The position numbers were made by a program, and so were the translations under genes. Positions 1-64,000 of a stretch of DNA of 64,000 nt are shown here, piece after piece; within the stretch, counting starts at the first letter, position 1; every line of letters starts with the position of its first letter. This DNA comes from a virus (Duplodnaviria > Caudoviricetes). The notes below the pieces were generated by a model, which saw only the letters and a program-made list of their open reading frames with translations, was not told the origin of the DNA and did not search any database. The DNA is taken from IMG/VR virus record IMGVR_UViG_3300048837_000795, positions 1,424 through 65,423 of that record, one strand, 5' to 3'.

Positions 1-203
1 ATCACAGACAAAGTGTCTTTCCAAACGTTTGAAGGATCAAACATGTTATGAATGGTGTAAGAGTAAGAGAAAGGGGATTGACTAGTTTTTTCACTGCGGC
101 CCTGTTTCCATCCCATCACGTGCTCACCGATCAGGAGATTTAATTCCTTGCCGGCTTCGAGCTCTTCAACAAACATACGGTCAATAATCATGGCTGTTCT
201 CAT
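1..203 (-). CDS. Partial phage protein, ABA-sandwich/BC1872-like (runs off window start)
   Basis: Hand translation from ATG at 203: MRTAMIIDRMFVEELEAGKELNLLIGEHVMGW...FDPSNVW; EAGxELxxLxxExVMGW pattern typical of this family. Confidence 0.55.
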   Translation of the reverse strand, partial: MRTAMIIDRMFVEELEAGKELNLLIGEHVMGWKQGRSEKTSQSPFSYSYTIHNMFDPSNVWKDTLSV

Positions 204-229
204 ATAGACTTACTTTAGTAATGCTATAC
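202..229. repeat. 11-6-11 inverted-repeat site (copy 1 of 9)
   Basis: ATATAGACTTA CTTTAG TAATGCTATAC. Confidence 0.65.
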
Positions 230-234
230 AATCG

Positions 235-375
235 CCTGTGAGGCATATAGAATGACGTTGCCTTGCCTGAATAGCCCTGTGAGGGCTCCTGTGCGGCCCT
301 GTGCGGCCCTGTGCGGTTCCTGTGCGGTGCCTTTGAGGCCTATGAGAGCCTTAGAGGGCTACGTGCCCTGCGCGG
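235..375 (+). repeat. Array of about 10 CCTGTG(A/C)GG direct repeats, ~10-bp period in the core
   Basis: Copies at 235, 276, 288, 298, 308, 319; degenerate copies at 330, 339, 349, 367. Confidence 0.85.
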
Positions 376-1648
376 AAATACCCGCCAATTTCTCCAGTTC
401 GGGTGTAGTTTTCCGCGAAGAAACTGCGTCAACCGGATGGGTCAGCCAGCCGCGGCGCTCCCACTCCTCGGCGGTGGTACGGATCTTCCATTCCGTCGCG
501 CGCCCGTCCATCATTTCAGCCAGCCGCTTGATCTTGAACTGCCCCCCCATCGTCTCAATCGCTAAGCGCACCAGCGTGCATTCAATCTCGGTCAGCGCGT
601 TGACCGGCGCGGTCCCGCCGCCCAACCAATCCGACTCGGCCTGCGGGTCGAGCATGTAGGTCTGGATGGGCTGGTATTGGCCGGCCAGGCGCAAGACGGC
701 CCTGCCTGGTCGCTGGATCTGGTTGGCATACAGGCCCCACGAGCGGTTATCCAGCGTTACCGACCCGCCGGTATCGTCGGCCATGCGGAAACATAACCGG
801 GTCTGGAGCATGCCCGACAGCTCGCGGCTCACATCTTTCGCGCGCCAGTTGTGCGCGGCCAAAACCATGTGCAGGCCCCACTTGCGCCCGCGCCTGGCCA
901 CCTCACCCAGTAGCCGCACGATCTCCTTATCACCCATGACCGTGTTGGCCTCATCGACCAGCAGCAGCACGCGCTTGAGTTTGTCGGGCGAGACCAAGTT
1001 ATAGGCATCCATATCATCCGGCGGCATGTCACCAATTGAGCGATACAGCGCCGCGCGCCGGGCAATCTCCGACTCCAGCAGCTCCAATAACTCTAAAACA
1101 TCGTCGCCCGAGGATGCGATGGGCCGGCCGGTGACCCGCTCCCAGGCCGCGCCAAACGTATGACCATCCGGGTCGGCAAGGTAAATATCCCAGCCGTGCA
1201 CCCGCGCCGTGTGGGAAAGCACGCGCAGGAAGGTGCTTTTACCCGAGCCTTGTCCGCCGCCGATCAGCATGTTTTGCCATGCCCGCGCGTCGGCCATGAT
1301 CGGCCCGCGCATACCTATGCCGAAGTCAAAGTTTTCCGGGCCGGGGAATGCCGGCAGTTGTGCGCTGTCTGGCAGCGCCGGTTTATTCGACAGTAGCACG
1401 GCGTATCTCAGGCCGGTCGAATTGGAAATGACTACAGGCCGGCCGCCCAGCGCGGTCGAAAGTGAGTGAACCAGGTCCTGGGTGATGTACGGCGCGAGTT
1501 TTGGCAGCGCGGGTAATACCCCGATCAGCCAGGCGTAGCCGTCGCGCTCGACCAGCAGCCAGCGTTCGGGCGTCTGTAGCTGGCGCGCCGTCATCATCTC
1601 GACAATCAGAGTCTTGACTGCCTGCGCCTGAGCCAGATAACTTTTCAC
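359..1648 (-). CDS. FtsK/SpoIIIE (TraB-like) DNA translocase ATPase with probable C-terminal winged helix
   Basis: Walker A GGGQGSGKST, Walker B LLLVDEA, ARRGRKWGLHMVLA, RLCFR, PGRA motifs of the FtsK family. Confidence 0.85.
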   Translation of the reverse strand: MKSYLAQAQAVKTLIVEMMTARQLQTPERWLLVERDGYAWLIGVLPALPKLAPYITQDLVHSLSTALGGRPVVISNSTGLRYAVLLSNKPALPDSAQLPAFPGPENFDFGIGMRGPIMADARAWQNMLIGGGQGSGKSTFLRVLSHTARVHGWDIYLADPDGHTFGAAWERVTGRPIASSGDDVLELLELLESEIARRAALYRSIGDMPPDDMDAYNLVSPDKLKRVLLLVDEANTVMGDKEIVRLLGEVARRGRKWGLHMVLAAHNWRAKDVSRELSGMLQTRLCFRMADDTGGSVTLDNRSWGLYANQIQRPGRAVLRLAGQYQPIQTYMLDPQAESDWLGGGTAPVNALTEIECTLVRLAIETMGGQFKIKRLAEMMDGRATEWKIRTTAEEWERRGWLTHPVDAVSSRKTTPELEKLAGISAQGT

Positions 1649-2607
1649 TTTCCACCCCCTTGCATCAACAGTTTGCGCTCAACCTCATCCAGAATATTAC
1701 CCATCGCCGGGTCGCCCGGGTCGATAATCTCAATCTCGCCGGCAGTGCGCGGCGCATCTAGTGCCGGCGGGGGAAAGCTGGAAGGCGTGGCCCGCAGCAG
1801 GTCAATCTTCTGTTCGTTTTGCTTGACCAGCAGCTGGACGGCCGGCGGGGTCTGCTCGGGCGCGGCGGTATTCATCACCGGGTTGACCTGCAAATTGGGG
1901 TTGATCGCCAGGCCGTTTTTGATTTGCACCGGGTATTTGCCCTGGGCATTGGCGTGCACCTCTTTGTACTCGGTCTTTTTCCACACCCAGCGGTAAGCCA
2001 GCAGCCCCAGCAGGCCCAGTAAAAAGGTGGGAATCGCCCATTTGGTCACGGCCCAAACGGTGACCATCGTTTTGCGCGATTGGATATCCAGGGCGCGTTT
2101 CTCCTGCTCAGCGTCGTTTTTTTCGGCGATGGCTGTGGCGGCCTCGTTGGTCACCGCCATCTCCGCGCTGAAAACCGCCTGGGTCTGGGTGCTGGCAATG
2201 GCGGAGGCCTTCCTGCGCTCGATCGCGTTATCGGTGGACATGATCGAGCCTGCCGTGGCCGTTTGACCGTCGATGCGCAGCCGGTAAGCAAACTCGGTCG
2301 CCTGCGCGTACTCGCCGGCCACACGGAACGCCTCAGCCGTGTTGGCTGCGCGCCAGGTACTATCGGCGTCGGCTACCATGCGGGCAGCCACGGCAGTCTC
2401 TTCCAGCCCGCTGTATCCGCGGGGAGCTTCGAGCACAGGCAGGCGAAAGACCGCTGCGCTGGCAGGTTGGTTCGGATCGCCCAGCGCGGAAGAGGCAAAC
2501 GCCGCCATACCCAAACACACCAGGATGATCAGGAAGATCATTACCCCTGAGTTCCCGCCGGAAGACCTGGAACCACCGCCCTCGTGATGACCGCCGTATC
2601 CACTCAT
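1645..2607 (-). CDS. Two-TM membrane protein with Ala-rich helical region, translationally coupled to the FtsK-like gene
   Basis: ATG 2607 with GGAGG; hydrophobic segments VMIFLIILVCLGMAAFAS and WAIPTFLLGLLGLLAYRW; 4-nt overlap with next gene. Confidence 0.7.
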   Translation of the reverse strand: MSGYGGHHEGGGSRSSGGNSGVMIFLIILVCLGMAAFASSALGDPNQPASAAVFRLPVLEAPRGYSGLEETAVAARMVADADSTWRAANTAEAFRVAGEYAQATEFAYRLRIDGQTATAGSIMSTDNAIERRKASAIASTQTQAVFSAEMAVTNEAATAIAEKNDAEQEKRALDIQSRKTMVTVWAVTKWAIPTFLLGLLGLLAYRWVWKKTEYKEVHANAQGKYPVQIKNGLAINPNLQVNPVMNTAAPEQTPPAVQLLVKQNEQKIDLLRATPSSFPPPALDAPRTAGEIEIIDPGDPAMGNILDEVERKLLMQGGGK

Positions 2608-2608
2608 G

Positions 2609-3526
2609 TTATCCCTCCCAAAAGGGGATGAACCCTTTAACCTGCTTTGCGATCGCCCGATAAACGTCTTTATCAATCAGTACGATCTTTACTTCCGGGT
2701 AGTACTTCGCCATTCGATCCAGCTTTGTTTTTGACTTTTGATCCATCCAACCTTTAACCTCGTGGTACTCGATCGACCCGTCGCAGCCGTAAACCTTGAA
2801 ATCTGGAAGATAGGATCTTGTACCGCGCTTTATAGCGTGAAACTCAAAAACATCCGGCTCGAATTCCCACTTTGCAATCTGACCAATGGAGATAAGCCAA
2901 TTCAGGTATCTTGCGTAATTGGCCTCCCAGGCGGAGCGAAAATACTTTCCGTCCAGGTCATCGCGCCTGCCCATTCTCCCGCTACTATATCCCTGGCGAA
3001 GCTTCCCCTCTTTTTGCATTGCAGTCATACGATCAGAGCATGCCTGTGATCTTTCGTCCGAATTCAATTTAGAATCAGGATTTGCCCATGCGAGAGTGAT
3101 ACCTTTTGACATCAATTCTCTGGTGCTTTCAGTATGCGTTTTCCCTCTGTGTCCTTTCGGATGCTCATGGGTTTTATGCCATTCCTTTACAAGCAAAGAC
3201 ATCTTTCTTATTTGACCCCGTGACTTCTTCCTGTTCTGGTTGGTCAACCCGAGCTCCCGGGCCTTGCGAGAAATATTTGCCTTATCACGTGAAAACAAAA
3301 CTTCAAGCGCATCCAGATTTATTTCATCTCCCTGGTAGTGTTCACGCAGTATCTCGATCTCTTTGTCGGTCCAGAATTCATGGCGCTTTCTCCAACCCAT
3401 CTTCCAGCATAGGTTTCTTACAGATGTTTCGTTGCGTCCAAGAACTGAAGCAATGTCTTTATACTCCAGGGTCTGGTAATTCAGTTTGACCAGCTCGATC
3501 TCGTGATCCTGCCATTTTCCCATCAT
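2609..3526 (-). CDS. PD-(D/E)XK endonuclease with N-terminal HTH/NUMOD-like repeats (possible homing endonuclease)
   Basis: RSAWEANYA..WEFEP..YLPDF..YHEVKG; W-x-x-x-E-x-x-x-L repeats; more AT-rich than neighbours. Confidence 0.7.
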   Translation of the reverse strand: MMGKWQDHEIELVKLNYQTLEYKDIASVLGRNETSVRNLCWKMGWRKRHEFWTDKEIEILREHYQGDEINLDALEVLFSRDKANISRKARELGLTNQNRKKSRGQIRKMSLLVKEWHKTHEHPKGHRGKTHTESTRELMSKGITLAWANPDSKLNSDERSQACSDRMTAMQKEGKLRQGYSSGRMGRRDDLDGKYFRSAWEANYARYLNWLISIGQIAKWEFEPDVFEFHAIKRGTRSYLPDFKVYGCDGSIEYHEVKGWMDQKSKTKLDRMAKYYPEVKIVLIDKDVYRAIAKQVKGFIPFWEG

Positions 3527-3684
3527 ACCGCGCTCCCTCCATCCTGGCATACTTGCGCGCCGGGCCACAGCTGCGAATACAATTCCTGCCTGCGCTGGAT
3601 CTCCGCGGCAAGCTGGCGCTCAGCCGGCCAGTCACCGCGCAGAATTGCTAAACAGCGCTCGATTTCCAGCCGGGTGTCAGTCAT
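3523..3684 (-). CDS. Small hypothetical protein
   Basis: MTDTRLEIERC... overlaps both neighbours. Confidence 0.45.
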   Translation of the reverse strand: MTDTRLEIERCLAILRGDWPAERQLAAEIQRRQELYSQLWPGAQVCQDGGSAV

Positions 3685-4633
3685 TGTAAAGGCCTCGCTG
3701 AGCGCGGGCGCCCAAAATCTCGCGCACGTCGCAGCCCTCGACTTCAACCGGCACCCCGCCCGAAATGCGAGAGGCCAAATAGGCCATATCCTCGGGCAGC
3801 GAGTCGGGGTTGTTTTTCATGGCCAGCACGGTCAGCAATCCGCTCGATTCGTAGCGGGTATCCAGCAGGCGGTGCATTGTCTGCATCACCCACGGCGTGT
3901 GGGCAATCTGGTCAAGCTCATCGATGGCCAGCACCGGGATCTGCCGCGTCTCGCGGATCGCCGCCTCGACCGCAATGCCGCCACGGTCATCGCCGAACAT
4001 ATCGCGGATCTCGGCGATCAGGTCGGAGGCGTTGACGTAGCGCGAGCGCACGCCAATCCCCCGAAAGCCGTTGACCAGGCTTTTGAGCAAATGGCTCTTT
4101 CCCCGGCCAGGCTGGCCCCAGAACGTGACGAAGCCCTCGGGCCGCTCATTCATACCCAGCATGTTGCGCGCAGCGCGCTGCGCGAGCTGCTTTTCCGCAA
4201 AATCGCCGGTCACACGGAACTGCTCCAGTGAGACAGACAAATCATCGCCTTTTAAACCGCAGTTTGCGCGGAGGTAATCCTTCCACGCCTCACCGGTGCA
4301 CCGCGGGCAGGGGCTGGAATGCGTCTCGCCAGTGTACCAGCCTGGGACGGGTGTCGGCAGCCACTTGACCTTACCGCCATTGGGTTGGGCGTAGGGGCCG
4401 GAGACGGACACAAAGACAAACATCAGCCGCGCCCCGCCGCAGTTACGGCAGAGATTGGCAACGGCATTATCAGGCGCGTCGACCAGCAGCTTTGTCGCCT
4501 TCGGGTTATCCAGCAGCGCAACCAGGTCAGCCGGCCATATTCTCCCGTCAGGGATAGGCCGCTCGGGCGGAAGCGATTCTAATTCCGGCGCGTCTATCTG
4601 AATATCGCTGAGTATATTCTGAATAGTGGTCAT
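3677..4633 (-). CDS. DnaC/IstB-like ATPase (helicase loader)
   Basis: CxxC pairs, Walker A GQPGRGKS, Walker B LAIDEL, LLDTRY; follows the initiator gene. Confidence 0.85.
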   Translation of the reverse strand: MTTIQNILSDIQIDAPELESLPPERPIPDGRIWPADLVALLDNPKATKLLVDAPDNAVANLCRNCGGARLMFVFVSVSGPYAQPNGGKVKWLPTPVPGWYTGETHSSPCPRCTGEAWKDYLRANCGLKGDDLSVSLEQFRVTGDFAEKQLAQRAARNMLGMNERPEGFVTFWGQPGRGKSHLLKSLVNGFRGIGVRSRYVNASDLIAEIRDMFGDDRGGIAVEAAIRETRQIPVLAIDELDQIAHTPWVMQTMHRLLDTRYESSGLLTVLAMKNNPDSLPEDMAYLASRISGGVPVEVEGCDVREILGARAQRGLYND

Positions 4634-5724
4634 GCTTTCACCCCTTTCCCGCGCAGGTAAATCTGATAATCGTTCTCAGTCACCGTCTCGCCGAATAAGT
4701 CCAGGTTCTTACGCTGGAAAACCTCGAAAGAGTCCACGTCAGTGAACGCCGGCTTACTGGCGCGCAGCTCCGCAGCCTTAGCGGTCACATAGTACGTCAG
4801 CGACCCGGGCCGGCCTGGCATAAACCGTTTGTCAATCTGCTGGCCTTTCCAATCCTCGTGGTATGCCCGTAAAGCATTTAGGCCGAATTCGCCGCAAGCC
4901 TCACGCAGATCGCGGGCCTCGTTGATCCATAGGCCATGCTGCCCGGCCTTTTTTCCAGCCTTTGCCGGCGGAACAAGTTTCCACAAACGGCAGACCTCCC
5001 GAATGATCTCGCGGGTATCTTCCGGATAAGAGGAAAAATCGATCTCCCCTTTCCGCGCCTCGAACTTCTGCAAGGCTGCCAACGCGCCGGCGTTTTTGAC
5101 CGTTCCGTTTCCGTTGGAGGCAGCGGGCGCGTCAGCGCCCAAATCTTTGTTAGTCTCTGAAGTACCCTCTGTAGGAATAGTCTCTGTTAATGGTTCTCGC
5201 CGTTTGGCGAGAAGGTTTTCGCCGTTTGGCAATTCCCTTTTCGCCGTTTGGCGAGAACCACCGTTTTCGCCGTTTGGCGAAAAGGGAATTTTGGCATTCG
5301 CGAGCTTCGCTTCCGGGGTGTATGGATTGATAAATGGTTTAGCCGCCCACTCATTCCACAAAGCCAAAAAGCGATCTTCGACCAGCCGCAGGTGCAAGGT
5401 TGGGTCGCGATTGAACTGGAAGAGTTTCTTTTCGATCAGCCCGGTTTTTACCAAAATCGCCAGGATCCGGTCTGATTGATCAGGGGTAATCCTGACCCGC
5501 TCATACCATTCGTAACGGCGGGCAGCGATCCAGAACTTACCCTCGTGTTCCACGCGCAGCTTTGAGCCGCCCTCTTTGGTTGGGAGATACCAATAGACAA
5601 TCTCGCTCAACACCAGGCCGGCCAGTACATCCCCGCCGGCCATATCCACGTAGATCTTTTTGAAATCAATCGTGTCGCGGGAAGCGCGCTCCCACTGGAA
5701 GAACCGATCCATCGATGACATCAC
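4630..5724 (-). CDS. Phage replication initiator (N-terminal winged HTH)
   Basis: AGLVLSEIVYWY...WIA...W wHTH pattern, low-complexity linker, adjacent to DnaC-like gene. Confidence 0.75.
   Translation of the reverse strand: MMSSMDRFFQWERASRDTIDFKKIYVDMAGGDVLAGLVLSEIVYWYLPTKEGGSKLRVEHEGKFWIAARRYEWYERVRITPDQSDRILAILVKTGLIEKKLFQFNRDPTLHLRLVEDRFLALWNEWAAKPFINPYTPEAKLANAKIPFSPNGENGGSRQTAKRELPNGENLLAKRREPLTETIPTEGTSETNKDLGADAPAASNGNGTVKNAGALAALQKFEARKGEIDFSSYPEDTREIIREVCRLWKLVPPAKAGKKAGQHGLWINEARDLREACGEFGLNALRAYHEDWKGQQIDKRFMPGRPGSLTYYVTAKAAELRASKPAFTDVDSFEVFQRKNLDLFGETVTENDYQIYLRGKGVKA
5196..5283 (+). repeat. TTTTCGCCGTTTGGC repeats inside the initiator gene (iteron-like, candidate origin)
   Basis: Four copies of TCGCCGTTTGGC near 5197, 5219, 5241 and 5267; lambdoid origins lie within the initiator gene. 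Confidence 0.6.
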
Positions 5725-6080
5725 TCAGAGTCCCCCTCGGCACTCGATTCGGCCTCTTCCTGGCCTTCCACGCTCCGGATAGAGCCGGTGAAAGACGGCA
5801 CCGCCTCGACCTCGACGAAAACGGTATAGATCCGGTTCGTGCGCGGGTCGCTGACGGTAATCGTCATAGAATTTGGATAATCAAAGTCACCGAAACGATC
5901 TTCGAGGTATTCTTCAGCGGCCTTCTCCGGACTATCCGCGTAAACCGGTACAAGATCTTCCGGGTCATAATCTTCAGGCCCGCAGAGATACATCGGCGGG
6001 CATTTGTGCCCGTATAGAAAAGTTCTTTCTTTGCATGTCGGGCATTCGCCCCAGCTGTTCGCCCAGTCGCTCATAGCCAC
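5721..6080 (-). CDS. Hypothetical protein with N-terminal Zn-binding motif
   Basis: CPTC...HKC; acidic; RBS upstream. Confidence 0.6.
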   Translation of the reverse strand: MAMSDWANSWGECPTCKERTFLYGHKCPPMYLCGPEDYDPEDLVPVYADSPEKAAEEYLEDRFGDFDYPNSMTITVSDPRTNRIYTVFVEVEAVPSFTGSIRSVEGQEEAESSAEGDSE

Positions 6081-6117
6081 GCTCCCCTCACCAGTCAGAA
6101 TATAAAAACATCTAACC

Positions 6118-6146
6118 TAAAACCGGTTTCGCGTGAATTAATTAAG
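6118..6146 (-). promoter_or_regulatory. 29-bp putative middle promoter driving the replication operon
   Basis: Minus strand CTTAATTAATTCACGCGAAACCGGTTTTA. Confidence 0.75.
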
Positions 6147-6405
6147 CAGCGTCCCAGTTATTGGCCTGACCGGCTTGAAACTCGTGCCCGAGCTGGGCCT
6201 GCGCTGCCAGAATCGAGCGGCGCACCCGCTCGATATCCGTCAGTACGGGCGTGAGCAGCTCGCGCATTTCTTCGCGCCGGCTGATCGCCTGGCGCACGCG
6301 CAGCTCATCATGCTCAAGGATGGCCAGCGCCGTGCCCAGCGAGTAGAGGCGGTCCTCGACCGACGCCTGGCGCGCGTCGGCCGATCTGGATAATTGGCCC
6401 TTCAT
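6142..6405 (-). CDS. Hypothetical helical protein
   Basis: ORF coupled to the upstream gene by ATGA overlap. Confidence 0.55.
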   Translation of the reverse strand: MKGQLSRSADARQASVEDRLYSLGTALAILEHDELRVRQAISRREEMRELLTPVLTDIERVRRSILAAQAQLGHEFQAGQANNWDAA

Positions 6406-6764
6406 GGCCGCTCTTCCATCTGCCGGGCCCGCAGCGCCTCGCGCTCTTCTGCCTCGCGGGCGCGCAAACCGCGCTCGTGCCAGCTATCCAGCGCGTATAG
6501 AGCGCCAACCGTCAGGCCGGCGGAAACCACAATTGCCCATAGCGCTAAGGCCGCTGTGTAGGGTGATATATAACCAATTTCAAATTGGCACCAAATTAGT
6601 AGGGCTGTATAAGGCAGCAAAATCCCTAACAGTCCTAGAATATAGTTATAGATAGGATGGAGTCGATCACGACCAACAAGATAACGCCACGGCCAGTAAT
6701 GCTCCCCAACCATGACCACCGCGGCAAAAATCGCAGCCAACATTACGGAAAATAGAATACTCAT
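6402..6764 (-). CDS. Three-TM membrane protein
   Basis: ATG 6764 with GGAGG; three hydrophobic helices. Confidence 0.6.
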   Translation of the reverse strand: MSILFSVMLAAIFAAVVMVGEHYWPWRYLVGRDRLHPIYNYILGLLGILLPYTALLIWCQFEIGYISPYTAALALWAIVVSAGLTVGALYALDSWHERGLRAREAEEREALRARQMEERP

Positions 6765-6822
6765 GGAAGACCTCCCAGAAACGAATATGTCACGGGAGCG
6801 GATCCTCGCTATTATAAAAAGC

Positions 6823-7692
6823 ATGCTCAACGACGTGGACCGCTTCCTGAACGAAACAGACTACAGCCCAGCCACCGCGGTATCCTACGGGTACCATCTC
6901 AAACGGTTGGCGGACTGGTTAGATGCTGTTTGCATCCCCCCTGAGCATCTCAATGCGTCCTTACTGCGCACCTATCTCGGGTCCCACGGCTGGCGCAACA
7001 ACTGTCAGCGGCTGGCCGGCAATGCCGCGAAAAGTTTTTTGAAGTGGCGTTACGGCGCGACTCATGCGGCGCTGAGCCTCAAGCTGCCAAAGGACGACTC
7101 TGCCCCCGGCCGCGCATTGGACCAGGTCGAGGTCGACCGGCTGCTGGCTGTGTTCGACACGACCAAAGCCGTCGGCTGGCGCGACCTGGCCATGCTGGCG
7201 TTGATGGTTGAGTCAGGCATCCGCGAGGCAGAAGTCTGCCGTCTGGAGCTGGATTACCTCGACCTGCGCAAGATGCGCTTCGATGTGCTGGCCAAAGGAC
7301 GCGACTGGCGAGAGGGCGTCTTTTCGCCCATTACCGCGCAGTACCTGGATATCTGGCTGAATGCCAGAAAGGAGTTTGCCTATCCACCAAAATGCCCTTA
7401 TGTGTTTGTGAGTGTGAATGGCAAGACCAAAGGGCGTCGTATGACGCCCGGCGGTCTGCGGGCCAATTTTCGTAAAATGGGAGTACGGGCAGAATTGGGG
7501 AAATTCTCTCCGCACGTCATGCGCCGTACAATGGCAACGCTATTGATTTTAAACGGCGCGCCTACCCGGCTGGTGCAGGAGCTCGGAGGCTGGAGTGATA
7601 TCCAGATGGTCGAGCGCTACACGCGCACGATCAATCCTCAACAAATCGAGCAGTATTCCCCGCTCTGCAATCCTATAGGGTTATCAAAGTAA
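6823..7692 (+). CDS. int: Tyrosine recombinase/integrase (XerC/D-like; start uncertain, ORF open from 6712)
   Basis: RDLAML..SGIREAEV (R), AKG (K), SPHVMRR (HxxR), LGGWSD (W), MVERY (Y). Confidence 0.92.
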   Translation: MLNDVDRFLNETDYSPATAVSYGYHLKRLADWLDAVCIPPEHLNASLLRTYLGSHGWRNNCQRLAGNAAKSFLKWRYGATHAALSLKLPKDDSAPGRALDQVEVDRLLAVFDTTKAVGWRDLAMLALMVESGIREAEVCRLELDYLDLRKMRFDVLAKGRDWREGVFSPITAQYLDIWLNARKEFAYPPKCPYVFVSVNGKTKGRRMTPGGLRANFRKMGVRAELGKFSPHVMRRTMATLLILNGAPTRLVQELGGWSDIQMVERYTRTINPQQIEQYSPLCNPIGLSK

Positions 7693-7700
7693 TCCGATAA
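7673..7700. repeat. 11-6-11 site (copy 2), overlapping the integrase stop codon
   Basis: CTATAGGGTTA TCAAAG TAATCCGATAA. Confidence 0.8.
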
Positions 7701-7725
7701 GATGACTCCTACCCTACCCAAAACA

Positions 7726-7767
7726 GCGGTCCTGCGGTAAAATAATAGCCGCAAGACCGCTTTTCTT
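7726..7767 (+). terminator. Intrinsic terminator after integrase
   Basis: GCGGTC-C-TGCGG...CCGCA-A-GACCGC followed by TTTTCTT. Confidence 0.6.
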
Positions 7768-7820
7768 GGCTCACTAGCTCAATTGGCAGAGCAATTGACT
7801 CTTAATCAATGGGATTTAGG
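7768..7820 (+). tRNA. Truncated tRNA-Lys(CTT), 5' portion only; probable attP
   Basis: GGCTCAC TA GCTC AATTGGCA GAGC A ATTGA CT CTT AA TCAAT GGG; T-arm degenerate, no 3' acceptor strand; ~75 bp after integrase. Confidence 0.75.
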
Positions 7821-7875
7821 GTCAACGGATCCGAGAAAATGCGGTTTTTTTGTTGTTAACGTGCTAGGTGACTAC

Positions 7876-8199
7876 ATGACTGAGAGCCTGAAACTCTTCA
7901 ACGTTTTTGGGATGGTGACAGTCAGGCATAACCGCATCGTCGCATTGGCGACGGCAATTTTGCCAGGTGGCAGCAGCTGTGAGCGGACTCTGGCGCGCGA
8001 CATCGACCCACCACTGAGCGTGATCGCGGATAACAAATCATTAACCTTGCTGTTTGCGGCCTCCCTGCGCGGGGAAACCCGGGCCGAGGTGGCCGTCCAG
8101 CAGGTATCCGCGCGGACGGGCGCGGCGTCGGTGATCGACGAGCCGGCCGTGCAAAGCGCGATTGAGGATGTGATTGGTCTGGTGCGCAAAGCTCTATAA
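7876..8199 (+). CDS. Hypothetical protein
   Basis: ATG 7876 preceded by AGGTG. Confidence 0.55.
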   Translation: MTESLKLFNVFGMVTVRHNRIVALATAILPGGSSCERTLARDIDPPLSVIADNKSLTLLFAASLRGETRAEVAVQQVSARTGAASVIDEPAVQSAIEDVIGLVRKAL

Positions 8200-8280
8200 G
8201 CCTCTACAGCCTACCGGCTGATACGGCGCCGCTGATCCTGGTGACACCTGGCTGGATCGACAGTTCAGCGGACATCGATG

Positions 8281-8315
8281 CCCGGCCCCCATTTTGAGGG
8301 GCTGGGTTGTTTTTA
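8281..8315. terminator. Terminator between convergent genes
   Basis: CCCGGCCCC..GGGGCTGGG followed by TTGTTTTT. Confidence 0.55.
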
Positions 8316-8316
8316 A

Positions 8317-8565
8317 TTATTTGGGTATACCCGAATCTCCTCCTGGGGTGTAGAATAGGATATCGCCGGGGTCCACCTGGCGACCCAACCGAGATGAGAA
8401 AAAATCGCACAGCGTTACCAGGGTGGCATAGCTGATTGCCCCGCCCTTGCCGTTGCGCAGGTTATACGCCGTAGTGGGGGAAATACCGGCACGGGCCAGA
8501 TCGATCGGTGTGGCCTCAGCCTCAACTAACAAACTTTCAACACGCAGCTCTATTGTTCCCGGCAT
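8317..8565 (-). CDS. Cro/CI-type (XRE) HTH regulator, likely immunity repressor
   Basis: DLARAGISPTTAYNL..ISYATLVTLCDFF..DPGDIL; GGAGG RBS; divergent from the lytic operon. Confidence 0.8.
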   Translation of the reverse strand: MPGTIELRVESLLVEAEATPIDLARAGISPTTAYNLRNGKGGAISYATLVTLCDFFSSRLGRQVDPGDILFYTPGGDSGIPK

Positions 8566-8584
8566 AAAACCTCCATTTCGGTTT

Positions 8585-8613
8585 ATTGTATACTGTTAGT
8601 ATTCCACTGTCAA
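8585..8613 (-). promoter_or_regulatory. sigma70 promoter for the repressor
   Basis: Minus strand TTGACA-N17-TACAAT. Confidence 0.85.
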
Positions 8614-8666
8614 CAAAGGAAATGTGCCTATAAACTCATATAATCTAAGGAAATTCTTTTACACTG

Positions 8667-8695
8667 TTGACAATGCACTAGAAAAGCCTTACAAT
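8667..8695 (+). promoter_or_regulatory. sigma70 early lytic promoter
   Basis: TTGACA-N17-TACAAT. Confidence 0.85.
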
Positions 8696-8760
8696 GAACG
8701 TACCAAACAAACTGATCCAGCCAATCAGATGCAAGACCAGTCACCAGGAGTACCGTATCA

Positions 8761-8904
8761 ATGTCAGCCGTTTTCTTCACCCTTCACCCCACTGCTGCCC
8801 GCTCATTTGAGCAATGCAAAACCATCGCCGACCTGGCCCGCTCCGCTGTGGAGCTCGCGCCGGGTTTTCTGACGTTTTTCAAGATGCTCACAATTGGCCT
8901 TTAG
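8761..8904 (+). CDS. Small early protein (47 aa), not in the ORF track
   Basis: AGGAG RBS, MSAVFFTLHPTAARSFEQCKTIADLARSAVELAPGFLTFFKMLTIGL. Confidence 0.45.
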   Translation: MSAVFFTLHPTAARSFEQCKTIADLARSAVELAPGFLTFFKMLTIGL

Positions 8905-8913
8905 GGGGACACG

Positions 8914-9411
8914 ATGACTATTCAAATTACCGAACTTGCACCCACGCTCGAACGCGTAGCTTATAAATTCACCAGCACCGACGAAGATGCCGCCGACTTC
9001 CTGCAGGACGCCATGCTGGGCCTGGTAGAATTTACCCAGTCAGACCCGAACGCGCTGAGTAATTCCAGAACCTACCTGGTCAACCGCGGCAAATGGGCCG
9101 GTCAGCAGGCCGCCGATAAACACCGCACAATGGAGAACACGCGGTCGACCAGCCTGGACGGCCCCGGCGTAACCTTCGCCGAGCTGCTGCCCGCCGGTAC
9201 CCTCGACCCGCAGGAAGCCGCCGAGCAGGCCGAAACGATCGAGGAGCTGCTTTCGATGACCGACGATATCCCCGACGGTCCGAAAATGGTCAAGCTGATT
9301 TATCTCGGTTATTCCGAGAAAGAGATCGCCGAGACCCTGCACGTCTCCGCCGCGGCCATCAGCCAGCGCAAACATAAGTTGATCGCGCGCTGGCGCAATC
9401 TGCAAATCTAA
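8914..9411 (+). CDS. ECF-like RNA polymerase sigma factor
   Basis: Region 2 DAADFLQDAMLGL; region 4 GYSEKEIAETLHVSAAAISQRKHK. Confidence 0.8.
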   Translation: MTIQITELAPTLERVAYKFTSTDEDAADFLQDAMLGLVEFTQSDPNALSNSRTYLVNRGKWAGQQAADKHRTMENTRSTSLDGPGVTFAELLPAGTLDPQEAAEQAETIEELLSMTDDIPDGPKMVKLIYLGYSEKEIAETLHVSAAAISQRKHKLIARWRNLQI

Positions 9412-9431
9412 TTCACGAGCCACGCACCAGA

Positions 9432-9460
9432 AGCCCCACGGAAACCCGCGGGGCTTTTTT
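9432..9460 (+). terminator. Intrinsic terminator
   Basis: AGCCCCACGG AAAC CCGCGGGGCT TTTTT. Confidence 0.75.
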
Positions 9461-9470
9461 GATTCTCGTG

Positions 9471-9499
9471 CTTAATTTTTTGCCGCGAAACCGGTTTTA
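9471..9499 (+). promoter_or_regulatory. 29-bp putative middle promoter
   Basis: CTTAATTTTTTGCCGCGAAACCGGTTTTA then AGGAG RBS. Confidence 0.8.
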
Positions 9500-9520
9500 A
9501 GTACACAGGAGAACGGAACG

Positions 9521-9928
9521 ATGGAGCAAAGCCAGCCTACCACCCGGCGCTATTTTGTGCCTGTGCCGGCAGGCGTAACGGATGCGCACGGCCTGCCCGT
9601 GCCCGATATCGAGATTACCCGCATTGATTTTTTGGTAACAGGAGCCACCACCACCGTCAACAAAATGGGCATGAATGTTTTTGAAAAAACAATCGTAGCC
9701 GAGGGCAAAACGCATAAAAATTTTGACCTCGCCGCGGCGCTGGATTGGCTGCGCGTGCGCGGTTGGACCGTGCGCGAATGGCCCGGCGGCGCCAGGGCGT
9801 GGCGTGATGGGCTCAAGCCGATCCGCAGCGCGCGTGAAATTATCCGGCTGCGGGATGAGCTTCGCGCTTATCCACGGCCGGAATTAGAGGGCAAGGCGCA
9901 TACCCTTGACCTGGCATTTGATCTTTAG
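9521..9928 (+). CDS. Hypothetical protein
   Basis: RBS and promoter motif upstream. Confidence 0.7.
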   Translation: MEQSQPTTRRYFVPVPAGVTDAHGLPVPDIEITRIDFLVTGATTTVNKMGMNVFEKTIVAEGKTHKNFDLAAALDWLRVRGWTVREWPGGARAWRDGLKPIRSAREIIRLRDELRAYPRPELEGKAHTLDLAFDL

Positions 9929-9937
9929 GAGGCCAGA

Positions 9938-10705
9938 ATGGAACGGGAGAACTATTTAGAACTAATGTGCTTGCACCTCAGCCGGATTGCCGACTCGCTG
10001 GAGATTTTATCCCGACCGGGTAAGGACTATTCGCCCGATTATGTAATGCCCATCGGCGAGTTTGCCGGTTTTGATTGGGGATCAGTCAATATCACCGTGG
10101 TACGCGCTGACCGCGATGGGCCGACCCATTTGCAGTGGAACGGCCAGGTATATACCCGGCGCAGCCCCAGCAATAAGTTTGACCCGGCGATCTGGTACTC
10201 ACGCGCTTCCGGCAAAAGCGAGGACGGCGAAACCGAATATACCCGCCTGATCACCTTCCGTGAGATCAAAGACGCTGATCCGCTGGGGGATAAGACGCGG
10301 GCCGTGGTTGACCGCAACCGCCCCCAACAGCCCACGAACGGAACCAACAAAACGCCGGCACCTGCCGCCAACGGCGCGACCAAGCAGCAGCCAGCGCCCT
10401 CGCCCAGCCAGGCACCAGCCCCAACGACAAACAGCGCCGTCAAACCACTGGCGTCTGGTGAGCTGGTCTCTTACACCGAGTACATGCGCCGCGCGAAGGC
10501 CGGCAATATCACTGCCGAGGCCGCCATGTGGATTGCTCAGCAGATTCCCGTAAAGCCAGAAGATGATCACTCGGTACCCGCCTCGTACCTGCAATTTTTC
10601 TACAATGCGAAGCACGCCGGATTTAAGCTGAGCGAGGCATGGAGCCATCTCAAGGAGTCCGGCTTCGATACTGAGGCCGCTACCGCAAAGCTGCCGCCCT
10701 TCTAA
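9938..10705 (+). CDS. ddrB: DdrB-like single-stranded DNA binding/annealing protein
   Basis: YVMPI.EF..FDW...G.VY.RR...AIWYSR...GETEY..L..FR follows the Deinococcus DdrB pattern as recalled. Confidence 0.7.
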   Translation: MERENYLELMCLHLSRIADSLEILSRPGKDYSPDYVMPIGEFAGFDWGSVNITVVRADRDGPTHLQWNGQVYTRRSPSNKFDPAIWYSRASGKSEDGETEYTRLITFREIKDADPLGDKTRAVVDRNRPQQPTNGTNKTPAPAANGATKQQPAPSPSQAPAPTTNSAVKPLASGELVSYTEYMRRAKAGNITAEAAMWIAQQIPVKPEDDHSVPASYLQFFYNAKHAGFKLSEAWSHLKESGFDTEAATAKLPPF

Positions 10706-10731
10706 CCCTACCAACTTCCCTTATCGGTACC

Positions 10732-10768
10732 CGGCCCGGCAGTTCCCCTGACTGCCGGGCCCCTTTTT
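10732..10768 (+). terminator. Intrinsic terminator
   Basis: GGCCCGGCAGT..ACTGCCGGGCC then CCTTTTT. Confidence 0.7.
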
Positions 10769-10777
10769 GCCAATTTG

Positions 10778-10806
10778 CTTAATTATTTCCCGCGAAACCG
10801 GTTTTA
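10778..10806 (+). promoter_or_regulatory. 29-bp putative middle promoter (upstream of second sigma operon)
   Basis: CTTAATTATTTCCCGCGAAACCGGTTTTA. Confidence 0.8.
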
Positions 10807-10834
10807 GGAAAACAAAACTATTAGGAGTAGATCT

Positions 10835-11032
10835 ATGCCCCCAAAAATCAAACCTCAGACAAAAGCCGTCGTGATGATCACCCCCACCGGCACCTGCATT
10901 GTACGCACCGATGACGGCCGTCACGTCGCGCTGGCCCCTCAGCTGGCCGTAGACGTGGCGCGGACCATCCTCGATGAGGGCAAGCCCGCCATTTCACCGC
11001 CGCCGGCAAAAAGCGCCGGTTGGGTGCAGTGA
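10835..11032 (+). CDS. Small hypothetical protein
   Basis: AGGAG RBS, behind promoter motif. Confidence 0.6.
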   Translation: MPPKIKPQTKAVVMITPTGTCIVRTDDGRHVALAPQLAVDVARTILDEGKPAISPPPAKSAGWVQ

Positions 11033-11054
11033 CCCAGTTACCCAGGGGGACCGC

Positions 11055-11822
11055 ATGATACATGACCTGCTGACGGCTGAGGAAGAGATCGACCTGATCA
11101 CCTGCGCGCGCGCCGGCGATACTGCCGCGCTGGAGTCGCTGGTCGAGCATAACCAGCGCCTGGTCTTCTCCATCGCCAACCGCTATTTTCATTCGGGTTT
11201 CGGCGGTGACCAGGACCTGGAAGACCTGGCGCAGTGGGGCAATATGGGCATGATCCATGCGATACGCAAATTTGACGCCCGCCGAGGCACGCGCTTCTCC
11301 ACTTACGCAGTGCATTGGATCGACGCTTATATCCGGCGCTACGCCGGCGAACAAGCCAGGACCATCAGCATGACCCAGCGCGATACTGAGCGCCTGCGCA
11401 AGATCCGGCGCAGCCGTTCAGCGCTCACCATCCGGCTGCAGCGGGCGCCAACCGCCGCGGAGATCGCCGCCGACTGCGATATGGACGCCGCGTACGTCGC
11501 CGACTGGCTGCCGGCCCTGACCGCGCACGTGCGCCTCGACCGCGAGGTTGACCACGCTGCCGGCAATGATGACGCGCTGCACGAGATTATCAGCGCTGCC
11601 GACGATGACCATGACCCCGAGCGGGCCCTGGAACGCAAAGAGCTGGCCGAGCTGTTGGGCCGGCTCGACCCGCGCTGCCGGGAAGTAATCAACCGCCGCT
11701 TTTTCAACGAGCCGCCCGAGTCGCGCGCTCACATTGCCCAGCAGCTGGGCGTGTCGGTCGACTGCGTGCGCCGGCTCGAACAGCAGGCGCTGGAGATTAT
11801 CCGGCCGCATTTTGGGGCTTAA
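11055..11822 (+). CDS. sigma70-family RNA polymerase sigma factor (group 2/3-like)
   Basis: LLTAEEE..LVEHNQRLVFSIA..DLAQWGNMGMIHAIRKFD..RGTRFSTYAVHWI; region 4 IAQQLGVS..VRRLEQQAL. Confidence 0.92.
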   Translation: MIHDLLTAEEEIDLITCARAGDTAALESLVEHNQRLVFSIANRYFHSGFGGDQDLEDLAQWGNMGMIHAIRKFDARRGTRFSTYAVHWIDAYIRRYAGEQARTISMTQRDTERLRKIRRSRSALTIRLQRAPTAAEIAADCDMDAAYVADWLPALTAHVRLDREVDHAAGNDDALHEIISAADDDHDPERALERKELAELLGRLDPRCREVINRRFFNEPPESRAHIAQQLGVSVDCVRRLEQQALEIIRPHFGA

Positions 11823-11846
11823 GTTTTCTGCGTGAAACCGGTTTTA
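11818..11846 (+). promoter_or_regulatory. 29-bp putative middle promoter
   Basis: CTTAAGTTTTCTGCGTGAAACCGGTTTTA. Confidence 0.8.
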
Positions 11847-11865
11847 AATCAGGAGACCAAACACT

Positions 11866-12507
11866 ATGAAAATCAGAATACACCGCATTATTCCCCAGTC
11901 CAGAGTCGACGGCCCAGGCGTGCGCACAGTTGTGTTTTTGCAGGGGTGCAGCCTGGCATGCAAGGGCTGCCAGAACCGCCATATCTGGCCGGCTGACGGC
12001 GGGCATGAGACCAACACCGCCGACCTGGCGCAGGCCCTGACCATCCTTTCCGGGCGCATCGGCAATGTCACCATCAGCGGCGGCGAGCCCTTCCAGCAGC
12101 CGGCAGCGCTGGCCGCGCTGATCACTGATCTGCGCAAGCACGGCACGGTCAAGCACCTGATCGTTTACACCGGCTACACCTGGGAAGAGCTGCACAGCGC
12201 CACCCACCCGGCCCGGCCATACCTGAGCGAGATTTTGCAGGGCGTGGACGTGCTGGTCGACGGGCGCTTTATCGCAAAGCTCGACGATCCGATGATCACC
12301 TACCGCGGCAGCCGCAATCAGCGGCCCATCGACGTGGCTGAGAGCCTGACCGTAGATGAGCTGGTGGTGCTGGACTGGGATCACCCCGAGGTGATCATCG
12401 GCGATGACGGCGAGCTGCTGCTGCCAATCGGACTCGCGGACGTATTTGCCAGCATGGGGGCTGTCAGGCAAAGTCGCATGTGCGGCGAGACAGTCGATGT
12501 CAAATGA
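11866..12507 (+). CDS. nrdG: NrdG-like radical SAM protein (RNR activase family)
   Basis: VDGPGVR..FLQGCSLACKGCQN; TISGGEPFQQ; YTGYT; DVLVDGRF; RGSRNQR. Confidence 0.88.
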   Translation: MKIRIHRIIPQSRVDGPGVRTVVFLQGCSLACKGCQNRHIWPADGGHETNTADLAQALTILSGRIGNVTISGGEPFQQPAALAALITDLRKHGTVKHLIVYTGYTWEELHSATHPARPYLSEILQGVDVLVDGRFIAKLDDPMITYRGSRNQRPIDVAESLTVDELVVLDWDHPEVIIGDDGELLLPIGLADVFASMGAVRQSRMCGETVDVK

Positions 12508-12707
12508 GCATATCCGAGGAGCGGGTTGCCCGGTTCGACGCGTACCGCGAAACGCTGAGCAAGGATGAGCGCGCGGAGCTGGATCGCATGGTCGTGGAGT
12601 GCTGCGACACGTTCCGCCGGCCCGGCGGCCAGTTTGGCGAGCGCATGGCCAAAGAATTGATTATTGCGCTGGTGGACTTCAACCCCCGCCGGCAGGTAGT
12701 GAGGTGA
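12504..12707 (+). CDS. Small hypothetical protein
   Basis: ATGA overlap with the upstream gene. Confidence 0.55.
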   Translation: MSISEERVARFDAYRETLSKDERAELDRMVVECCDTFRRPGGQFGERMAKELIIALVDFNPRRQVVR

Positions 12708-12710
12708 GAG

Positions 12711-13517
12711 ATGGGCGAAACAACTGGTATTAGCTGGTGTGATCATACGTTCAACCCCTGGATAGGCTGCACGAAGGTGTCAGCCGGTTGTGATCTATGT
12801 TATGCGGAAACGCAGAACAACCGTTTTCAGTGGAATCCTGCCGGATGGGGCAAGGGCGCGCCGCGCAAACTTACGGCAGACGCCAATTGGATAAAGCCGC
12901 TGGCATGGGCAAAGCAGGCGATTACCGACGGCGTCTTGCGCCGCGTATTTGCCGGCAGTTTATGCGATCCGTTTGATGACGAGGTTCCAAGCGCCTGGCG
13001 CGATCGCTACTTCACCTTGATCGATGACGTTGGAGAATACTGCCGACACTTCCGCACCGTTCCGGGGTCCGGTTTGGAATTTATGATCCTGACCAAACGA
13101 ATCAAGGGCGCGTGGAAAAAACTTCCTGGCGAGTGGGTCGAGTACCTTCCCGAGTATGTACGGCTGGGCGTCACTGCCGAAAACCAACCAAATGCCGACC
13201 GCCGAATCCATGAGCTTTTCAGTACCTGGCGCGGCAAGAACTTTATCAGTGTCGAGCCAATGCTGGGCCCGCTCGACTTAACCCATGATCTCGACGGTTA
13301 CAACCCTTATGGCGCGAGTCTTGATTGGGTCATTGTTGGAGGAGAGTCTGGCGCCGGCTGTCGGCCCATGAACATAGACTGGGCACGAAGCGTGCGCGAT
13401 CAATGCAAAGAAGCTGGCGTTCCCTTTTTCTTCAAACAGATCGGTGGGCACCCGAATAAGCAGCACGACCCCGCCAGATGGCCCGCCGACTTGCGTATCC
13501 AGGAGTTTCCAAAATGA
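12711..13517 (+). CDS. Phage Gp37/Gp68 (DUF5131) family protein
   Basis: TGISWCDHTFNPWIGCTKVSAGCDLCYAE; LTKR; SVEPMLGP; DWVIVGGESG; PFFFKQ. Confidence 0.88.
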   Translation: MGETTGISWCDHTFNPWIGCTKVSAGCDLCYAETQNNRFQWNPAGWGKGAPRKLTADANWIKPLAWAKQAITDGVLRRVFAGSLCDPFDDEVPSAWRDRYFTLIDDVGEYCRHFRTVPGSGLEFMILTKRIKGAWKKLPGEWVEYLPEYVRLGVTAENQPNADRRIHELFSTWRGKNFISVEPMLGPLDLTHDLDGYNPYGASLDWVIVGGESGAGCRPMNIDWARSVRDQCKEAGVPFFFKQIGGHPNKQHDPARWPADLRIQEFPK

Positions 13518-14665
13518 CCATCGACACGAAACTGATCCTGCGCTCGATCGACCCGCGCCCTGGGTTTTTGCTCACCTGCTACCAGATGGAGCTCATGCAA
13601 GGCTACGTCCGCGAACTGGTCACCGCATATGAGGCCCAGGCGCAGCAGATCGAGGATCTGAAAGGGCAGTTGCCCAAACGCGTATCTATCGCCGATGCAT
13701 GGCCCGAAGAGTCGGAGTCGGTTCTGATCTTCCTGAACGGGGACGTTATACCGGCTTTCTGGCAGGAAGAGCAGGAAGGCGACTTTGAGAACGGCTACAA
13801 AAAATACCGTCAGTTCTATTACTGCCCCGACTGGGATAAATTCGAGCCGTTAGATGCTTATGGCTGTACGTTCGATTGGCAGGCGTTCCCAAAACCATCA
13901 GCCGGCGATCTAACCGACTATTCCCGCGCCCTGGCCAAAACTTACCCCTGGAAGGGCACCAGTCACCGCGCTGACGGCAATGCTGATGAGTTTGTCTGCA
14001 TCCACTGCGGAGCAAGCATCGTAGATGACCCGGCGCAGTCTGAGCCGGAACACCACACAGATACCTGTATCTGGGCCAAAGCCGTGGCTTGCACGAAGGA
14101 AACGACCATGAAAAACAGATTGCTTGACCTGGTTGACCGCCTGGCAATGGCATGGATCAACCGCCGCATGGACCAGGAAGTTGCCGAGCTCAAGAAAGAG
14201 CCGGGTTACGAATCGATCCAGCTCCGCAAAGCCGAATTTGACGAAAACGGCTGGAGCATGGATATGGTGCACCGTGACGTTGCCATCCTGGCAGCCAGCG
14301 CCGCCGAAATGCTCACGAAGCAAAACGCCAAAAACTATGTGCAGATGGTTATGTACCCAAAGGTTGATATGCAACCGGTTGAGGTCACCGTGCGCTGGTA
14401 TTGGGGTGGGTTGACGCCGGCGCAATTAAACAGCCAGCTCCAGGATGAGCTGGACGCGGCAAAGGCTTTCCATCCGCGCGCGATGAAGCTGATCGGAAAA
14501 CGTAAAAACTTTGTCGTGGTCGCTGAGGATGAGCCGTACTTTCCGACGGTTTACGCCCTGATCCGCGCCTACGAATTCTCCAATGGCCGCTGGACGGATG
14601 AAGATGAGCGTATCTATAGAGAGGCTATGCAAAAGGCAGGGGTTAGCGATGTGCCGACTGTATAA
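13514..14665 (+). CDS. Hypothetical multi-domain phage protein (possible internal start at 14108)
   Basis: Long ORF; AAGGA upstream of internal MKNRLL. Confidence 0.65.
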   Translation: MTIDTKLILRSIDPRPGFLLTCYQMELMQGYVRELVTAYEAQAQQIEDLKGQLPKRVSIADAWPEESESVLIFLNGDVIPAFWQEEQEGDFENGYKKYRQFYYCPDWDKFEPLDAYGCTFDWQAFPKPSAGDLTDYSRALAKTYPWKGTSHRADGNADEFVCIHCGASIVDDPAQSEPEHHTDTCIWAKAVACTKETTMKNRLLDLVDRLAMAWINRRMDQEVAELKKEPGYESIQLRKAEFDENGWSMDMVHRDVAILAASAAEMLTKQNAKNYVQMVMYPKVDMQPVEVTVRWYWGGLTPAQLNSQLQDELDAAKAFHPRAMKLIGKRKNFVVVAEDEPYFPTVYALIRAYEFSNGRWTDEDERIYREAMQKAGVSDVPTV

Positions 14666-14945
14666 GACCAAGAAGGGTGATTACGTCCGTCTATGCTACT
14701 ACCACGGCAAGCGCAGGGGCGAGCGGATTCCGTTCTTTGATCTTCCAAAAGATATCGGTGATGATTTTATTTCCAGGCGCATCTTTCACATACCAAGAAC
14801 CAAAGCAACGCTGAAAGTGATAAAACCATCTTACAACAAGGCACTGATGAAAAAAGAGCCTGTGCGCTGCCGGAAATGTGGAGCGCCGATGAACCGGTCG
14901 AATTACGCAATCGGTATTTGTGACCTCTGCCAAAGGGGGAGATGA
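14649..14945 (+). CDS. Hypothetical protein with C-terminal Zn finger
   Basis: CRKC...CDLC. Confidence 0.5.
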   Translation: MCRLYKTKKGDYVRLCYYHGKRRGERIPFFDLPKDIGDDFISRRIFHIPRTKATLKVIKPSYNKALMKKEPVRCRKCGAPMNRSNYAIGICDLCQRGR

Positions 14946-15367
14946 TGTGGCACAACACCTTCCCGACTAAACCTTACGGCGCCCGCGGCATGTATTTCTA
15001 CGAGGATATTCTCGCCGCCGGCATCCCAGAAACCGCAAAGCCGTACTGCTGCTATATCTGCACGATCATTTTCTACAAGCAGCCTTACAAAGTGGTCGAC
15101 GGTGAGTTTGAGCGGTGGGGCGAGGCCGTCACGCGCTGGAATCTAATCGGGGAGCGCTGGACAGACCAGGACATGGGATTCGGCTCGCTCGCCCCGCTGG
15201 TTTTGCACAACGGCCAGGTATACGAGCTGGCGACCGGGAACGTGATTTGGAAAGATGGCAAATGGGTAAATCAATGGATCGGCTGGCGATTGCCTGCCGA
15301 TGATAACAGAATAATCGAGCTCAAAAGGTTAGGCTGGGACCCATTCCAGCCAGGAGTGACGGAATGA
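14942..15367 (+). CDS. Hypothetical protein
   Basis: Coupled ORF with RBS. Confidence 0.6.
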   Translation: MMWHNTFPTKPYGARGMYFYEDILAAGIPETAKPYCCYICTIIFYKQPYKVVDGEFERWGEAVTRWNLIGERWTDQDMGFGSLAPLVLHNGQVYELATGNVIWKDGKWVNQWIGWRLPADDNRIIELKRLGWDPFQPGVTE

Positions 15368-15547
15368 ACGGGTTTGTTGTTTTCCTGGTAGTGGTGGTGA
15401 TCATCCTTATTTTGGCGGCTCTGGCTGCCGTATTCGGTGGATTCCGGCAGGGGGCTGCGCGTGATGCCCAGATGCTGGCGCTGAACCATAAGAGCATGAC
15501 GCCGGCCGAGTATGAAAAAGTGCGCCGGAATTACGAGGGGTAGACCG

Positions 15548-15964
15548 ATGAACCCTATTTTACCAATCCTGATCCTGATTGTAATTTTAATCTTCGTCAG
15601 CCTGTACGCCGGCAAGAAACAGCAGCGCGTCAAGCAGCTCGAAGCGAAGCTGAAACGCCAGCGAGTGGCGGCAGCCGCGAAGAAAGCGAAGGCTAAACGC
15701 CCCCGCCGCAAACTGTTCGGCCTGTTCACCCTGATGCTGCTGTTATCCGCATGCGGCGCGCGCGTGGAATACATCGACCCTGCCGGCGCCTTTGTCTACC
15801 CGGTGGATGGGGTAGCGGTGCTGGTCACTGAGAGTGGTGAGTATACGCTCACCGGCGCGAGTCTGCCCGCCGGATGCTACCAGCTCGACCCGCCGGCAGC
15901 CGGCCAGACTCGCGGCGCTGCCTCGTGGGTGGACGCGGACAGCTGCAAGGATGGTGCGCAATGA
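15548..15964 (+). CDS. Membrane protein with internal lipobox-like motif
   Basis: N-terminal TM; LLLSAC. Confidence 0.55.
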   Translation: MNPILPILILIVILIFVSLYAGKKQQRVKQLEAKLKRQRVAAAAKKAKAKRPRRKLFGLFTLMLLLSACGARVEYIDPAGAFVYPVDGVAVLVTESGEYTLTGASLPAGCYQLDPPAAGQTRGAASWVDADSCKDGAQ

Positions 15965-16434
15965 GAGCGCTGATCTACGCTTCCCCCATCCTCACTGCCG
16001 GCCTGGCCGCGTCCCTCTATGGATGGACCGCGCTGGACATTGGCACAATCGTCGGCCACTGCATGGCGTTCTTCTTTGCCTACCTGCTGGTCTTGCAGGT
16101 GATCACGCTCTTATTCCTGGGCCGGCTGGCCAGGGCGATGTATTTTCAGGCCGGCTTCGCCCCGGTCGCGCTCGGTATGCTTACCCTGTTTGGCCTGCTG
16201 CTGGGTAAGGCCCTGAACGCGCCGCTGACAGCGCTTTACCAGACTACCGCACCCACGTCGGCGGCCTTCCAGCTGACCAATGCGCTGTACGGGGTGGTTG
16301 GCATCGCCATGCTGCTGTGGCCAGTGGCGACCATCGTCTGGGCGATTGCCGTGCCGCACTGTGACGAGGCTGAGGCGGAGATGCTGGCAAAAGAGCGGGC
16401 GTGGTTGTCTAGGCCTGCACGAGCCCCTGAGTGA
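15961..16434 (+). CDS. Multi-TM membrane protein
   Basis: About four hydrophobic helices; ATGA overlap. Confidence 0.65.
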   Translation: MRALIYASPILTAGLAASLYGWTALDIGTIVGHCMAFFFAYLLVLQVITLLFLGRLARAMYFQAGFAPVALGMLTLFGLLLGKALNAPLTALYQTTAPTSAAFQLTNALYGVVGIAMLLWPVATIVWAIAVPHCDEAEAEMLAKERAWLSRPARAPE

Positions 16435-16450
16435 TCAGGGGCTTTTTTAT
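16422..16450 (+). terminator. Intrinsic terminator
   Basis: AGCCCCTGA GTGA TCAGGGGCT TTTTT. Confidence 0.75.
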
Positions 16451-16505
16451 TCCAGGGTCATTTCAGAACGGATAGTTGCAGTTTGTTCTATTTATCCGTA
16501 ACCCC

Positions 16506-16555
16506 TTGTATTGTTTGATTGCGTGTGTATAATATAAGCATACACACGCAATCAA
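16506..16555 (+). promoter_or_regulatory. sigma70 promoter overlapped by a perfect 16-bp inverted repeat (operator)
   Basis: TTGTAT-N16-TATAAT; TTGATTGCGTGTGTAT-N9-ATACACACGCAATCAA. Confidence 0.75.
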
Positions 16556-16578
16556 TAAAGCAAACAGGGAGATAACAA

Positions 16579-16923
16579 ATGGACGCACTAGAGGGTTTTG
16601 AACACAAGCACAACAATCAGATTACGCTCAATTCGAGCATCGGCAAGATCGAACTGACCTACCGCACGCACGACGGCGAAGCGCAGGAATGGAAAGAGGG
16701 GATGGGGAGCCTTTTCGAAACACTAGAGGATCTTCCATATGAAGAACCCGCCCGCAATCAGCCCTCCCATTTCCAGGCGGTACTCGTCAGCGAAGACAAC
16801 AAAATCCGCTTTATGGCCCGCGAAACCACCGCAAGTGAAGCTATCAAATCGCTCTACAAACAGGAGGCGGTCAGCCGCTTCGAGGCTGAGTTTTACCCCC
16901 AGGGCGCTGAAATCAACTACTAA
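16579..16923 (+). CDS. Hypothetical acidic protein
   Basis: GGGAG RBS, behind promoter. Confidence 0.7.
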   Translation: MDALEGFEHKHNNQITLNSSIGKIELTYRTHDGEAQEWKEGMGSLFETLEDLPYEEPARNQPSHFQAVLVSEDNKIRFMARETTASEAIKSLYKQEAVSRFEAEFYPQGAEINY

Positions 16924-16967
16924 AAATCTGCCCCGCTGGTCGGGCCAAAGTCCAGCAAGGATATTCG

Positions 16968-17309
16968 ATGACCCCACGCGGTGGATCTGGCAGAGGGCAA
17001 GGGCGAAAGCCACGCGAAAACGCCAAACGGCACAACGTAATTTTAGAAAATGATGTCTGGGAATATCTCAGCAAAACCAACGCATCGGCAGAGATCGAAA
17101 GGATTACCAGGATGGAAATGGAAAAGAAACACTTACTCGAATTGGCAGAGGCGATCTACTCAGAGGTCAGCGGCGCGGACAATAAGACGGAGCACGCCAC
17201 CACGGTTGGGGAGATCTACGATTGGCTGTACGAGGGCGATGATGATTACGCGACTGCGGATCTGGCATACCTGGTGCGCGAGTGGCGTGCATACAACAGT
17301 GCAGAATGA
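16968..17309 (+). CDS. Probable ribbon-helix-helix DNA-binding protein
   Basis: RGGSGRGQGRKP N-terminal arm then HNVILENDVWEYL. Confidence 0.55.
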   Translation: MTPRGGSGRGQGRKPRENAKRHNVILENDVWEYLSKTNASAEIERITRMEMEKKHLLELAEAIYSEVSGADNKTEHATTVGEIYDWLYEGDDDYATADLAYLVREWRAYNSAE

Positions 17310-17542
17310 GCGGGCGCCCAGACATCAAAAGCCTCAACCACGTGGCGCGCGTCATCGCCCTGCAGCGCGCCCGGCGCATGGGGTGGCTGGAAGGCAGATC
17401 GCTCCAGGAGATTGGAGCGGAGCTGGGGGTGAATAGGTCAACGGTAATGCGCAATCTCCGCGACCTGGACGAAATCGAGGCACTGGCAGAGGAATACCTG
17501 ACAGCACTTGGACCAAAGATCATCACCAAAGCCCCGGCATAG
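17306..17542 (+). CDS. HTH DNA-binding protein
   Basis: SLQEIGAELGVNRSTVMRNL. Confidence 0.75.
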   Translation: MSGRPDIKSLNHVARVIALQRARRMGWLEGRSLQEIGAELGVNRSTVMRNLRDLDEIEALAEEYLTALGPKIITKAPA

Positions 17543-17560
17543 GCCCGGGGCTTTTTTTAT
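17529..17560 (+). terminator. Intrinsic terminator
   Basis: AAGCCCCGG..CCGGGGCTTTTTTT. Confidence 0.75.
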
Positions 17561-17563
17561 TCC

Positions 17564-17591
17564 CTATGCAATTATCAAAGTAATCCGATAG
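17564..17591. repeat. 11-6-11 site (copy 3)
   Basis: CTATGCAATTA TCAAAG TAATCCGATAG. Confidence 0.8.
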
Positions 17592-17595
17592 ATCG

Positions 17596-17624
17596 CTTAA
17601 TTTTTTGCGCCGAAACCGGTTTTA
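17596..17624 (+). promoter_or_regulatory. 29-bp putative middle promoter
   Basis: CTTAATTTTTTGCGCCGAAACCGGTTTTA. Confidence 0.8.
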
Positions 17625-17647
17625 AGTACACACCAACGGAGGCGCAA

Positions 17648-18886
17648 ATGTTACAAACAACCGATCCAAAAACCAGTATCTCCGACCTGACCGGCCTCGC
17701 GCCCGAGCAGATCGGCGCGCAGTATTTACAGGTTGACGTGCTCAAGCAGGAAGGCGTTTTGATCAACCTGGATATCGCCGGCAGCAGCATGTTTGTCTGC
17801 GGCGCAGACTGGGGCGAGCTGGGGGTGAGCGGCGACTCGACCCGCGCCGCGCGCATGACCCCGGGCCGCAAATTCCTATACCCCAAAGCCGCGGTAAACA
17901 AAATCAACAGCGTGGTCACCAGCATGCGCCAGGCATTGGAGCGTTACTCCTACGACCTGACCGGCTTCCGGCCCTCGCGTTATATGCACTATAAGGTTTA
18001 CGGCCACTGGCGCAAGGAATGGGACCAGCTCCTGGAGCGCTTCAACGCGGTCAAGGCGGAGCTGATCGCCATGCACGACCAGGCGGTTGATGAGCTGGCC
18101 GACGAATTCCGCTCAATCGCCGCCGAGGCCTGGGCTGCCAACGGGCACCAGCCGCTCTTTTTCAAGGGCGTCAAATACTCGGACCTGGACGAATTCACCG
18201 ACGCGGTCGTGGCCCGAGTGCTGTCAAAGATGCCCGACGTGGAAACGATCGAGGCCGGCATGCACGCTGATTACCGCGTATCGATGCTCTACGGCCTGGA
18301 AGAGATTGCCCGGGCCGAGGCCAACGCTACCCGCATCCGCGAACAGGCCGAGGCTGAGCTGGCAAAGGCGAAGGACGAACAGCAAGCCGCGTACCTCAAC
18401 AGCGCTATTCTCCAGGAGCAATACAACCACCAGGAACGTATGCTGCGGCTGGAAGAGCAGGAGAAAGAACTGGCGATCGAGGCCATGATGCACGCCGAAG
18501 CTGAGCACGCTCGTGCTCAGCTGAAAGAAATCGTCAGCCCGTATCAAGAGGTATTCATCGCGCTGCGCAACCAGATCGCGCAGGACGCCACCGAGATGCT
18601 GGCCAGTGTCCAGAAGAACGGATTCTGTAAAGGAAAAATAGCTGAGCGGGGCAGGGGATTGCTTGACCTGTACGAGCTGATGACCATCGGCGAGGACGCC
18701 ACGCTGCGGGGCCGGCTGGTCGAGCTGCGCAACGCCATCGGCACGATCGGCGATGACCGGCCCAAAGACGCTGCCCCGCGCGATACCGCGCAGGTTGTTT
18801 CCGCGCTGGAGTCGATCCGCGAACTGGCTCATTCAGCCGCGCAGGACCTGGCTGCCGGACCGTCAAGATTTTCATTTTTGGAATAA
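17648..18886 (+). CDS. Coiled-coil protein, possibly DUF3150-like
   Basis: GVLINLDI..LG..PGRKFLYPK..helical remainder; family call tentative. Confidence 0.6.
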   Translation: MLQTTDPKTSISDLTGLAPEQIGAQYLQVDVLKQEGVLINLDIAGSSMFVCGADWGELGVSGDSTRAARMTPGRKFLYPKAAVNKINSVVTSMRQALERYSYDLTGFRPSRYMHYKVYGHWRKEWDQLLERFNAVKAELIAMHDQAVDELADEFRSIAAEAWAANGHQPLFFKGVKYSDLDEFTDAVVARVLSKMPDVETIEAGMHADYRVSMLYGLEEIARAEANATRIREQAEAELAKAKDEQQAAYLNSAILQEQYNHQERMLRLEEQEKELAIEAMMHAEAEHARAQLKEIVSPYQEVFIALRNQIAQDATEMLASVQKNGFCKGKIAERGRGLLDLYELMTIGEDATLRGRLVELRNAIGTIGDDRPKDAAPRDTAQVVSALESIRELAHSAAQDLAAGPSRFSFLE

Positions 18887-18896
18887 GGGGAATCGC

Positions 18897-19301
18897 ATGG
18901 ACTATCCTGAAATCGCGTACGACGAAATCAAGCATTCCATCCCCGACGGCCTGGCCGAGCGGGTGCTGGCTGAGCTGCAAAAGCACGTCGGCAAGGATAA
19001 CCGCATCTCACGCCTGGCGCTGGTCGAGTCTACCTGCAACGTGCATTTAGAGCGCTCAGCGCTGGCCAACAGCACCTATGACCGGCAGGTGCGCCTCGTG
19101 CTGGATGAGCTGCAAGGGCGTTACCCGATTCTTTCATCCTCGGGCGCCGGCGGCTACTACTACGCATCCAGTGCCGACGAAATCGCCGCGTATGCCGCTG
19201 AGCTCAACAGCCGGGCGATGAAGCTGCTCAACAAATCAAAGCGGTTGGTACGCCAGGCAAAGCGCTTCCAGCGCGATGTGCAGATGGGGCTGGGGATATG
19301 A
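18897..19301 (+). CDS. Winged-HTH phage protein
   Basis: HVGKDNRISR..DRQVR..YPILSSSGAGGYY. Confidence 0.65.
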   Translation: MDYPEIAYDEIKHSIPDGLAERVLAELQKHVGKDNRISRLALVESTCNVHLERSALANSTYDRQVRLVLDELQGRYPILSSSGAGGYYYASSADEIAAYAAELNSRAMKLLNKSKRLVRQAKRFQRDVQMGLGI

Positions 19302-19486
19302 AAGACAAGATCCTCGAATACTGTTCAATCTGCGACGCGCCGCTGGACGCCGATAACTGCTACGGCACGGATGATTACCCGCTCTGCCGTGAGCATCACG
19401 AAAAGTTTTATGACGCGGTCGATTTTATGTTAACGCTGTCTGGGCATGAAAAGGCAGCGCCGGTTCAGCTCAGCCTGGAGATTTAA
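19298..19486 (+). CDS. Small Zn-finger protein
   Basis: CSIC...CREH. Confidence 0.55.
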   Translation: MKDKILEYCSICDAPLDADNCYGTDDYPLCREHHEKFYDAVDFMLTLSGHEKAAPVQLSLEI

Positions 19487-19488
19487 CC

Positions 19489-19725
19489 ATGACCCACAAA
19501 ATGATCCTAGACACCCACACGCCCGACTCTGCCCCGCTTGAATTCTACTGCCCGACCTGCGGCCGGCGCATCCAGATCACTACCCAGCCGGCCGGCAGAG
19601 TCGTGCTGGTGCCAGGCGACGCCAATGCCCAGCACGTGGGCGGCGTGGGCGTCGAGATCCAGGCCGAGATCACCGACCCATATCTGGCAGTCTGGGAGGC
19701 GTATCTCAAGGATAAGCTGGCATGA
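19489..19725 (+). CDS. Small hypothetical protein
   Basis: CPTCGRRI; in operon. Confidence 0.55.
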   Translation: MTHKMILDTHTPDSAPLEFYCPTCGRRIQITTQPAGRVVLVPGDANAQHVGGVGVEIQAEITDPYLAVWEAYLKDKLA

Positions 19726-19922
19726 TCTGCGCTGAGCGCAACCGGCTGATCGACAAAACCCGGGCCGATCCAAAGGCGATCAACGAGCTGCGCTCTCACA
19801 TTGCCGGCTGCCCGGAGTGCCTGGATTTTATCCGGTCCTTTCCAGCCGATGGCCCGCCGCCGCCGGAAGAGCCAGAGCCTGGCCATGCGCCGGCGGTGAT
19901 CGGGCAGATAGCCATCGAATAG
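19722..19922 (+). CDS. Small protein with anti-sigma-like zinc motif
   Basis: C-x(n)-HIAGCPEC (HxxxCxxC). Confidence 0.5.
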   Translation: MICAERNRLIDKTRADPKAINELRSHIAGCPECLDFIRSFPADGPPPPEEPEPGHAPAVIGQIAIE

Positions 19923-19951
19923 CTTAAGTTTTTGCCGCGAAACCGGTTTTA
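19923..19951 (+). promoter_or_regulatory. 29-bp putative middle promoter
   Basis: CTTAAGTTTTTGCCGCGAAACCGGTTTTA. Confidence 0.8.
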
Positions 19952-19971
19952 GATCAGAGGAAAAATTACCT

Positions 19972-22410
19972 ATGATGACCTACGAAGAATATCTAGCAAG
20001 CAAAGTCACCAAAACGGAAATATCAGGATTTGAAGTGTCACTAGAGGCGCTCCATCCGATCCTGAAAGGTTGGCAGAAAGTCATTGTCCAGCATGCGCTC
20101 AAGATGGGTAAATACGCGCTGTTGGAAAATACCGGACTGGGTAAGACCTTGCAATATGGCGAATGGGCTAAGCACGTGGCTGCGCACACCGGTATGAAAG
20201 TGCTGATTGTTACCCCGCTTTCCGTGGCTGATCAAACGATACGCGAGCTCGATAAGAAGCTCCAGGTGGCCGCGCGCTACTGCCGGTCACAGGAAGAGGC
20301 CGAGTCGTGCGAAGAGCAGATCATCGTTACCAATTACGACATGCTCAAGGTGTTTGACCCGGAATACTTTTCCGGCCTGGTCCTGGATGAGTCAAGCATT
20401 CTTAAAAGCTACATGGGCAAGCTCAAGCAGTACATCCTGGAAACCTTCGCCAATACGCCCTATAAGCTGGCCTGCACCGCTACCGCCGCGCCAAACGATC
20501 ACATGGAATACGGCAATCATGCCGAATTTATCGATGCGATGAGCTCGACCGATGTTTTGCAGCGCTTTTTCATCAACGACACGATGGAGGCCGGCGGCTA
20601 TCGCTTGCTGGGATGGGCCGACACGACCAAGCCAATGGGGTTTTGGACGTGGCTTTCTTCATGGGCTGCCTGCATTTCTAAGCCGTCCGATATTCCAGGC
20701 TTTACCGATGATGACTTTGTTTTGCCTAACCTGGTAATCCACGAGGAAGTCGTTTCGATCGACCATACCCGCGCCTTCGATCAAGGGCAGCTCGTGATCT
20801 CGGGCAAGCTCAGCGCCACGGGCGTATGGAAGGAAAAGGCCCTTACGCTGGAAGATCGTTGCATCCGCGCGCGTGAGGTATACGACCGCATCCAGACGCA
20901 TGAGCCGGTCGTTGTCTGGTGCCAGACGAACGATGAAGCTGATCGACTGGTGCAGCTCTTCCCTGATTTTGTCGAGGTGCGCGGGGAAGAAAAGCGCGAG
21001 GTAAAGCTGGCCAAGCTGCGCGATTTTGGAGACGGCAAATATCCCGGAATTATTACCAAAGCCGAGATCGCCGGCTACGGCATGAACTGGCAGCACGCCG
21101 GCAATCATATCTTTGTTGGGGTAACGTACTCATTCGAGGATTTTTACCAGTCGATTCGCCGCTCTTACCGCTATATGCGCGAGGGCGATGTGCATGCCTG
21201 GCTGATCTATGCGGAAACCGAGGGCAATGTGCGCAAGGCCCTGGAGATGAAACAAAAAGAGTATGACCGCATGCAATCCCGCATGAATGAGGCCATGCGC
21301 ATTTATGGACTCGACCGGGCAGTAGACCGCAAGCAGGCCAATATTGAGATCGACGAAGATGTGGCCAGCGGGGAGGGATGGACGAATTATTTAGGTGACT
21401 GCGTTCTGACCGCCCGTAAACATATTGCCGCCGATAGTGTTGACTTCTCTATCTTCTCGCCGCCATTCGCTGAGCTTTACCGCTACACCGACAAAGTCGC
21501 CGATATGGGCAACGTAGCCAATATGGACGAATTCTTTGAGGGGTTTGATTATATGATCCACGAGCTGTACCGGGTGATCAAACCGGGCCGGCTGGTCGCT
21601 GTGCACTGCAAAGACCTTCCCCTGTACATGAACCGTGACGCGGCCGCCGGGCTGCGCGACTTTCCCGGTGAGATCGTCAATCATTTCCAGAAATACCAGT
21701 ACGATCGTGACCATATCCCCAGCGAAGACCCGCAGTACAAAAACCGGCGCTGGATCCTGCACTCAAAGGTCACGATCTGGAAAGATCCGGTCATCGAAAT
21801 GCAGCGCACGAAAAACCACGGCCTGTTGTGGAAAAACTTCATGGAGCGCGGAGAGGTCGTGCGCCAGGGCATGGCAGATTATCTGTATGTTTTCCGCAAG
21901 TGGGTGGATATGGACGAAATGCCAGACAAGCAAATTCAGCGCGTTATGAAAGCGCCTGGCTTTCACGATGGCGAAGATGAGCATGTTTTTATCGGCGAAA
22001 ACCCGCCCTTGCGTTTCGATGGTGACCGTGACTACTCGATCCAGGTATGGCAGAAATACGCTTCGCCGGTCTGGGATGATATCCGTCAGACCAATGTGCT
22101 CAACGGCCGCATTGCCCGCGAGGACCGCGACCAGAAACATATCTGCCCGCTTCAGCTCGACGTGATCGACCGCGGGATCGACCTGTGGACAAACCCCGGC
22201 GATCTGGTATATGACCCTTATAACGGGGTTGGGTCCACCACCAGCAGGGCTGTGCAAATGCACCGGCGCGCGGTTGGGAGTGAGCTCAAGAAAACCTATT
22301 GGAAGCTGGGCAACAAACACAATAAACAGGCCGAGCAGGAAGCGCGAAACGTGGACCTCTTTGCCTACGCCGCGTCGCTGCCCATCGAAGAACAGGCCGC
22401 CGCAGATTAG
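19972..22410 (+). CDS. SNF2-like helicase fused to an N4C/N6A DNA methyltransferase
   Basis: TGLGKT, LDESS, TATAAPND, GYGMNWQ, QSIRRSYR; then FSPPF, HICPLQL, NPGDLVYDPYNGVGST. Confidence 0.88.
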   Translation: MMTYEEYLASKVTKTEISGFEVSLEALHPILKGWQKVIVQHALKMGKYALLENTGLGKTLQYGEWAKHVAAHTGMKVLIVTPLSVADQTIRELDKKLQVAARYCRSQEEAESCEEQIIVTNYDMLKVFDPEYFSGLVLDESSILKSYMGKLKQYILETFANTPYKLACTATAAPNDHMEYGNHAEFIDAMSSTDVLQRFFINDTMEAGGYRLLGWADTTKPMGFWTWLSSWAACISKPSDIPGFTDDDFVLPNLVIHEEVVSIDHTRAFDQGQLVISGKLSATGVWKEKALTLEDRCIRAREVYDRIQTHEPVVVWCQTNDEADRLVQLFPDFVEVRGEEKREVKLAKLRDFGDGKYPGIITKAEIAGYGMNWQHAGNHIFVGVTYSFEDFYQSIRRSYRYMREGDVHAWLIYAETEGNVRKALEMKQKEYDRMQSRMNEAMRIYGLDRAVDRKQANIEIDEDVASGEGWTNYLGDCVLTARKHIAADSVDFSIFSPPFAELYRYTDKVADMGNVANMDEFFEGFDYMIHELYRVIKPGRLVAVHCKDLPLYMNRDAAAGLRDFPGEIVNHFQKYQYDRDHIPSEDPQYKNRRWILHSKVTIWKDPVIEMQRTKNHGLLWKNFMERGEVVRQGMADYLYVFRKWVDMDEMPDKQIQRVMKAPGFHDGEDEHVFIGENPPLRFDGDRDYSIQVWQKYASPVWDDIRQTNVLNGRIAREDRDQKHICPLQLDVIDRGIDLWTNPGDLVYDPYNGVGSTTSRAVQMHRRAVGSELKKTYWKLGNKHNKQAEQEARNVDLFAYAASLPIEEQAAAD

Positions 22411-22424
22411 CGGCGGTCTGTTTT

Positions 22425-22452
22425 CTTTGGAATTATCTTAGTAAGTCTATAG
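22425..22452. repeat. 11-6-11 site (copy 4)
   Basis: CTTTGGAATTA TCTTAG TAAGTCTATAG. Confidence 0.7.
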
Positions 22453-22464
22453 GAGTGCTTATAT

Positions 22465-22722
22465 ATGAAGAACCCTCAGTTAAAGCCTGAAATTGCTCAA
22501 TCCGTGAGTGACGCCGTTGCGGCAATTCAAAAACTTTTCTTCGAAGAGTCGCAAGAACCCCCGCGCAAAGCAAGCATGCCCGAGCGGGTTAGAGCGCGCC
22601 TGTACTACGTCATGTATGACGTGTTTTACTGGATCACCTATTTTGTGTGGTCTTTTTTCGCCGGCATTATTGACGGTGTGAAAGATGCTGTCGGGGCGGT
22701 AAACGTAAAGAGGGACGTATGA
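22465..22722 (+). CDS. Hypothetical protein
   Basis: AGGAG RBS. Confidence 0.55.
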   Translation: MKNPQLKPEIAQSVSDAVAAIQKLFFEESQEPPRKASMPERVRARLYYVMYDVFYWITYFVWSFFAGIIDGVKDAVGAVNVKRDV

Positions 22723-23867
22723 AGAGCCAGCCCTCACTGTTCGAAGGCATGAGAATGGATTTGAATTCATCCATCGAATTAAGCATACAGAGTCTGGCGT
22801 CATACGGGAGTAGCTACCGGCATTGGGCGGTTGCTTATAGCGGCGGCAAGGACTCGACCGCTACAGCCGCATTTGTCGCCTGGGCAATCAAGGAGCGCCT
22901 TGTTCCGGCGCCGGAAACCCTGACTTTTTTGTATGCAGACACTCGTATGGAGCTCCCTCCGCTGCAACAAGGCGCGATGCGGCTGCTTGACGCGATGCGG
23001 CGCGATGGCTTCGAGGCGCAAGTTGTTCTGCCTACTCTCAACGAGCGGTTTTTTGTCTATATGCTGGGCCGTGGCGTTCCACCGCCCAAAAACCGATTCC
23101 GGTGGTGCACGGTCCAGATAAAGGTCGAGCCTATGCAGGCGGCGCTGGCCGGCTTACGAGAGCAGGCAGGGGAGAAGTTATTGATGCTGACCGGAGTGCG
23201 CATGGGCGAAAGCGCCGCGCGCGATCAGAGAATTGCCTTAAGCTGCTCGAAGGACTCGGGCGAGTGCGGTCAGGGATGGTTCCAAACCGCTACGGATAGC
23301 GCGATAGCTGACACTCTTGCGCCCCTGCTGCACTGGCGATTGTGCCATGTTTATGACTGGCTTTACCTAGATGACCGGCACAAATACGACGTGAGCGGGA
23401 TTGCGGCTATCTATGGCGATGAGGACGTGCGCACTGGCTGCGCTGGATGCAATCTTGTCGATCGAGACACGGCATTGGAGCGGCTGGTAAAAAATCCAGC
23501 ATGGGCACATATCGCACCGCTTCTTGAGCTCAAGCCGCTGTACAGGGAGCTGACAAAATCAAAATGGCGAAAGCGCAAGGCCGAGCCGGAATTGCGCAAG
23601 GACGGCAAGTATTCCAAAAACGGGCAGCGCATGGGGCCGCTGACAATGGCCGGGCGTAAGTTTGGCCTGGATAAAGTGCTAGACATACAGCGACGGGCCG
23701 GGGTTGACCTGATCAACGCAGAGGAAGAGGCCGCTATCCGTGAAATGTGGCAGACCAATACTTGGCCGAATAAGTGGTCAGATCAAGATATTGATGCAAA
23801 TAAGCCCATCGATCTTGCTATCTCGGATGGCAGTCGAATTATCAGACAGGCCCTATTGGTAAGGTAG
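22719..23867 (+). CDS. PAPS reductase family (DndC-like) protein
   Basis: AYSGGKDS PP-loop, DTRME, RWCT..KVEP, GVRMGES..R, RTGCAGC. Confidence 0.85.
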   Translation: MKSQPSLFEGMRMDLNSSIELSIQSLASYGSSYRHWAVAYSGGKDSTATAAFVAWAIKERLVPAPETLTFLYADTRMELPPLQQGAMRLLDAMRRDGFEAQVVLPTLNERFFVYMLGRGVPPPKNRFRWCTVQIKVEPMQAALAGLREQAGEKLLMLTGVRMGESAARDQRIALSCSKDSGECGQGWFQTATDSAIADTLAPLLHWRLCHVYDWLYLDDRHKYDVSGIAAIYGDEDVRTGCAGCNLVDRDTALERLVKNPAWAHIAPLLELKPLYRELTKSKWRKRKAEPELRKDGKYSKNGQRMGPLTMAGRKFGLDKVLDIQRRAGVDLINAEEEAAIREMWQTNTWPNKWSDQDIDANKPIDLAISDGSRIIRQALLVR

Positions 23868-23871
23868 CCCC

Positions 23872-24309
23872 ATGACAACCCAACCCATCCCTAACGTCTC
23901 CAGCCTGACCCCGCTGGAAGGGGAGCGCTACCAGTACCGCGCCTGCCCGCGCTGCAACGGGGTTTTCCGCTGCTCAACCGGCAACGCCTATGATCTGTGC
24001 CAGGCCTGCCAGACAGCGACCAAGCTGCCAAAGATCGACAAACGCAAGCACGTTGAGACCGGCAACGGAATCCCCTTTACCCTCACCTATGACCCGACCG
24101 GGGATTTCCCCGCCGGCAGCACCTTCGACGTGCCCGACTTCGCTTTCTCGCTGTTGACCGGAGTCTGGCCCATCGGCGCGATATTCGAGCGCGACGGCAG
24201 CACCTATACCGTAACTGGCATCGGCGAGATGGTCGACCAGGACGGCCGGCCGCGCTACGCCACAACGCAGCGAATCCGCAAGACGAAAAAGCGGGAAAAG
24301 AAAAAATGA
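23872..24309 (+). CDS. Zn-finger hypothetical protein
   Basis: CPRC...CQAC. Confidence 0.55.
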   Translation: MTTQPIPNVSSLTPLEGERYQYRACPRCNGVFRCSTGNAYDLCQACQTATKLPKIDKRKHVETGNGIPFTLTYDPTGDFPAGSTFDVPDFAFSLLTGVWPIGAIFERDGSTYTVTGIGEMVDQDGRPRYATTQRIRKTKKREKKK

Positions 24310-24611
24310 AATATTACCTTTACTCGAATATTACCGGCTGTCACCCGTCCTGGACGGTGGCTGTGCTTGCGGTGAGTCGAAGCGATGCAAATCAGCGCAT
24401 CAACGGCCCGATGTGGCGCGGTGGGAAATTCGCCGGCGAAGTAGAGTCCGGAAATGTCAAGGCCGATTGCGGGGATGTGACGGAAAAAGCAGGAGCTATT
24501 TTGCATGAACAGCTCGAAGAAGAGTATCTAAGAGCAAAGGCTGTCCAGGCGCGACTTACCAGAGCACTGGGCAGGGAGCCGACTTTGATGGAAACGGTGA
24601 ATTCCTTATGA
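24306..24611 (+). CDS. Hypothetical protein
   Basis: Coupled ORF. Confidence 0.55.
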   Translation: MKYYLYSNITGCHPSWTVAVLAVSRSDANQRINGPMWRGGKFAGEVESGNVKADCGDVTEKAGAILHEQLEEEYLRAKAVQARLTRALGREPTLMETVNSL

Positions 24612-25327
24612 TCACGTTGATCCCCCTCGACCGCAAAGGCATTGCCTGGACGCAGCGGGTCGTCACTGAATATCACTACCTGCATAAGCCAGTTGATGCG
24701 CGCTGCTCCGTCGAGGGGTACGAAATCCAGCTGTCAAACTATGGGTTTGCCGGCGTGCTGCTGTTTGGGCGTCCTCAAGCAACGAAGTGCCGGGACTGGT
24801 ACGGCTCGGTCGAAGATGCGCAGGCCGGGCGATGCGAAGTGACTCGCTGGCAGGTGCTCAATCTGGCCCGGGTCTGGATTTGTCCCGAATTCCAACCGGG
24901 CGGAGCGCATTGGGAATATTGGAAAGAAAACGGCGGTAATACGGCGCTGCGCTATTACCTTCCGGGCTTTGTGGATCGCAAAGACGTCTTTCGCTCTACC
25001 CTGGCCAGCGACGTGCTCAGGCTGGCAGCGGCGCAGATTGGCCTTGATTATCTTCTACGCCGGCCGCCCTGCTTTCTGGAAGAGCCTTACGAGATCCGCT
25101 GGCTGCTCTCATACTGCGATACCCGACTGCACAAAGGCACGATCTACCAGGCCGCCGGCTTCGAGCTGTATAGCACAAACGATGACGGCATTCAGACCTG
25201 GCGCATCCAGCTGCCCGCCCTGACTGACGATCAAGATAACCAGGTGCGGCAGGCCTCGCTGATCTCCCCACGCTCCAACCGGTACCGAGCACAAAGATCC
25301 CAGCTCACGTTTGATTTTTCCGCTTAA
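24608..25327 (+). CDS. Mom-like (GNAT-fold) DNA modification protein
   Basis: YHYLH, LNLARVW, LLSYCD..HKGTIYQAAGF resemble Mu Mom family motifs. Confidence 0.7.
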   Translation: MITLIPLDRKGIAWTQRVVTEYHYLHKPVDARCSVEGYEIQLSNYGFAGVLLFGRPQATKCRDWYGSVEDAQAGRCEVTRWQVLNLARVWICPEFQPGGAHWEYWKENGGNTALRYYLPGFVDRKDVFRSTLASDVLRLAAAQIGLDYLLRRPPCFLEEPYEIRWLLSYCDTRLHKGTIYQAAGFELYSTNDDGIQTWRIQLPALTDDQDNQVRQASLISPRSNRYRAQRSQLTFDFSA

Positions 25328-25351
25328 TTTTTCCGCGCGAACCCGGTTATA
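25323..25351 (+). promoter_or_regulatory. 29-bp putative middle promoter (variant)
   Basis: CTTAATTTTTCCGCGCGAACCCGGTTATA. Confidence 0.7.
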
Positions 25352-25370
25352 GATCAGGAGAACAAACACC

Positions 25371-25598
25371 ATGAAAGAAATATCACGTCTTATGGCTGCG
25401 GTGGGTTATGTTGCCGGCATTTACGGCGTACTCGCCATTATCTATGCCTTCTACATGGCCAGCGAGACTACCAAGATCATCGGCTACACCGGCGGCTGGG
25501 TTGCGTGGGGTATGCTGTACGGCGCAGCCCCGGTGCTGGTGGGGGCTTTGCTGCTCTTTGCCTCGGATTGGGTCTTTATGGCCGGGAGGATGAAATGA
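25371..25598 (+). CDS. Two-TM membrane protein
   Basis: AGGAG RBS, hydrophobic. Confidence 0.65.
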   Translation: MKEISRLMAAVGYVAGIYGVLAIIYAFYMASETTKIIGYTGGWVAWGMLYGAAPVLVGALLLFASDWVFMAGRMK

Positions 25599-26281
25599 AA
25601 TCACTGGGCATAATCCTGCTGATTGGCGGGATGGCCGGCACCGGCATATCCTCGCAGGTGATACCAGGCCCCAACCCGGAGTGGGCGCTGCAAATGCAGT
25701 GCTGGTCACCGGCCGCGTTTCTCGCCGGCTGCCTGCTGCTGCTGCTGTTTTGCCCAAAGCCCGATCGGGGACCGCTGGGCGTCTTCCTGCTTCTCGCTGG
25801 CGCGCTGGGCCTCGCAATCTCGGGCGGCGTGTTCACCGATATCAATAACGATACCCGCGCCGTGATATGGGTGATCTACTCTTTCGTCGCCATCGTCGTC
25901 GGCCTGCTGCTGATCGTATGGCCCTATGGCGAGGTCGAAATGCGGCGCGAGGAAGCCATGCCCGACGGTGGCTGGGATGGTACCAGGCGCGAGTATGTAG
26001 AACGCCAGCCGGCGACGATCCGGGAGGAAGATTTGACGCCCGTGTTTAAAGGCGGGCTGTTCGGCGGCCTGTTTGGCGGGTTGTACACCACCGAGCCGGC
26101 CCCCGAGAACAGGCTGGAGTCTGCGCAGGTCGAAAATCTACCGGCCGGCGATACCTTCATCGATGTTAAATACCGGGACGCGAACCCGGCCCAGCTGCAA
26201 GACTACAACGCTGAGGAAGTCGGCTCAGCGACCTGGCTGCACCCACGCCGGGTGGAAAACGAAGAGCAAAGGCGGTGGTGA
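25595..26281 (+). CDS. Membrane protein (about four TM) with acidic tail
   Basis: ATGA overlap; hydrophobic N-terminal half. Confidence 0.65.
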   Translation: MKSLGIILLIGGMAGTGISSQVIPGPNPEWALQMQCWSPAAFLAGCLLLLLFCPKPDRGPLGVFLLLAGALGLAISGGVFTDINNDTRAVIWVIYSFVAIVVGLLLIVWPYGEVEMRREEAMPDGGWDGTRREYVERQPATIREEDLTPVFKGGLFGGLFGGLYTTEPAPENRLESAQVENLPAGDTFIDVKYRDANPAQLQDYNAEEVGSATWLHPRRVENEEQRRW

Positions 26282-26284
26282 GAA

Positions 26285-26575
26285 ATGAGCGACTTTTACC
26301 CCGGCTGCCATATCCCGATCGATGACAACGAGATTTATACCGGGTCGGGATACCGGCCTCAGCGGCCCGCGACCTGGGACAGGAATCCCGACCGGCTGCG
26401 CGTGCTGCCCGACTGCCGCCCGAGCCCGGCCACACTGCCGGCCGCCGCGCCGCAACCAGCAAAGTCGGCCTCGTGGAAAGAGGTTTTTGACCAGCTCCTG
26501 GCGCTGGAGATCAAAGCCCCGGCAGCGCCGGCCAGCACACCAGAACAACCGTCACGATTTGCATTGTTGGAATGA
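26285..26575 (+). CDS. Hypothetical protein
   Basis: In operon; C-terminus SRFALLE resembles SRFSFLE of 17648..18886. Confidence 0.55.
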   Translation: MSDFYPGCHIPIDDNEIYTGSGYRPQRPATWDRNPDRLRVLPDCRPSPATLPAAAPQPAKSASWKEVFDQLLALEIKAPAAPASTPEQPSRFALLE

Positions 26576-26584
26576 GAGGGTGAT

Positions 26585-27148
26585 ATGAGCGAAATCGAAT
26601 TGAAACCGTGTCCGCTTTGCGGAAAGCCGGCCGAGTCACGCAGTAATGGAAAACTTGCGGCTTGCTCTAATCAGTTGTGCTGGTGGGCAATGGACGTTCC
26701 TGTTAAGTATTGGAACACTCGCCCCATCGAAGACGCCATTACCAAGCGCGCAGAGCGGGCGGAAGCGGCGAATGAGTGTCAGATCGCAGCAACGAAACGC
26801 ATGGGTGAAATCGCGCAAGAATTTTCCAACCGTGCACTACAGGCGTATGCGGAACTGAAAGCGGTCAAGGCCGAACTGGCCGATTACAAGGCCAGCTACC
26901 AGCGCGTGCTGGATGAGCAGTGTGGGGAAGATGAACAACACTGCACCTGCGTGCCGGCGCTGCGCATCGCACTGAAAGCGGCCCAGGAAGATGCTAACCG
27001 GCTGGCTGATGCGCTGACTAACCTGAATAGAGCGTGCTGGCTTGCAGATATAGATGGGGATCTGAGCGCCTGGATTGATGGATCGATGCTCACCGATAGC
27101 GACTCCGCCATCGCTGCCCACAACGCCCTGAAAGGCCCGCAGCCATGA
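26585..27148 (+). CDS. Lar-like (restriction alleviation) Zn-ribbon protein with coiled coil
   Basis: ELKPCPLCG...C..C..WNTR. Confidence 0.65.
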   Translation: MSEIELKPCPLCGKPAESRSNGKLAACSNQLCWWAMDVPVKYWNTRPIEDAITKRAERAEAANECQIAATKRMGEIAQEFSNRALQAYAELKAVKAELADYKASYQRVLDEQCGEDEQHCTCVPALRIALKAAQEDANRLADALTNLNRACWLADIDGDLSAWIDGSMLTDSDSAIAAHNALKGPQP

Positions 27149-27390
27149 CTCCCGCCGATTGGGCCCTTGTTTACCGCGTCGCCGCGCTGCTGTTCGTCCT
27201 GCTGGCCTGGTATGCCATATTCGTGGCAGTTATCTTCCTGTTTTTGGAGGCGCTCCGTGGAAAACACAGTTGACCCTGACGACTCTGCTGGCTGTGCGTG
27301 GCTGCTGCTGGGCATGCTCGTTTACCTGGCCGTCTCTATCGGCGGGTACTTCTTGATCAAGCTTTTGATTGACGCCTATGCGGTGACCGT

Positions 27391-27747
27391 ATGAAAACCT
27401 GTTCTAGCTGCGAACGAAATCTACCAACCCCGCTGGACGAATACGGGCCGGCTGACGCGCCGCTGTGCCTGGGCTGTTTCTTCGACGGCGTGGACCAGGG
27501 CGACCCCACGCGCGAGTTGCAAGAGGCTGAGTGTTACCGGGACTCAATCCTGGCCGACCTGCAGGACCAGCATAACCTAGTTTCCGAAATGGAGACCCAA
27601 GAACAGTACAAAGGTAGCCGCGATCTTTACTACGAGCGCCGGGAATTAGAAGAGCTGAAAGCGCGCTACGACAATGCCTGCCGTCACGCGCAGGCAATCA
27701 AAGACCGGCCATTGCGCCAGTTGAAAGCATGGGGAGGGAAAGCATGA
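27391..27747 (+). CDS. Zn-finger/coiled-coil hypothetical protein
   Basis: CSSC..CLGC. Confidence 0.55.
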   Translation: MKTCSSCERNLPTPLDEYGPADAPLCLGCFFDGVDQGDPTRELQEAECYRDSILADLQDQHNLVSEMETQEQYKGSRDLYYERRELEELKARYDNACRHAQAIKDRPLRQLKAWGGKA

Positions 27748-27956
27748 GTCTGGATTATATACGCAATTTTTACCAGGTCCCCGCTTACCGTGGAATGCCG
27801 GTCAAAGAAAAGCGCAGCGGCAAGCAGGGCATTATTAAATCCTCTCACGGTTCGCACCTGGTGGTTGTTCTGGATGGCGAAACAATCCGCAAATACTACC
27901 ATCCTGGCGATCTGGAATATTTGGTTCATGAGTACAAGAAGGACGGCAAGCCATGA
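27744..27956 (+). CDS. Small SH3-like phage protein
   Basis: MSLDYIRNFYQVPAYRG..G.I....L.V.LDG...YHP. Confidence 0.6.
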   Translation: MSLDYIRNFYQVPAYRGMPVKEKRSGKQGIIKSSHGSHLVVVLDGETIRKYYHPGDLEYLVHEYKKDGKP

Positions 27957-28486
27957 GCTACACCACGCTTTACAAAATAACACCGTCGGGCAGAATCAGT
28001 GAGTATGCCGAATTCAAGAATTCGCACCGCGGGGCTATGCTGGTATGGTGCAACGTCTACAAGTGTTATCTGCCAGAGCGCATCGAAGCCGAAAAACTTA
28101 TGAATGGCTTTGAGCCGCACGGCCCATTCAGGGAGGCCGATTACAAGGCATTATGGCCGTTGTTCAGAGACGTGCGCCTGCCCGATTACGTGCGCGCTGT
28201 GCTGGGATCAACGTATGACCGGGTTGTTTTGGAAAAGAAATATTTTCAGCGCTTCTATGATGACGTTCTGAAATATGCCGGCATGTTTGAGGCAGGAACG
28301 ATGATCGAGCAGGCGCAGTCTATCCTTAGACTGCGCGGTAAGAAGGTTTTTGGCGTGTGCTGGAATCAAACCAGTGTAGGCAGTGGCTTCTGGCACAAAG
28401 GCAATATCCATAAAGTTGATGGTCCCTGGTCGCTGTACGGAGCGATTGACAGGATCAGCGCCGGCGAGAAAGGCGGTGAGGCATGA
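27953..28486 (+). CDS. Hypothetical protein
   Basis: Coupled ORF. Confidence 0.6.
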   Translation: MSYTTLYKITPSGRISEYAEFKNSHRGAMLVWCNVYKCYLPERIEAEKLMNGFEPHGPFREADYKALWPLFRDVRLPDYVRAVLGSTYDRVVLEKKYFQRFYDDVLKYAGMFEAGTMIEQAQSILRLRGKKVFGVCWNQTSVGSGFWHKGNIHKVDGPWSLYGAIDRISAGEKGGEA

Positions 28487-29112
28487 AACAGCGACCGATT
28501 ATTATGACGGCTGAAAGCGTGCGCGCGATCGAGGGCGATTGCAAAACGCAGACAAGGCGGGTGATCATGCCGCAGCCAACAGGCGGGTTTCTCGGTTTTA
28601 TCAGAGAGCGCAAAACCCACTGGTTCAGGGGCGAAACAAGAACGCTTGAGGTCAAATGCCCCTACGGCCAACCTGGAGACCGACTCTGGGTGCGCGAAAC
28701 GTGGGCATGCGTGAAATGGTTCGATCACTTCAAACCGAGCGAGATCCCGAAAGGTGACGAACGCTGGCCGTCCGTTTTTTTTAGCGCATGGACTGGAGCC
28801 GCGCGGAATGCCTGGTGCCGCGGCAAGTGGCGGTCAGCAAGGTTCATGCCCCGCTGGGCATCGCGATTCACCCTGGAGGTTATCAGCGTGCGAGTCGAGC
28901 GGCTGAATGAAATCAGCAAAGAAGACGCAAAAGCCGAGGGTATGTATTGCGGCTTCATCGGCGGAAGTTACGACTTCCCTATCGGCCCATACGATGCTTA
29001 CACGGCAAATTACCGCAAAGCCTGGGATGAAATCAACGCCAAACGCGGCTATCCCTGGGAGTCAAATTGTTGGGTCTGGGTCATCGAATTCAAAAGGATC
29101 GAGCAGCCATGA
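28483..29112 (+). CDS. ASCH/PUA-like phage protein
   Basis: RPI..VRAI..KTQTRR; CPYGQPGDRLWVRETW; MPRWASR..LE..VRVERL; WVWVIEF. Confidence 0.8.
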   Translation: MKQRPIIMTAESVRAIEGDCKTQTRRVIMPQPTGGFLGFIRERKTHWFRGETRTLEVKCPYGQPGDRLWVRETWACVKWFDHFKPSEIPKGDERWPSVFFSAWTGAARNAWCRGKWRSARFMPRWASRFTLEVISVRVERLNEISKEDAKAEGMYCGFIGGSYDFPIGPYDAYTANYRKAWDEINAKRGYPWESNCWVWVIEFKRIEQP

Positions 29113-29327
29113 TCGAAAAAATAGAGCTGGCCTGGGTGCCGATGAGTGAGCGACTGCCGCCTGCACCCGGAAAATATCTTACCCAGCGCGTCACGCGCGT
29201 GACTGAGCATGGCCACGGCAAGCGCACCATCTACAGCGTGATCCTGTCCGCATATTGGGACGGGCAAACATTCAACCTACACGACCAGCCAACGCACTGG
29301 CGTGATCTACCAAAGGATATGCAATGA
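29109..29327 (+). CDS. DUF551-like protein
   Basis: WVPMSERLP...PTHWRDLP. Confidence 0.7.
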   Translation: MIEKIELAWVPMSERLPPAPGKYLTQRVTRVTEHGHGKRTIYSVILSAYWDGQTFNLHDQPTHWRDLPKDMQ

Positions 29328-29629
29328 GCGAAGATGTGCAGGAACTAACAGCAGAGGAAAAGCACGAGTCATGGCTGGAGTCTGGCAAGTGGGCCGGCAT
29401 GACTCTGGGCGAGCTGGTCTCTAATATGATCGACGGGGGAGGCGGCGACGACGTACCCTTCGTGAGGGTTACAGAGCAGACTGAACGAAACGATCAGGGT
29501 GAATACATCATGCAGATGGAGATTCGTCTCGTACCTAACGGGCAAGTGATAGAAGAGGCCGCCAAAATCGGCTGCAACCTATTCCACAACCGGCTGATCG
29601 AGGCGATCAACAAAGGATTGGTGAAATGA
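29324..29629 (+). CDS. Hypothetical protein
   Basis: Coupled ORF. Confidence 0.55.
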   Translation: MSEDVQELTAEEKHESWLESGKWAGMTLGELVSNMIDGGGGDDVPFVRVTEQTERNDQGEYIMQMEIRLVPNGQVIEEAAKIGCNLFHNRLIEAINKGLVK

Positions 29630-29853
29630 GCGGTGATATCGGCAGCATACTCGAACTAGGGGCGATCGTCCAGAATGAGCTGAAGCTGCGTGATGAGGCC
29701 AACCGCCTGGCTGAGGCAATGCTTCATCCCAAACCGGCGCCGCGCAAAACCCCACGGCCAAAGCGCGCCCGCCCCGATGCGCAGCTCGCAAAGCCGCACA
29801 AGCCGACCAACCGCGAGAAACGCCGGCAGCGCCGGCAGGCAAAGCGCAAGTAA
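29626..29853 (+). CDS. Small basic protein
   Basis: Arg/Lys-rich C-terminus. Confidence 0.5.
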   Translation: MSGDIGSILELGAIVQNELKLRDEANRLAEAMLHPKPAPRKTPRPKRARPDAQLAKPHKPTNREKRRQRRQAKRK

Positions 29854-29857
29854 CCCA

Positions 29858-29887
29858 AAGGCCCCATCCCCGGGGCCTTTTATTTTT
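29858..29887 (+). terminator. Intrinsic terminator
   Basis: AAAGGCCCC ATCCCC GGGGCCTTT TATTTTT. Confidence 0.75.
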
Positions 29888-29888
29888 C

Positions 29889-29916
29889 CTAACGAGTTAT
29901 CAAAGTAACCCTATAG
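29889..29916. repeat. 11-6-11 site (copy 5)
   Basis: CTAACGAGTTA TCAAAG TAACCCTATAG. Confidence 0.8.
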
Positions 29917-29920
29917 ACTG

Positions 29921-29949
29921 CTTAATTTCTTGCGCTGAAACCGGTTTTA
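29921..29949 (+). promoter_or_regulatory. 29-bp putative middle promoter
   Basis: CTTAATTTCTTGCGCTGAAACCGGTTTTA. Confidence 0.8.
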
Positions 29950-29968
29950 AGTACAGGAGAACACGACC

Positions 29969-31513
29969 ATGAACCAGATCCAAGCCATTGAAATTTTAGA
30001 GCGCTATATCCGCGCTCGTTATCCGATCATCGCCACACTCAGCCACGAAGAGACCCGCGTCATGGCGGCCATCCGCGCCGCCGCCAACAGCCGCAAGATG
30101 GAGCTCGTCGAATGGTCCATCACCACCGGCCTGTTGGGGGAGGGCTTTGACGCTTCCGGCACGCGCGACGTGGTCGCCGCGTTCGAGGCTATGCTGGGCG
30201 CATCCACTGACCGCTCGATCCTGTTTGTCATGCGCGACCTGCACGGCGCGCTGGGCAACGCGGACCGTGGGCATGATCCGCTGATCACGCGCTACCTGCG
30301 CGACCTGGCTGAGAAATTCGCCGCCTGCCGCAATACTCTGGTGCTGCTGTCGCCGGCCTTCTCGATCCCCTCGGACCTCGACAAAACCATCGTACTGATC
30401 GACTGGCCGCTGCCCGACTCGGAAGAGCTGGGCGCGGTGCTCACAAAGGCCGAGATCGACCTGCCGGCGTCTATCCCCTACACCCTCAACGGCAACCGCG
30501 ACCGGGTTATCCAGGCCATGCGCGGCCTGACGCTGTTCGAGGCCGAGTCGGTGCTCTCTTCCGGCATTGTCGCCACGCGGCAGTTGGGCGATAACATCAT
30601 CCCCTTTATCGTCAAGGAAAAGGCGCAGATCATCCGCAAGGCCGGCGTGTTGGAATACTACGACACCGACGTGACCATGAACCAGGTGGGCGGGCTGCAA
30701 TATCTCAAGGAATATTCCGCGATCAAGCGCAAAGCCTTCTCACGCGAGGCTGCCGCCGCGGGTGTGGATGCGCCAAAGGGCTTGCTGCTGGTCGGCATCC
30801 CCGGCACCGGTAAATCCCTGGCCGCCAAAGCCATTGCCGGCGGGCAAATGCCCCTGCTGCGCATGGACGTGGGCGCGCTGATGGGTGGGCTGGTCGGGCA
30901 GAGTGAGGGCAATATGCGCGCCGCGCTCAAGGTTGCAGAGGCCGTTGCCCCGTGTGCGCTCTGGTTGGATGAAATCGAGAAAGCAATCTCGGGCGGCGGT
31001 GGGGAGCTGGACGGCGGCACGAGTGCGCGCGTCTTTGGCACGCTGCTGACCTGGATGCAGGAGACCACGGCGCCGGTTTACGTAATAGCCACCGCAAACG
31101 ATATCCGCTCCCTGCGCCCCGAGCTGATCCGGCGCTTTGACGATATGATGTGGGTCGACCTGCCCAACCAGGCGGCGCGCGTCGAGATCCTGACGGTACA
31201 CCTGTCCAAACGCCGGCAGGACGCTTCCCGCATCGACCTAGAGTCGGCCGCCCGGGCCACCTGGGGTTTCTCGGGCGCGGAGATCGAAAAGACGGTCAAG
31301 AGCGCGTTGGAACGGGCATTCTCACAGGGCCAGGAGCTCAGCACGGATTACCTGCTCAAGGCTGCCTCGAAAATTGTCCCCATCGCCGTGACGATGGAAA
31401 ACAAGATCAAAGACCTGCGCGCCCAGGCCCAGCACGCGCTGCAGGCCGGCGATCCGCTGGAGACAAAGCCGGCAGCCGTTGCAAGCCGGGCGGTCGACCT
31501 GAGCGATTTATAA
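29969..31513 (+). CDS. Ycf46-like AAA+ ATPase
   Basis: IRARYPII..EETR N-terminus; VGGL..LK; PKGLLLVGIPGTGKSL; LWLDEIEK; ATAN; PELIRRFD. Confidence 0.88.
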   Translation: MNQIQAIEILERYIRARYPIIATLSHEETRVMAAIRAAANSRKMELVEWSITTGLLGEGFDASGTRDVVAAFEAMLGASTDRSILFVMRDLHGALGNADRGHDPLITRYLRDLAEKFAACRNTLVLLSPAFSIPSDLDKTIVLIDWPLPDSEELGAVLTKAEIDLPASIPYTLNGNRDRVIQAMRGLTLFEAESVLSSGIVATRQLGDNIIPFIVKEKAQIIRKAGVLEYYDTDVTMNQVGGLQYLKEYSAIKRKAFSREAAAAGVDAPKGLLLVGIPGTGKSLAAKAIAGGQMPLLRMDVGALMGGLVGQSEGNMRAALKVAEAVAPCALWLDEIEKAISGGGGELDGGTSARVFGTLLTWMQETTAPVYVIATANDIRSLRPELIRRFDDMMWVDLPNQAARVEILTVHLSKRRQDASRIDLESAARATWGFSGAEIEKTVKSALERAFSQGQELSTDYLLKAASKIVPIAVTMENKIKDLRAQAQHALQAGDPLETKPAAVASRAVDLSDL

Positions 31514-31622
31514 AAATGACCGGGCCGGATTGGGGTTACCTGATCCGGCCCGTAGCTTCACAGGAAGGCACTACAGCGATTTTGTGCACCAGAGTCGTAT
31601 TTTCTCCCATTGGTTGATTATT

Positions 31623-31650
31623 CTATAACGTTGTTTAAGTAATTCGATAG
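31623..31650. repeat. 11-6-11 site (copy 6)
   Basis: CTATAACGTTG TTTAAG TAATTCGATAG. Confidence 0.7.
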
Positions 31651-31665
31651 GATTTAGGATTTGTG

Positions 31666-31694
31666 CTTAAGTTTTGGTGCTGAAACCGGTTTTA
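31666..31694 (+). promoter_or_regulatory. 29-bp putative middle promoter
   Basis: CTTAAGTTTTGGTGCTGAAACCGGTTTTA. Confidence 0.8.
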
Positions 31695-31714
31695 AGTACA
31701 GGAGGATCAAACAC

Positions 31715-31963
31715 ATGGCAGATCAAGAATTACCGACTCGTCTAAAATCGCTAACGCCCCGCAGCGCGCAGAACGCTATCCGGCCCGAGCTGAGCGCGGC
31801 GGTTATCGATATGCTGAATGCGATTCTGTCCGGCTTCGTGGATGAAACCAGGGGCAGCAAAGTCAAGGTGCATGAAAACATGGATAGCGTAAACATCCCC
31901 CTGCTGGTCAATGGCCAGCAGTTCACCGTCAAAGTTGAGATCTGGAACGGAGACCATCAGTAA
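31715..31963 (+). CDS. Hypothetical protein
   Basis: AGGAGG RBS. Confidence 0.65.
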   Translation: MADQELPTRLKSLTPRSAQNAIRPELSAAVIDMLNAILSGFVDETRGSKVKVHENMDSVNIPLLVNGQQFTVKVEIWNGDHQ

Positions 31964-32403
31964 TGTCAAAATATCGCGTTATCCAAACAGAATTCCGCAA
32001 CCTGGACAGCCTGAAAAAGGCACTGGCCGATCTCGGCGTACCATACGACCTGGCAAAGAACCCGCTGCAACCCGACCTGCCGCTGTACGGGTATCTCGGC
32101 GATGAACGTCCGGAGCGCGGCTCGATCGTTATCCGCCGCAGCTGGCTGGATAACAACTGGTCAGGCAATGAGCACATGGTTGGGCTGTCAAACGACATCG
32201 GCTTTGCCTGGGACGGGAAAGAGCTGACCGCACAGGTAAGCGAGTACGACGAAAGCAATCTCGGGGTAACCGCGGCAATGAAGCACCTTCGCCAGCGCTA
32301 CGCCTACCACGAGGTCATGCGCCTGGCGCACTCCCACGGCTACAACGTGCGCGAGTCGACCTCGCAAAACGGACAGATGCGGGTCAAGATTGTGAGGATA
32401 TGA
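31963..32403 (+). CDS. DUF1257 (Ycf35-like) protein
   Basis: MS.Y..IQT.F...L..AL.DLG; YGY.G; DIGF; L.QRYA; GYNV. Confidence 0.8.
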   Translation: MSKYRVIQTEFRNLDSLKKALADLGVPYDLAKNPLQPDLPLYGYLGDERPERGSIVIRRSWLDNNWSGNEHMVGLSNDIGFAWDGKELTAQVSEYDESNLGVTAAMKHLRQRYAYHEVMRLAHSHGYNVRESTSQNGQMRVKIVRI

Positions 32404-32606
32404 TCATGGCCACCAAACCACAACCGCACGAGATCACCATCATCATTGACGCCGACGGGCACATCGAGTCGACCGTCGGCGGGGTAGAGGGCCCGGCCTG
32501 TGCTGAGCTCACCAAATGGCTGGAAGAGTTGGGCACCGTCGAGATCGACTCCCAGACGGCCGACTTCCGCAAGCTGCCCAGGCAGACCACCCGGGCAGGA
32601 AAATAA
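32400..32606 (+). CDS. DUF2997 protein
   Basis: I.I..DG.I...V.GV.G..C..LT..LE.LG.V....T.DF. Confidence 0.8.
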   Translation: MIMATKPQPHEITIIIDADGHIESTVGGVEGPACAELTKWLEELGTVEIDSQTADFRKLPRQTTRAGK

Positions 32607-32632
32607 TTATCAGGAACGAAAGGAAAATCACC

Positions 32633-32806
32633 ATGAGCGAAGAGAGAAAGGACGGTGCGAGCTGCGGTCAGTTATTGGCCGTGTTTGCTATACTGATCGT
32701 CGGGGCATTGATCATCAACGCGATCGGCGGAGATGCGTTCTCATTGTCACGGGCGCTCGGAATTCCCGACTGGGTAATTCCGACGATGATCATCTTCTCG
32801 AAATAA
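32633..32806 (+). CDS. Small membrane protein
   Basis: AAGGA RBS; hydrophobic. Confidence 0.55.
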   Translation: MSEERKDGASCGQLLAVFAILIVGALIINAIGGDAFSLSRALGIPDWVIPTMIIFSK

Positions 32807-32873
32807 AGACCGCAGCCAGCGAGGGGGGCGCTGGCTGCGGTTGGCCGGCTGCGTTATTTGCCCGGCGAAAATT

Positions 32874-32883
32874 ATTATAACGC
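32874..32883 (-). promoter_or_regulatory. GCGTTATAMT motif followed by a minus-strand terminator (32801-32842), with no gene between
   Basis: GCGTTATAAT; hairpin ACCGCAGCCAGCG CCCCCCT CGCTGGCTGCGGT then CTTTATTT. Confidence 0.55.
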
Positions 32884-32930
32884 AGAAATCTGGGTCTATA
32901 ATCATGGTATCACCTGCATAGGAGCCAACC

Positions 32931-33197
32931 ATGACTACAGACCCAGATTTATTATTTGAGAAGGTCGTTACCAAATTCAACGCCATCCGCGTCTACCGCA
33001 ACCGCGTCGTTTACTCCGAGGGCACGTTCTTTGCCAAAGAGACCACCATCCTGATACGCTCGATTACTGCCGTAACGCTGGACGGGCCGGCGAAGTTCCT
33101 CAAGATCACCACCCAGGACGGGCAGGTACATAAACCCAAATTCGCCGCAGGCAGCATTGCCCAGGAAGCGCAGAAAGCCATCCTGAGCGTGTTGTAA
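32931..33197 (+). CDS. Bacterial PH-domain-like protein (moron-like)
   Basis: Own TATAAT and AGGAG; RVVY..G.F...T.I....I..V pattern. Confidence 0.6.
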   Translation: MTTDPDLLFEKVVTKFNAIRVYRNRVVYSEGTFFAKETTILIRSITAVTLDGPAKFLKITTQDGQVHKPKFAAGSIAQEAQKAILSVL

Positions 33198-33198
33198 A

Positions 33199-33230
33199 CA
33201 AAAAGCCCGGCAAATGCCGGGCTCATTTTC
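33199..33230. terminator. Bidirectional terminator between the early/middle and late arms
   Basis: AAAAAGCCCGGCA AA TGCCGGGCT CATTTT. Confidence 0.75.
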
Positions 33231-33242
33231 TACAGGGGCCGT

Positions 33243-33557
33243 TTACCGCGGGCCGTTGGGCGGCCAGATCGGGTGCTTGACCCATTTGACGCACTTACGC
33301 GCGCCACCGGTCTGCACCACATACTGAAGACAGCGCCCAGCCGCGCCGCCGATGATTTTATCGGCCGGCTGTTTTGCGATATCGACCGGGCGCGACTCGG
33401 CCCGGTTGTCATCAACCGTCACGACCTGCGCCGGTGGGCTGGTCATCCTGGAGCCGGCAGGCACGCGCCCGGGGCTTGCGTCTGGCATGGGCTTTGCGGC
33501 GGTCAGCAGCAGCACGATCAGGATCACGAGGATCAAACGATACAGATTGGTTTTCAT
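33243..33557 (-). CDS. Small secreted or membrane-anchored protein in the lysis cluster
   Basis: N-terminal signal/TM; GGGAG RBS. Confidence 0.6.
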   Translation of the reverse strand: MKTNLYRLILVILIVLLLTAAKPMPDASPGRVPAGSRMTSPPAQVVTVDDNRAESRPVDIAKQPADKIIGGAAGRCLQYVVQTGGARKCVKWVKHPIWPPNGPR

Positions 33558-33561
33558 TGCC

Positions 33562-35487
33562 TTACTCCCCTTTCACAAATGGTTTTACTTCAACGGTAAC
33601 AGCCCATTCTTCGAGCTGCGTAATCCTGTTCTCCTGCCTCGTGTCCGCGCCTTTCAGCGCGTCGCCCATGACCTTCGTCAGCTCGACCAGACCCCTCACT
33701 GCCGACTCTGCCGCGTCCAGTCTTGCTAATATTGCGGTCAGGTCCTGGGGTGGGGGAGGGGTGGCAACGGTCACAGAAACGGTATTGCTCTTTGCGGAGC
33801 GGTTGCCAGCGGCGTCATACGCCTCGACCTGGTACTGATAGGTGCCGGCGGGTTTGTTGAGCAGGGTAAACGTCGGGCTGGTGGTGTTGTAGGTCTGCAC
33901 GCCGTTCTCGAACAGGTGATACCCAACCGCGCCACCAGCGCTGTCTGTGGACGGCTGCCAGTTCAAAACGACGGTGCTGCCGGCTACCTGCGCGGTCAGC
34001 CCGGCCGGGGCAGTGGGCGGGGTGGTGTCGGCGGGAGGCGGCTGCGTTGGTTTGCCCAGGGCGGCCGCGAGCTGCGCAGCAGTGCCTTTGTAGAGATAGA
34101 GCGTCGGGCGATAGCTCACAAACTCCCAGCCGTCGCTCGCCCCGATGTGGGCGGGCCGTGTATCAGCAGGCGGGTATGATTCGTCAAGCGCGCCAAGCGG
34201 AAGCTGCTGGTCGACGATGGTCTCGTGCTGGTGTATCCATGCCAGCGCGCCAGGCGCGTACTGCGCCAGAAACGCGTGGCTGGTGCGTACATACACTTTT
34301 ACGCCCGGATGCGCCTTTTCCGCGATTTCTTTCGCCTTGTTGATAAACTCGCGCATGGTGAAATTGAGCCACGCCGCGTTGCCCGGCTTGCCGCTGTGAT
34401 CGTTGGGATCGAGCACGGTGATAATATAACCATCAGCATTGCGCGGCTTGCAGATATCCGCGAAGGTCTGCAACGGATAGTCCTGGTCAAAGTCGGGCCA
34501 CATTGCCGGGTCGAGAGGGTACTGGTTTTCGGTGTAGTACGCCATTGAAAACCGGTATTCGATCAATACCTGCTTGCCTTGCGCGCGTGCCTTCTCCTCC
34601 ATCGGCTTGAGCACCTGGTTGGGCTGCTCGTAGCCCGCGCCGCCGGCCAAAACGTAGAAGTGGTACCCCGGATTGCCCCAGCCGGAATCGGTCGGCGTTT
34701 TGGCGTAGTAGCCAATCGCATTGTCCTTGTAAAGATTCGCCATCATTTCACCTTCCTTTAGCCATTCAGTGAACTGCTCTTCCGAGCCAAAGAAAACATC
34801 CCAGTCGATGTCTTTGCTGCCGTCCATGCCCAGCTCCAACCCATACGCCGGGGTGCCAGCCTGCCAGAACGTAGCCCGCTCCCACTGGCCCAGCGTGTTG
34901 GGGGTAAAACCCAGCCGCTCGATATAATCGATAAACGCTTCCAGAGTCATGCCTGCCGGCAGCTTTGGCCAGGCCGCAATCCACAAAGGCATGACCCGCA
35001 GCCAGGCAGGCAGCGGCACAAAAACGCCGTTTTCACTGGTCAGGTATTGGATCATCGCCAGGTTCATGTAAGCGCCCATGCGTTTCCCGCTGGCTAGCTC
35101 GCCGGCGTCTTTGTAAAGCTTCATCTTGGCGAGGCACTGCGCACGCGGGGGCAGGGGCGGCCAGTCTGCGCCAGGCTTTTCCCAGTCGCCCCAGATCACG
35201 GGCATCTCGGATGGATAAGCGCGTTCGACCTCGCCAAATGCGCGGCCCTGGACAGCGTCGGCCGCTGCGCCTATACGGTAATCCCACCAGCCATATGCGC
35301 CGCGCACATAACCATGCACGGCCTGCGCAGTGTAGTTGCGCACAAAGTCGGCGTCAATCGTTGCGGCGTTGGTCAACCGGTTGATCACAAAGCGCACGTG
35401 CCGCGTTTTGGGTTTCGACCAGTCGATCACCTGCGGGGTGTCGGGATTATCCTGATGGGTAGATACATCAATGCCGTGTACTCTCAT
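33562..35487 (-). CDS. Endolysin: GH25 muramidase, second GH25-like domain, FnIII, coiled coil
   Basis: HGIDVSTHQ..IDW, DWE, LWIAAW, FWQ, DIDWDVF; DTTPPTAP..W..STD..V.GY..Y.V.AYDAAGN.S. Confidence 0.85.
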   Translation of the reverse strand: MRVHGIDVSTHQDNPDTPQVIDWSKPKTRHVRFVINRLTNAATIDADFVRNYTAQAVHGYVRGAYGWWDYRIGAAADAVQGRAFGEVERAYPSEMPVIWGDWEKPGADWPPLPPRAQCLAKMKLYKDAGELASGKRMGAYMNLAMIQYLTSENGVFVPLPAWLRVMPLWIAAWPKLPAGMTLEAFIDYIERLGFTPNTLGQWERATFWQAGTPAYGLELGMDGSKDIDWDVFFGSEEQFTEWLKEGEMMANLYKDNAIGYYAKTPTDSGWGNPGYHFYVLAGGAGYEQPNQVLKPMEEKARAQGKQVLIEYRFSMAYYTENQYPLDPAMWPDFDQDYPLQTFADICKPRNADGYIITVLDPNDHSGKPGNAAWLNFTMREFINKAKEIAEKAHPGVKVYVRTSHAFLAQYAPGALAWIHQHETIVDQQLPLGALDESYPPADTRPAHIGASDGWEFVSYRPTLYLYKGTAAQLAAALGKPTQPPPADTTPPTAPAGLTAQVAGSTVVLNWQPSTDSAGGAVGYHLFENGVQTYNTTSPTFTLLNKPAGTYQYQVEAYDAAGNRSAKSNTVSVTVATPPPPQDLTAILARLDAAESAVRGLVELTKVMGDALKGADTRQENRITQLEEWAVTVEVKPFVKGE

Positions 35488-35548
35488 GGTAATTTCCTAG
35501 TTGATTTTGATAAGATTTATTAAGAAAAGAATGAATTTATCAGAAACA

Positions 35549-36022
35549 TCACGCACCCGCGCTCTTGCTGTGGGAGTAAATTCCCCAAATCCAAACTGCT
35601 AGCCGTTGCCATTTCTCCATTTCGGCAGCCACATGCACATGATCCATGCTGTTCTGCTGCTGGTTGCCAAGCGCGAGATTTTCCAGACGGTTATCTTTCT
35701 TGTCTCCATTCAGGTGACGCACAACCTCACGAGTCATGAGAGGCCGCCCGATATGTCGGGCCATCACTAAACGATGCTCAAGCACATAATGCAGTTTGGT
35801 ATTCGCTAGTATCCGATCATTATCGGAAAGAGCATTAACCGGAACCGCGTTATAACCCTGAACGTCATGCGTTCTGTAACCCCGGTTTATATTTGCGGTA
35901 TGCGTCATTCCAGACAAAACACCGGCGCATTTTCGGCTGCACGCTGTTCGGTTGGCCGGGCTTTTGTAAAAAGCCCTGGTAATTCCTTTTCCGCAAACAA
36001 CACAATTTCTTGTTTCCATCAC
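35549..36022 (-). CDS. HNH endonuclease (probable homing endonuclease)
   Basis: CVVCG..CSRKC; YVLEHRLVM..EVVRHLNGDKKDNRLENL. Confidence 0.85.
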   Translation of the reverse strand: MMETRNCVVCGKGITRAFYKSPANRTACSRKCAGVLSGMTHTANINRGYRTHDVQGYNAVPVNALSDNDRILANTKLHYVLEHRLVMARHIGRPLMTREVVRHLNGDKKDNRLENLALGNQQQNSMDHVHVAAEMEKWQRLAVWIWGIYSHSKSAGA

Positions 36023-36060
36023 CGCTCCCCTTTTTAGAACACCTATTCGGTCTCACTGTC

Positions 36061-36070
36061 AGTATAACGC
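36061..36070 (-). promoter_or_regulatory. Putative late promoter (HNH/endolysin)
   Basis: GCGTTATACT. Confidence 0.65.
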
Positions 36071-36090
36071 GCCGGCCATTTTGGCCTTTT

Positions 36091-36861
36091 TCACACCCCA
36101 AACGCCGCGCGAGTCTGCTGGAAGAGATTGTCGATCGCGGCCAACGGCACCGCTGCGGCGGACACAAAACACAGCCCGGCATAACCGTTGAACGCCGCGG
36201 CTGCGCTGATTCCGCCCACCAGCAACGCAGCGGATGAGTCCTTGATACTGGCCGGCACGCCAGCCACAACAGTGGTTCGAACCCCGTTGCAGGAGACCGA
36301 CAACTGGCTTGACGGGATAAACCGCCCGACCGTAAAGCTCCACGCTCCCTCCGCCACGCAGCCGGCCGCGGAGGACGCAAACACCGCCGCGCCGGCGGTG
36401 CCGTCTGGCGAAACGCCCATGATCGCCTCGCCCGTGGTTGCTACTTGCAGCGAGTAGCTGCGCTGGTCGCCGGACGCGTCCCATTTCGACATAGCTACCT
36501 GCGCAGCCAGCAAGCTGTTATGTTTGAACCACCCCCCCAGGGTCAGCGTTCCGGTAATATCCAGCCCGGCATCATCCGCCCGTGAGAAATACTGCGTGGT
36601 GCCGTTCATGCTGGCGTAGGGTACCAGCCCCTCCGTGCTGCGCGGCGCGCCGCCGTTATTAGTCAGGGTCCTGCCCTGCCCCGACAGGTCGATGGCGTTG
36701 CCCGATTCGTTGATCGAGGAAAACGACCAGAGCGCGCGCAGGCCCGGCAGCATGAGCATGGTCGGGATTGCATTTGCAATGGCGAACTGCGGCTCGTTGC
36801 GGCCCTGAAAATCAATTGACATCAAGTTGGCCAGCTCGGCGTTATGTTTTTGGGTTGTCAT
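36091..36861 (-). CDS. LamG/concanavalin-A-like tail protein
   Basis: DLSGQGRTLT..LDITGTLTLGGWFK..W.F.VG..L.VG. Confidence 0.75.
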   Translation of the reverse strand: MTTQKHNAELANLMSIDFQGRNEPQFAIANAIPTMLMLPGLRALWSFSSINESGNAIDLSGQGRTLTNNGGAPRSTEGLVPYASMNGTTQYFSRADDAGLDITGTLTLGGWFKHNSLLAAQVAMSKWDASGDQRSYSLQVATTGEAIMGVSPDGTAGAAVFASSAAGCVAEGAWSFTVGRFIPSSQLSVSCNGVRTTVVAGVPASIKDSSAALLVGGISAAAAFNGYAGLCFVSAAAVPLAAIDNLFQQTRAAFGV

Positions 36862-38000
36862 GCAGCACCTCCACCCAGACCCAACTGCGCCAATATCTGC
36901 GGCAGCCGGCGCACCTTGCCGCCGTTGATCGATATACCGTAGGGCGCGGTGAAATTGACCGATTCGATAAAGACGCTGCGCGGATCGCGGCGCAGCTTCG
37001 CGCCCGAGGCGCTGCCGGGTAGGAAGTCGGGGTAAAACAGCCACTGGCCGGGCCGCACGTTCCACGGATTGACCACGTCGCCGTGATAAACGCTCAGCAG
37101 GCTTTCCGCCAGGCTGTATTCGTAGGCATACGTGGTCGGAGCCGGCGCGTAGACCGGCTCGCGGTTCTCGTAGACCCCAAAGGTATAGCGGTTGTAAGCA
37201 ACGTCGCCCAGCGCTACCAATCCCTTGATCACATCCAGCCCCATACGGTCGTTGTTTTCAAGCAGCGGCACGAGGATGGTATTACTGGCAATCGAGCGGG
37301 CATTGACTGCCAGCCAGCCGTTTGGCTCGGCATTCAGCACGGCCAGAATCTTGTCACTCAGCGCCCCGGTGCCGGTCGCGGCCGAGTTATAAACCGCCTT
37401 TTTGAGGATTTCACCATAGCCGGCGCATTTGACGGTCACCGACGCCACGCCGCCTTCCAGCGACAGCGTCTCGGTGGTTTCCGGCCAGGCGTTCTCTTCC
37501 AGGAAGGTCGCCACAATATTGGCGACAGTCGCCGCGGCGCTCGCCGCATCAACGTTTGAGGTCGAGTAGACCCCGCCCATAATGCCGTACAGCGCCTGTG
37601 AGTCGAGCTGATTGGTAAAGGCGGGCTTTTCGCCGGCGGCAACGGGAGCCGGCGTCACGGTCGTGTTGATTGTGGTGTAGAGCATGCGCAGATGGTTGAC
37701 GATATCCAGCACCGGTCCGCGCTCGACAGAACGCCCGCCAATGGTCAGCGCCACCGCGTTGACAAAACCCTGCCATACCACCGCGCCGGCTTCGTCCCGC
37801 GTGGTTACTTCGCGCATCAGCCCGTTCTCGTACCAATCCTCCAGGTAACCCAGCGGTCCGGTCAGGCTGAAATTGGCGCTTTTGAACCCGCCAAACACCT
37901 CGCTGGCGTGGTCGTAGCCGGTGACAATATCCGCCAGCGTTTCCAGCGGAGCCGCGCCCTTTAAGCGCGGCTCGCTCACGTCGATCGATATACCTATCAT
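36858..38000 (-). CDS. Minor tail (baseplate hub-like) protein
   Basis: Position after the Dit-like gene; GGF.SA.F..VWQGFV. Confidence 0.65.
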   Translation of the reverse strand: MIGISIDVSEPRLKGAAPLETLADIVTGYDHASEVFGGFKSANFSLTGPLGYLEDWYENGLMREVTTRDEAGAVVWQGFVNAVALTIGGRSVERGPVLDIVNHLRMLYTTINTTVTPAPVAAGEKPAFTNQLDSQALYGIMGGVYSTSNVDAASAAATVANIVATFLEENAWPETTETLSLEGGVASVTVKCAGYGEILKKAVYNSAATGTGALSDKILAVLNAEPNGWLAVNARSIASNTILVPLLENNDRMGLDVIKGLVALGDVAYNRYTFGVYENREPVYAPAPTTYAYEYSLAESLLSVYHGDVVNPWNVRPGQWLFYPDFLPGSASGAKLRRDPRSVFIESVNFTAPYGISINGGKVRRLPQILAQLGLGGGAA

Positions 38001-40495
38001 GAGTCGCCTCGCATGGACAAATAACGGAAGACCGCCTCGGTCTCCAGCTTGATCACCTGCGACGGCGAGGGCCAGGTTTCCAGGATCTGGATGCCAATCA
38101 ATTGATCTTTATTGGGCGCCAGAGACAGCGGAGCCACGGTCACCGCCGAAAAGCCGCCGTCGGCAATCACCCCGCCAGTCGTGTCCAACACGCCGAATGT
38201 GCGGTGCATGCGCCGCGGGTAAATCGCGTCAACCAGGGCGTGTTTGGTATTGCTGATCTCGCTGACCGTGCCGGCCGGGGTTATCTCTACCACCGACTCG
38301 TCGATCGGGATCAGGATCAGGTCGTAAAGCCGCACAACGCTGCCACTAGACCCCGCTGCGCCGTCCAGCCGGATATGGAATTGGATTTCATCTATCGTTA
38401 TGGCGCTGCCAATCTCCAGGCTGGGTATCTGCACCTTGCCCAGGTCGAGCAGGCTAAACTGGGTAGCGTGCACCAGGTTGATATACGCCTTCGGCCCGGC
38501 CACCTGTGATGTCGAAACGGTGAGCAGCCTGGCCGAAACGGTGCTGACGGCGCCGGCGGTCTGCTTGACCCGCAGGAAGGCCCGGAACACTCCCTTGTAG
38601 TGGTTGGCCAGCGGCGCGGTCATCTTGATATAAAACGTGGCCGTCGGGTTGATCACCGGAACGGTCCACTGCACCGCGCGCCCGGTCGGGGCTGCTCCGT
38701 CAGTAACCCATGCCTGGGAGGCCACAAATGAGGCGAACATGCTAATCTCGGAATTGTCCTGGATATCCGACAGGTTGATATAGGGCGTGAAGCGCGTTCC
38801 TCGAGACAGTGTACGCGACCACAAGATAAAGCGCCTGTTGAGTCCCCCAACGCTCATCATTGAAAAGCGGTGCCGCAGTAGAGCGCGGATATCGCCGCCA
38901 ACCAGCCCGCCGCGCACGTTGACGGACGGCCAGCTGGCCGCGTAGATCTCCCGGTTTTGCTGGCGCGGAACCGGAACGCCGCCGGTCACCGCTGTGACCC
39001 GCAGGCGTACCCAGTAGCCGTACGCGCCGTTGATAGTAATCTTGCCCCAGTCGCTGGGAGCCTCCCAGGCCATCCCGCACACACCCGCGCCGCCCAACTG
39101 GCCCTCGGTGGTCGGCGCGCTCGAGAGGCGCGTCTCGTCTTCGTAAGCCGCGATCTGCGTCCAGGTGGCCGGCGAGTATTCCAGCACCATCGCCAGGTAG
39201 CCCGTGCCGGCCTGCACCAGATCAAAGACCAGCGAGCGGAACGTGCCGCTGATCACCGCCGCGTCATCCACGCCGAAATAGATGCAGTCATTCACGGCCG
39301 GCGCGGCCGGCAGCAAATTGACCGGTTTGGCCGCGCCCAGCAAATTGGCCGAGAAAGTGCCGGCCGAGTCGTCGTAATGATAAATATCCGAGATCTGGCC
39401 CTGCTGCGCCTGGCCAAAGTAGGACTCGCGCTCACATATCTCTGTCCGCCCGAGCGTTACCGCTGTTTCCCGGCGCAGCACCACGTAATCAAAGCGCGCC
39501 TCCTGACCGTTGGTATTGGGACATTGCAGCACCAGGCCGATGGTATTGCAGCCAGGTGGGACGGAAATGCGCTGGCTGAGCGTGCGGAAAGGGACGGTCG
39601 CAACGTCCGGGATTGGGGTAGGAGAAAGCGAATTGATCGGAATGATATCCCCGCCAGATGTGATGTTGGCGACTCGGAAACGCGGCGCGTCGACAAAGCT
39701 GGGTGACAGCGTCCGGCTGGCGTAGAAAAATAAGCGGTAATTGGCCCCGGCCGTGACGGCAATATTCTGCTGGATGTTTGTGTTGCGGTTTGGCCCGGCC
39801 GTCAGCAAGGCCCGCTTTGTTCCGTGCGGTCCGCCCGCCTCGGATACGATGGACCCGTCGCTGGCCGTCTCTGTCCAGTTGGCAAACACATCCGCCCCAC
39901 CCCCGCCGGCCGTCTCGAATGAGCCGTTCAGCACCAGATTCGCCCCGTAGGTGTAGGCCGCGCCATTGGCCGACAATGGCAAACATGCGCCCACGTCCGG
40001 AATCTCGGACAGCCAGTGCCCGCGCTCAAGGCTAAGTGGCCAGTCACTCATCATGGGCAGCGGGCCGCCAAATTCCGGGGCATACGGGTCGCCGTCGGAC
40101 GGCGCGCGGTAATCGTGGATGATGGCATAGCGGCTGTATGTTTCGCGGCTGGAACGCGCCTCGATCCACACCGGGCCATACAGCGCCGGATCTGTCCAGT
40201 AGCCGCGCCCCTGCTCGAGTAGCGCCCGCAGCGCCCGTGTATCCTCGATGACCGCCTCCTGGGTCAGTCCGTTCACATCCAGGGTCAGCGCTTCGATCAC
40301 CGTCGCCCATCTGCGCATGACCATTCTCCGCCCATCAGCCAGCGGCGAGTCGCTCCATACCCCGCCGCCTTTTGGTTCGGCAATAGCCGGACGCATGCTG
40401 TTCAAGTGAAAGCCGTGCTCGCCCGCGAGTTTGATCAGATTGATAGACGTTGTGCCGTCCGTAATTTTGAGTATTGCGTAATTGAGCTCTGGCAT
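37997..40495 (-). CDS. Distal tail-like protein with carbohydrate-binding insertion
   Basis: Immediately after tape measure; NLVLNGSFE..W CBM-type motif. Confidence 0.7.
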   Translation of the reverse strand: MPELNYAILKITDGTTSINLIKLAGEHGFHLNSMRPAIAEPKGGGVWSDSPLADGRRMVMRRWATVIEALTLDVNGLTQEAVIEDTRALRALLEQGRGYWTDPALYGPVWIEARSSRETYSRYAIIHDYRAPSDGDPYAPEFGGPLPMMSDWPLSLERGHWLSEIPDVGACLPLSANGAAYTYGANLVLNGSFETAGGGGADVFANWTETASDGSIVSEAGGPHGTKRALLTAGPNRNTNIQQNIAVTAGANYRLFFYASRTLSPSFVDAPRFRVANITSGGDIIPINSLSPTPIPDVATVPFRTLSQRISVPPGCNTIGLVLQCPNTNGQEARFDYVVLRRETAVTLGRTEICERESYFGQAQQGQISDIYHYDDSAGTFSANLLGAAKPVNLLPAAPAVNDCIYFGVDDAAVISGTFRSLVFDLVQAGTGYLAMVLEYSPATWTQIAAYEDETRLSSAPTTEGQLGGAGVCGMAWEAPSDWGKITINGAYGYWVRLRVTAVTGGVPVPRQQNREIYAASWPSVNVRGGLVGGDIRALLRHRFSMMSVGGLNRRFILWSRTLSRGTRFTPYINLSDIQDNSEISMFASFVASQAWVTDGAAPTGRAVQWTVPVINPTATFYIKMTAPLANHYKGVFRAFLRVKQTAGAVSTVSARLLTVSTSQVAGPKAYINLVHATQFSLLDLGKVQIPSLEIGSAITIDEIQFHIRLDGAAGSSGSVVRLYDLILIPIDESVVEITPAGTVSEISNTKHALVDAIYPRRMHRTFGVLDTTGGVIADGGFSAVTVAPLSLAPNKDQLIGIQILETWPSPSQVIKLETEAVFRYLSMRGDS

Positions 40496-40504
40496 TTGTT
40501 GCCC

Positions 40505-40532
40505 CTATAGAATTATTTAAATAACCGCAAAG
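40505..40532. repeat. 11-6-11 site (copy 7)
   Basis: CTATAGAATTA TTTAAA TAACCGCAAAG; fills the gap between tape measure and next gene. Confidence 0.7.
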
Positions 40533-40535
40533 GAT

Positions 40536-42920
40536 TTATGCCTTTACTGCCCTGGCCACGACCTGCTCGATGCGTGCCTCAAGCACGGAGAAATCGAGGG
40601 CGCTGTTGATGTTATTGCCGCCAAAGTTGAAGGCGTTGTTGATGGTGGTCGAGCGCGTCATCGCCGGGGTGGAAGGCATGGAGCTGAATGAGCCTGCACT
40701 GCCGCGCACACCCGCGCCCTGACTGCCCGCGCCTGGGGATTTGGCATTGTGTACCACCACGCCGTCTACCAGGTAGGTATGGTCGGGATGGTCGACTTCG
40801 ATGTTATAGATATCAAACTCGCCCGGGTAGGCTTCTACAAACGCGACAAAGGCCGGCGTTTTGGAAACCAGCATCTCGCCGGGCGCAAGATCGCATGCTT
40901 CGACCCAGCCGCGGGCAAATGTTTTAAATCTGTGATTGGGTGAGCAGTGATACTGCCGTCCGTCATCGATATACACGCTGACCAGGTCGCTGCGCACCGA
41001 ATGGATGGTCTTTGCCACCAGCGCCGCGACTTGCTCGCCGTCATCGCGCATCAACAAAACTTTGTCGCCCACGCGCAGATCAGCAATCATGGTCATGCCG
41101 CCCGGCACATTGACCGGGGTTGACGCCACAAAGCAGGTGCCAGGCGGGTCAGATGCCGGGCCTGAGCGCGCGCCGTTGATCAGCCGCACCAAATTGTTAA
41201 ACCACTTGGTCAGGTCCTGGAGTTTGCCCGACGCCCACTCGAAGGCCCGCCCTAAAACGTCGCGGATGGTTTTGGCGGCGTCCTCGATCAGCGGGCCAAA
41301 TGTCTGCGAGAGCCAGTCGCCAAACCCGGTCAGCAGCGGGAACAGGGTCTCGCTGATAAACTTCCACACTTCGGTCAGCGCGGGTAACAGCGTCTCGGTC
41401 CAGACCTTACCCAATTCCTCCAGCGCCAGGCCAAACACCGCGCCGAGGAAATCGGTAAACGACTGGAAAAACGGGAACAGCACCGTGGTCATCCATGTCC
41501 ACACACGCTGGATTGCCGGCAGCAGCGTATCTTCCCAGAAGGCCCTGAGTGACTCGATAGCCAGCGGAATATTGGTCGCCAGCCAGTCCCACATGGTTTG
41601 GAAGAGCGGGAAGAGGTTGGCCTGGATCCACTCCCACACCGACATAATCGCCGGCAGTAATGTCTCTTCCCAGAAGCCTTTCAAAATCTCGATGGCCGCC
41701 GGCACGTTGACCGCCAGCCAGTTCCACAGCTGCTGTAAGGCCGGCCTTACCGTACCCTCCCAGAACTGGGTCAGGGCGTCGCGCATGCCCAAAAAGTTGT
41801 TTTCCCAGGCGTAGGCCAGCGCGGCCACGACCGCGGCGACCAGCAGCAGCACGCCGATCAGCGGCGCGGCAGCGGTGACCATCGCTACGATCGCCGGGAT
41901 GGCCGCGGCGATGGTGGTATAGGCCCATACTGCCACAGCCACGGCAATGGCCGCCAGCACCCCCACAATAATAGGCTTATTGGCCATCAGCCAGTTGAAT
42001 CCGGCCTGGAGGATATTAAAGGCGATGGGCATGGCGGTAATAATCACGTTGGCAATGCGCGAGATAAGGCCGGCGATTTGCGGCAATATCTCGCGCACCT
42101 TCGGCAGCGCTTTGCGGGCCAGCTCCATAAAACGTTTGGCCAGGTCCATCACTGCCGGCATAAGTTCTTTGCCAAGCTGCACAAACAGGCCCTGCCCGGC
42201 CATCTTCAAAAACTCAAGCTGTTTCTGCAGCTCGATCGACCCGTCAACAGTATCCCCGCTCAGCGACAGGCCCAATTCTTTGGCCATCGCGTCAGCCTCG
42301 GCAAAGCCGTCGGTGGTCAGCGCGCCTAACGTGTCGGTCAAATCTTTGCCCGACTTGCCAAACAGCTCAACCATCAGCTTGGTCTTTTCCAGCCCGTCCG
42401 GCATGAGCGCCAGTTTATCGGCCACGGCGGTGATGATATCGGTCGACGGTAGTATGTTGCCGTTCGCGTCGCGGAAAGCAATGCCCAGCTTATCCATTAC
42501 CGCCCCGGTTGCGCCCAGCTCGCCCTTGCTGTCGACCAGCCCGCGGGTAAGGAAGGCCATCTGCCCGGTAATGCCCTCGACATTGCCGCCCACGCGCTGG
42601 ATTGCCACGGCCAGCGCCGACGACTCTTCGGCCGACGTGCCCAGCACATCGCCAATGCTGTCGACCGTGCCGGCCCAGCCCATCATGGCCGGGATCGCCG
42701 CGAGCGCCGCGCCGGCCAGCGTGCCGACCGCCGCGGCGGCAGCGCCTAACGCCCCCATCACCACCGCCCCACCCACGCGGGACAAACCTTCGGTCATACG
42801 CGCGCCCGCGCTCTCAGTCTCATCCTTGCCGGTCTTTGTCGCGGCTAAGTATTCCCGCATACCAGCCAGGAAGTCCGCGTTTTTGAAAATAGCCTCAAGG
42901 CCGATCTGCTCTAAACCCAT
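40536..42920 (-). CDS. Tape measure protein with a C-terminal Hint domain
   Basis: LFGKSG tape-measure motif, W-periodic amphipathic repeats, TM region; CF...VHN Hint domain at 40746-41135. Confidence 0.9.
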   Translation of the reverse strand: MGLEQIGLEAIFKNADFLAGMREYLAATKTGKDETESAGARMTEGLSRVGGAVVMGALGAAAAAVGTLAGAALAAIPAMMGWAGTVDSIGDVLGTSAEESSALAVAIQRVGGNVEGITGQMAFLTRGLVDSKGELGATGAVMDKLGIAFRDANGNILPSTDIITAVADKLALMPDGLEKTKLMVELFGKSGKDLTDTLGALTTDGFAEADAMAKELGLSLSGDTVDGSIELQKQLEFLKMAGQGLFVQLGKELMPAVMDLAKRFMELARKALPKVREILPQIAGLISRIANVIITAMPIAFNILQAGFNWLMANKPIIVGVLAAIAVAVAVWAYTTIAAAIPAIVAMVTAAAPLIGVLLLVAAVVAALAYAWENNFLGMRDALTQFWEGTVRPALQQLWNWLAVNVPAAIEILKGFWEETLLPAIMSVWEWIQANLFPLFQTMWDWLATNIPLAIESLRAFWEDTLLPAIQRVWTWMTTVLFPFFQSFTDFLGAVFGLALEELGKVWTETLLPALTEVWKFISETLFPLLTGFGDWLSQTFGPLIEDAAKTIRDVLGRAFEWASGKLQDLTKWFNNLVRLINGARSGPASDPPGTCFVASTPVNVPGGMTMIADLRVGDKVLLMRDDGEQVAALVAKTIHSVRSDLVSVYIDDGRQYHCSPNHRFKTFARGWVEACDLAPGEMLVSKTPAFVAFVEAYPGEFDIYNIEVDHPDHTYLVDGVVVHNAKSPGAGSQGAGVRGSAGSFSSMPSTPAMTRSTTINNAFNFGGNNINSALDFSVLEARIEQVVARAVKA

Positions 42921-42922
42921 GA

Positions 42923-43108
42923 TTACCGTCCTTTCTTACCACGTTTGGATGTGGCCTCTTCCGACTTGCGCTCCTGTTCCTGCGCTTCCCAGCTGCGCAT
43001 CCTGGAAACAGTCGAGGAGTAGGCCATCATTACCGCTAAGTCATCTTCGGGCAGGCACAGATCAAATTCGCTTGGCAGCCGGTTCCAGTCGTGGCAGGTA
43101 TCGATCAT
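42923..43108 (-). CDS. Tail assembly chaperone, C-terminal (gpT-like) part
   Basis: Between chaperone and tape measure; frame stays open upstream into the end of the previous gene. Confidence 0.6.
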   Translation of the reverse strand: MIDTCHDWNRLPSEFDLCLPEDDLAVMMAYSSTVSRMRSWEAQEQERKSEEATSKRGKKGR

Positions 43109-43142
43109 GGCGAAATACGCCTGGTAGCTCCAGTCACCTTCT

Positions 43143-43745
43143 TTAAGCGGAAGGCTTAAGACCTTCTGCCGCTTTTTCCATTTGACGCCGAAACATATCT
43201 TGCGCGGCGGCCCGAGCCTCCTCGCTCACGTTGGTTACCGTGGAAGTCACGGAGAAAATCAGCTCGGTAATATCGTCGGTCGAGCGGATAACCCAGGTAC
43301 GACCAAACAGCAATAATCGCTCGCCCTCATCCTCGGGGATGGTGATTTTCAGCGCCTTCATGCGCATTTTCCAGCGAGGGTAATCGTTGGGCTCAGCATC
43401 GATGCACAGATAGCACGAGGCCATAAATCGCTCGGTGAAATCGGCCTGGAATGCGGTTTCGGTCTTTTCGTAGGCGTCCCACATCGCTATGAGTTCCGGC
43501 GTGTCGGCGTCTTCGCGGCTGTCCAGCTCGATGCGCTGCACTTCGCCGGCGGCAGTGGTGGCCTCGTAGTACGGCTTTGTTGGCAGCTCGCGCCCCGCCT
43601 CTAGCCACTCCGACTCGACCTGCTGTTGGATGACCTGCTCTTCGAGCGGGTTGAGCGGGAAAAGCTTAAATGTTTCTTTTTGTGAATTGGTAAAGGCGAA
43701 TTCTTTCTTCGCCGGTTTTGCCACTTTTGGTTTCGACTGTTTCAT
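43143..43745 (-). CDS. Tail assembly chaperone (gpG-like)
   Basis: Position between major tail and tape measure; GGGGAG RBS. Confidence 0.65.
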   Translation of the reverse strand: MKQSKPKVAKPAKKEFAFTNSQKETFKLFPLNPLEEQVIQQQVESEWLEAGRELPTKPYYEATTAAGEVQRIELDSREDADTPELIAMWDAYEKTETAFQADFTERFMASCYLCIDAEPNDYPRWKMRMKALKITIPEDEGERLLLFGRTWVIRSTDDITELIFSVTSTVTNVSEEARAAAQDMFRRQMEKAAEGLKPSA

Positions 43746-43864
43746 GCCAATACTCCCCAGTGTTGGTGTCTTCGCACCAGACCATCCAGGAGGCGGGGGA
43801 GCGGCGCCTGTTCCCTGGATGATCCGTGCGCAAAGTTTTAATGAACGACTCCCCGACGGTGTTG

Positions 43865-45346
43865 TTAGTTTTCGTTGATCTTGAGCAGCAGCCCGGTGCC
43901 GCCGTTGGCCTCGCCAACCGCGTAGCAGCTGTTTTCCGTCAGCGCCTTGACCGCGTTCAGCCCGCTGTTGAGCGGGGTGGTCAGCGCTAACCAGTTAGCC
44001 CCACCGTCAATGGTGCGCAGCACGGTGCCGACCGGAGCCGCGGTGTTGGAGGCCATAAACCCAACGAAGTCATTGACGTAATCGATATCGCGCACCTGTC
44101 CGATGCCCGAGCCTGTCCAACCAGTGATGCCGACCCAGGTCGTGCCGAAATCGTTGGACTGGTAGAGCAGGCCTGTCGCGGTGCCGACCTGCACGCGCCG
44201 GTCGTTGAAGACAAAGACGCAGTTGAGGCCAGGTGTACCGGTCACTACCGCGCCGGCGGTCCAGGTCTCGCCGCCGTCGCGGGTCACCGCGGTCACGCCA
44301 GAAGCTGCCACGGCCACGCCGTATTTTTCGTCGGCAAAATGCACGTGGCTGTATGCGCCGGCAGTGATCACGCCGCTTTCAACCGCGCGCCAGGTCTCGC
44401 CGCCGTCAGTCGATTTGTAGATATAACCAGCCTTGCCGGCCAGCAAAATCATGTCACGCGATAAGGCAAACAGGCAGCCGCCTGCCGAAGCGCCGTGGCC
44501 AGCCGCCGCGCCGCCAATCGATTTCAGCGTCCAGGATGCCCCGGCGTTGTCCGAGTATGCGACCTGACCCTGACCGCCCGCCGGGCCTTCCTTACCGGCT
44601 AAATATCGCCGGCCTGTTTTGCCAATCGGGAAGGCGGTGATGGCCATCGTGTTGATCCCTGCCCCAAACGGGTCCGCAGCGCCGGCGGCCCAGGTCGCAC
44701 CGTCCGAGGTGAACAGAATATTGCCGGTGGCGGGTCCTGCCGCGCTGTCAGCCGCGATAACAGCCACGTCGCCAGGATCGACCGCCTGGCCGCAGTCGCC
44801 CAAACACTGCCCGGCCGCGTCGGCCCAGATATCATTCAGCGACTGGGTTTCGGACAGCGCCACGCGCCCCACCGAAACCTCCACCGCCTCGATCAGCGGA
44901 GGCCAGGCCTGCACGCTCATGGCGTGGGTAGCGTCGTTGGCCTCATTGTGATGCACGCGGCCTGCGTAGGTGATCGAGTCGATGTTGATGTGATGCAGCA
45001 CCTGCGCCCGCTCGTAGTTGAGCGGGTTGCTTTTATTGCTGCAGGTCGACAGCATGATGTACAGCGCGCCGTTGGAGCAGCGCGCCTTTTCGAGATAGTC
45101 GCGGGTTTTCTTGCTCATGCCGGTAATGGTGGTGGTCACCGGCTCAGGCGGGGCTTTGCGCTGTCCGATCACGTCCCAGCCAGAGCGGTCGGCGCGAAAA
45201 GCTTGATTGATTTCAATTTCCCCCTGGGGGGCCTCAATATCATCGACGTCGTGGCAGCCGAGCCATTTGAGCTCAGTTCCCGGCCCATCGGGCTGGAAGA
45301 AAACTGACCCGTCGCCGGAATTGTATACATAATCACCAGTAGGCAT
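43865..45346 (-). CDS. Major tail tube protein with C-terminal BNR/Asp-box beta-propeller
   Basis: Position; repeated S/T-x-D-x-G-x-T/S-W boxes. Confidence 0.7.
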   Translation of the reverse strand: MPTGDYVYNSGDGSVFFQPDGPGTELKWLGCHDVDDIEAPQGEIEINQAFRADRSGWDVIGQRKAPPEPVTTTITGMSKKTRDYLEKARCSNGALYIMLSTCSNKSNPLNYERAQVLHHINIDSITYAGRVHHNEANDATHAMSVQAWPPLIEAVEVSVGRVALSETQSLNDIWADAAGQCLGDCGQAVDPGDVAVIAADSAAGPATGNILFTSDGATWAAGAADPFGAGINTMAITAFPIGKTGRRYLAGKEGPAGGQGQVAYSDNAGASWTLKSIGGAAAGHGASAGGCLFALSRDMILLAGKAGYIYKSTDGGETWRAVESGVITAGAYSHVHFADEKYGVAVAASGVTAVTRDGGETWTAGAVVTGTPGLNCVFVFNDRRVQVGTATGLLYQSNDFGTTWVGITGWTGSGIGQVRDIDYVNDFVGFMASNTAAPVGTVLRTIDGGANWLALTTPLNSGLNAVKALTENSCYAVGEANGGTGLLLKINEN

Positions 45347-45348
45347 TT

Positions 45349-45741
45349 TTACGCTCCTTGATGCGCCGCTGTTTCCGCGGCATGGATCAGCGCCGCTAAA
45401 TCGACGCCGTAAACAGACTGAATCGCGCCAAACGCCGCCGGCTGGTTGCGTTCCAGGTCGGCCAGCGTCCAGATACCGCGCACGCGCAGCGCATTGGCCA
45501 GCGATGCGCCGGTAGCGCTCAGCACGGCAATCGACTCCCAGGGCAGGCCGTAGGGTACGCCCATATCAAGATCGGTTTCGCTGGCCTGATCCTCGACAAT
45601 TGCATCCGCCGGCACGATCACCCGGTATAACCCGACGCCGGCCTTGTCGTATTCGACCACGGCCGATTCGCCGCGCTGTTCTACCAGCCGGACACTGACC
45701 ATGATTACCTCAGACTCTTCGCTCATTTGCTTTTTCCTCAT
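45349..45741 (-). CDS. Head-tail region hypothetical protein
   Basis: Coupled ORF in the morphogenesis operon. Confidence 0.6.
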   Translation of the reverse strand: MRKKQMSEESEVIMVSVRLVEQRGESAVVEYDKAGVGLYRVIVPADAIVEDQASETDLDMGVPYGLPWESIAVLSATGASLANALRVRGIWTLADLERNQPAAFGAIQSVYGVDLAALIHAAETAAHQGA

Positions 45742-46253
45742 GTGCCGTGCCCGGAGGCTTTCGCGGCGTTGCGCATGGCCGCGCTCATCCAGCGCTCAAA
45801 CAGCGGCTGGTTATCCTTGATAATCAGGTCCTTCCATTCCCGCGCCGCGGTGCCGGGGTGGTTGACCTCGTCTTTCGAGGCCCATCCGCCCGACCTGGAT
45901 GCGCGGCTGGTAAAGGTGGTGCCGGGTTTGGAGCCTGCCGAATACCCGGTCTGGAAGTGCAGGCGCTTGCCGGCCTTCGCGCGGATCTTATGCGGCTTGG
46001 TGCCGTAGTTGAGCCAGTTCCATTTCTCGCGGCCGTGCGCGCTGCCGGCGAGCCGGATCTGGATGGTGATGCCTGCGCCGTCCATCTTCAGCACGGGGGT
46101 GAATTTTGGCTTGTCGCCCTGCCAGCCGGCGGTGGTTTTCTCGAAGTCTTTGACCAGGAACGGCGCGAATTTCTCCATCTCGCCGCGCAATGTGCGCATC
46201 ACGGCGTCGGAGTTGAATTCCTTTGGAACGATCGCCCGTACCTGTCCTGGCAT
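45738..46253 (-). CDS. Tail completion/neck protein (HK97 gp10-like)
   Basis: LNYGTKPHKI..K..L.F..VNHPGT. Confidence 0.7.
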   Translation of the reverse strand: MPGQVRAIVPKEFNSDAVMRTLRGEMEKFAPFLVKDFEKTTAGWQGDKPKFTPVLKMDGAGITIQIRLAGSAHGREKWNWLNYGTKPHKIRAKAGKRLHFQTGYSAGSKPGTTFTSRASRSGGWASKDEVNHPGTAAREWKDLIIKDNQPLFERWMSAAMRNAAKASGHGT

Positions 46254-46498
46254 TAGATCCTCTCAAAAACCTTGAAACCATCCTCGACTGTTTCGAGCAG
46301 CGCCTGCGCGTCTCTTGCGTCGACATAACCGCGCTGGTGGAAGAGCCCAAAGGGGTAAGCCGTTCCGGTCACCTGGCCGGGGTAGGTGTCGATATCCATG
46401 TACCCGGTGTATCGCACCGCGACTAAGCCCGCCTCGCCAATTGTTAATTCCCTCGCCGAGGGCGCCGGTTGTGTCCGGCTGCGTCCCCCTCAGCCCAT
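46253..46498 (-). CDS. 81-aa morphogenesis-region protein with in-frame TGA at codon 3 (candidate selenocysteine)
   Basis: ATG GGC TGA GGG GGA..: MG(U)GGRSR..VAVRYTG..GQVTGTAYPF..YVDARDA..FERI; starts 2 nt after the upstream stop, ends in a TAATG overlap. Confidence 0.6.
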
Positions 46499-46500
46499 CG

Positions 46501-46941
46501 CTACGGCCGCCGCCTGCGCGCATTGTCGATAATCTGCGCCTCGTTCCAGACGGTATATCCAAACTCGGCCACGCCAAAAGCCGGGAAGTCCGCGCCGGTA
46601 TCACCCGCACACAGCGGCACACGCCCCGTGCGGATCAGCTCGTACTGGCGTTCCAGCCATTCGCCCAGCACCTGCTTTCGTTCGTTATCGATGCGGCCGC
46701 AAGGGCAGCCCTTGATCACGGCCGCATCGATGATGTTGAGCTTTTTCAAATATTCCGCCGCCCATGACTCTAATGTGCAGTTGCATGCCCCTGCGGCGGC
46801 CAGCGCCACGTGGATATCCGAAGCGGCCAGGTCGAGGTAGGTATTGACAGTGTTTACCTCGCCGGCGTTGCCTAAATCAACTCCAGCGCAGAACAGGTTT
46901 TCATAATCCGCCGCTTGAGCATATCGACCAGTACAGGGCAT
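46501..46941 (-). CDS. Head-tail adaptor-like protein, Cys-rich
   Basis: YA...D; L..AASDI; W L..I..G pattern; AGGAG RBS. Confidence 0.65.
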   Translation of the reverse strand: MPCTGRYAQAADYENLFCAGVDLGNAGEVNTVNTYLDLAASDIHVALAAAGACNCTLESWAAEYLKKLNIIDAAVIKGCPCGRIDNERKQVLGEWLERQYELIRTGRVPLCAGDTGADFPAFGVAEFGYTVWNEAQIIDNARRRRP

Positions 46942-46998
46942 GGGTTTCTCCTTGCCGGCAGGCGCAGTAGTAAAGGCGCAGCACCGGTAAGCCAGGGA

Positions 46999-47673
46999 TT
47001 AGGCCGCGGCAGTCACGACCGAAGCGGGTGATAACGGCTTGTAGACCATGTACCACTTGATGTTCCCGGTCTGCGGAGCGCTTGCCAACGCGGCAACCGT
47101 GCCAGGCGACAGGATCAGATCGGTTTCCTCGACAGTGACCGGGTCAGACAGTACAAGACCCAGCGCGGTCGAAGGAGTAAAGACCGATGTTGCGCCCACG
47201 TTGCGGTAGAAGGTGCCAACCGCATCGTTGTCAATCGCAACCGGTGCGGCGCTGAGCGTCACGGTAGCGGCCGGCGCGACGGTAGCGATTTGCAAACTCA
47301 TATTGGCCGCCCCGCCGATGACAGTTGTCACCAGGCCGAAAATCTTGGCTTTCACCGGCCCGCCGGAAACGACGAAAATGGGATCGCCCACGCCGGCAGC
47401 GTTGAGCACCGCGCCGTCCGACTTTTCGACGCAGCGCTCCGCCAGGGCAGGCACGTATGACTGCAAGAATTCCAGCCGCTCCATAACCGAGCCGTCCGCG
47501 TTGGCGGCAACCAGGTTAGAGGCAAAGGCATTGTTCGCGCTGTTCGCGCCAATCGCGCCGAGCACGGAGAGAGCTGAGTCCGTGACGGTTGTTCCGTCCG
47601 TCCCCAGCGCGGCTTCCGGGTCGCCGACGTCGGTGGGGTCTATGCCCCAGTTAATAGGTTTGAGAGGAAACAT
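46999..47673 (-). CDS. Virion structural/decoration protein
   Basis: Ala/Val/Thr-rich; downstream of capsid gene. Confidence 0.55.
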   Translation of the reverse strand: MFPLKPINWGIDPTDVGDPEAALGTDGTTVTDSALSVLGAIGANSANNAFASNLVAANADGSVMERLEFLQSYVPALAERCVEKSDGAVLNAAGVGDPIFVVSGGPVKAKIFGLVTTVIGGAANMSLQIATVAPAATVTLSAAPVAIDNDAVGTFYRNVGATSVFTPSTALGLVLSDPVTVEETDLILSPGTVAALASAPQTGNIKWYMVYKPLSPASVVTAAA

Positions 47674-47952
47674 TTAGCCCTCCAGGGTCCGATCTCTTGT
47701 CCAGCCGGGCTTAGTCGAGATCACCACGGGCTGCGCGCCGAGCTGTGCCAGGAAGGCTTCCGCCTTCTCTTGCATCTCATAGGGCCAGCTTTGCGGGTTG
47801 GCTTTGCGCTCTTTGATGATGGTCTCGGCCTTTTCTTTGGTCATCTGATAGCCGATTTGAACCATCTGCTCGTGCTGCTGTGAGCCGGGCTTGACATAGT
47901 TTTTCTCACGCAGTGCATCGGCGAGTTTTTGGGTTTTTGGTTGAGTTGCCAT
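47674..47952 (-). CDS. Hypothetical protein after the capsid gene
   Basis: GGGAG RBS. Confidence 0.6.
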   Translation of the reverse strand: MATQPKTQKLADALREKNYVKPGSQQHEQMVQIGYQMTKEKAETIIKERKANPQSWPYEMQEKAEAFLAQLGAQPVVISTKPGWTRDRTLEG

Positions 47953-47999
47953 TGGATAGGTGCTCCCCTATTTTGAGTGAATATGATTTGGCGCGGCTC

Positions 48000-49148
48000 T
48001 TAAGGAGTCGTGCCGCTGGAGTAGTAGATCCCGTTGGGGTCGATGACTCCGACCCAGGCCGCGTCATCCCATCCGCCGATGACGTCGTTGACCATATACT
48101 CGATATCGCCAGTCTCGAAAGAGCCCATCAGGAACGCGGCCGGCGCGCTGCCGGAGATAACGCTGATGTTCGAGGTCTTCTGGGCAACCAGCGGGGCCTC
48201 CCAGCCGGTAAGGCGGGCCACGGGCAGGGCCTGGATTTCGTTCGGGTCAGCGAACAGATACCAGGGGATATTCGGCGCGGCGGTGCCAATGTAGGGGTCG
48301 ACCCGGTAACCGCGGATGAACTGCGGGATAACGTTTTTGTCGTTGAGTGCCGAGCCGGCAGCCAGCGTCGAGCCCAGAATGACCTGCGCCTGCATTTCCA
48401 GGATCTTAGGAATTACCAGCCAGATCCCGTTGATCGTGATCGGGTTGCCGGCAGCGTCCAGGCGCGAATTCATGGCGTTGATACCGATCGCCAGGTTGGC
48501 CGAGGTAAGGCGGCCGGTGCCGGCATACGCAGCACCCAAAGCGATCAGCGCGGCCTGCGTCAGGGCATTGTCGTACTGCGCCGAAACAAAGCTGTCCTCG
48601 AAGCGGCGTACCGCGTTGAGCATGCGCATCGGTGTCTGGCGGATCTTGCCCAGATCGTCATTCATAACGGCGCGCCAGGAAACGTCAAACTGGCGGGCGA
48701 ATTCTTCCACGCCGTAGGAAACAACCGAGTCGGAGATGTGCGTGGCCTTCGCCTCCGCTTTCTCGCGCCGGCGGTGGAGCGTGCCGGGCTCGGTCATGCG
48801 GAACCGGTCCACATCCCGGAAGTCGGGCGCGCTGTCGGGGAAGGTGTAATCGCGCCACGATCCACCCTGATAGGCGTAATCCTTGAGGAACGCCCGACTG
48901 ATCGCATCGGCGAAGTACACGTCAAAATGCGCGGTTGTCATGGCTTCACGGAACTGGCCGATATCCATGTGTTTGTACGTGTTTTGCAACTCGATCATGG
49001 CGTGGAATTCAGCCTGACCGGACTCGCCCAACCGTTCCGCTGCCCACTGGGGGACGGCGGAGGCGCGAGACAGCGCTTCGATCTGATTTGCATCGAAACC
49101 GCGCTCGGCCAGAGCGATTGATTTAACCCACTGCATTACCTGATACAT
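48000..49148 (-). CDS. Major capsid protein (HK97 fold, Mu gpT-like)
   Basis: PDFR; Y.VEEFARQF.VSW.A..NDDLG; WLVIP..LE; WYLFADP; GAGGAGG RBS. Confidence 0.85.
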   Translation of the reverse strand: MYQVMQWVKSIALAERGFDANQIEALSRASAVPQWAAERLGESGQAEFHAMIELQNTYKHMDIGQFREAMTTAHFDVYFADAISRAFLKDYAYQGGSWRDYTFPDSAPDFRDVDRFRMTEPGTLHRRREKAEAKATHISDSVVSYGVEEFARQFDVSWRAVMNDDLGKIRQTPMRMLNAVRRFEDSFVSAQYDNALTQAALIALGAAYAGTGRLTSANLAIGINAMNSRLDAAGNPITINGIWLVIPKILEMQAQVILGSTLAAGSALNDKNVIPQFIRGYRVDPYIGTAAPNIPWYLFADPNEIQALPVARLTGWEAPLVAQKTSNISVISGSAPAAFLMGSFETGDIEYMVNDVIGGWDDAAWVGVIDPNGIYYSSGTTP

Positions 49149-49184
49149 AGTAGAGTCCTCCTCTTTTTCAGGTTTCGACGAATG

Positions 49185-49682
49185 TTAGCGACCAGCGCCA
49201 ACCTGCATCACGCCAACGGTCTGCGTGGAAGCCACTCCGCCGGCGCCCTTCGGGTACAGGGCCATATCTGCGTCGGACATGGGAACGATAAAGCCAAAGA
49301 GCGGGTTGGCCGTGCCGGCCGAGTCCAGCGGGGACTTCGACAGGTAGGTGCCGACCGGCATGGTGGCGCTGCGATCGTAGTACACGGGGTCGCCAATCGC
49401 CTCGGTGCCCCAGGTAGCCTCGACGTTCGCCGCGTAGGTCAGTACGTTGCGCACTGTCTGGCGGTACACCATCGAGCTGGTCACGTCCAGAATGGCGACG
49501 CTGGTGCCCGGGTCTACGGTCAGGATGGTCCCGGTGAGCTGCGTGCCGGGGACGGCAGACAGAACAGCAGCGGGGTTGGACGGAGTCGGGGTAGCGTCTT
49601 CCAGGCGAGCATAAGGAACTTCCCAATGCCGCACTGCGCCCTCAGAGCTCACTTCATAGTCGTTGTGGATAATTTCAGTCAT
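49185..49682 (-). CDS. Capsid decoration/cement protein
   Basis: Between scaffold and capsid genes; IGDPVYYD..FG. Confidence 0.6.
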   Translation of the reverse strand: MTEIIHNDYEVSSEGAVRHWEVPYARLEDATPTPSNPAAVLSAVPGTQLTGTILTVDPGTSVAILDVTSSMVYRQTVRNVLTYAANVEATWGTEAIGDPVYYDRSATMPVGTYLSKSPLDSAGTANPLFGFIVPMSDADMALYPKGAGGVASTQTVGVMQVGAGR

Positions 49683-49688
49683 CTTGCA

Positions 49689-51206
49689 TTACCTCCCAAT
49701 ACCAAAGCGAGTATTGATCTTGTCCATCGTCTCCTCGATCTGCGACCGCGAGACTGGACGTGTGCTATCGGGCGCGGCTGCGCTTTCGCCCAGTCCAAAT
49801 GGACGCCCGGAACCGCTGATTTCTTTCAGCCGCCGCACCTCGGCTGCGACCGCGGCGCTCAAGGCCGCTTCGTTCTCCCACCTGTTGAAAGCCAGCGTCA
49901 AGAGCGATTCGGCCGGCAGCCGGGTCTTGGATAACACCGCGCGCACCTCGGCCTCACCCAAAACCGGGTCAGGCGCGGGAGGCTCTTCCACGGGGGCCGG
50001 CGCTTCAACCTGGTCTGCGTCAGCGGCCGGGGGAGTCTCTTCCCCGCTCTCGGGCTGCTCGACCTGCACGGCGGTCTGGTCTTCCTCGCGGATCGTGACT
50101 TCCGCGGTCGGCTCCGCCTCGGTGGCAGGCACCGTCTCCTCGGTCTGCGCGTCGCTTTCAGCCAGCGCGAGCGCTTTACCGCCTGCCCCGGCCCTGGTTA
50201 CCCAGTCGACGCTGGCAACGGCAACGATTGACTCGACCACCTTGCCCTTGCGCCCATCCCGCTCGAAGCCTGGCCGGGCTTTGCCGTCGGCTAAGATCGA
50301 GCATTCCAGGCTTTCCAGCATGCCGGCTTTGGCGCGGTTGCGGGCCGCCTCGGCAAAGTCGGGGTCGAACACCACCACGCGGGCAATCGGCGCGCCCTGC
50401 TCGGTAAAGCCGACAATGCGCTTGATCTGTGAGACCTCGCTGCGCACGTTCTTCTCCGACTGCACGTGATCGGTGGCGTACATTTTCGCGCCCTCAAACA
50501 CTTTTGCATCGCGCCTGAGCATATCCGCCGGGTAGTAATGGTTGTCTCTGTTATTGCCCCACCCAGGCCGGATAATTTGCACGTCCATTTCCAGCGGCCC
50601 GCGCGGATTGGTCACCGCGTCGCCCTCGGCCTCGACCAGCGCGATGGCCGGCGCGAACGATTCAGTAAACGACTCGGCCTCACCGCCCATCACGCTGGCG
50701 TCTTCGTCCTGACCGGTCAGGACGTCGCCAACCACCTGCACAAATTCATCGAAGAGCGTCTGCGCCGCGGCGATTTTGTCGGGGGCGTCGCTCCAAAAGA
50801 AGATATTGTTGAGCATGCTTTGAAACTGGCCCACACGCTCGCGCATGTTCTCAGCCACTTCGCGGGCCGCGTTGGCCTGGTCGAGCTGGGTAAAGGTGAT
50901 CACGCTGGACGGCACATAGTCACCGTAGTAATCTCCTTCCTCGATATCTGATTCCTTCGCCCCAGCTACGCCGCGATGACCCTGCTCCTGGCCGGCCTCC
51001 TTCTCCAGCTCTGCCCATGTCTTTTTGAGCGAGCTGCTGAAAGTTTCGACCTGCTTGCGCAGCGCCTCTGGCAAAGTCTTGTTGGCCAGCAAGCTGGCCA
51101 GCTCGCGCGATAACCTGCGCACGTTGGCCTTGATGGTTGCCGCCTCAGCTACGGGCGCGGCGTCGTTTTCCCACAAAACAACATCTTCAATTATGGTTTC
51201 TGGCAT
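49689..51206 (-). CDS. Capsid maturation protease/scaffold
   Basis: IIRPGWG..N.YY; FEGAKMY.DH; SVDWVT.AGAGG; acidic C-terminus. Confidence 0.8.
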   Translation of the reverse strand: MPETIIEDVVLWENDAAPVAEAATIKANVRRLSRELASLLANKTLPEALRKQVETFSSSLKKTWAELEKEAGQEQGHRGVAGAKESDIEEGDYYGDYVPSSVITFTQLDQANAAREVAENMRERVGQFQSMLNNIFFWSDAPDKIAAAQTLFDEFVQVVGDVLTGQDEDASVMGGEAESFTESFAPAIALVEAEGDAVTNPRGPLEMDVQIIRPGWGNNRDNHYYPADMLRRDAKVFEGAKMYATDHVQSEKNVRSEVSQIKRIVGFTEQGAPIARVVVFDPDFAEAARNRAKAGMLESLECSILADGKARPGFERDGRKGKVVESIVAVASVDWVTRAGAGGKALALAESDAQTEETVPATEAEPTAEVTIREEDQTAVQVEQPESGEETPPAADADQVEAPAPVEEPPAPDPVLGEAEVRAVLSKTRLPAESLLTLAFNRWENEAALSAAVAAEVRRLKEISGSGRPFGLGESAAAPDSTRPVSRSQIEETMDKINTRFGIGR

Positions 51207-51218
51207 TATGTACCTCGC

Positions 51219-51307
51219 AAAACAAAAAGCGCCAATCCCGGTCAGGAGATTGGCGCAGAGGCTCAGAAAATAGGGTTGTTATCGAATTGTCATAATCATT
51301 ATAACGC
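51219..51307 (-). promoter_or_regulatory. Putative late promoter plus leader terminator
   Basis: GCGTTATAAT (51298-51307); TGAGCCTCTGCGCC leader; GCGCCAATC..GATTGGCGC TTTTTGTTTT. Confidence 0.7.
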
Positions 51308-51314
51308 AGCCCAT

Positions 51315-51623
51315 TTACGGGTAAAAATGCGACTGCGCCACGCTCAGCGCGCCTTCGCCGGCTACGACCCGGCTGCCCGTGCCCTCCACCCTGTAGAACC
51401 AGGTGCCGGCGCGGGTAAAGGTGACATAGAAGTGGTACTGGCCCTGCGAGTCTCGGACTACCTCGGGAGCAGCGCCGTAGACCCAGGTCGTGCGCAGACC
51501 GCCCGGGTCGGGCGAGTCGACCTTGACGGTAACCACATCCGGGTCGAGCGGCAGGCCGGTGACCAGGTCGGTAAATATTACGGTGATCAGTGCGCGGTCA
51601 CCAACGTTCCAGATATTCTCCAT
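51315..51623 (-). CDS. Small Ig-like virion protein
   Basis: GD; D..G...DP; G.YH; G.W.YR..GTG. Confidence 0.6.
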   Translation of the reverse strand: MENIWNVGDRALITVIFTDLVTGLPLDPDVVTVKVDSPDPGGLRTTWVYGAAPEVVRDSQGQYHFYVTFTRAGTWFYRVEGTGSRVVAGEGALSVAQSHFYP

Positions 51624-53300
51624 CTATGCCTCGCTTTCCACGAATGTTAACGCTGTCTCGCGCGCCTCGTAAAACATCAAGGCGGCCTGGGCCTCCTCGG
51701 AAATTGTCACACCGGTATTCCGGCTGACCCACCATTGCAGCCCGCCCAGACTCGCCCCGCTGCCAACGTGGCCCGCGCCCGTACCTGTAATGTCACCAAT
51801 CGTGGCCGCGCCCTCACCCTGTACCAGAGTCGTCCCCGATGCACTGCCGGTAATATCCGCAATGGCAGCTGCGCCCTCGCCCTGCACGAGCACCGTTCCC
51901 GCGCCTGATCCGACGATATCGCCGATGGTGGCAGCGCCTTCCCCGGTGATCGGCGTAGAACCAACCACGCCCGTACCGGTGCCAATGATATTGGCAATCG
52001 TTGCGCTGCCAGATCCTTGCACCAGAGTCTTTCCTGCCCCGCTGCCGGTAATGTCGCCAATTGCAGCGCTACCTGCGCCCTGAATGAGAACCGTGCCGGC
52101 TCCTGTGCCGGTGATATCCGCGATGGTAGCAGCGCCCGAGCCGGTGATCGGCGACGATCCGACTGTTCCTGTGCCTGATCCGGTAATATCGTCGACGGCA
52201 GCACTTCCCGCGCCTTGTACCAGTACGGTGCCGGCACCCGAACCGGTCAGGTCGGCAATGGTCGCGCTGCCTGCGCCTTGTACTAATACAGTACCTGCCG
52301 CGGACCCGGTAATATCAGCGATGGTAGAAGCACCTGCGCCCTGCACGAGAGTCTTGCCAGTGCTAGCGCCGGTTATGTCGCCGACCGTAGATGTCCCGGC
52401 TCCCTGCACCAACACCGTTCCCGCGCCAGAGACGGTCACATCGCCGATGACAGCCGCGCCCGCGCCAGTGATGGGCGCAGGAGCCGGCGGAGGAACCAGC
52501 CAGGGCATCTGGCTGACCGGGATACGAAAAAGGTCGTATTGGGTTTGTGGCGCGTACATGTGCGCGGCCAGGCTGTCACCAGGGTATTTTTTGTAGACGC
52601 GTAAATCAGACAGCGCGCCGCGAAAATTCCAGATTGTGCCGGTTCCGCCTGCAACATAGATCCCGCCAAATCTCGGAACGCCGCCCGATGGAATACCAGT
52701 GGCCCCGGTGGCGTCTGCGGTGGTGTCACGCAGCACCCCATTTACCAACAGCCGCCATTCGCCGCCCTTCCAGCCGCCAAGCGCATGCGTCCACTTATTG
52801 GCCGCGATAGTGCTGTCATAAGTCCAGCTCGCTACCACGTGAGTCGCGCCTGCGTTCCACCGCCCGACCTTGATCTGCTTGACGCCCGAAACATCATCGA
52901 GCCACATGCCCCAACCCAATGCGAACGTTGAGGAAGCGCCGCCGCCGCCGATGGCAATGCCGTCATTTACGCCGCTCGGCAGCACCGTGGGGTAAATCCA
53001 TGCGCTGATCGCAATTTCCCCGCTGATATTGAGGTTCGCCGGGGCGTTTGCAGTCAATTGACCGTATGGGGAGATTGACGGCTCGTTGCTGTCGGGCAGA
53101 TACAGGCCCCGCCGGCCATCTGCCTCCACCCATGACATAACTTCGGGATGCACCAGCTCGCCCTGGTTGCCGCTGATTTTGTCGATGAAATGATTTTGAG
53201 AGATGGTGATCGACTCTTCACCCATTAACGGCAGCCAATACGCAAGATTGGCTGCTTGCGGGCTGAGGTAATTAGGGGTGATCGGTGAAAACCGGTTCAT
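51624..53300 (-). CDS. LamG domain plus ~21-aa Gly/Thr repeat fibre protein
   Basis: ISAWIYP..WTH..W.L.VNG..LSDLRVY; about 10 GxGxxxIxDITGxGxxxVLVQ repeats. Confidence 0.75.
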   Translation of the reverse strand: MNRFSPITPNYLSPQAANLAYWLPLMGEESITISQNHFIDKISGNQGELVHPEVMSWVEADGRRGLYLPDSNEPSISPYGQLTANAPANLNISGEIAISAWIYPTVLPSGVNDGIAIGGGGASSTFALGWGMWLDDVSGVKQIKVGRWNAGATHVVASWTYDSTIAANKWTHALGGWKGGEWRLLVNGVLRDTTADATGATGIPSGGVPRFGGIYVAGGTGTIWNFRGALSDLRVYKKYPGDSLAAHMYAPQTQYDLFRIPVSQMPWLVPPPAPAPITGAGAAVIGDVTVSGAGTVLVQGAGTSTVGDITGASTGKTLVQGAGASTIADITGSAAGTVLVQGAGSATIADLTGSGAGTVLVQGAGSAAVDDITGSGTGTVGSSPITGSGAATIADITGTGAGTVLIQGAGSAAIGDITGSGAGKTLVQGSGSATIANIIGTGTGVVGSTPITGEGAATIGDIVGSGAGTVLVQGEGAAAIADITGSASGTTLVQGEGAATIGDITGTGAGHVGSGASLGGLQWWVSRNTGVTISEEAQAALMFYEARETALTFVESEA

Positions 53301-53746
53301 TAGCTGGCTTGCATGTTGTAACGGCTGTAGCTGAGGATGTTCCCGCTGGCGGCAAACGCCTGCCCAGTCACGTTGAAAATCACTATTTTAAAATCAAAGG
53401 GTGGCAGCGGAATTTGCCTGGCGATGACCAGCCGCGCCGTGGTAGCTGCGTCAAGCTGGAAGTTTGCGACCAGTAGCGCGCCGGCAGGCTTCAGGTTGGT
53501 CGCGCCATACGAATAGTTTGAGCCGTCCAGCGTCGGCACAAGGTACAGCTCGCACACGGCCCCGGCTTCGCGGGCGCCGCCCTGCGTAGCCAGGTTAAGC
53601 GCGAAGTCGGCATACAGGTACAACTCCGCCGCGTCGTCGTTGGAAACGTTCGCCGAGACAACGCCGGTATCGTCGGCCAGCGAGTTCAGCTCGGTGGTCA
53701 GTAGATTCGCGGGGGATGTTGGCCCGCCCCATTTAATTACACCCAT
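53300..53746 (-). CDS. Virion-associated beta-sandwich protein
   Basis: GGAGG RBS; in operon. Confidence 0.6.
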   Translation of the reverse strand: MGVIKWGGPTSPANLLTTELNSLADDTGVVSANVSNDDAAELYLYADFALNLATQGGAREAGAVCELYLVPTLDGSNYSYGATNLKPAGALLVANFQLDAATTARLVIARQIPLPPFDFKIVIFNVTGQAFAASGNILSYSRYNMQAS

Positions 53747-53755
53747 AACCCCTCC

Positions 53756-54157
53756 TTACGCGTTTGGCCCGGTGAGGGTAAAGCTGGTGATGGTGATCTG
53801 CTGGGTAGCCACAACTACGTTGTTATCCAGGGTAATATCCCCGCCCCCACCTGTGATGGTGACCGAGCCTTGATCGTGACAGGTCGCGCCCTGCTTGATG
53901 CGGAAGTGCGCGACGGTGCCGGGATTGTCAGCGCTCAAATCCTGCCACGTACCCAACAACGCCTTGCTGCCGGCATTGGCTGCCGCCATCCAGTCAGCCG
54001 GTAATGCCAACGACGCGACTAACGTGCCGCTGTCTGCCGCGGCGCAGTTGGCCGGCTGCGCGCCGGTGCGCAGCTCAAGCGTCGGGGAAGCGCCGATAGT
54101 CGACTCGTACACGTCCAGGATCGCATTGCGGACCGCCACGGAAAATTGATGTGCCAT
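53756..54157 (-). CDS. Virion fibre-base protein
   Basis: RNAILD..L..RTG.QP..A..GT.L..FRI..DQG.V..GGD..LDN, a common phage structural pattern. Confidence 0.65.
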   Translation of the reverse strand: MAHQFSVAVRNAILDVYESTIGASPTLELRTGAQPANCAAADSGTLVASLALPADWMAAANAGSKALLGTWQDLSADNPGTVAHFRIKQGATCHDQGSVTITGGGGDITLDNNVVVATQQITITSFTLTGPNA

Positions 54158-54168
54158 TTTTATGCTCC

Positions 54169-54238
54169 TTAAAAATAAAGCGCCAGTCTCGGGGTGAGAA
54201 AGGCGCAGAGGCTCAAATCGTTACAGTCATTATAACGC
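54169..54238 (-). promoter_or_regulatory. Putative late promoter plus leader terminator
   Basis: GCGTTATAAT (54229-54238); TGAGCCTCTGCGCC; hairpin then TTTATTTTT. Confidence 0.7.
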
Positions 54239-54265
54239 GGAGAGCAAAACCGTTTCTTTCGAAGT

Positions 54266-54293
54266 CTATAGAATTATTTTAGTAATCGAATAA
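54266..54293. repeat. 11-6-11 site (copy 8)
   Basis: CTATAGAATTA TTTTAG TAATCGAATAA. Confidence 0.75.
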
Positions 54294-54340
54294 CCATTTT
54301 GATATAGATCGATGTATAATTAATTGTATGAACAACGCAG

Positions 54341-54412
54341 CGTGCTTTTGTGTGAAAGGCTCAACGGCGGGATCTAGCCCGCCAAAGCGGGTGCAACGCC
54401 CACCAAAGCGCG
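54341..54412 (+). ncRNA. tRNA-like cloverleaf RNA with CUA in the anticodon-position loop
   Basis: CGTGCTTTTG/CAAAGCGCG acceptor; TGA-AAGGC-TCA; GGCGGG-ATCTAG-CCCGCC; GCGGG-TGCAACG-CCCAC; TATAAT upstream, 12-bp hairpin 54419-54448 downstream. Confidence 0.5.
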
Positions 54413-54509
54413 AACGGTAAACGATCCTGGCGGCCACCGGGGTCGTTTGCGTTTAATGGGTGGTAAAGAGCTGCAAAACAGCTAGAACAGGTAATAAGAA
54501 TTAGCGGAC

Positions 54510-56222
54510 TTAGTCCGGGTCGTAGACCGTGTTATTGTCCTGTGTGCTGTTGACTCCCAGCGCCGTGACTAGCAACGGCGTGGATACCCGATAAATCAGG
54601 TTGTCATCAACCTTGACGTAATTAATCGCGGTCAGACTGCCCTTTGCGAACGAAATCCCTATCTGTGTGTTGAGCGTGCCGTCCTCGTCAATCCACAGCC
54701 GGTTACCCGATACGCTTGCCATACTGTACGTTCCCACCTCGCCAGCGTCCAGCGCCATTTCTAGGTAGATCCCCGATCTCCCCGCCTGAGCCGCACCCCA
54801 ATCGCGGATGATGTTTTTATCCACCACCAAACCAATGATCCCGTTGGTTGCGTCCAGGTAGGCGGTAGACGAATATTTGACGTGCAACCCGGCGTATGCG
54901 GAGGTCAGAATGGTATTGTCGATAATGATGGGCTGTTTAGAATTTTGTACGTAGATACCCCGCGCCGTAGAGGACAGCACTTGATTACCCTCAATGGTCA
55001 GATCGTTGATCTGTGAACAGTAGATCCCCGCATCAGTGGCGGTGGCGGTGGCGGTAGAAACAACGTTATTGACAATCCGTGCCTGGGAGCCATCATTCAC
55101 CCCATCGCGCAGGTAGATCGGCATTGATCCACTGCTGACAATGCGGTTGTCGCTTATTTCTAATCCCTGCACGCCCACGCCATAAATACCATAGCCGGGT
55201 ACTTCGATCTCGCAACCCCGAATTTGCACGTCCTTATGGGCAAGAACCCCATCGGCCAGGGAAATCCCCAACGCACCGCTTTGCGCGCTGACCAGCGTGC
55301 AGTTAGATATAGTTAGATGCTGACAAGCCGGAGTGGTTTCCTGATCCTGGTAATATGCGATTATTCCGCGTGCTGTAAAATCATACGCCTGTACGTTGTT
55401 TATCTTGATCCCGTTCCAGGGTATATTGCCCTCGGTCTTGATCCTGATGGCCGTGTCCCATCCTTTTAGCACACAATCACTCAGGATAAAATTTGTCACG
55501 CTGGAAATATCAAATGCCTCGTCAGCGGTCGCCAGGGTTTGTTCCCCCCGAATGTGCTGGCAAACCACATTGTCCGTCTGGTAGAAATCAACCAACTCGC
55601 CCACGTCCAGCCCAAACACATTTTGAATGAGTACATACCGGCAGTCATGCAAAAAGGAAATCAACCCCTCGCCGTTGTCGTACCCCTCGCAGCCATCAAT
55701 CTTGATCCAATCAGCCTGTTTCCACTCCAAGAAGCCGTGACCGCCCTCTTGCCACACATTATCAACCTCGGTGCGGTCTGCGTTCTCGAAATAGATGCGC
55801 CCGAACCCGTGGTTATCAGGGGTTGGCACTACCCCGTCCCAGTTGGTCGCGTCAATACCCATGTCACGGACAGTGATATTGGTCAGATGCGGGGAGGCCG
55901 GGCCAATCGCGTACAGTACCCGCCCGTCCATTGCAGCATCTGGTTTGAGTAGGGTCAGGCGCATCCCTGCGCCAATAATCGTCAGGTTGGATTTCATCAC
56001 CAGGGGAGCCGTTACCCGGTAGGTTCCAGGCGGCAGGTAAATCACGCTCTCACCGTCAATGGCCGCCTGAAGTGCTATGGTGTCATCGGTTGTGCCATCC
56101 CCCACCACACCGTACTCCTTGACACTGGCCGCCCTGCCGTTGAGCCGCTTGCCGATCAGGTTATGCTCGGCTACGTGCGCGGCATTCCCCGCCGCCCAAT
56201 CAATCTTGAATGTAGTTGTCAT
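54510..56222 (-). CDS. Pectate-lyase-like beta-helix protein (tailspike/depolymerase-like)
   Basis: SVKEYGVVGDGTTDDT.ALQAAID..YLPPGTY; parallel beta-helix repeats. Confidence 0.85.
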   Translation of the reverse strand: MTTTFKIDWAAGNAAHVAEHNLIGKRLNGRAASVKEYGVVGDGTTDDTIALQAAIDGESVIYLPPGTYRVTAPLVMKSNLTIIGAGMRLTLLKPDAAMDGRVLYAIGPASPHLTNITVRDMGIDATNWDGVVPTPDNHGFGRIYFENADRTEVDNVWQEGGHGFLEWKQADWIKIDGCEGYDNGEGLISFLHDCRYVLIQNVFGLDVGELVDFYQTDNVVCQHIRGEQTLATADEAFDISSVTNFILSDCVLKGWDTAIRIKTEGNIPWNGIKINNVQAYDFTARGIIAYYQDQETTPACQHLTISNCTLVSAQSGALGISLADGVLAHKDVQIRGCEIEVPGYGIYGVGVQGLEISDNRIVSSGSMPIYLRDGVNDGSQARIVNNVVSTATATATDAGIYCSQINDLTIEGNQVLSSTARGIYVQNSKQPIIIDNTILTSAYAGLHVKYSSTAYLDATNGIIGLVVDKNIIRDWGAAQAGRSGIYLEMALDAGEVGTYSMASVSGNRLWIDEDGTLNTQIGISFAKGSLTAINYVKVDDNLIYRVSTPLLVTALGVNSTQDNNTVYDPD

Positions 56223-56277
56223 GTGATCCTCTCCTGCATAATGTCACCTATCGCGCTGTAACCCGTAAGCCCGGCGG

Positions 56278-57057
56278 CTAGTGAAAATTTGCGTAATCAC
56301 TTGCTACCTCCGCGATGGTCGCCGCCCGGTTGAGCAGAACCACATGAGCGATATACCCGTCCCATACGTTTGTACCGCTGGTAGAGTGGTTGCCAATAAC
56401 GGTGTTAATAGCCGCTGGTTTGGTCGCTCCCCACGCGCCGTTTGCCGCCTTATCAGTATCGACTTGCGCACCGTTGATAAAGCCGCGAAAAGCATTTCCA
56501 GCCACGTCCCAAGTCAGCGCAAGGCGCAGCCAGCCCGAAACATTGTAGGCGGGCGCGGCGATCAATACACTCGCTGTGGAGGTCACGCCCCCCGCGACAC
56601 GCTGCAACCAGAGTTGATTAACGGTGGTTGTCTTGCGTATTCGCACAAAGGTGGTGGTCGTATTGGCGGCGATGTTGAACAGGTTGCGGTTTGTCACGCC
56701 AGCCCACACGTCCGGACTGAGGGGCTTCATCCACAAAAACAGCGATCCTGCATCACCGTTGAACGCATCCCGCAGGCTGACGGTGTACCAGTCAATCACA
56801 GAGGTGGAGGCTGGCACAAACAGTGCGGCGGTTTTACCATCCCCAATACCGGCATCTCCCAAAGTTACATTAGAGTATGACCCGTTGCGACTGTTCCCGC
56901 TGATGTCCTCAGCAGTCGTACTGCCTGCCGCATCCCACAAAGGCAGGTAAGCGAGGATCGACGTGCCAAACAACGCCTTGACCTTTTCGGCGTATGGTGG
57001 TGCCCCGCCCCCTCCCTGCCCCAGCCGCCTGACCCTGCTCAATCGTTGCATCCTCAT
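56278..57057 (-). CDS. LamG-like virion protein
   Basis: YLPLWD..GST.A.DISGN..G; LTWD..F.NG; G.IAHV...NRA. Confidence 0.75.
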   Translation of the reverse strand: MRMQRLSRVRRLGQGGGGAPPYAEKVKALFGTSILAYLPLWDAAGSTTAEDISGNSRNGSYSNVTLGDAGIGDGKTAALFVPASTSVIDWYTVSLRDAFNGDAGSLFLWMKPLSPDVWAGVTNRNLFNIAANTTTTFVRIRKTTTVNQLWLQRVAGGVTSTASVLIAAPAYNVSGWLRLALTWDVAGNAFRGFINGAQVDTDKAANGAWGATKPAAINTVIGNHSTSGTNVWDGYIAHVVLLNRAATIAEVASDYANFH

Positions 57058-57106
57058 GCCCCACCTCCCTCAGTACAGGTAATGTTCGTTATCCTGCACA
57101 CCTCGA

Positions 57107-57424
57107 TCACGCCTGCCACTGATACTCAAGCACAGCGCCGGCGGCTTCGCGGAAGAAGCGGATATCCGCGCCAGCCACGCCGATGATGACCGGCGTGATT
57201 TCCTTCTGGAGCTGGAAACCGATTGCCGCGGTCGGGTCTACACCGTCCAGGCGGAATCGGGCATTTTGAGCAGTGACCTGCACCATGATCTGCACCGCGC
57301 CGGCGGGCCGGGTCAGCACCGCGGCAGCCGCGCCCAGCGCAACCTGGGTATGCGCGCCGACGGGCTCGTAGTATTCGGTCAGGTAAACGGGAGTAACCTC
57401 TTGTCCATTATCGAGTGATTTCAT
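57107..57424 (-). CDS. Small virion protein
   Basis: ARFRLDGVDPTA..GF.L; GGAGG RBS. Confidence 0.65.
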   Translation of the reverse strand: MKSLDNGQEVTPVYLTEYYEPVGAHTQVALGAAAAVLTRPAGAVQIMVQVTAQNARFRLDGVDPTAAIGFQLQKEITPVIIGVAGADIRFFREAAGAVLEYQWQA

Positions 57425-57444
57425 TCTGCCTCCAAAACTTGGCT

Positions 57445-57505
57445 AAACAAAAAGCCCCCACGAATATACTCGTGAGGGCTCAAGGCGCTGATATCAGTAT
57501 AACGC
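57445..57505 (-). promoter_or_regulatory. Putative late promoter plus leader terminator
   Basis: GCGTTATACT (57496-57505); AGCCCTCACG..CGTGGGGGCT TTTTGTTT. Confidence 0.7.
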
Positions 57506-57510
57506 GAATC

Positions 57511-57750
57511 CTATTCCGCCTCAGCCCGCCGCTTCAGCTCGATAAACGCCAGGTTCAACCGCAGCGGACCAGCCTCGCATCGGTAGTCACACCGCTCTAG
57601 CTGCGACACAATCTCGCTTAGCGTCGCGTCGGCAAAGATGTTGGGCTGCGCCGGCTCGATGCGGAAATAGCCCGACACTACCGGCAGCGCCGGCTGAGTT
57701 CCCGCTGGCTTTGGACAGCGGTTATATTTACGCATGGTCGTGCTCCCCAT
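57511..57750 (-). CDS. Hypothetical protein
   Basis: IVSQLE.C.Y.CEAGPL..N.AF..LK. Confidence 0.5.
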   Translation of the reverse strand: MGSTTMRKYNRCPKPAGTQPALPVVSGYFRIEPAQPNIFADATLSEIVSQLERCDYRCEAGPLRLNLAFIELKRRAEAE

Positions 57751-57952
57751 CCTCTCTATGAGATTGTTTAAGTAAGTCTATAAAGGTTTCCAGCGCCTCG
57801 AAAGGCACGACAAACCGCGGCCCGCCCAGCAGGGCCGCGCGGTGCGGGTCTTTCTCGTAGAACTCCAGGCCCTGGCTGCCGTTGTATTTAAACGGCAGCT
57901 TCGCGCCCTTCCACCAGACAAAGCCGTCAGCAGCCACGATCAAATCAGACAT
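57728..57952 (-). CDS. Hypothetical protein
   Basis: Starts directly after the portal stop. Confidence 0.55.
   Translation of the reverse strand: MSDLIVAADGFVWWKGAKLPFKYNGSQGLEFYEKDPHRAALLGGPRFVVPFEALETFIDLLKQSHREDGEHDHA
57756..57783. repeat. 11-6-11 site (copy 9, intragenic)
   Basis: CTATGAGATTG TTTAAG TAAGTCTATAA. Confidence 0.7.
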
Positions 57953-57953
57953 A

Positions 57954-60143
57954 TCATCCCCCTGGCCGGCGCGGGTGGCCGCGAGTGAGGCGCGTACCTT
58001 TTGGCACCGGGATTAAAGAACATTTACAGTTGTAACCATGACATGCCAAATCAGGACTCTGAGTCTCCCATCCATATTTCGCCCATGTACTGGCGCGGTA
58101 GACCTTTCCGTTAGCATATACGCAGTCATCGCAATGGTCGGTGTCCCCGTACTGCCAACGGAGCGGCGGATTGCTCCCCGCCATCAGCAGCGCCCTGCTG
58201 CGCAGCTGGTTCCAGCGGTTTGCCCACAGCTCGATCCGCCCTTGCAGCGCGGCTAACTTGCCGCCGTTGGCTTTGCTGCCGGCCTCGATCGCGTCAGCAA
58301 AGCCGGCGATGTGCCGGTATTCATCCAGCACGGCCTGGGTCAGGGCATTCTCCTCTTCCTGGGTAAAATCCTCCGCGCCAATACCCAGCGCGTCCATGCC
58401 CTCCGCCCACGCGCCGTGCAAACCCGACTCGATGGCGGTTTTCATCGCCCCGGTAAAATCCGTGCGGGATAATGCCCCGGTCCATAAACCGCGGACAATG
58501 CTGCGCAGCGCCGAACGATATTGGCCCACGGTCGCCTTAGCCTCTACCAGCGAAAAAGGGGGCTGGCTCTCGCCGGCCTCCGTTGGCTCGGGCTCGGGCG
58601 GCGCGTTTGGATCAGGCGGAACGGGCGGAACTATTGGCGGCGGCATGGGATTTTCCTCGGGCGGCTTGATCAGCTTCAGCAGCTCATCAAAGCCATGCAA
58701 GCCCAACGTTTCGAAGACGACTCTCAACAGGCTCTTGATAATCTCCTGGCCGGCCTCATCATCCAGTAGCCCGCGGTCAATCATGTCATAAACCATGTCG
58801 CTGGCAGCTTTGATATCTTCTTGTGACATGGTAATAATGCGGTCGGTGGATATGGTCGACTCCAGCGACTGAAACGACTTGCCGCCGTGGCGCTCGGCCA
58901 TCATCGCCACGATGCAAAACAAATCGCGCCACACCGATGACCAGAAAGCCTGGTAGCGGTTAAAGCTTTTCAGCGTCGGGCCTTCCATCGCCGTGGATGT
59001 GGCTAACCGGTAGGTATCGCCGCGGCCTAAATAGTGCGGGTACAGCTTCGCGGCTAAACCCAGCTGGGTTAAGAGCGCCATGCCGTCTTTCTCGGCGTCG
59101 GCTGAATTGGTCGGGCGGTTCATCCACTGCCGGTCGACCGCGTCATTTTCCAGCCAGGCAGAGCCGGCCGGCGGCGGCGGGTTGGTGTCGAAGGCGTCAT
59201 TCGCATTGCCCAGCGTCGAGCCGATGCGGCTTTTCATCATGTCGACCGCGCGCTGACCGCCCTTGACTTTGATCTTTTCCACCGCCGACGCGGCAGCCCT
59301 GGCCACGGCGGCGCGGTTGGTGAGGAACTGCTTGTACTCACGCGACCAGTCAATGCCGGCGGTCATCAGCGGCCATCCGCGCCCGCCCACCTCGCGGAAA
59401 GCAGCCTGCATTACCACCACGTCGGTCCAACTGTCTAAGCTGGTCTCGTTGGCCTTTTTGGCGTCGGGCGGCAGCTTTGCGCGGCTCAAAGCCTCGGGGC
59501 TGGCTGACCAATCTGGATAATAGACGGTCTCAAAATTACCATTGGCGGTCACGCTGTCACGGCGGTAATACAGGTTAATGCTGGCGTCGGCAGGGTCTTT
59601 GACAACCTCCTTGATCTGATCGGTAGGGATGGTGCGCACGGTCGAAAGCCCGTCCAGAGTCGAGACAAAGATCACGAAGAAAATCTCACCGTCGACCAGC
59701 AGAGTTTCAGATTGTTTGTGCAGCTTGCGGTCACCTAATACCGGCGCGTTGCGGTCCGCAGTCCAGAACTCTTCCCACAGCTCCTGCGCGGTCTTGTCCT
59801 CTGCGGTCAAGTTGGGGGTATTGCCAAAGGCATAGTCTGTCCACAGCTCGACCGCGAACTGGGTGACCGGGTCGGTCAGGTACAGTGAGCGCGACTCGCG
59901 AACGATCTGCAAGCGGAAGTTTTCCGACGTGTCCATGCCGAAGGAGTAGTCCTGGATGCGCCTTGTTAGCAGGTCGGCCAGCCGGCTGTCAAACTCGGCC
60001 AGCTGCTCGATAAGCGCCTCGGGCGAGCGCTGGGCAAGGTACGGCACCATGCGCCAGTCGTTGGCGACTTCGCGGGTTAATGCGCTCAGCCGTTCCATTT
60101 CCGGCCTGAGCAGCCATCGTGATAATATTTTTCGTAGATCCAT
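57954..60143 (-). CDS. Portal protein fused in frame to a MuF-like head morphogenesis domain
   Basis: After TerL; LVDGEIF, GRGWP, PPP.GS..LEN; Pro-rich linker; DHCDDC..NG.VY..CHGYNCKC. Confidence 0.85.
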   Translation of the reverse strand: MDLRKILSRWLLRPEMERLSALTREVANDWRMVPYLAQRSPEALIEQLAEFDSRLADLLTRRIQDYSFGMDTSENFRLQIVRESRSLYLTDPVTQFAVELWTDYAFGNTPNLTAEDKTAQELWEEFWTADRNAPVLGDRKLHKQSETLLVDGEIFFVIFVSTLDGLSTVRTIPTDQIKEVVKDPADASINLYYRRDSVTANGNFETVYYPDWSASPEALSRAKLPPDAKKANETSLDSWTDVVVMQAAFREVGGRGWPLMTAGIDWSREYKQFLTNRAAVARAAASAVEKIKVKGGQRAVDMMKSRIGSTLGNANDAFDTNPPPPAGSAWLENDAVDRQWMNRPTNSADAEKDGMALLTQLGLAAKLYPHYLGRGDTYRLATSTAMEGPTLKSFNRYQAFWSSVWRDLFCIVAMMAERHGGKSFQSLESTISTDRIITMSQEDIKAASDMVYDMIDRGLLDDEAGQEIIKSLLRVVFETLGLHGFDELLKLIKPPEENPMPPPIVPPVPPDPNAPPEPEPTEAGESQPPFSLVEAKATVGQYRSALRSIVRGLWTGALSRTDFTGAMKTAIESGLHGAWAEGMDALGIGAEDFTQEEENALTQAVLDEYRHIAGFADAIEAGSKANGGKLAALQGRIELWANRWNQLRSRALLMAGSNPPLRWQYGDTDHCDDCVYANGKVYRASTWAKYGWETQSPDLACHGYNCKCSLIPVPKGTRLTRGHPRRPGG

Positions 60144-60159
60144 TATATGTACCGTCCTT

Positions 60160-61680
60160 TTATGCCTCACGAACACTGATGCGCTCTCTGCTCGCCCATT
60201 CTTCTTCAATCAGCAGCGGCCCGACAATAGCCTGGATAACCGAGTCGCCGTAGTCTGTAGACTTCCCGCGCCGGCGTCTGATCAAATCCTTCGACTCGAT
60301 CAGGATCTGGCCGCTGGATGTGTAGGTGTAGCGCGGCGCGACTAAATCGTTGAATAACTCCTGGTTCGGCGGCAAACACACCTCGAAACCCGAGCCGGGT
60401 TCCAGCATTTCCCGCAGCAGCCACCATGCACAGGCCCGCCAGTTAGCGAAGCCGTACAAATTCGACTTATCGCGCAGCTCGGTCGAAGCCGCGGCCTTGA
60501 ACGGGTACACCCGCATTCCCAATTCTGCGGCCCGGTGGTAAACGCCGGCGCCAATGCCGATCACGTCGATATAGCCGGCTGCCTGACGCTGGCTATCCAG
60601 CAATGCGGTGAGCTGCCCAACGACCTCCATCGTGACCTGGTCAGGATTGGAAATTACCAGCTCTTCAACACTTTTGACTTTGACCCCGTCGTAGGTCGGT
60701 GCGAATGTGGATTTATCGCTCTGCGCCCCACCCCCGCCGACGTCGTTGCCAACCGCAGTTAGAACGCCGGGAAAGCCCTCTTTCTCCCACTGCCGCCAGC
60801 GCAGAATCGCATCACGGACGTGCGTCGCCGGGATGACCTGGTAATCGGCATCCCGCGCGCCGGCCATCCAATCGCCGTGCAGTAGCTGCGAGCGGAAAGG
60901 CTCAGGCATGGCGTTGAGGTTGCGCCGGTATTGGTCGTCGTTGGCCAGGAATGGGTTATCTTCCAGCTTGGCCGGGATGAAGGTGCGGCTGACCCCGTCA
61001 GGATCATCCGCCGTGGTCTCGATCTCGGTCTTGCCGTCATCGGCCCGTTTGTAGTAGCGCAGCTCGCCGGCCTTCGCCGGCCGCGGATGGGCCGGGTCAA
61101 GCCATGCTGCCCAGCGCCGGAACACCCACCCGCCCGGGTCGGGGTTCGCGCAGGCCAGCATGCGCACGCGCTGGTAGCGTTTATCCGTGCGCGCGCGAGA
61201 AACCATGTACTCGTACTGCAACTGCGAGAACTGCGGCAGTTCATCGAAGCCAATAAAATCATACGCCGCGGACTGGTGACCAAACACCGAGTCGTCGCGT
61301 TCTAAGTGGCTGAACCAGATTATTCGATTGTCAAGGTGCCATGTATATTTCGATCCGTTGAAACCATCACTTGTGCCGCGGTTGTAAAACTCTATTGATC
61401 TTGGGATAACCGACTGTTCCAGGTCTTTGTACGTGCGCCGGAAGATGACCGCCCGGCGGTGCTCGAACCGCGCGATACCGAGCAGCAAATCGCTCTTGCC
61501 TCCGCCGGCTGCCCCGCCGTACAAAGTCTCAAACGCTCTCGTCAGCAGCGCCATCCACTGCGGCTGACTCTGCGGAGCCCAGGGGATTCGCCTCTCCTGT
61601 ACCGCCTGTAGATATGAGAGCTCCGAGGGCTTGAGCGAGTGCAGATACTGTTCGATCATGCTGCTCGTCGTTAAGCTCAA
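60160..61680 (-). CDS. terL: Terminase large subunit
   Basis: LYGGAAGGGKS, IFRRTY, IGFDEL, ANP, FIPAKLEDNP, GDW, DVG, KSTDYGD; TTG start with GGAGG. Confidence 0.93.
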   Translation of the reverse strand: MSLTTSSMIEQYLHSLKPSELSYLQAVQERRIPWAPQSQPQWMALLTRAFETLYGGAAGGGKSDLLLGIARFEHRRAVIFRRTYKDLEQSVIPRSIEFYNRGTSDGFNGSKYTWHLDNRIIWFSHLERDDSVFGHQSAAYDFIGFDELPQFSQLQYEYMVSRARTDKRYQRVRMLACANPDPGGWVFRRWAAWLDPAHPRPAKAGELRYYKRADDGKTEIETTADDPDGVSRTFIPAKLEDNPFLANDDQYRRNLNAMPEPFRSQLLHGDWMAGARDADYQVIPATHVRDAILRWRQWEKEGFPGVLTAVGNDVGGGGAQSDKSTFAPTYDGVKVKSVEELVISNPDQVTMEVVGQLTALLDSQRQAAGYIDVIGIGAGVYHRAAELGMRVYPFKAAASTELRDKSNLYGFANWRACAWWLLREMLEPGSGFEVCLPPNQELFNDLVAPRYTYTSSGQILIESKDLIRRRRGKSTDYGDSVIQAIVGPLLIEEEWASRERISVREA

Positions 61681-62308
61681 TCGGTCCTCCGTTCTTGCCC
61701 GTCATTTCGTGCTTGGAAATACGCCCGCCGGTCTCCTTCGCCAGATCATCCAGCACGCCGCGGTACTGGTCGAGAATGGCGCTGTTGAAGCGGTAGATAT
61801 CGACCCGCTGCGCGCCGGCGCCCTGGCCGATGGATTTGACATCGTGTACCCAGATATTGGGGTAGGTCGAGCCCACTGTGAATGAGGTTGCTTCGCCGGC
61901 ATTTTCCGAATCGCTATCGGCTTGCGGGGTAGTGGTGATGATGATCGGCGCTTGAGCGTAGACCTGCGCTTCGAGAAAATCGGCCATCTTTTTGAGCTTG
62001 ACCACCCGCTCATAATCCAGCGCCAGGCCCGAATCCATAATCTCTTTCGCCCGTAGATTCTTCTCTTCTTCCAGGCGTTTGTCGTACGTGGCGGCGCGGT
62101 CAGCCCAAGTGAACCTTGATGACCACTGCTCTAATGTCTGCTTTGAGTGTGTCGGCGCTGAATTTACTTGACTCGTATTGAATTTCTGGATCAAAAGCAC
62201 CAACGACCGTCCAGGCCCGAGACGCAAATAATCGTTGCAGGCCTGGACGGCTTTATTACTTTCTCCAGGTTGGCGTTCCCCCGCCAACGGCTCGACTCTG
62301 TCTGCCAT
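61529..62308 (-). CDS. Terminase small subunit (probable)
   Basis: GES..A...Y..LGPGRSL..WS....W..RA..YD; LAKETGGR; ETGKNGGPI-like tail; upstream of and overlapping TerL. Confidence 0.7.
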   Translation of the reverse strand: MADRVEPLAGERQPGESNKAVQACNDYLRLGPGRSLVLLIQKFNTSQVNSAPTHSKQTLEQWSSRFTWADRAATYDKRLEEEKNLRAKEIMDSGLALDYERVVKLKKMADFLEAQVYAQAPIIITTTPQADSDSENAGEATSFTVGSTYPNIWVHDVKSIGQGAGAQRVDIYRFNSAILDQYRGVLDDLAKETGGRISKHEMTGKNGGPIELNDEQHDRTVSALAQALGALISTGGTGEANPLGSAESAAVDGAADESV

Positions 62309-62814
62309 TAGATCTTCTTTCTGGGTCTCTGCGCCGCCGTCGCTACCTGCGCATCGATCGCCTGGCGCTGCTGGTCGCTGAGAAGCACGTCAAACCTGGC
62401 ATCATCGACGGCGATATGGTTGGTCACCGTTCCGGTCAGGTGGGTAACCTTTTCGATCAGGCCGTCCACCAGCTCCGCGACTTTGCGGCTGCTGTCCGAC
62501 AGTTGATTGATCGATGTAGCCATGTCAGCCAGTTGTTCGCGGTTGCGCTCCTCTTCCCGCGCCGATACTGCCTGCATGGCCCTGATAAAATTTTGCCAGC
62601 GCTCGTCTCTGATTTTGTCCTGCTCTTCTTCCCACAAACGCTGCCGCTCGCGCTCGGCCTCGCGTTTCTTATCCTGGTCTTTTTGATAGGCCCTGTACTC
62701 GCGCCAGATCAGGCCCAGGCCGGCAAACATCACGACCATGATCAGGATAATGACGGCCAGGTTGGGAAAGAGCTGCCAGATCTCGCCGGGTGGAATGGGT
62801 ACCTGTAATAGCAT
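62308..62814 (-). CDS. Single-TM coiled-coil protein (holin-associated)
   Basis: N-terminal TM then coiled coil. Confidence 0.6.
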   Translation of the reverse strand: MLLQVPIPPGEIWQLFPNLAVIILIMVVMFAGLGLIWREYRAYQKDQDKKREAERERQRLWEEEQDKIRDERWQNFIRAMQAVSAREEERNREQLADMATSINQLSDSSRKVAELVDGLIEKVTHLTGTVTNHIAVDDARFDVLLSDQQRQAIDAQVATAAQRPRKKI

Positions 62815-62840
62815 TTGGGCATCCCCCTATTTGCGCAGCT

Positions 62841-63245
62841 CTAGCTGCGTCCCGTTTCGTCAGGGATATAGGGGGCGGTCTCTGCCGGCAGCTGCTGGGG
62901 AGGTCCCTCAATAGAGAAGTTGGCAATCAGGGAACCAACCAGGGCAACAAGAGTCACAAGAATTTCAGGGGTCAGGTCGACAGGAAGAACGACACCAAAC
63001 GCATCCAGGAAAATCACCACAATACCGACGGCGGCCGTCCAGAACTTGCGAGATTGGATCACCCCCCTCCATCCCCACCCGGGGCCGGGATCGACCGCGA
63101 TACCCACGATGTACGCGGCCACGATTACGCCTAATGCGACGGCCGATTCGATATCCAGTTTAAATCCTGGCATGAACTGGCCGACAATAAGCACGAACAG
63201 GGTCAGCACTGCGACCCAAAATTCCCGAGTTGCTAACATCTTCAT
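62841..63245 (-). CDS. Holin-like protein with duplicated two-TM unit and Met-Lys-Met start
   Basis: TREFW and SRKFW repeats, four TM; GGAG RBS before MKM. Confidence 0.7.
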   Translation of the reverse strand: MKMLATREFWVAVLTLFVLIVGQFMPGFKLDIESAVALGVIVAAYIVGIAVDPGPGWGWRGVIQSRKFWTAAVGIVVIFLDAFGVVLPVDLTPEILVTLVALVGSLIANFSIEGPPQQLPAETAPYIPDETGRS

Positions 63246-63268
63246 CGGTAAATCTCCTTCGATGGACA

Positions 63269-63356
63269 GAAATAAAACGATCCCGGTCGCGCACATAGAG
63301 TTATGCGCGCTCCGGGATCTATGCCTACTGGCAAGCGGACATAGCCAGTATAACGC
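63269..63356 (-). promoter_or_regulatory. Putative late promoter plus leader terminator
   Basis: GCGTTATACT (63347-63356); GATCCCGG..CCGGGATC GTTTTATTT. Confidence 0.7.
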
Positions 63357-63405
63357 AAACAGCCACGGGGGCTGCCGTGGCTGTTTCAGGGGTTGTTCGG
63401 TTGTG

Positions 63406-63621
63406 TTATTCCTGCCGAGGGCGCTCGGTCATGGTCGAGGATATCTCATCCATGCGGCCACTTTTCAGCGTGATGCGCACCTCGCCCCAACCCGTGCCGT
63501 TCAGCACGTTGGCCAGGTGGAACACTAAGCGCGCCCACTGCCAGTCTTCCAGCACAGCCAACAAACGACCAATAAGGTCAGGACTTTCCGCACGCGGCTT
63601 TGGCGAGGTATTATCACCCAT
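63406..63621 (-). CDS. Small hypothetical protein
   Basis: GWGEV.I....G; own GCGTTATACT motif at 63667-63676. Confidence 0.6.
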   Translation of the reverse strand: MGDNTSPKPRAESPDLIGRLLAVLEDWQWARLVFHLANVLNGTGWGEVRITLKSGRMDEISSTMTERPRQE

Positions 63622-63689
63622 AAGACCCCCTACAGTTTTGGTAATCAGGTTACATCCGGTAAATACAGTATAACGCGAATATTACCGTA

Positions 63690-63803
63690 AAGCATCACCC
63701 CGGCGAATAAATCACCGGGGTGAGCTCAGGAGAACATCATGTCGCCAAAGTCTTCAGCAGCCAGCAGAAGAAGGGGGAACCAGAACCAAAAACAGTATAA
63801 CGC
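63690..63803 (-). ncRNA. Candidate short RNA: late promoter motif to terminator, with anti-SD tracts
   Basis: GCGTTATACT (63794-63803); TTCCCCCTT and GTTCTCCTGA; hairpin TCACCCCGG..CCGGGGTGA. Confidence 0.4.
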
Positions 63804-63816
63804 GGATTTTAGCCTT

Positions 63817-64000
63817 TCATGCAGCCGGCGGGCGAACCTTGCCGTTGCCGTTTGTCGTGGTGATCACGCGGTCGACGTACTGGCGCGAAACACCAACGGT
63901 TTTTGCAAGTTGCGTTTTGGTTGCGTCTGGTTGCGTTTCGTGCAACTCAAGGATGCGCTCGCGGTTGCTCTTTTGCTGTTCCGGTTGCGTTGGTTGGGCA
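63817..64000 (-). CDS. Partial protein with C-terminal winged HTH (start beyond the window)
   Basis: Hand translation ..NRERILELHETQPDATKTQLAKTVGVSRQYVDRVI.. Confidence 0.65.
   Translation of the reverse strand, partial: AQPTQPEQQKSNRERILELHETQPDATKTQLAKTVGVSRQYVDRVITTTNGNGKVRPPAA

What the first reader, a model, noticed from the sequence alone, without database searches (positions are those of the whole stretch)
202..57783. Nine dispersed 28-bp 11-6-11 inverted-repeat sites (CTATAGnnTTA-N6-TAAnnCTATAG) across the genome
Seen: sites at 202, 7673, 17564, 22425, 29889, 31623, 40505, 54266 and 57756, AT-rich in a GC-rich genome. Spacers are asymmetric and mostly co-oriented (TCAAAG x3, TTTAAG x2, TCTTAG, TTTAAA, TTTTAG, CTTTAG). 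One overlaps the recombinase stop codon; most lie at module boundaries. Known: 11-bp arms around a 6-bp spacer is the geometry of XerCD/dif-type sites, where spacer identity governs partner choice. Inference A: the phage recombinase excises or shuffles modules between same-spacer direct sites (7673/17564/29889; 31623/57756). Inference B: they are genome-wide operators, since two end 4 nt before the middle-promoter motif and others overlap an RBS or start codon.
Basis: partly seen in the sequence, partly recalled or inferred. Interest (0 to 1): 0.85.

Follow-up and report, generated by a model that had tools for sequence, protein, structure and literature searches.

The report
Dispersed 28-bp dyad sites in phage
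Nine copies of a 28-base mirror-symmetric DNA word sit in the gaps between genes of this uncultured temperate phage, its relatives carry their own versions at the same places, and the sites most likely dock a still unidentified DNA-binding regulator and are not recombination sites.

Summary
All nine sites are at the stated coordinates. A matrix built from the nine themselves scores them 34-42 bits against 15.5 for the next best place, and 0.01 matches are expected by chance.

The "6-bp spacer" is really the inner part of a 14+14 dyad, CTATAG-NN-TTAYYW.

The motif runs through a phage lineage. Six more viral records and one MAG contig carry 2-36 lineage-specific versions. Most lie in non-coding gaps (67 of 88). 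A site lies upstream of the same unknown 412-aa gene in 5 of 5 viral genomes and 20 of 26 metagenome loci.

The two arms do not co-vary, so this is not a hairpin.

Reading A (integrase shuffling) is not supported. One relative rated complete has 8 sites and no recombinase, and a tRNA-like stretch lies beside int.

Reading B (genome-wide operators) is the best fit. No binder was found, and no site lies at the sigma-70 immunity promoters.

The constant-strand asymmetry is real: 17:1 in relative G001, independent of gene strand. It remains unexplained.

The scan has flagged dispersed phage palindromes in other genomes before.

The parts
202..229 (.). dyad site 1; overlaps or abuts the start of a minus-strand ORF and lies downstream of the FtsK-like gene
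   Evidence: both half-sites within 1 mismatch
7673..7700 (.). dyad site 2; its inner TAA is the stop codon of the integrase ORF 6712-7692; a tRNA-like stretch follows at 7768-7824
17564..17591 (.). dyad site 3; 9 nt after terminator-like hairpin 17528-17554 and 4 nt before the middle-promoter motif 17596-17624; 56 nt before the 412-aa gene
22425..22452 (.). dyad site 4; follows hairpin 22397-22416; its right arm runs into the ribosome-binding site of ORF 22465-22722 (12 nt to the ATG)
29889..29916 (.). dyad site 5; 8 nt after terminator-like hairpin 29857-29880 and 4 nt before the middle-promoter motif 29921-29949; 52 nt before the AAA ATPase gene
31623..31650 (.). dyad site 6; 15 nt before the middle-promoter motif 31666-31694, ahead of the DUF1257/DUF2997 genes
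40505..40532 (.). dyad site 7; fills the gap between the tape-measure stop (40536) and the start of the 832-aa tail gene (40495) on the minus strand
54266..54293 (.). dyad site 8; on the minus strand it lies 27 nt upstream of the late motif 54238-54229 and just downstream of a conserved 150-bp non-coding element (54300-54455)
57756..57783 (.). dyad site 9; 5 nt upstream of the start of minus-strand ORF 57511-57750; an orthologous site is present in L101
17648..18886 (+). 412-aa gene of unknown fold; the site just upstream is kept in all relatives examined
29969..31513 (+). AAA ATPase gene (PF00004); a site lies upstream in 4 of 5 viral genomes (absent there in G002)
17596..17624 (+). middle-promoter-like motif next to site 3 (the same motif lies at 29921-29949 and 31666-31694 next to sites 5 and 6)
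54229..54238 (-). late-promoter-like motif GCGTTATAAT next to site 8

Best explanation
The nine 28-mers are binding sites on double-stranded DNA for a sequence-specific protein with two-fold symmetry, either a dimer or a pair of dimers. Each half-site has two contact blocks, CTATAG and TTAY, about one helical turn apart. The protein is most likely phage-encoded and co-evolves with its sites. The sites lie at the 5' edges of genes and transcription units. Some sit just upstream of phage-sigma promoter motifs, some follow terminators, and some lie on top of ribosome-binding sites. Bound protein would then control transcription across the whole genome. It would hinder or help RNA polymerase at promoters, and it would block elongation where the site lies inside an operon. 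Shown here: the sites are real, non-random, mostly non-coding and not hairpins. They are kept by position, with lineage-specific spelling, across a deep phage lineage. Inferred: that a protein binds them, that it is phage-encoded, and the direction of the effect. The binder was not identified.
For: Statistics. The dyad has no isolated half-sites. The motif is lineage-wide. G001 has 22 sites, G002 36, G003 13, G004 8, L101 2, with further sites in G005 and L168. Reversed-pattern controls gave 0 in G000-G005. Outer blocks and cores differ between genomes while the frame YTAT-N4-TTAY-N4-RTAA-N4-ATAR is kept. Site centres are non-coding in 7/9, 17/22, 24/36, 12/13 and 7/8 sites, against 12-24% expected (p 1e-5 to 5e-10, my own crude gene calls). 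Position is conserved. A site lies between a terminator or promoter and the ribosome-binding site of the 412-aa gene in 5 of 5 viral genomes, and of the AAA gene in 4 of 5. In the metagenome loci a pattern hit ends 0-104 nt upstream of the estimated 412-aa start in 20 of 26 loci that include the 5' flank. Overall there were 104 hits against 25 in reversed sequence over 249 kb. Placement relative to promoter-like motifs shifts between lineages: site then promoter in G000 and G001; promoter then site in G002, L192 and L206; terminator then site then ribosome-binding site in G003 and G004. This is how operators behave, not fixed promoter parts. The arms do not co-vary in any of 5 genomes: observed Watson-Crick pairs are at or below the shuffle mean, p(>=obs) 0.81-1.0. 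That excludes RNA or single-strand hairpin function. Known precedents for genome-wide phage operators exist (PMC6550527, passages read; PMC9283540, abstract seen).
Against: No binder was identified. The only proteins shared by all seven records are the 412-aa protein and the AAA ATPase. The 412-aa model (pLDDT 89.9) matches only generic helical bundles. The 135-aa protein shared by 6 of 7 records gave weak AspA hits by profile (E 0.05-0.15), but its model (pLDDT 84.7) is not a winged helix and has no fold match. No site lies in the immunity region, where two sigma-70-type promoters (TTGACA-N17-TACAAT) face apart and carry different repeated boxes. The sites are therefore probably not the lysogeny repressor's operators. 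The inner asymmetry keeps one genome strand whatever the gene direction (G001 17:1, with 7 in + and 7 in - gene contexts; G000 7:0). A simple transcription operator does not predict this. The distance from site to promoter motif varies (0-15 nt to middle-type motifs, 19 or 27 nt to late motifs), so there is no fixed activator geometry. A host factor cannot be excluded, because the hosts are unknown.
Confidence: 0.5

Rival explanations
1. Polar DNA-level sites. The bound complex, or the site itself, acts on a machine that runs one way along the whole genome, such as a replication fork, the packaging motor or a translocase, or it is nicked on one strand. This would explain why the asymmetric core keeps one strand regardless of transcription.
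For: G001 has 17 forward and 1 reverse core (binomial p 1.4e-4), with 7 forward in + gene contexts and 7 forward in - gene contexts. An independent EM orientation gave 19:3. In G000 all 7 asymmetric sites share one orientation, including 2 in minus-strand late genes. Read in the direction of the early genes, both genomes put TTATC on the same side. Site 202 lies next to the repeat array and the replication module (DnaD-like, IstB-like).
Against: In G000 and G001 early and late genes lie on opposite strands, so 'one genome strand' cannot be separated from 'opposite orientation at early and late genes'. G002's core is symmetric and shows no bias (19:17). In G003 and G004 the flank asymmetry follows gene direction. 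G005 is mixed. A DNA-level role does not explain why sites keep to gene starts and non-coding gaps. No reads were available to look for nicks.
Confidence: 0.15
2. The 28-mers are themselves promoters, with the two outer hexamers 16 bp apart acting as -35 and -10 for one of the two phage sigma factors, or as a T7-style promoter ending in CTATAG.
For: The geometry 6+16+6 equals a sigma-type promoter. The phage encodes two sigma-like proteins. In G003, G004 and many metagenome loci nothing else lies between terminator and ribosome-binding site, and there the upstream arm reads CTGAAC or CTAAAC. The gene-proximal arm is the better-kept one in 6 of the 8 sites where one half-site is clearly better kept. 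CTATAG is, as I recall, the last six bases of the T7-class promoter.
Against: By my gene calls, 34 of 88 sites end less than 18 nt from the next start codon, and the ribosome-binding site lies inside or right after the arm. A sigma-type start about 7 nt downstream would then cut off the ribosome-binding site. In G000 and G001 a separate promoter motif lies between site and gene. In G002 the promoter motif lies upstream of the site. Core orientation does not follow gene direction. No T7-type RNA polymerase (PF00940) was found in G000-G004, though that search had no positive control, and none appeared among the large ORFs.
Confidence: 0.1
3. Binding sites of a host protein, such as a nucleoid-associated or global regulator that prefers A+T-rich DNA, which the phages exploit.
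For: The sites are 72% A+T in a 58% G+C genome. An invariant skeleton (TTA-N6-TAA plus outer TA steps) is shared by all lineages. No phage binder was found.
Against: The variable blocks are lineage-specific and consistent within each genome, as expected of a private protein-site pair. The hosts are unknown, so this could not be tested.
Confidence: 0.08
4. One reading: Xer/dif-like core sites at which the phage tyrosine recombinase excises or shuffles modules between sites with the same spacer.
For: The 11-6-11 geometry and the co-oriented asymmetric centres. One site touches the int stop codon. Homology blocks between G003 and G004 often end at or near sites. The unit of 150-bp element plus site lies before a different late promoter in L101 than in the window.
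Against: G004 has 8 sites and no tyrosine or serine recombinase. There are 9-36 co-oriented sites per genome with many identical centres, which would fragment the genome. The 'spacer' is conserved as part of the half-site. A tRNA-like stretch that could be attP lies beside int. No base-precise junction falls at a site in L101 against the window. Block ends at gene boundaries are common in phage mosaics.
Confidence: 0.03
5. Selfish or RNA-level palindromes: REP/MITE-like hairpins, or start-associated sequences acting on mRNA.
For: The sites are non-coding, repeated and palindromic. Many abut ribosome-binding sites, as the start-associated sequences of Cluster K mycobacteriophages are said to do (mentioned in PMC4351075).
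Against: The arms do not co-vary in any genome. Sites upstream of promoter motifs would not be in the mRNA. The same strand is kept for genes of both directions.
Confidence: 0.04

Closest known systems
Operator/stoperator sites of Cluster A mycobacteriophages (L5, Bxb1; PMC6550527 passages read, PMC9283540 abstract seen)
   Same: Both have 20-30 sites spread through a temperate phage genome. Most are in short non-coding gaps, and not all are at promoters. Each lineage has its own spelling that co-varies with its protein. Bound protein is thought to block initiation and elongation.
   Different: Stoperators are 13-bp asymmetric sites read by a monomeric repressor. They point with transcription, and the same motif is the operator of the early lytic promoter. 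Here the site is a 28-bp dyad and its core keeps one genome strand whatever the gene direction. No copy lies at the sigma-70 immunity promoters. One relative has no integrase.
17-bp dyad repeat of Cluster O mycobacteriophages (5'-TGTTCGGNNNCCGAACA, 34 copies in Corndog; PMC4351075, passages read)
   Same: Both are dyad-symmetric repeats scattered through the genome with an asymmetric centre, and in both the function and binder are unknown. Cluster O phages also carry an AAA ATPase about 35% identical to the one here.
   Different: The Cluster O repeat is 7-3-7, invariant in its arms, and about one third of copies are inside genes. The authors saw little evidence of meaningful orientation with regard to transcription. 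Here the site is 28 bp with two-block half-sites, the arms are degenerate, most sites are non-coding, and there is a strong strand bias in G001. More distant AAA-bearing viral loci (49 of 51) lack the TTA-N6-TAA motif, so the motif is not tied to the AAA gene.
Global palindromic operators of broad-host-range plasmids (KorA/KorB of RK2) and the conserved inverted repeats bound by the phiC31 repressor (both recalled; not found in the library)
   Same: One regulator binds many palindromic sites, at varied distances from promoters, across a whole mobile genome.
   Different: Those binders are known (a ParB-family protein and the c repressor). Neither family was sought or seen here, and neither system is reported, as far as I recall, to keep a constant strand.
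XerCD/dif-type tyrosine-recombinase core sites
   Same: Nominal 11-6-11 layout with an asymmetric centre.
   Different: dif is a single site per replicon with a cognate recombinase. Here there are 9-36 sites per genome, the centre is part of the conserved half-site, and the sites are present without any recombinase in G004.

Membership tests
Xer/dif-like or other tyrosine-recombinase core site | Two inverted arms of about 11 bp around a 6-8 bp centre whose sequence is free but must match between partners | tested here: not met
   The layout can be drawn as 11-6-11, but the centre is conserved as part of the half-site (TTA-Y-Y-W).
Xer/dif-like or other tyrosine-recombinase core site | A cognate recombinase in every genome that carries the sites | tested here: not met
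   PF00589 was found in G001, G002 and G003 but not in G004 (rated 100% complete, 8 sites) or G005 (a fragment). PF00239 was found in 0 of 5.
Xer/dif-like or other tyrosine-recombinase core site | Recombinant junctions between sites | not testable with these tools
   No run was listed and read laying was not used. No base-precise junction was seen in L101 against the window.
Cluster A stoperator/operator system | Many copies genome-wide, mostly in short non-coding gaps | tested here: met
Cluster A stoperator/operator system | [quoted passage not shown] | tested here: not met
   G001 has 7 forward sites in + contexts and 7 forward in - contexts. G000's two late-strand sites keep the orientation of the early-strand sites.
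Cluster A stoperator/operator system | The same motif serves as operator at the early lytic promoter beside the repressor gene | tested here: not met
   No matrix hit of 10 bits or more lies in 7701-17563. The immunity region 8560-8700 has sigma-70-type promoters with other repeated boxes.
Cluster A stoperator/operator system | Binding by the immunity repressor | not testable with these tools
   Needs EMSA or footprinting.
Sigma-type promoter | Two hexamers 16-18 bp apart, pointing at the gene, with room for a start site and a ribosome-binding site | tested here: not met
   The geometry fits (6+16+6). However, 34 of 88 sites end less than 18 nt from the start codon (crude gene calls), and core orientation ignores gene direction.
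T7-class promoter | A single-subunit RNA polymerase gene in the genome | tested here: inconclusive
   PF00940 was found in 0 of 5, but the control genomes also gave nothing. G000 is 83% complete.
REP-like or RNA hairpin element | Compensatory changes that keep the arms paired | tested here: not met
   Observed pairs are at or below the shuffle mean in 5 of 5 genomes.
Cluster O-type dispersed dyad repeat (function unknown) | A short dyad-symmetric word repeated tens of times through a phage genome and kept at the same positions among relatives | tested here: met
   The length, degeneracy and non-coding bias differ (PMC4351075).

The most novel reading that the evidence does not exclude
The sites are polar landmarks for a process that reads the phage chromosome in one direction. 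In two genomes whose early and late genes lie on opposite strands, the asymmetric core keeps the same strand at nearly every site (17:1 and 7:0). This is what one expects of oriented barriers or guides for a replication fork, packaging motor or translocase, or of strand-specific nick sites. It is not expected of transcription operators. The 412-aa protein of unknown fold that always travels with a site just upstream would belong to that system.
Probability: 0.15. Interest if true: 0.75.

Novelty: new variant of a known kind. Interest (0 to 1): 0.45.

Why it matters
Dispersed private palindromes keep turning up in phage genomes: Cluster A stoperators, the Cluster O repeats, and many windows of this scan. 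Outside Cluster A their binders and roles are unknown. This lineage offers an unusually tractable case for three reasons. The site is long and bipartite. It is kept upstream of the same two genes down to about 30% protein identity. Its core keeps a constant strand, which separates transcription-level from DNA-level explanations by a simple experiment. If the sites are operators, they define a whole-genome switch layered on a two-sigma cascade. If they are polar DNA sites, they would be a new kind of phage chromosome signal.

Tried and rejected
Hairpin or RNA function was rejected: the arms do not co-vary.

Integrase-driven recombination was rejected as the family-level function.

Host-type tRNA and known RNA families: ARAGORN found 0, and Rfam at gathering score found 0 in the window.

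Named relatives: none at DNA level. The best protein matches to named phages are 36-40% identical, so no literature on this lineage could be used.

Sequencing runs: none was listed. No test for junctions, circles or nicks was possible.

Binder search. The 412-aa protein had no PDB sequence hit and only a loose DUF3150 link, in 4 of 95 relatives. It had no Foldseek match at E<=0.001, and the best VIA-align row was Z 10.0, on a generic four-helix bundle covering residues 297-399. The 135-aa protein gave weak AspA profile hits that its model did not bear out. The atlas gave nothing usable.

The small ORFs upstream of the 412-aa gene in relatives have no DNA-binding family. The small SWIM zinc-finger ORF found in 5 of 7 records is not in G000 or G001.

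PHROGs and Pfam on 40 window ORFs gave four HTH or sigma-like candidates: 8317-8565, 8914-9411, 10974-11822 and 17282-17542. Nothing links any of them to the sites.

The link to the AAA gene was rejected as general: 49 of 51 AAA-bearing viral loci lack a TTA-N6-TAA cluster.

The weak matrix hit at 51279 is a late-promoter motif followed by a chance half-match, not a site.

A phiC31 paper on conserved inverted repeats was not found in the library. A search for DUF1257, DUF2997 and DUF3150 gave nothing on function. Supplementary files were not opened.

My gene calls in the relatives come from a home-made codon-bias caller. Distances to start codons and the coding or non-coding calls are therefore approximate. 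Gene starts are estimated from tblastn offsets. Several metagenome loci are near-duplicates (L186/L187, L177/L179, L181/L182, L183/L184/L196). L194 was dropped because it is G002's own record. The weak site 51279 was dropped from the G000 counts.

Full report
THE OBSERVATION. The window is bases 1424-65423 of a 65,423-bp viral record rated 83% complete. That search expects 0.01 matches by chance. A weight matrix built from the nine (so their scores are partly circular) scores them 34-42 bits, and the next best place (51279) scores 14-15.5 bits. That place is a late-promoter motif followed by a chance half-match. The sites average 72% A+T in a window of 41.7% A+T.

The half-site is CTATAG-NN-TTA-Y-Y-W, 14 bases, with the centre between bases 14 and 15. 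All 11 half-site matches in the window fall in or overlap the nine sites. Site 7673 covers the integrase stop codon. Sites 17564 and 29889 end 4 nt before a CTTAA-N15-CCGGTTWTA motif, and 31623 ends 15 nt before one. Site 54266 lies 27 nt upstream of a GCGTTATAAT motif on the late strand. Sites 202, 22425, 40505 and 57756 abut or overlap ribosome-binding sites or start codons. Sites 17564, 22425 and 29889 each follow a terminator-like hairpin.

THE GENOME. The record is a temperate siphovirus-like phage. It has three gene blocks:
- A replication block on the minus strand (1-6830): DnaD-like, IstB/DnaA-like AAA, a resolvase-like endonuclease and an FtsK-like ATPase.
- An early/middle block on the plus strand (6712-33200). 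It holds an integrase, a Cro/CI-type HTH, two sigma-like proteins, a DdrB-like protein, radical-SAM, DUF5131, Mom-like and PAPS-reductase-like genes, a helicase-methylase, an AAA ATPase, DUF1257 and DUF2997.
- A late block on the minus strand: terminase, portal, tape measure, tail and lysis genes.

There is no named close relative.

THE MOTIF IS LINEAGE-WIDE. A fragment 72% identical at DNA level (L101, the same contig as L060) has two sites, one orthologous to 57756 and one to 54266. A pattern scan of viral contigs (71 stretches) found two further records of like size and G+C with several or strong matches. The two nearest AAA-bearing records (L009, L010) also proved to carry the motif once their whole records were searched. 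A whole-record search found many sites in all four and none with the reversed pattern.

After refining a matrix per genome the counts are G000 9, G001 22, G002 36, G003 13, G004 8. A 28-kb fragment (G005) and a MAG contig (L168) carry sites too. The frame YTAT-N4-TTAY-N4-RTAA-N4-ATAR is shared. The outer blocks and the core are private to each genome.

By my own crude gene calls the site centres are non-coding in 7/9, 17/22, 24/36, 12/13 and 7/8 sites, against 12-24% expected. Many fill gaps of only 30-60 bases between genes of the same direction.

WHAT TRAVELS WITH THE SITES. Among seven records only two proteins are shared by all: the 412-aa ORF 17648-18886 and the AAA ATPase 29969-31513. 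A 135-aa ORF (9521-9928) is in six. In all five viral genomes a site lies between the preceding terminator or promoter and the ribosome-binding site of the 412-aa gene. For the AAA gene this holds in four of five.

A profile of the 412-aa protein finds 852 representative clusters. Forty metagenome loci were fetched and 39 were scanned; L194 was dropped because it is G002's own record. Of these, 26 include the 5' flank, and in 20 of the 26 a pattern hit ends 0-104 nt before the estimated start. Starts are estimated and some loci are near-duplicates. One of the six misses (L170) has a perfect 33-bp palindrome of another spelling at that place.

The order of site and promoter-like motif differs by lineage:
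- G000 and G001: site, then promoter, then ribosome-binding site.
- G002, L192 and L206: promoter, then site, then ribosome-binding site.
- G003 and G004: terminator, then site, then ribosome-binding site, with no other motif.

WHAT THE SITES ARE NOT.
- Not hairpins. In none of five genomes do the two arms co-vary. Watson-Crick pairs between mirrored positions are at or below the shuffle mean, and in G002 and G003 they are clearly below it. This also rules out an mRNA role, as does the presence of sites upstream of promoter motifs.
- Not integrase sites, at least as a family trait. G004, rated complete, has 8 sites and no tyrosine or serine recombinase. G001 has 11 and 5 co-oriented sites with identical cores, which a working recombinase would use to delete the genome. 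A tRNA-like stretch lies right beside int at 7768-7824 (Rfam tRNA 25.8 bits, below the family's gathering score of 29), where an attP might be expected. The L101 comparison shows a portable unit (150-bp element plus site) placed before a different late promoter, but no base-precise junction at the site. Homology blocks between G003 and G004 often end near sites, but the sites are at gene boundaries, where phage mosaics break anyway.
- Probably not plain promoters. The 6+16+6 geometry is suggestive. However, 34 of 88 sites end less than 18 nt from the next start codon, with the ribosome-binding site in or right after the arm. Separate promoter motifs exist beside them. No T7-type polymerase was seen, though that test was inconclusive.
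- Probably not the lysogeny repressor's operators. The region between the HTH gene (8317-8565, minus strand) and the rightward genes has two facing-apart TTGACA-N17-TACAAT promoters with other repeated boxes, and no 28-mer.

BEST READING. The sites are docking places on duplex DNA for a two-fold symmetric protein that evolves with them. They lie at the 5' edges of genes and transcription units, where the bound protein can act on initiation or block elongation. I put it at about 0.5.

It stays an inference because no binder was found. The 412-aa model is confident (pLDDT 89.9) but matches only generic helical bundles. The 135-aa model (pLDDT 84.7) is a three-stranded sheet with two helices and has no match, despite weak AspA profile hits. 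The HTH and sigma-like proteins cannot be tied to the sites.

WHAT REMAINS STRANGE. The inner core is asymmetric and keeps one strand. In G000, seven of nine sites read TTAT/TTGT on the left and TTAC (read on the other strand) on the right, all on the plus strand. This includes two sites among minus-strand late genes. The other two sites are symmetric at that position. In G001, 17 cores are forward and 1 is reverse (p 1.4e-4), with 7 forward among plus-strand genes and 7 among minus-strand genes. An orientation-blind EM run gave 19:3.

Stoperators point with transcription, and the Cluster O authors saw little evidence of meaningful orientation with regard to transcription. So this differs from both. 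Two descriptions fit equally well, because early and late genes lie on opposite strands in both genomes. Either the sites are polar with respect to the chromosome, or they are turned one way at early genes and the other way at late genes. G002's core is symmetric (19:17). In G003 and G004 the flank asymmetry follows the genes. G005 is mixed. I give a DNA-level polar role about 0.15.

COMPARISON AND VERDICT. Dispersed private repeats are a known feature of some phages: the asymmetric stoperators of Cluster A and the Cluster O 17-bp dyad of unknown function (PMC4351075). Earlier notes of this scan list many dispersed palindromes on other DNA (unchecked by me). This case is a new variant. It is a long bipartite dyad, mostly non-coding, conserved upstream of one unknown gene family down to about 30% identity, with a constant-strand core. 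It is of moderate interest.

Inference A is not supported. Inference B is the best available explanation but is unproven.

Noticed in passing
window 7768-7824 (+): A tRNA-like stretch with acceptor, D and anticodon arms and a CUU anticodon loop, but no T arm. Rfam tRNA scores 25.8 bits, E 0.0018, below the family's gathering score of 29, and ARAGORN calls nothing. It lies 76 nt after the integrase stop and could be the attP region.
   Followed up: partly
window 8585-8613 (-) and 8667-8695 (+): Two facing-apart sigma-70-type promoters, each TTGACA-N17-TACAAT, lie between the Cro/CI-type HTH gene and the rightward early genes. They carry repeated ACTGT-type boxes that differ from the 28-bp sites. 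This looks like the true immunity switch.
   Followed up: partly
window 8914-9411 (+) and 10974-11822 (+): Two phage sigma-like proteins: a 165-aa ECF-like one and a 282-aa one with regions 2, 3 and 4. They fit the two promoter-like motif classes: CTTAA-N15-CCGGTTWTA (9 copies) and GCGTTATAMT (8 copies, all on the late strand).
   Followed up: partly
window 54300-54455; L101 11085-11234: A 150-bp non-coding element is 77% conserved in the relative L101. There it lies, together with the dyad site, in front of a different late promoter (the one before the homologue of gene 49689-51206). It behaves as a portable unit. ARAGORN and Rfam call nothing there.
   Followed up: partly
window 17648-18886 (+): A 412-aa protein family with 852 representative clusters. 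The AlphaFold model is confident (pLDDT 89.9): an alpha/beta N-terminal part, a 75-residue helix and a C-terminal helical bundle. It has no informative fold match and only a loose link to DUF3150.
   Followed up: yes
window 9521-9928 (+): A 135-aa protein shared by 6 of 7 related records, with 56 homologues, all unnamed. It has invariant arginines and a conserved C-terminal LDLAYD-like tail, and its fold has no match. In G003 and G004 dyad sites lie between it and the sigma-like gene.
   Followed up: partly
window 11866-13517, 19972-25327: A cluster of likely DNA-modification genes: radical-SAM (Fer4_12), DUF5131, a DEAD-helicase/N6_N4 methylase fusion, a PAPS-reductase-like protein and a Mom-family protein.
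   Followed up: no
window 29969-32606 (+): An AAA ATPase followed by DUF1257 and DUF2997 proteins. The AAA gene is in all 7 related records, and the DUF1257 and DUF2997 genes are in 4 of them. Function unknown.
   Followed up: no
L170 about 7050-7085 (upstream of its 412-aa gene): In this 45%-identical relative a perfect 33-bp palindrome of a different spelling takes the place of the dyad site. It is followed by a motif like the window's middle-promoter motif.
   Followed up: no
G002 (L154) and L192, L206 upstream of the 412-aa gene: A promoter-like motif, TTGCACAAA-N-CGTTCTATAG, abuts or overlaps the left arm of the dyad site. In this sub-lineage the site would cover the transcription start region.
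   Followed up: no
window 51200-51320 and 54150-54240 (-): The two late promoter motifs examined here are each followed by a leader that shares the 14-mer TGAGCCTCTGCGCC and a terminator-like hairpin. L101 also has the beginning of the shared leader word (the displayed stretch ends before it is complete).
   Followed up: partly

Follow-up and report, generated by a model that had tools for sequence, protein, structure and literature searches.

A phage-encoded FtsK/TcpA-type ATPase with a membrane partner and a direct-repeat array: a candidate split counterpart of TraB/clt

The window, i.e. the whole analysed stretch of 64 kb from a phage contig of 65 kb, begins with two coupled genes and an array of direct repeats, all on the minus strand. 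The upstream gene (1645..2607) encodes a membrane protein of 320 aa from the ATG at 2607. Its two hydrophobic segments give a layout of an N-terminal hydrophobic anchor, an extracytoplasmic segment, a second transmembrane (TM) segment and a cytoplasmic tail of about 110 aa that ends in ..ILDEVERKLLMQ. The TGA stop codon overlaps the GTG start codon of the following gene (GTGA), which indicates translational coupling. This second gene (359..1648) encodes a soluble ATPase of 429 aa, and the repeat array (235..375) lies at its 3' end. The module is located inside a replication operon that also encodes a DnaD-like protein, a DnaC-like protein and a DUF1064 resolvase. The start of the next gene downstream of the array is found at 3..203, likewise on the minus strand; its product, 134 aa in the full contig, has no family match. 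Two genes further on, beyond the edge of the window (contig bases 1-762), lies the gene of a multi-TM c7-family protein (hmmsearch with the c7 profile, E 1e-39), and such a protein comes after the array in several relatives too.

Sequence comparison suggests that the carrier is a temperate tailed phage and that its hosts are probably filamentous Chloroflexota bacteria. The terminase reported earlier for this phage is present (60160-61680; Terminase_6N, 5.4e-7), and a tyrosine recombinase/integrase is encoded 5 kb from the module (6712-7692; phrog_1, 9.5e-30). ARAGORN found no tRNA gene on the window. The ATPase profile retrieved 66 homologous loci, which come from IMG/VR phages, Chloroflexota MAGs and metagenomes; the match reaches the gene end in 60 of them, and 48 distinct loci were examined. 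Among the relatives, G005 is a complete tailed temperate phage of 48.5 kb (CheckV 100%) with terminase, portal, capsid-protease, tape measure, serine integrase and primase, and its module adjoins the primase gene. All nine homologs that carry an organism name, as well as all eight genome_contigs loci, belong to Chloroflexota or Anaerolineae. Cultured members of this lineage are filamentous, in agreement with the filamentous host envisaged in the first-pass annotation; for the phage of the window, the host assignment is drawn solely from relatives with 30-45% identity. The family is rare (6/401 sampled Chloroflexota genomes at E ≤ 1e-40), and the reader-domain family comprises 343 representative clusters at E ≤ 0.001.

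The ATPase is a member of the FtsK/SpoIIIE superfamily. It matches Pfam FtsK_SpoIIIE (PF01580) with an E-value of 2.4e-9 and 37.4 bits, above the curated cut-off of 24, and the 'FtsK/SpoIIIE-like' family phrog_1358 (1.2e-21). The Walker A (G136-K137-S138) and Walker B (D232-E233) motifs are intact and invariant across 41 relatives. No hydrophobic segment was found in the 429 aa, the anchor being a separate gene. In a profile search against PDB sequences, the best matches were EccC (3.6e-31), TcpA (9e-26) and FtsK (2.4e-18). The full-length AF2 model has a pLDDT of 89.7, and Foldseek places it next to TcpA of pCW3 (5.5e-22), followed by the FtsK motor (1.9e-16). On the basis of this model, the nearest solved folds are those of DNA-transfer and DNA-pump proteins. 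A type VII secretion ATPase (EccC/EssC) was considered and rejected: the protein has a single ATPase domain, and TIGR03925 scores 42 bits against a cut-off of 346.6 and TIGR03928 33 against 778. No NCBIfam model reaches its cut-off, and TraD_Ftype stays far under it. TrwB_AAD_bind scores 21.6 bits against a cut-off of 20.5. In PADLOC, the ATPase matches mad8 alone (1.4e-13, confined to the P-loop core), and the partner proteins are without any match.

The C-terminal residues 347-426 (371..610, minus strand) form a predicted winged-helix domain, as judged from the AF2 model and fold matches. In the full-length model, it consists of helices 354-367, 373-379 and 386-399 and a strand at 412-414. 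Modelled alone, the domain has a pLDDT of 85.8 and gives MarR/DtxR/TubR-type matches with Z up to 9.0. From the model, residues 386-399 are proposed as the recognition helix and the region around 404-414 as the wing. The centromere binders TubR and AspA are among the fold matches, which are generic, and FtsK gamma is absent among the best matches listed. A profile of the C-domain sequence has no significant match in the PDB. Taken together, the FtsK-family ATPase with a probable C-terminal wHTH and a coupled 2-TM protein, as described in the first-pass annotation, agrees with the domain searches, the models and the gene overlap.

The array comprises ten units. On the strand of the gene, the unit reads CCGCACAGG, CCTCACAGG or a degenerate form of these. 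The units fit CCT[GTA][TCA]G[ACG]G[GA] at 235, 276, 288, 298, 308, 319, 330, 339, 349 and 367, which corresponds to spacings of 41, 12, 10, 10, 11, 11, 9, 10 and 18. They are arranged as a core block (276-357), an isolated unit (235-243) and a unit at 367-375. Since the stop codon of the ATPase gene is at 359-361, this last unit is located inside the final codons and the other nine are downstream. TRF gives a period of 10 with 5.1 copies. The earlier description of about ten CCTGTGMGG-like repeats with a period of about 10 bp holds. The exact word CCTGTGMGG occurs seven times in the 64 kb compared to 1.44 expected, a count reached in 0/100 shuffles, and six of the seven copies lie inside 235-327. 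Similarly, four of the six copies of CGCACAGG in the 65-kb contig and all five copies of GTCAAACC in the complete relative G005 are found in the respective array. The 8-mer is confined to the array and thus differs from KOPS, which guide with polarity from dispersed sites. The isolated unit is flanked by a direct repeat of CATATAGA.. (201-216 and 244-259, 81% identity). An '11-6-11' site had been annotated within 201..259 and was not recovered: read by eye, 203-228 holds only TATAGACTT..AATGCTATA with 7/9 positions complementary, a weak inverted repeat at most, which a repeat search with seed 6 did not report.

The array is conserved across the family. It is found at the 3' end of the ATPase gene and on its strand in 47 of the 48 distinct loci, the exception being locus L046, in which no array was found. 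At 40 loci, at least four exact copies of a 6-mer lie within 120 nt at the gene end, and in 34 of these 40 no other 120-nt segment of the locus reaches that count. In seven further loci, 3-5 copies of a locus-specific 8-mer are present when one mismatch is allowed. The word itself differs between loci, with about 15 different 8-mers in total. A spacing pattern of 8, 9, 10, about 20, 11 and 10 recurs in loci with different motifs.

In these alignments, the repeat motif tracks the C-terminal winged helix of the ATPase and not the motor domain. A partial Mantel test of motif versus C-domain, controlling for the motor, gives r = 0.59 with 0/2000 permutations as high, compared to r = 0.02 for motif versus motor when controlling for the C-domain. 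The C-domain spans only 73 of 419 alignment columns and contains 15 of the 25 columns with the highest mutual information on the motif. On the motor-domain tree, motifs are not clade-bound. GTCAAAC occurs together with the helix start EER(E/Q)AR in three separate places and GCCAAAC with GHREAR in two, and in the sister loci L014 and L015 both motif and helix differ. Independent pairs on this tree are in agreement (2/2, 3/3, 2/2 and 2/2), with the binary traits defined after viewing the data and no single test able to reach significance. The first-pass annotation had asked for exactly this comparison, i.e. whether homologs carry arrays that co-vary with the wHTH. The coding region of the winged helix adjoins the array, so recombination would carry both, and linkage alone could yield part of the co-variation. 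Conservation around the array is limited to three proteins, of which the ATPase alone has a DNA-binding domain. The array is probably the ATPase's own recognition site, as judged from this co-variation.

The membrane protein belongs to a conserved family, termed c1, that is encoded directly upstream of the ATPase in relatives. An hhalign comparison with the 31-sequence c1 alignment A2 gives a probability of 97.9% (E 4.8e-13) over 170 columns that cover the second TM segment and the tail. Pfam, PHROG and NCBIfam contain no family for this protein. A profile search did not find c2, the other small membrane protein of the family, in the contig of the window. The relative P0236 (699 aa) is a natural fusion, in which a c1-like lipobox, ectodomain and TM segment are joined to the motor and winged helix (hhalign 96.8%, E 2.5e-10 for the c1-like part; 100%, E 1.1e-41 for motor and winged helix). 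Its domain order is TraB-like. A word search for longer fused forms found none, and a profile search found this one. Complex prediction of the partner tail with the ATPase scored 0.58 versus 0.02 for the best control, a weak pass of a mark that is reached by 58/80 solved complexes and 2/110 mismatched pairs, and at ≤ 0.60 by only seven of the 80 solved complexes but both passing mismatches. In this prediction, the partner has a pLDDT of at least 47 and the runs share at least 41% of contacts. A link between ATPase and membrane is supported by the conserved c1 partner, the fusion and the weakly passed complex prediction.

For comparison, the Streptomyces TraB-type systems of pSVH1, pIJ101, pJV1, pWTY27 and the AICEs were considered, which consist of TraB (also Tra, TraA or KilA), clt and the Spd spread proteins. 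In the literature, clt regions are described as carrying direct repeats of 8 bp that the cognate TraB recognises (PMC4447253). The clt of pWTY27 comprises 16 bp inside traA and the adjacent 159 bp, that of pJV1 nine 9-bp repeats CCGCACA[C/G][C/G], and that of pIJ101 G(C/A)AAC repeats (PMC3583192). The window's CCGCACAGG fits the pJV1 unit, and the pIJ101 repeats recall the CAAAC class among the arrays of relatives. In AICEs, replication precedes the transfer of dsDNA (PMC3429521). The module of the window shares with these systems an FtsK-type translocase domain followed by a C-terminal winged helix (here predicted), and short direct repeats (7-9 bp) that adjoin or overlap the translocase gene at its 3' end. 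Further similarities are repeat words that differ between elements, small membrane proteins encoded alongside and the filamentous host setting. In contrast to TraB, the motor is soluble and its membrane anchor a separate gene, the two being fused only in P0236. The carrier is a tailed temperate phage in another phylum, the best solved relative is TcpA, and ParM/ParR genes often follow the array in relatives.

At the sequence level, the ATPase is not detectably related to actinomycete TraB. A tblastn search against PLSDB (72,556 plasmids) returned 116 weak matches, with no Streptomyces among the ten of 14 genera listed; the best were TcpA-type genes of Clostridium perfringens with about 26% identity. 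The C-domain alone gave one irrelevant match (E 3). The Streptomyces plasmid-phage pZL12 is likewise described as a phage with a tra gene needed for conjugal transfer. It differs in being an actinomycete plasmid-prophage with a TraB-type single-chain protein.

Chromosomal FtsK and SpoIIIE with their KOPS/SRS sites share the motor family and the reading of an 8-bp word through a C-terminal winged helix, which is predicted for the window's protein. They differ by an N-terminal multi-TM domain in the chain, which the ATPase of the window lacks. KOPS/SRS are dispersed and strand-polarised over the replicon, whereas the word of the window is clustered in one array. The window's protein is also phage-encoded, and no similarity to the gamma domain was found. 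TcpA has TM helices of its own and acts on single-stranded DNA, together with a relaxase, an oriT and a type IV-like secretion apparatus. The protein from Clostridium perfringens pCW3 (PDB 6o1w-6o1z) is the closest solved structure and second-closest PDB sequence match, with a single ATPase domain and a similar size. No relaxase, oriT or mating-pore apparatus was seen among the 27 window ORFs scanned. To our knowledge, a winged helix with a repeat array is not a described feature of TcpA.

These features may be read as a two-piece, membrane-tethered dsDNA translocase with its own address label, a split counterpart of TraB/clt acting on the phage's own DNA. We regard this reading as an even call. 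The ATPase is a single-domain FtsK/TcpA-type motor, for which we infer a hexamer from solved relatives, and the bitopic protein encoded just upstream would hold it at the membrane. The winged helix of the ATPase would read the row of 8-9-bp direct repeats located where the ATPase gene ends. On the analogy of TraB/clt, the array would act in cis as the site of loading, so that the phage genome alone is singled out for pumping. The complex could as well pump phage dsDNA across a membrane or septum as not. Because the module lies within the replication operon, it would act on freshly replicated phage DNA. The likeliest job would be to move phage DNA across the septum between neighbouring filamentous Chloroflexota cells, without virions. 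Cell-to-cell spread, rather than segregation, is put forward only tentatively as the purpose. Equally speculative is the wider picture of a self-addressed dsDNA pump that passes replicated genomes through septa, so that infection and lysogeny spread along the filament without virions, with winged helix and array as an exchangeable unit of specificity that prevents mobilisation between co-resident phages. Virion-free septal spread, if true, would be the bacterial counterpart of plant-virus movement proteins.

A literature search found no published description of such a module, the layout of which is otherwise known from Streptomyces plasmids with intercellular DNA transfer. New are the arrays at nearly all loci with their variety of 8-mers, the tracking of the winged helix, the conserved partner and the single fusion. 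If the split-translocase reading is true, a whole family of tailed phages would have a second, particle-free route for genome movement. This would change the modelling of infection, lysogeny and gene flow in the filamentous bacteria that dominate anaerobic digesters and sediments. The principle of one-protein dsDNA transfer, so far found in actinomycete plasmids, would then have a split version in a further phylum. With about 15 natural combinations of motif and recognition helix, the family offers a data set for the DNA-recognition code of winged helices and a source of orthogonal DNA-addressing parts.

The most serious competitor is a role in segregation, which we consider rather unlikely. 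The array would be centromere-like, and ATPase and anchor would form a septal pump or tether that protects replicating or episomal phage DNA from trapping by septa as they close or distributes copies to daughter cells, possibly with ParM/ParR, with no transfer into phage-free cells. The ParM/ParR genes just downstream of the array in many relatives keep this role alive. A ParM-like gene immediately behind the array was counted in 19 ORFs of the fetched loci (ALP_N 3.8e-12; phrog_691 'partition protein' 2.4e-27; NCBIfam ParM 3.3e-16, under cut-off), often followed by a candidate ParR-like gene for a small basic protein with an acidic tail. This arrangement favours segregation over transfer. In many relatives, about ten direct repeats with a period of about 10-11 bp directly upstream of a parM-like gene also resemble type II partition systems (ParM, ParR, parC). 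With 7-12 direct repeats spaced by about 10 bp, the arrays are comparable to parC of plasmid R1, the repeats of which surround the par promoter. In the relative P0178, the winged helix continues into a segment with weak ParA/MinD similarity (CbiA 8e-4, under cut-off), FtsK and SpoIIIE, namesakes of the family, are segregation pumps, and the generic fold matches include TubR and AspA. In contrast to ParMRC, however, the array accompanies the ATPase and not ParM. ParM- and ParR-like profiles built from relatives have no match in the 65-kb contig at E ≤ 1 (hmmsearch); this contig and the scanned part of G005 have integrases and no ParM/ParR, yet keep the module. In a small sample, no correspondence is seen between the motif and the strand residues of the ParR-like protein, which are near-identical in L027 and L022 despite different motifs and differ between L030 and L032 despite a shared motif. 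Some ParM loci have a separate TGCGCA repeat set between array and parM. In addition, DNA can become trapped at any position, where a pump cannot take its orientation from one local site. Even if the role is segregation, a phage-borne, sequence-addressed FtsK-type motor with a separate anchor is undescribed in the searchable literature.

The same parC repeats around a promoter, and the location of the array in the intergenic region upstream of the next gene at every locus, would also fit an operator, promoter or ParR-type site for the downstream genes that is not read by the ATPase, the link being positional only. This is improbable, as the downstream gene varies (ParM-like, multi-TM c7/c21, c13, c10, 134-aa ORF) while array and ATPase stay together, and the motif goes with the C-domain of the ATPase rather than with the ParR-like protein. 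A scan of the minus strand over 1-3000 detected neither a sigma-70-like promoter nor an intrinsic terminator.

A replication origin has a slightly smaller chance. In this reading, the repeats would serve as iterons for an ATPase that acts as origin-binding initiator or helicase, like the Orc1/Cdc6 or DnaA proteins encoded beside their own binding sites. The operon context, the neighbouring primase gene in G005 and the resemblance to the Orc1/ORB layout, in which an ATPase with a C-terminal winged helix adjoins repeats, speak for it. The fold is nevertheless that of an FtsK/TcpA pump and not of an AAA+ initiator or replicative helicase, the ATPase is coupled to and once fused with a membrane protein, and the DnaD-like initiator gene of the phage contains its own repeats (22-bp x 4.1), a more usual origin.

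Bacterial FtsK activates dimer resolution at dif sites, and the tyrosine recombinase 5 kb away would allow a self-contained FtsK/Xer/dif-like system in which the ATPase loads at the repeats, moves to a dif-like site and activates the recombinase. This option of the first-pass annotation is very improbable: the repeat search does not support the dif-like site, the motif is confined to one array, and the integrase type varies among relatives (tyrosine here, large serine in G005). The lack of a detected gamma-domain relationship and the membrane partner, which it leaves unexplained, also speak against it. The other option of that annotation, the comparison with TraB/clt, is strengthened by the arrays and the motif-winged-helix tracking.

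Least credible are functionless repeats, i.e. slippage products or low-complexity coding tails: the ATPase ORF does run into the array in many relatives, and 32 IMG/VR stretches with three tandem CGCACAGG, many of them 9-nt coding repeats, include an ATPase homolog in 0/32, but the array persists among proteins of only 30-45% identity with a recurring spacing pattern, its period of 8-12 nt is not a multiple of three, the ORFs of relatives enter it in differing frames with unrelated low-complexity tails, contrary to the coding origin named earlier as a refutation, and nine of the window's ten units lie past the stop codon.

The element is a tailed temperate phage. Its source record, an IMG/VR virus, is linear with 65,423 bases and a CheckV completeness of 83%, and the window, bases 1424-65423 of this record, encodes a terminase (60160-61680), a tyrosine integrase (6712-7692), a tape measure, tail-fibre-like proteins and a lysin. 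The left end of the window reads as a single operon on the minus strand: genes for a DnaD-like protein (4630-5724), a DnaC-like loader (3677-4633), a DUF1064/Holliday-junction-resolvase-like protein (2609-3568) and a 2-TM protein (1645-2607) are followed by that of an FtsK-like ATPase (359-1648), a repeat array and, beyond the array, a 134-aa ORF. The coupling of the ATPase to the 2-TM protein, claimed in the first-pass annotation, is borne out by the sequence GTGA, in which the TM gene's stop and the GTG start of the ATPase gene overlap.

Within the DnaD-like initiator gene, a 22-bp unit (GGTTTTCGCCGTTTGGCGAGAA) is repeated 4.1 times at 5192-5285. Gene O of lambda contains an iteron origin, and since the 22-bp repeats inside the DnaD-like gene recall this layout, they are a likely replication origin. 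The resolvase-like protein is an unusually long form. Its DUF1064 nuclease domain occupies residues 205-298, and the ~200 residues before it match phrog_323 ('transcriptional regulator, D5-like') and, weakly, an HNH family. A tape-measure-like protein (40536-42920) contains a Hint/intein-like domain (PT-HINT, 9.5e-5, under the Pfam cut-off).

The match of the ATPase to Pfam FtsK_SpoIIIE exceeds the cut-off, the Walker A and B residues are invariant in 41 relatives, and the AF2 model is confident (pLDDT 89.7). Ranked by fold against solved structures, TcpA (5.5e-22), the FtsK-like coupling protein of the pCW3 conjugation system, precedes the FtsK motor (1.9e-16) and EccC; the sequence-profile ranking is EccC (3.6e-31), TcpA (9e-26) and FtsK (2.4e-18). 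As no NCBIfam model reached its cut-off, the ATPase is treated as a putative unnamed branch of the FtsK/TcpA/EccC group. A winged helix is predicted for the last 80 residues (pLDDT 85.8); it matches the fold of MarR-type, F93 and TubR-type domains with Z up to 9.0. FtsK gamma is not among the fold matches listed, and the PDB sequences contain no detectable relative of the domain. Both parts of the initial description, an FtsK-family ATPase and a C-terminal winged helix, are thus upheld.

The array comprises ten units at 235-375, mostly spaced 9-12 bp apart, in agreement with the earlier count of about ten CCTGTGMGG-like repeats with a ~10-bp period. Exact CCTGTGMGG occurs seven times in 64 kb, against 1.44 expected, and six of these copies fall inside 93 bp. 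An '11-6-11 site' had also been proposed, but is merely a 7-of-9 inverted repeat that the repeat search did not report; found there instead is a direct repeat (CATATAGA..) on both sides of an isolated array unit. Read on the gene strand, the unit of the window is CCGCACAGG, while GTCAAACC is an example from an unlike class. Three tandem copies of CGCACAGG occur in 32 IMG/VR stretches, many of them 9-nt coding repeats or repeat blocks of other phages. A reciprocal search found an ATPase homolog in none of the 32, so that CGCACAGG alone is not diagnostic. In a set of unrelated viral contigs from IMG/VR without a nearby ATPase homolog (L075-L077, L083, L086, L089, L091, L094 and L097), 3-4 tandem copies of GGGGTCGCACAGG or TATCGCACAGG are followed by a palindromic half-unit, which resembles a repeat site for a different protein that uses the same core word. 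When the array was compared with PLSDB by blastn, 23 records matched weakly (E 0.4-5), of which 17 are from Streptomyces. Two matches were inspected: one follows a 495-aa protein that has no relation to the ATPase (BLASTP E 1.4), the other lies in an unannotated stretch. These matches were treated as chance in GC-rich DNA.

Using a word-based search, 107 relatives of the ATPase were found, and all nine with a named organism are from Anaerolineae or other Chloroflexota. The family is sparse (6 of 401 sampled Chloroflexota genomes at E <= 1e-40) and essentially absent from cultured phages and from plasmids: INPHARED gave four weak matches to Bacillus phage 'FtsK-like' genes (24-32% identity over ~45% of the protein), and the 116 weak plasmid matches are of the TcpA type. 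Profile-guided scans, filtered by a peptide pattern that the window's own ATPase does not fit, provided 7 loci from IMG/VR, 8 from species-representative genomes, all of them Chloroflexota MAGs, and 51 from metagenomes. The locus comparisons concern relatives 30-46% identical to the window's ATPase. Close relatives (P0002, 88% identity; P0003, 69%; P0004-P0010, 51-55%) were left out, and a single-protein scan of IMG/VR returned none of P0002-P0010.

Arrays are a near-constant feature of these loci. The DNA past the gene end was viewed for the 60 loci where the match extended that far, and nearly all carry a head-to-tail 8-mer array on the strand of the gene. Among 48 distinct loci, 40 have at least four exact copies of a 6-mer in 120 nt at the gene end, a copy count that no other window of the locus attains in 34 of the 40. 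Seven further loci have 3-5 copies with at most one mismatch from a locus-specific word, so that 47 of the 48 homologous loci carry arrays; L046 has none by either measure. The repeat words include CGCACAGG, CGTACAGG, CTCACAGG, CTCACACG, CTCGCACG, CGCACACG and (C)AGATAGG, the CAAAC-type words CTCAAAC, GTCAAAC, GCCAAAC, CACAAAC, GACAAAC and ATCAAAC, and TCCAAACC, TCCCAAC and CACCAAC. Across motif classes, the spacing 8, 9, 10, ~20, 11, 10 recurs. In many relatives the ATPase ORF enters the array in differing frames, resulting in unrelated low-complexity tails. With differing frames and a period that is no multiple of three, it is the DNA that is constrained and not the protein product, which answers the objection that the repeats might be coding.

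Additional elements were observed at some arrays. A near-palindromic CCCAnAT(A/G)TGG is present twice in the stretch ~30-110 nt past the end of the ATPase match in CAAAC-class loci (L005, L006, L007, L012, L014, L015, L044, L045, L050, L055 and L064; CCATATATGG in L045 and L064), once in a 20-nt gap between half-arrays and once directly after the second half. It may be a second cis element. Solely in L036 (5180-5220), forward CGTACAGG units are followed by three reversed units (CCTGTACG), giving converging repeats.

ORF clustering of the loci revealed three conserved genes in the fixed order c2 (a ~150-aa 2-TM protein), c1 (a ~360-aa protein) and ATPase. Neither c1 nor c2 matched a Pfam, PHROG, NCBIfam or PADLOC family, and the winged helix of the ATPase is the sole DNA-binding domain of the set. 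Motif distance correlates with the distance between these C-terminal domains when the motor is controlled for (partial Mantel r = 0.59, a value reached in 0 of 2000 permutations), as against r = 0.02 for the motor with the C-terminal domain controlled, in line with the co-variation of arrays and winged helix that the first-pass annotation proposed to check; domain and array adjoin in the DNA, where a single recombination event would move both. With 73 of 419 alignment columns, the domain holds 15 of the 25 columns most informative on the motif, the best lying in the wing (405, 408-410) and the third helix (387, 396). Motif classes are not congruent with the motor-domain tree. GTCAAAC pairs with the helix start EER(E/Q)AR at three separate places of this tree and GCCAAAC with GHREAR at two; CTCAAAC pairs with xxWxAR, and the motor-tree sisters L014 and L015 are unlike in both motif and helix. 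L027 and L016 likewise have motor domains that are close but motifs that differ. In phylogenetically independent pairs, motif and helix agreed in 2/2, 3/3, 2/2 and 2/2 cases, with traits defined after the table was seen.

By hhalign (97.9%, E 4.8e-13), the 2-TM protein of the window is a member of the c1 family; c2 was not found in the window's contig. The N-terminus of c1 proteins is of the lipobox type and is followed by a Thr/Ala/Gln-rich outer segment, a single TM and a cytoplasmic tail that ends in PVLDExExxLLEE. With the winged-helix profile, 343 representative clusters were retrieved, 159 of them at E <= 1e-10; almost all are 430-500-aa proteins with a C-terminal winged helix, or fragments. 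Among the relatives is a 699-aa fusion, P0236, in which a c1-like lipobox, outer segment and TM (hhalign 96.8%, E 2.5e-10) replace about the first 90 ATPase residues, the remainder being motor and winged helix (100%, E 1.1e-41). This is the domain order of TraB; a word search found no longer fused form. A complex predicted between the ATPase and the c1 tail (residues 208-320) is weakly supported, scoring 0.58 versus 0.02 for the best control. Of 80 solved complexes, 58 reached the mark, as did 2 of 110 mismatched pairs, but only 7 of these complexes, and both of the passing mismatches, did so at 0.60 or under. The partner has a pLDDT of at least 47, and the runs share at least 41% of contacts. 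Outside the window, a 3-4-TM protein with an HTH-looking C-terminus is encoded two genes past the array (bases 1-762 of the whole contig, minus strand). It matched no Pfam or PHROG family and belongs to the family c7/c21/c41 (hmmsearch E 1e-39), which follows the array in several relatives and may be a further part of the module.

The layout of ATPase and array is that of TraB and clt in Streptomyces. As described in PMC4447253, clt regions contain direct 8-bp repeats recognised by the cognate TraB, whose hexamers make a membrane channel. PMC3583192 gives the pWTY27 clt as 16 bp within traA plus the adjacent 159 bp and, second-hand, that of pJV1 as nine 9-bp repeats CCGCACA[C/G][C/G] and that of pIJ101 as G(C/A)AAC repeats. 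By letters, the window unit CCGCACAGG agrees with the pJV1 word and the other large motif class (xCAAAC) recalls the pIJ101 repeats, a likeness that may stem from common descent or from chance. Among the genera listed for PLSDB plasmids, no Streptomyces protein with sequence similarity to the ATPase or its C-terminal domain was found. We class the module as the TraB/clt principle in split form, here in tailed phages and in another phylum. By this analogy, the ATPase most likely loads onto the array of its own genome and would then pump the array-bearing DNA at the membrane. According to PMC3429521, AICEs replicate ahead of dsDNA transfer because such transfer is not conservative, which fits the place of the module in a replication operon. 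Spread to neighbouring cells may tentatively be proposed as its purpose. As filamentous Chloroflexota have shared septa and septal channels (PMC7332563), a septum-crossing role would be at least anatomically plausible.

Orderly segregation across septa may instead be its purpose, and the par-like neighbours of other relatives argue for it: an actin-like ParM-type gene directly after the array (ALP_N 3.8e-12; phrog_691 2.4e-27), then genes for a small ParR-like protein and a DnaA_N-containing protein. However, integrating phages without par genes also keep the module, which speaks for its being more than a component of a partition system. Together, the ParM-type and ParR-like genes resemble a type II partition cassette, here in phage-like Chloroflexota elements. 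In many relatives, the ParM-type start lies within ~40 bp of the array's end (e.g. L016:6431-7432, L023:4695-4934), and the ParR-like protein is basic, 75-88 aa long, with an acidic DFDLDDF tail. In L011, L024, L025, L035 and L037, TGCGCA(N) repeats in both orientations lie between array and ParM-like start, a candidate for the real parC or operator of these loci.

The alternative of an FtsK/Xer/dif-like resolution system, raised in the first-pass annotation, is disfavoured: the array is not KOPS-like, the inverted repeat is imperfect, and the recombinase type varies, with a tyrosine integrase in the window and a large serine integrase in G005, a complete relative phage (48,488 bases, CheckV 100%) and the source record of locus L007. 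G005 also encodes a primase, a terminase (phrog_38, 1.2e-79), portal, capsid-protease and tape measure, and has the order c2, c1, ATPase, array and multi-TM protein of the c7 family. The window encodes a terminase, so that, as had been argued, the ATPase is not the packaging motor; in G005, ~12 kb separate the array from the terminase gene. With a single domain, the protein is not a type VII secretion ATPase either, and PADLOC recognised no defence system in the module.

The literature searched contained no account of such a module in phages of Chloroflexota or others. PMC8597652 mentions FtsK/SpoIIIE only in a list, as an accessory gene of a viral contig associated with Chloroflexus. The Streptomyces plasmid-phage pZL12, which reportedly carries a tra gene, is a precedent of a sort.

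What the first reader, a model, noticed from the sequence alone, without database searches (positions are those of the whole stretch)
46253..46498. Hidden morphogenesis gene with in-frame UGA and SECIS-like hairpin: candidate phage selenoprotein
Seen: the only gap in the tightly packed head-tail operon is filled exactly by ATG-GGC-TGA-GGG-GGA...TAA (82 codons). It starts 2 nt after the upstream stop and overlaps the next ATG. Directly 3' of the UGA (46490-46492) the mRNA can fold as GAGGG...GCCGG-ACACAA-CCGGC-G-CCCTC, with the apical loop about 15 nt downstream. Known: bacterial SECIS elements lie immediately after the Sec UGA. The MG-x-GG context suits Cys or Sec, and the upstream protein is Cys-rich. 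TGA is a normal stop elsewhere, so this is not global recoding. Inference: the phage uses host SelABC to make an MGUGG protein, possibly tying assembly to selenium or redox state.
Basis: partly seen in the sequence, partly recalled or inferred. Interest (0 to 1): 0.8.

Follow-up and report, generated by a model that had tools for sequence, protein, structure and literature searches.

The report
Phage virion-module gene with selenocysteine codon
A small gene in the head-tail region of this uncultured phage has a UGA "stop" as its third codon exactly where related proteins have a conserved cysteine, and many related phages keep it, so it is most likely read as selenocysteine.

Summary
The ORF is real. 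On the minus strand, ATG 46498, GGC, TGA 46492-46490, then 78 open codons to TAA 46253.

The decisive evidence is comparative. A profile search found 91 relatives. Of these, 36 begin M-(G/A/S/P)-C or M-C, and 13 of 16 fused forms carry the same MGCCG-type motif. At DNA level, 14 of 20 contigs carrying the family have an in-frame TGA at that Cys position and 6 have TGC/TGT. The TGA contigs fall into about five divergent lineages.

In three loci (L019, L014, L071) no canonical start lies between the TGA and the folded core. In L014 and L071 the peptide is conserved on both sides of the TGA.

TGA is otherwise an ordinary stop.

Across lineages, G-loop hairpins 16-37 nt after the TGA are enriched (p about 0.003).

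The host and its Sec machinery are unknown.

This scan has noted other candidate phage selenoprotein families on other DNA, but not this one. I found no paper reporting one.

The parts
46253..46498 (-). Whole gene: 81 residues plus stop if TGA is decoded (M-G-U-G-G-R-S-R... to ...F-E-R-I)
   Evidence: Aligns over its full length with Cys-type homologs.
46496..46498 (-). Proposed start codon ATG, 2 nt after the upstream stop (TAG 46503-46501)
   Evidence: The start codon abuts or overlaps the upstream stop in eight further distinct TGA loci (L001, L002, L005, L009, L010, L017, L019; not L014/L071). L017, L019 and L009 have GGAGG- or AAGGA-type Shine-Dalgarno sequences 8-10 nt upstream of it.
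46490..46492 (-). In-frame TGA, proposed selenocysteine codon (residue 3)
   Evidence: Aligns with the invariant Cys3 of homologs. TGA is kept in 14 of 20 contigs.
46455..46494 (-).
   Evidence: MFE -22.4 kcal/mol, z -1.31. No G in the loop, and the loop starts 15 nt after the UGA.
46450..46462 (-). Alternative small hairpin CCCUC-GGC-GAGGG, loop 32 nt after the UGA. It fits the consensus loop rule, is borderline in energy, and excludes the outer stem above.
   Evidence: -7.0 / -5.9 kcal/mol. 12.7% of 1910 other TGA sites in the window do as well.
46415..46417 (-). First canonical in-frame start after the TGA (GTG). It would give a 54-aa short form that lacks the conserved I-G-E-A-G-L-V segment.
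   Evidence: GAGG lies 13 nt upstream.
46397..46399 (-). ATG used by the database gene call (48 aa, P0003)
46501..46941 (-). Upstream 146-aa Cys-rich protein, also starting M-P-C. Invariant C3, C53, C55, C81 and C111 across 9 loci.
45738..46253 (-). Downstream 171-aa gene whose ATG overlaps the small gene's TAA. It ends in TGA.

Best explanation
Window 46498-46253 (minus strand) is a real 81-codon gene of the head-tail joining region of a siphovirus-like phage. It lies between the major capsid gene and the tape measure gene.

Proposed steps:
1. Translation starts at ATG 46498, probably coupled to termination of the upstream Cys-rich gene.
2. The third codon, UGA, is decoded as selenocysteine by the host's SelB and Sec-tRNA. 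A stem-loop in the next 15-45 nt of the mRNA directs this.
3. The product is M-G-U-G-G, then a roughly 20-residue disordered basic linker, then a compact beta-rich core.

The protein belongs to an undescribed family whose hallmark is an N-terminal M-(G/A)-C-(C)-G motif. Several lineages of the family have exchanged that Cys for UGA.

Shown: the ORF, the Cys/TGA correspondence, conservation of TGA, and translation-type constraint downstream of it.

Inferred: that the inserted residue is Sec, which hairpin acts as the SECIS, and that the host supplies the machinery.

What the Cys/Sec does is unknown. My guess is a covalent or metal link made by the flexible N-terminal arm during virion assembly.
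For: 1. Cys/TGA pair. Of 91 profile hits, 36 start M-x-C or M-C, and 13 of 16 fused forms have the same motif about 40 residues before the core. C3 is invariant in 23 aligned Cys-type members. The window's M-G-TGA-G-G aligns with it.

2. TGA conservation. 14 of 20 contigs have TGA there (window, L001, L002, L005, L009/12/13/24, L010, L014, L017/22, L019, L071). 6 have TGC/TGT (L008, L016, L021, L023, L070, L055). The second codon varies (GGC, GGT, TCT, GCT), including a synonymous GGC/GGT change.

3. More than one lineage. Starred branches force at least 2 changes of the TGA label, and the best tree needs 6.

4. The UGA must be passed.
- L019 has no ATG/GTG/TTG in the 49 codons between the TGA and the F-G motif. 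In L014 the first is at codon 41, and in L071 at codon 50.
- In the window the first is at codon 25, after the conserved G-E-x-G-L-V.
- L014 and L071 have a 17-residue leader that is conserved in frame before the TGA.

5. Coding-type substitutions after the TGA. Differences by codon position in the linker are [7,7,13] for L002/L005 and [8,6,15] for L010/L019.

6. Good Shine-Dalgarno sequences sit 8-10 nt before the start codon that precedes the TGA in L017, L019 and L009.

7. TGA is otherwise a stop, and no tRNA is encoded in the window or in two complete relatives.

8. Hairpins of the consensus type (G in the loop, 16-37 nt) are better than at other TGA sites of the same loci. The fractions of other sites doing as well are 0.127, 0.121, 0.022, 0.026, 0.352, 0.047, 0/90, 0.026 and 0.068. 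Fisher p is 2.5e-5 for all nine loci and 0.0029 with one locus per lineage. L002 and L005 share one with a compensatory U-A to C-G change (read by eye).
Against: - The window's own hairpins are weak evidence. The G-loop alternative is matched by 12.7% of other TGA sites.
- L009, found on four contigs, has no credible hairpin (-0.8 kcal/mol; 35% of controls do as well).
- 2 of 5 Cys-type loci have equally good hairpins (L023 -9.4, L055 -8.9), so local GC-rich Gly/Ala/Arg codons may inflate the signal.
- In the window clade a canonical start sits just before the core in 4 of 4 loci and in 4 of 4 database calls, so a short form without the N-terminus is possible.
- The window/L001 linker shows no codon-position bias ([13,12,14]).
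- The host is unknown, so presence of selA/B/C/D is untested. The phage record has no SelA and no tRNA-Sec.
- Sec at codon 3 puts the SECIS next to the initiation site. I saw no precedent for this in the papers I read.
- The loci were found with patterns taken from the window's clade, so 14 of 20 is not an unbiased frequency.
Confidence: 0.65

Rival explanations
1. The UGA is a real stop. The gene starts at GTG 46417 (54 aa) or ATG 46399 (48 aa). ATG-GGC-TGA is a two-codon mini-ORF left over from a Cys-to-stop mutation, or kept only to couple ribosomes from the upstream gene.
For: - All six closest database proteins are called this way.
- A canonical start lies one or two codons before the core in 4 of 4 window-clade loci, and the G-E-G-G codons upstream of it read as GAGGGAGG in L002 and L005.
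- The window's hairpin is not significant.
- Two-codon minigenes are known from phage lambda (recalled, not checked here).
Against: - L019, L014 and L071 have no usable start after the TGA.
- The leader before the TGA is conserved in frame in L014 and L071.
- The stop sits at the Cys position in every one of 10 distinct TGA sequences, never elsewhere in the N-terminus.
- The Leu of G-L-V uses TTA, TTG and CTG in different loci, which means selection on the protein upstream of the supposed start.
- Strong Shine-Dalgarno sequences serve the start before the TGA.
Confidence: 0.15
2. The UGA is passed by ordinary near-cognate readthrough (Trp or Cys tRNA) without SelB or a SECIS. It serves as a throttle that keeps the full-length protein scarce, perhaps beside a short form from GTG 46417.
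For: - L009 lacks any hairpin, and the window's hairpin does not fit the consensus.
- No information on host Sec genes.
- Hairpins occur in 2 of 5 Cys-type loci too.
Against: - A throttle could sit at any codon, yet the TGA always replaces the conserved Cys.
- Consensus-type hairpins are enriched after these TGAs (p 0.0029 with one locus per lineage).
- The base after the TGA is G in 7 of 10 distinct sequences, which I recall as not the leakiest context (recalled, not tested).
Confidence: 0.17
3. Sequencing or assembly error, or a private nonsense mutation in a dying gene.
For: No reads could be laid on the window: no sequencing run was listed.
Against: The same TGA stands in 14 contigs from separate assemblies, with the frame kept through linkers of 48, 51 and 57 nt.
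Confidence: 0.02

Closest known systems
Bacterial selenoprotein genes with an in-ORF SECIS read by SelB. The prototype is the E. coli formate dehydrogenases; the consensus bSECIS model is described in PMC13188914 (passages read).
   Same: In-frame UGA that aligns with Cys in homologs. TGA-containing homologs occur in several lineages. Gene calls are truncated at the UGA. A stem-loop with a G-rich apical loop lies 18-35 nt downstream in most lineages.
   Different: - Encoded by phages, in a virion morphogenesis module, not in an oxidoreductase.
- Sec is at residue 3 (residue 18 in L014 and L071), so the putative SECIS sits just beyond the initiation site.
- There is no partner Cys in a CxxU-type motif in most members.
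- The window's own hairpin does not satisfy the consensus.
- The machinery would have to be borrowed from an unknown host.
Selenoproteins of eukaryotic viruses: the glutathione peroxidases of molluscum contagiosum virus and fowlpox virus. [quoted passage not shown]
   Same: A virus encodes a UGA-Sec protein and relies on host machinery. A relative (canarypox) has Cys with a fossil SECIS, much as Cys-type L023 keeps a strong hairpin.
   Different: Those are captured host enzymes with eukaryotic SECIS elements. This is a phage-specific structural-module protein with a bacterial-style in-ORF element. 'Bacteriophage' occurs 0 times in that review.
Other candidate phage selenoprotein families noted earlier in this scan (e1-5362015, e1-5998498, e1-6036874 and others). 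These are AI notes, not publications.
   Same: Same kind of evidence: UGA at a Cys position kept across many phage relatives, followed by a hairpin.
   Different: Different protein families. Here the codon is at the very N-terminus.

Membership tests
Bacterial-type selenoprotein gene | In-frame UGA inside a conserved ORF, kept in homologs from other genomes | tested here: met
   14 of 20 contigs, 10 distinct sequences, about five lineages.
Bacterial-type selenoprotein gene | Cys-containing homologs whose Cys aligns with the UGA | tested here: met
   36 of 91 relatives start M-x-C or M-C. C3 is invariant in 23 aligned members. Alignment with the window.
Bacterial-type selenoprotein gene | bSECIS stem-loop after the UGA: 3-9 nt loop, stem of at least 4 bp, G in the first two loop positions, 16-37 nt from the UGA, MFE at most -7.5 kcal/mol (PMC13188914) | tested here: inconclusive
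The alternative GGC-loop hairpin at 32 nt scores -5.9 to -7.0. Family: 5 of 10 distinct loci have hairpin-only energy at or below -7.5, L009 has none, and the enrichment p is 0.0029.
Bacterial-type selenoprotein gene | Organism has selA, selB, selC (tRNA-Sec) and selD | not testable with these tools
   The host is unknown. The phage record has no SelA, no tRNA-Sec and no tRNA. The same holds for five relatives for tRNA-Sec and for two complete relatives for tRNAs.
Bacterial-type selenoprotein gene | Selenium found in the protein | not testable with these tools
   Needs 75Se labelling or mass spectrometry.
Undescribed M-(G/A)-C-(C)-G small phage protein family (my name) | N-terminal Cys motif, disordered basic linker, G-E-x-G-(L/M)-V strand, and a core with Y-x-G, Y-x-F-G, G-Y-V-D-x-R-D and E-D-G-x-x-V-F | tested here: met
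   Alignments. Model pLDDT 85.6, with residues 1-24 unstructured and the core at 83-96. No Pfam, PHROG or NCBIfam family matches.
Global stop-codon reassignment (TGA as sense, codes 4 or 25) | Many genes interrupted by TGA; TGA not used as a terminator | tested here: not met
   Table 11 already gives 91-93% coverage. TGA ends 35 of 84, 35 of 70 and 29 of 75 crude ORFs in the window, G002 and G004.

The most novel reading that the evidence does not exclude
A family of phage virion-assembly proteins carries selenocysteine at the tip of a flexible N-terminal arm. This would be the closest Sec to a start codon that I know of. Its use would be to make a covalent selenium-sulfur or selenium-selenium staple, or a metal site, with the neighbouring Cys-rich protein inside the reducing host cytoplasm. 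Cysteine disulfides would not hold there (the redox argument is recalled, not tested). Virion assembly and host range of these phages would then depend on the host's selenocysteine system and on selenium supply.
Probability: 0.15. Interest if true: 0.9.

Novelty: new variant of a known kind. Interest (0 to 1): 0.75.

Why it matters
- **Selenoproteins in phages.** In the papers I could search, proven viral selenoproteins are limited to two poxvirus enzymes (PMC6769590). Recent surveys and databases of bacterial selenoproteins do not mention phages ('phage' occurs 0 times in PMC13188914, PMC13326102 and PMC12013277). A structural-module selenoprotein would extend Sec use beyond redox enzymes to virus assembly.
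- **Host dependence.** It would make phage infectivity depend on a host trait that only some bacteria have.
- **Mechanism.** UGA at codon 3 would test how close to initiation a SelB/SECIS complex can work.
- **Annotation.** Gene callers cut these genes short, which hides a conserved N-terminal motif.

Tried and rejected
- **Cultured phages.** blastn of the locus and tblastn of the 78-aa reading, of P0010 and of P0017 gave no match.
- **Rfam.** No hit at gathering scores on the whole window, and none at E up to 10 on 46380-46530.
- **Family libraries.** No Pfam, PHROG or NCBIfam family for the small protein, its Cys-type relatives or the three neighbouring proteins. No relative by sequence among solved structures (best E 0.04-0.62).
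- **Fold searches with the small-protein model.**
  - Foldseek against the PDB found nothing at E up to 0.001.
  - Foldseek against BFVD gave a best E of 7.6e-3, all hits uncharacterized.
  - VIA-align gave a best Z of 4.7 (B. subtilis YqbF, 44 residues aligned, rmsd 1.8) and Z 3.9 for the C-terminal domain of lambda gpFI. These are below the level the tool calls meaningful, so they are leads only.
- **Upstream protein.** Its structure came out at pLDDT 48.3, too poor to search with.
- **Complex prediction.** The L008 Cys-rich protein with the L008 small protein gave no verdict (score 0.00). This counts neither way.
- **Sequencing runs.** The look-up of sequencing runs listed none, so the TGA could not be checked in reads and read laying was not used.
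- **Genome collection.**
  - The search for related loci found no relative.
  - The DNA pattern gave 37 stretches, of which 1 is a family member: L055, a GT2-fused Cys type in a Chloroflexota MAG. No host could be assigned.
- **More viral scans.** Scans with A1, A2 and A7 returned only the same two contigs. Two relaxed DNA patterns added only L070 and L071.
- **Protein atlas.** The search for P0010 gave scores of 0.84-0.85, all hypothetical proteins.
- **Frameshift fusion, considered and dropped.** A frameshift fusion with the upstream gene is unlikely. The frame offset between the upstream stop and the start is 2, 2, 2 and 1 in the window, L001, L002 and L005.
- **ATT start, considered and dropped.** An ATT start at 46441-46439, with GAGGG 8 nt upstream, has no counterpart in L005, L019 or L014.
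- **Phage-encoded suppressor tRNA, considered and dropped.** None was found.
- **Papers.** The searches were 'selenoprotein' + 'bacteriophage' (272 papers, 20 listed), 'selenocysteine' + 'phage genome' + 'SECIS' (5), 'selenoprotein' + 'phage-encoded' (7) and 'viral selenoprotein' (11). I saw the listings only, apart from the passages cited. None reports a natural phage selenoprotein. Supplements were closed.
Full report
**What is in the window**

The feature is on the minus strand. A 146-aa ORF (46941-46501) ends with TAG. Two bases later come ATG (46498-46496), GGC and TGA (46492-46490). The frame then stays open for 78 codons to TAA 46255-46253, whose last A is the first base of the next gene's ATG.

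The first canonical start after the TGA is GTG 46417 (54 aa). The database gene call uses ATG 46399 (48 aa, P0003).

The window is most of a 65,423-bp IMG/VR virus record. The surrounding genes on the minus strand are:
- a major capsid protein (48000-49148; Phage_capsid_4 at 8.4e-25);
- three small proteins;
- this gene;
- proteins of 171, 130 and 493 aa;
- a tape measure protein (40536-42920).

The gene therefore sits where head-tail joining proteins normally lie. That placement is an inference from gene order.

Gaps of 36 to 417 nt occur elsewhere in the module (coordinates).

**Close relatives**

A word-indexed search with the 78-aa reading found 6 proteins of 48-64 aa among 13 candidates. 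On their own these would suggest a short gene.

The DNA says otherwise. Two viral contigs (L001, L002) and one metagenome contig (L005) all carry ATG-GGY-TGA in frame with the small gene, directly at or 4 nt after the upstream stop. That makes 4 of 4 loci. L005 has GGT instead of GGC. The stretch from the TGA to the conserved G-E-x-G motif is 51, 48, 57 and 57 nt long, and it is otherwise so diverged between the window and L001 that it barely aligns.

**The family**

A profile search of 1.84 billion representatives gave 91 hits at E up to 1e-3, of which 23 are at E up to 1e-10. Sorted by where the core begins:
- 36 have an N-terminal extension with Cys within the first six residues. Typical starts are MGC, MAC, MC, MGCC and MCC. 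One of these, P0068, is doubtful.
- 16 carry the module inside larger proteins, mostly family-2 glycosyltransferases. 13 of these 16 have the same (M)-(G/A)-C-C-G motif about 40 residues before the core.
- 20 have an extension without Cys.
- 19 are short calls.

At least one 'no-Cys' call is a mis-called start. P0016 begins at the second Met of what L008 encodes as M-G-C-M-G-R-Q-Q.

In an alignment of 23 Cys-type members, C3 is invariant. The window's M-G-TGA-G-G-R-S aligns with M-G-C-G-G, M-A-C-K-G-R-Q and the like.

**More loci**

A degenerate DNA pattern for F-G-x5-G-Y-V-D-x-R-D found 17 stretches in the viral collection. Three are unrelated (L011, L015, L018). Of the 14 family loci, 10 have TGA at the Cys position and 4 have Cys. 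Two relaxed patterns added L070 (Cys type, glycosyltransferase-fused) and L071 (TGA type). The genome collection gave one true member among 37 stretches: L055, a fused Cys type in a Chloroflexota MAG.

In total, 14 of 20 contigs have TGA and 6 have TGC or TGT. The 14 TGA contigs give 10 distinct sequences:
- window, L001, L002 and L005 (M-G-TGA);
- L009, on four contigs (M-G-TGA);
- L017, on two contigs (M-A-TGA-G-C);
- L010 (GTG-TCT-TGA);
- L019 (GTG-GCT-TGA);
- L014 and L071, where the TGA is codon 18 after a conserved 17-residue leader.

The patterns came from the window's clade, so 14 of 20 is not an unbiased frequency.

A maximum-likelihood tree is poorly resolved, with 82 columns for 53 rows. 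Its well-supported branches still force at least two changes of the TGA label, and the best tree needs six.

**Is the UGA translated?**

Several independent observations say yes.
- L019 has no ATG, GTG or TTG in the 49 codons between the TGA and the F-G motif. L014 has its first at codon 41 and L071 at codon 50, both deep in the core.
- In L014 and L071 the leader before the TGA is conserved in frame (A-P-x-A-R-Y/F), with synonymous third-position changes (read by eye).
- The linker after the TGA shows an excess of third-position differences in two of three pairs: [7,7,13] for L002/L005 and [8,6,15] for L010/L019. The window/L001 pair shows none ([13,12,14]).
- The Leu of the conserved G-L-V upstream of GTG 46417 is encoded by TTA, TTG and CTG in different loci.
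- L017, L019 and L009 have GGAGG- or AAGGA-type ribosome-binding sites 8-10 nt before the start codon that precedes the TGA. These would be pointless for a two-codon ORF.

**Is it a changed genetic code or a phage suppressor?**

No. Under table 11 the crude ORF sets already cover 91-93% of the window and of two complete relatives (G002 and G004, both with terminal repeats). TGA ends 35 of 84, 35 of 70 and 29 of 75 of these ORFs. Neither the window nor G002 or G004 encodes any tRNA. No tRNA-Sec match was found in the window or in five relatives.

**The hairpin**

However, the 66-nt stretch is no more stable than shuffles (z -1.31). The same test on L001, L002 and L005 gave z of +0.70, -1.72 and -1.28.

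I then coded the published consensus from the Fig. 2 legend of PMC13188914: loop of 3-9 nt, stem of at least 4 bp, G in the first two loop positions, 16-37 nt from the UGA. I compared each locus with all other TGA sites in the same locus.

| Locus | Best hairpin-only energy (kcal/mol) | Fraction of control sites as good |
|---|---|---|
| window | -5.9 | 0.127 |
| L001 | -6.4 | 0.121 |
| L002 | -9.8 | 0.022 |
| L005 | -9.1 | 0.026 |
| L009 | -0.8 | 0.352 |
| L010 | -9.9 | 0.047 |
| L017 | -14.2 | 0 of 90 |
| L019 | -10.2 | 0.026 |
| L014 | -6.2 | 0.068 |
| L071 | -5.1 | 0.176 |

L071 comes and is not included in the combined tests. Fisher's combination gives p = 2.5e-5 for nine loci, which are not independent, and p = 0.0029 with one locus per lineage.

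Among five Cys-type loci, three have no such hairpin. L023 (-9.4) and L055 (-8.9) do. L023 may be a recent convert that kept a fossil element, as described for canarypox in PMC6769590, or the signal may partly reflect GC-rich codons.

My reading is that the hairpin evidence supports Sec at the level of the family but is inconclusive for the window itself. There, either the no-G hairpin at 15 nt or the GGC-loop hairpin at 32 nt could serve.

**The protein**

AlphaFold with 31 sequences gives mean pLDDT 85.6. Residues 1-24 have no secondary structure (block means 65 and 59). The core has four or five strands and one helix, at 83-96. No fold match reached a meaningful score.

The upstream protein also begins M-x-C in 9 of 9 loci and has five invariant Cys. 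It always keeps Cys codons. Whether the two proteins touch is unknown.

The function of the Cys/Sec is therefore open. I favour a link, covalent or through a metal, made by the flexible arm during assembly. That is a guess.

**Verdict**

I give 0.65 to selenocysteine, 0.17 to SECIS-independent readthrough, 0.15 to a true stop with a short protein from GTG 46417, and 0.02 to error. A short form may also be made alongside the long one in the window's clade.

**Standing in print**

My four searches turned up no natural phage selenoprotein. A 2019 review calls two poxvirus enzymes the only proven viral selenoproteins. A 2026 review, a database paper and a predictor paper on bacterial selenoproteins do not contain the word 'phage'.

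Earlier AI notes of this scan describe other candidate phage selenoprotein families on other DNA. None matches this protein.

Noticed in passing
window 46501-46941 (-), and L001, L002, L005, L008, L009, L010, L019, L023: The upstream 146-aa protein also starts M-x-C in 9 of 9 loci and has invariant C3, C53, C55, C81 and C111 (motifs A-C-x-C and P-C). L010 and L019 carry a roughly 75-residue insert after the N-terminus. No family matches it, and its model was poor (pLDDT 48.3).
   Followed up: partly
L021, L055, L070; proteins P0044, P0047, P0060, P0079: The whole module (MGCCG motif, linker, core) also occurs inside 400-650-aa family-2 glycosyltransferases, after a conserved G-E-R-P, sometimes followed by a helix-hairpin-helix domain. 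One case is in a Chloroflexota MAG. The Met is kept even though it is internal, so an internal start is possible.
   Followed up: partly
L023 545-793 (-): A Cys-type M-G-C-G-G gene that still has a 7-bp hairpin with a GGC loop 23 nt after the Cys codon (-9.4 kcal/mol). This may be a fossil SECIS after a Sec-to-Cys change.
   Followed up: no
L014 and L071: In this sub-lineage the TGA is codon 18, after a conserved 17-residue leader ending A-P-x-A-R-Y/F. The putative Sec is therefore not always N-terminal.
   Followed up: partly
ARAGORN found no tRNA in the window, and Rfam found nothing at gathering score. A CUA anticodon would in any case read UAG, not UGA.
   Followed up: partly
window 43865-45346 (-): A 493-aa protein with BNR/Asp-box repeats (PF02012 1.4e-8; PSII_BNR 8.2e-8) lies in the position where a major tail or tail-decorating protein would be expected.
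   Followed up: no
window 51207-51623: A 417-nt stretch without a long minus-strand ORF lies between the 505-aa and 558-aa genes of the packaging/head module.
   Followed up: no
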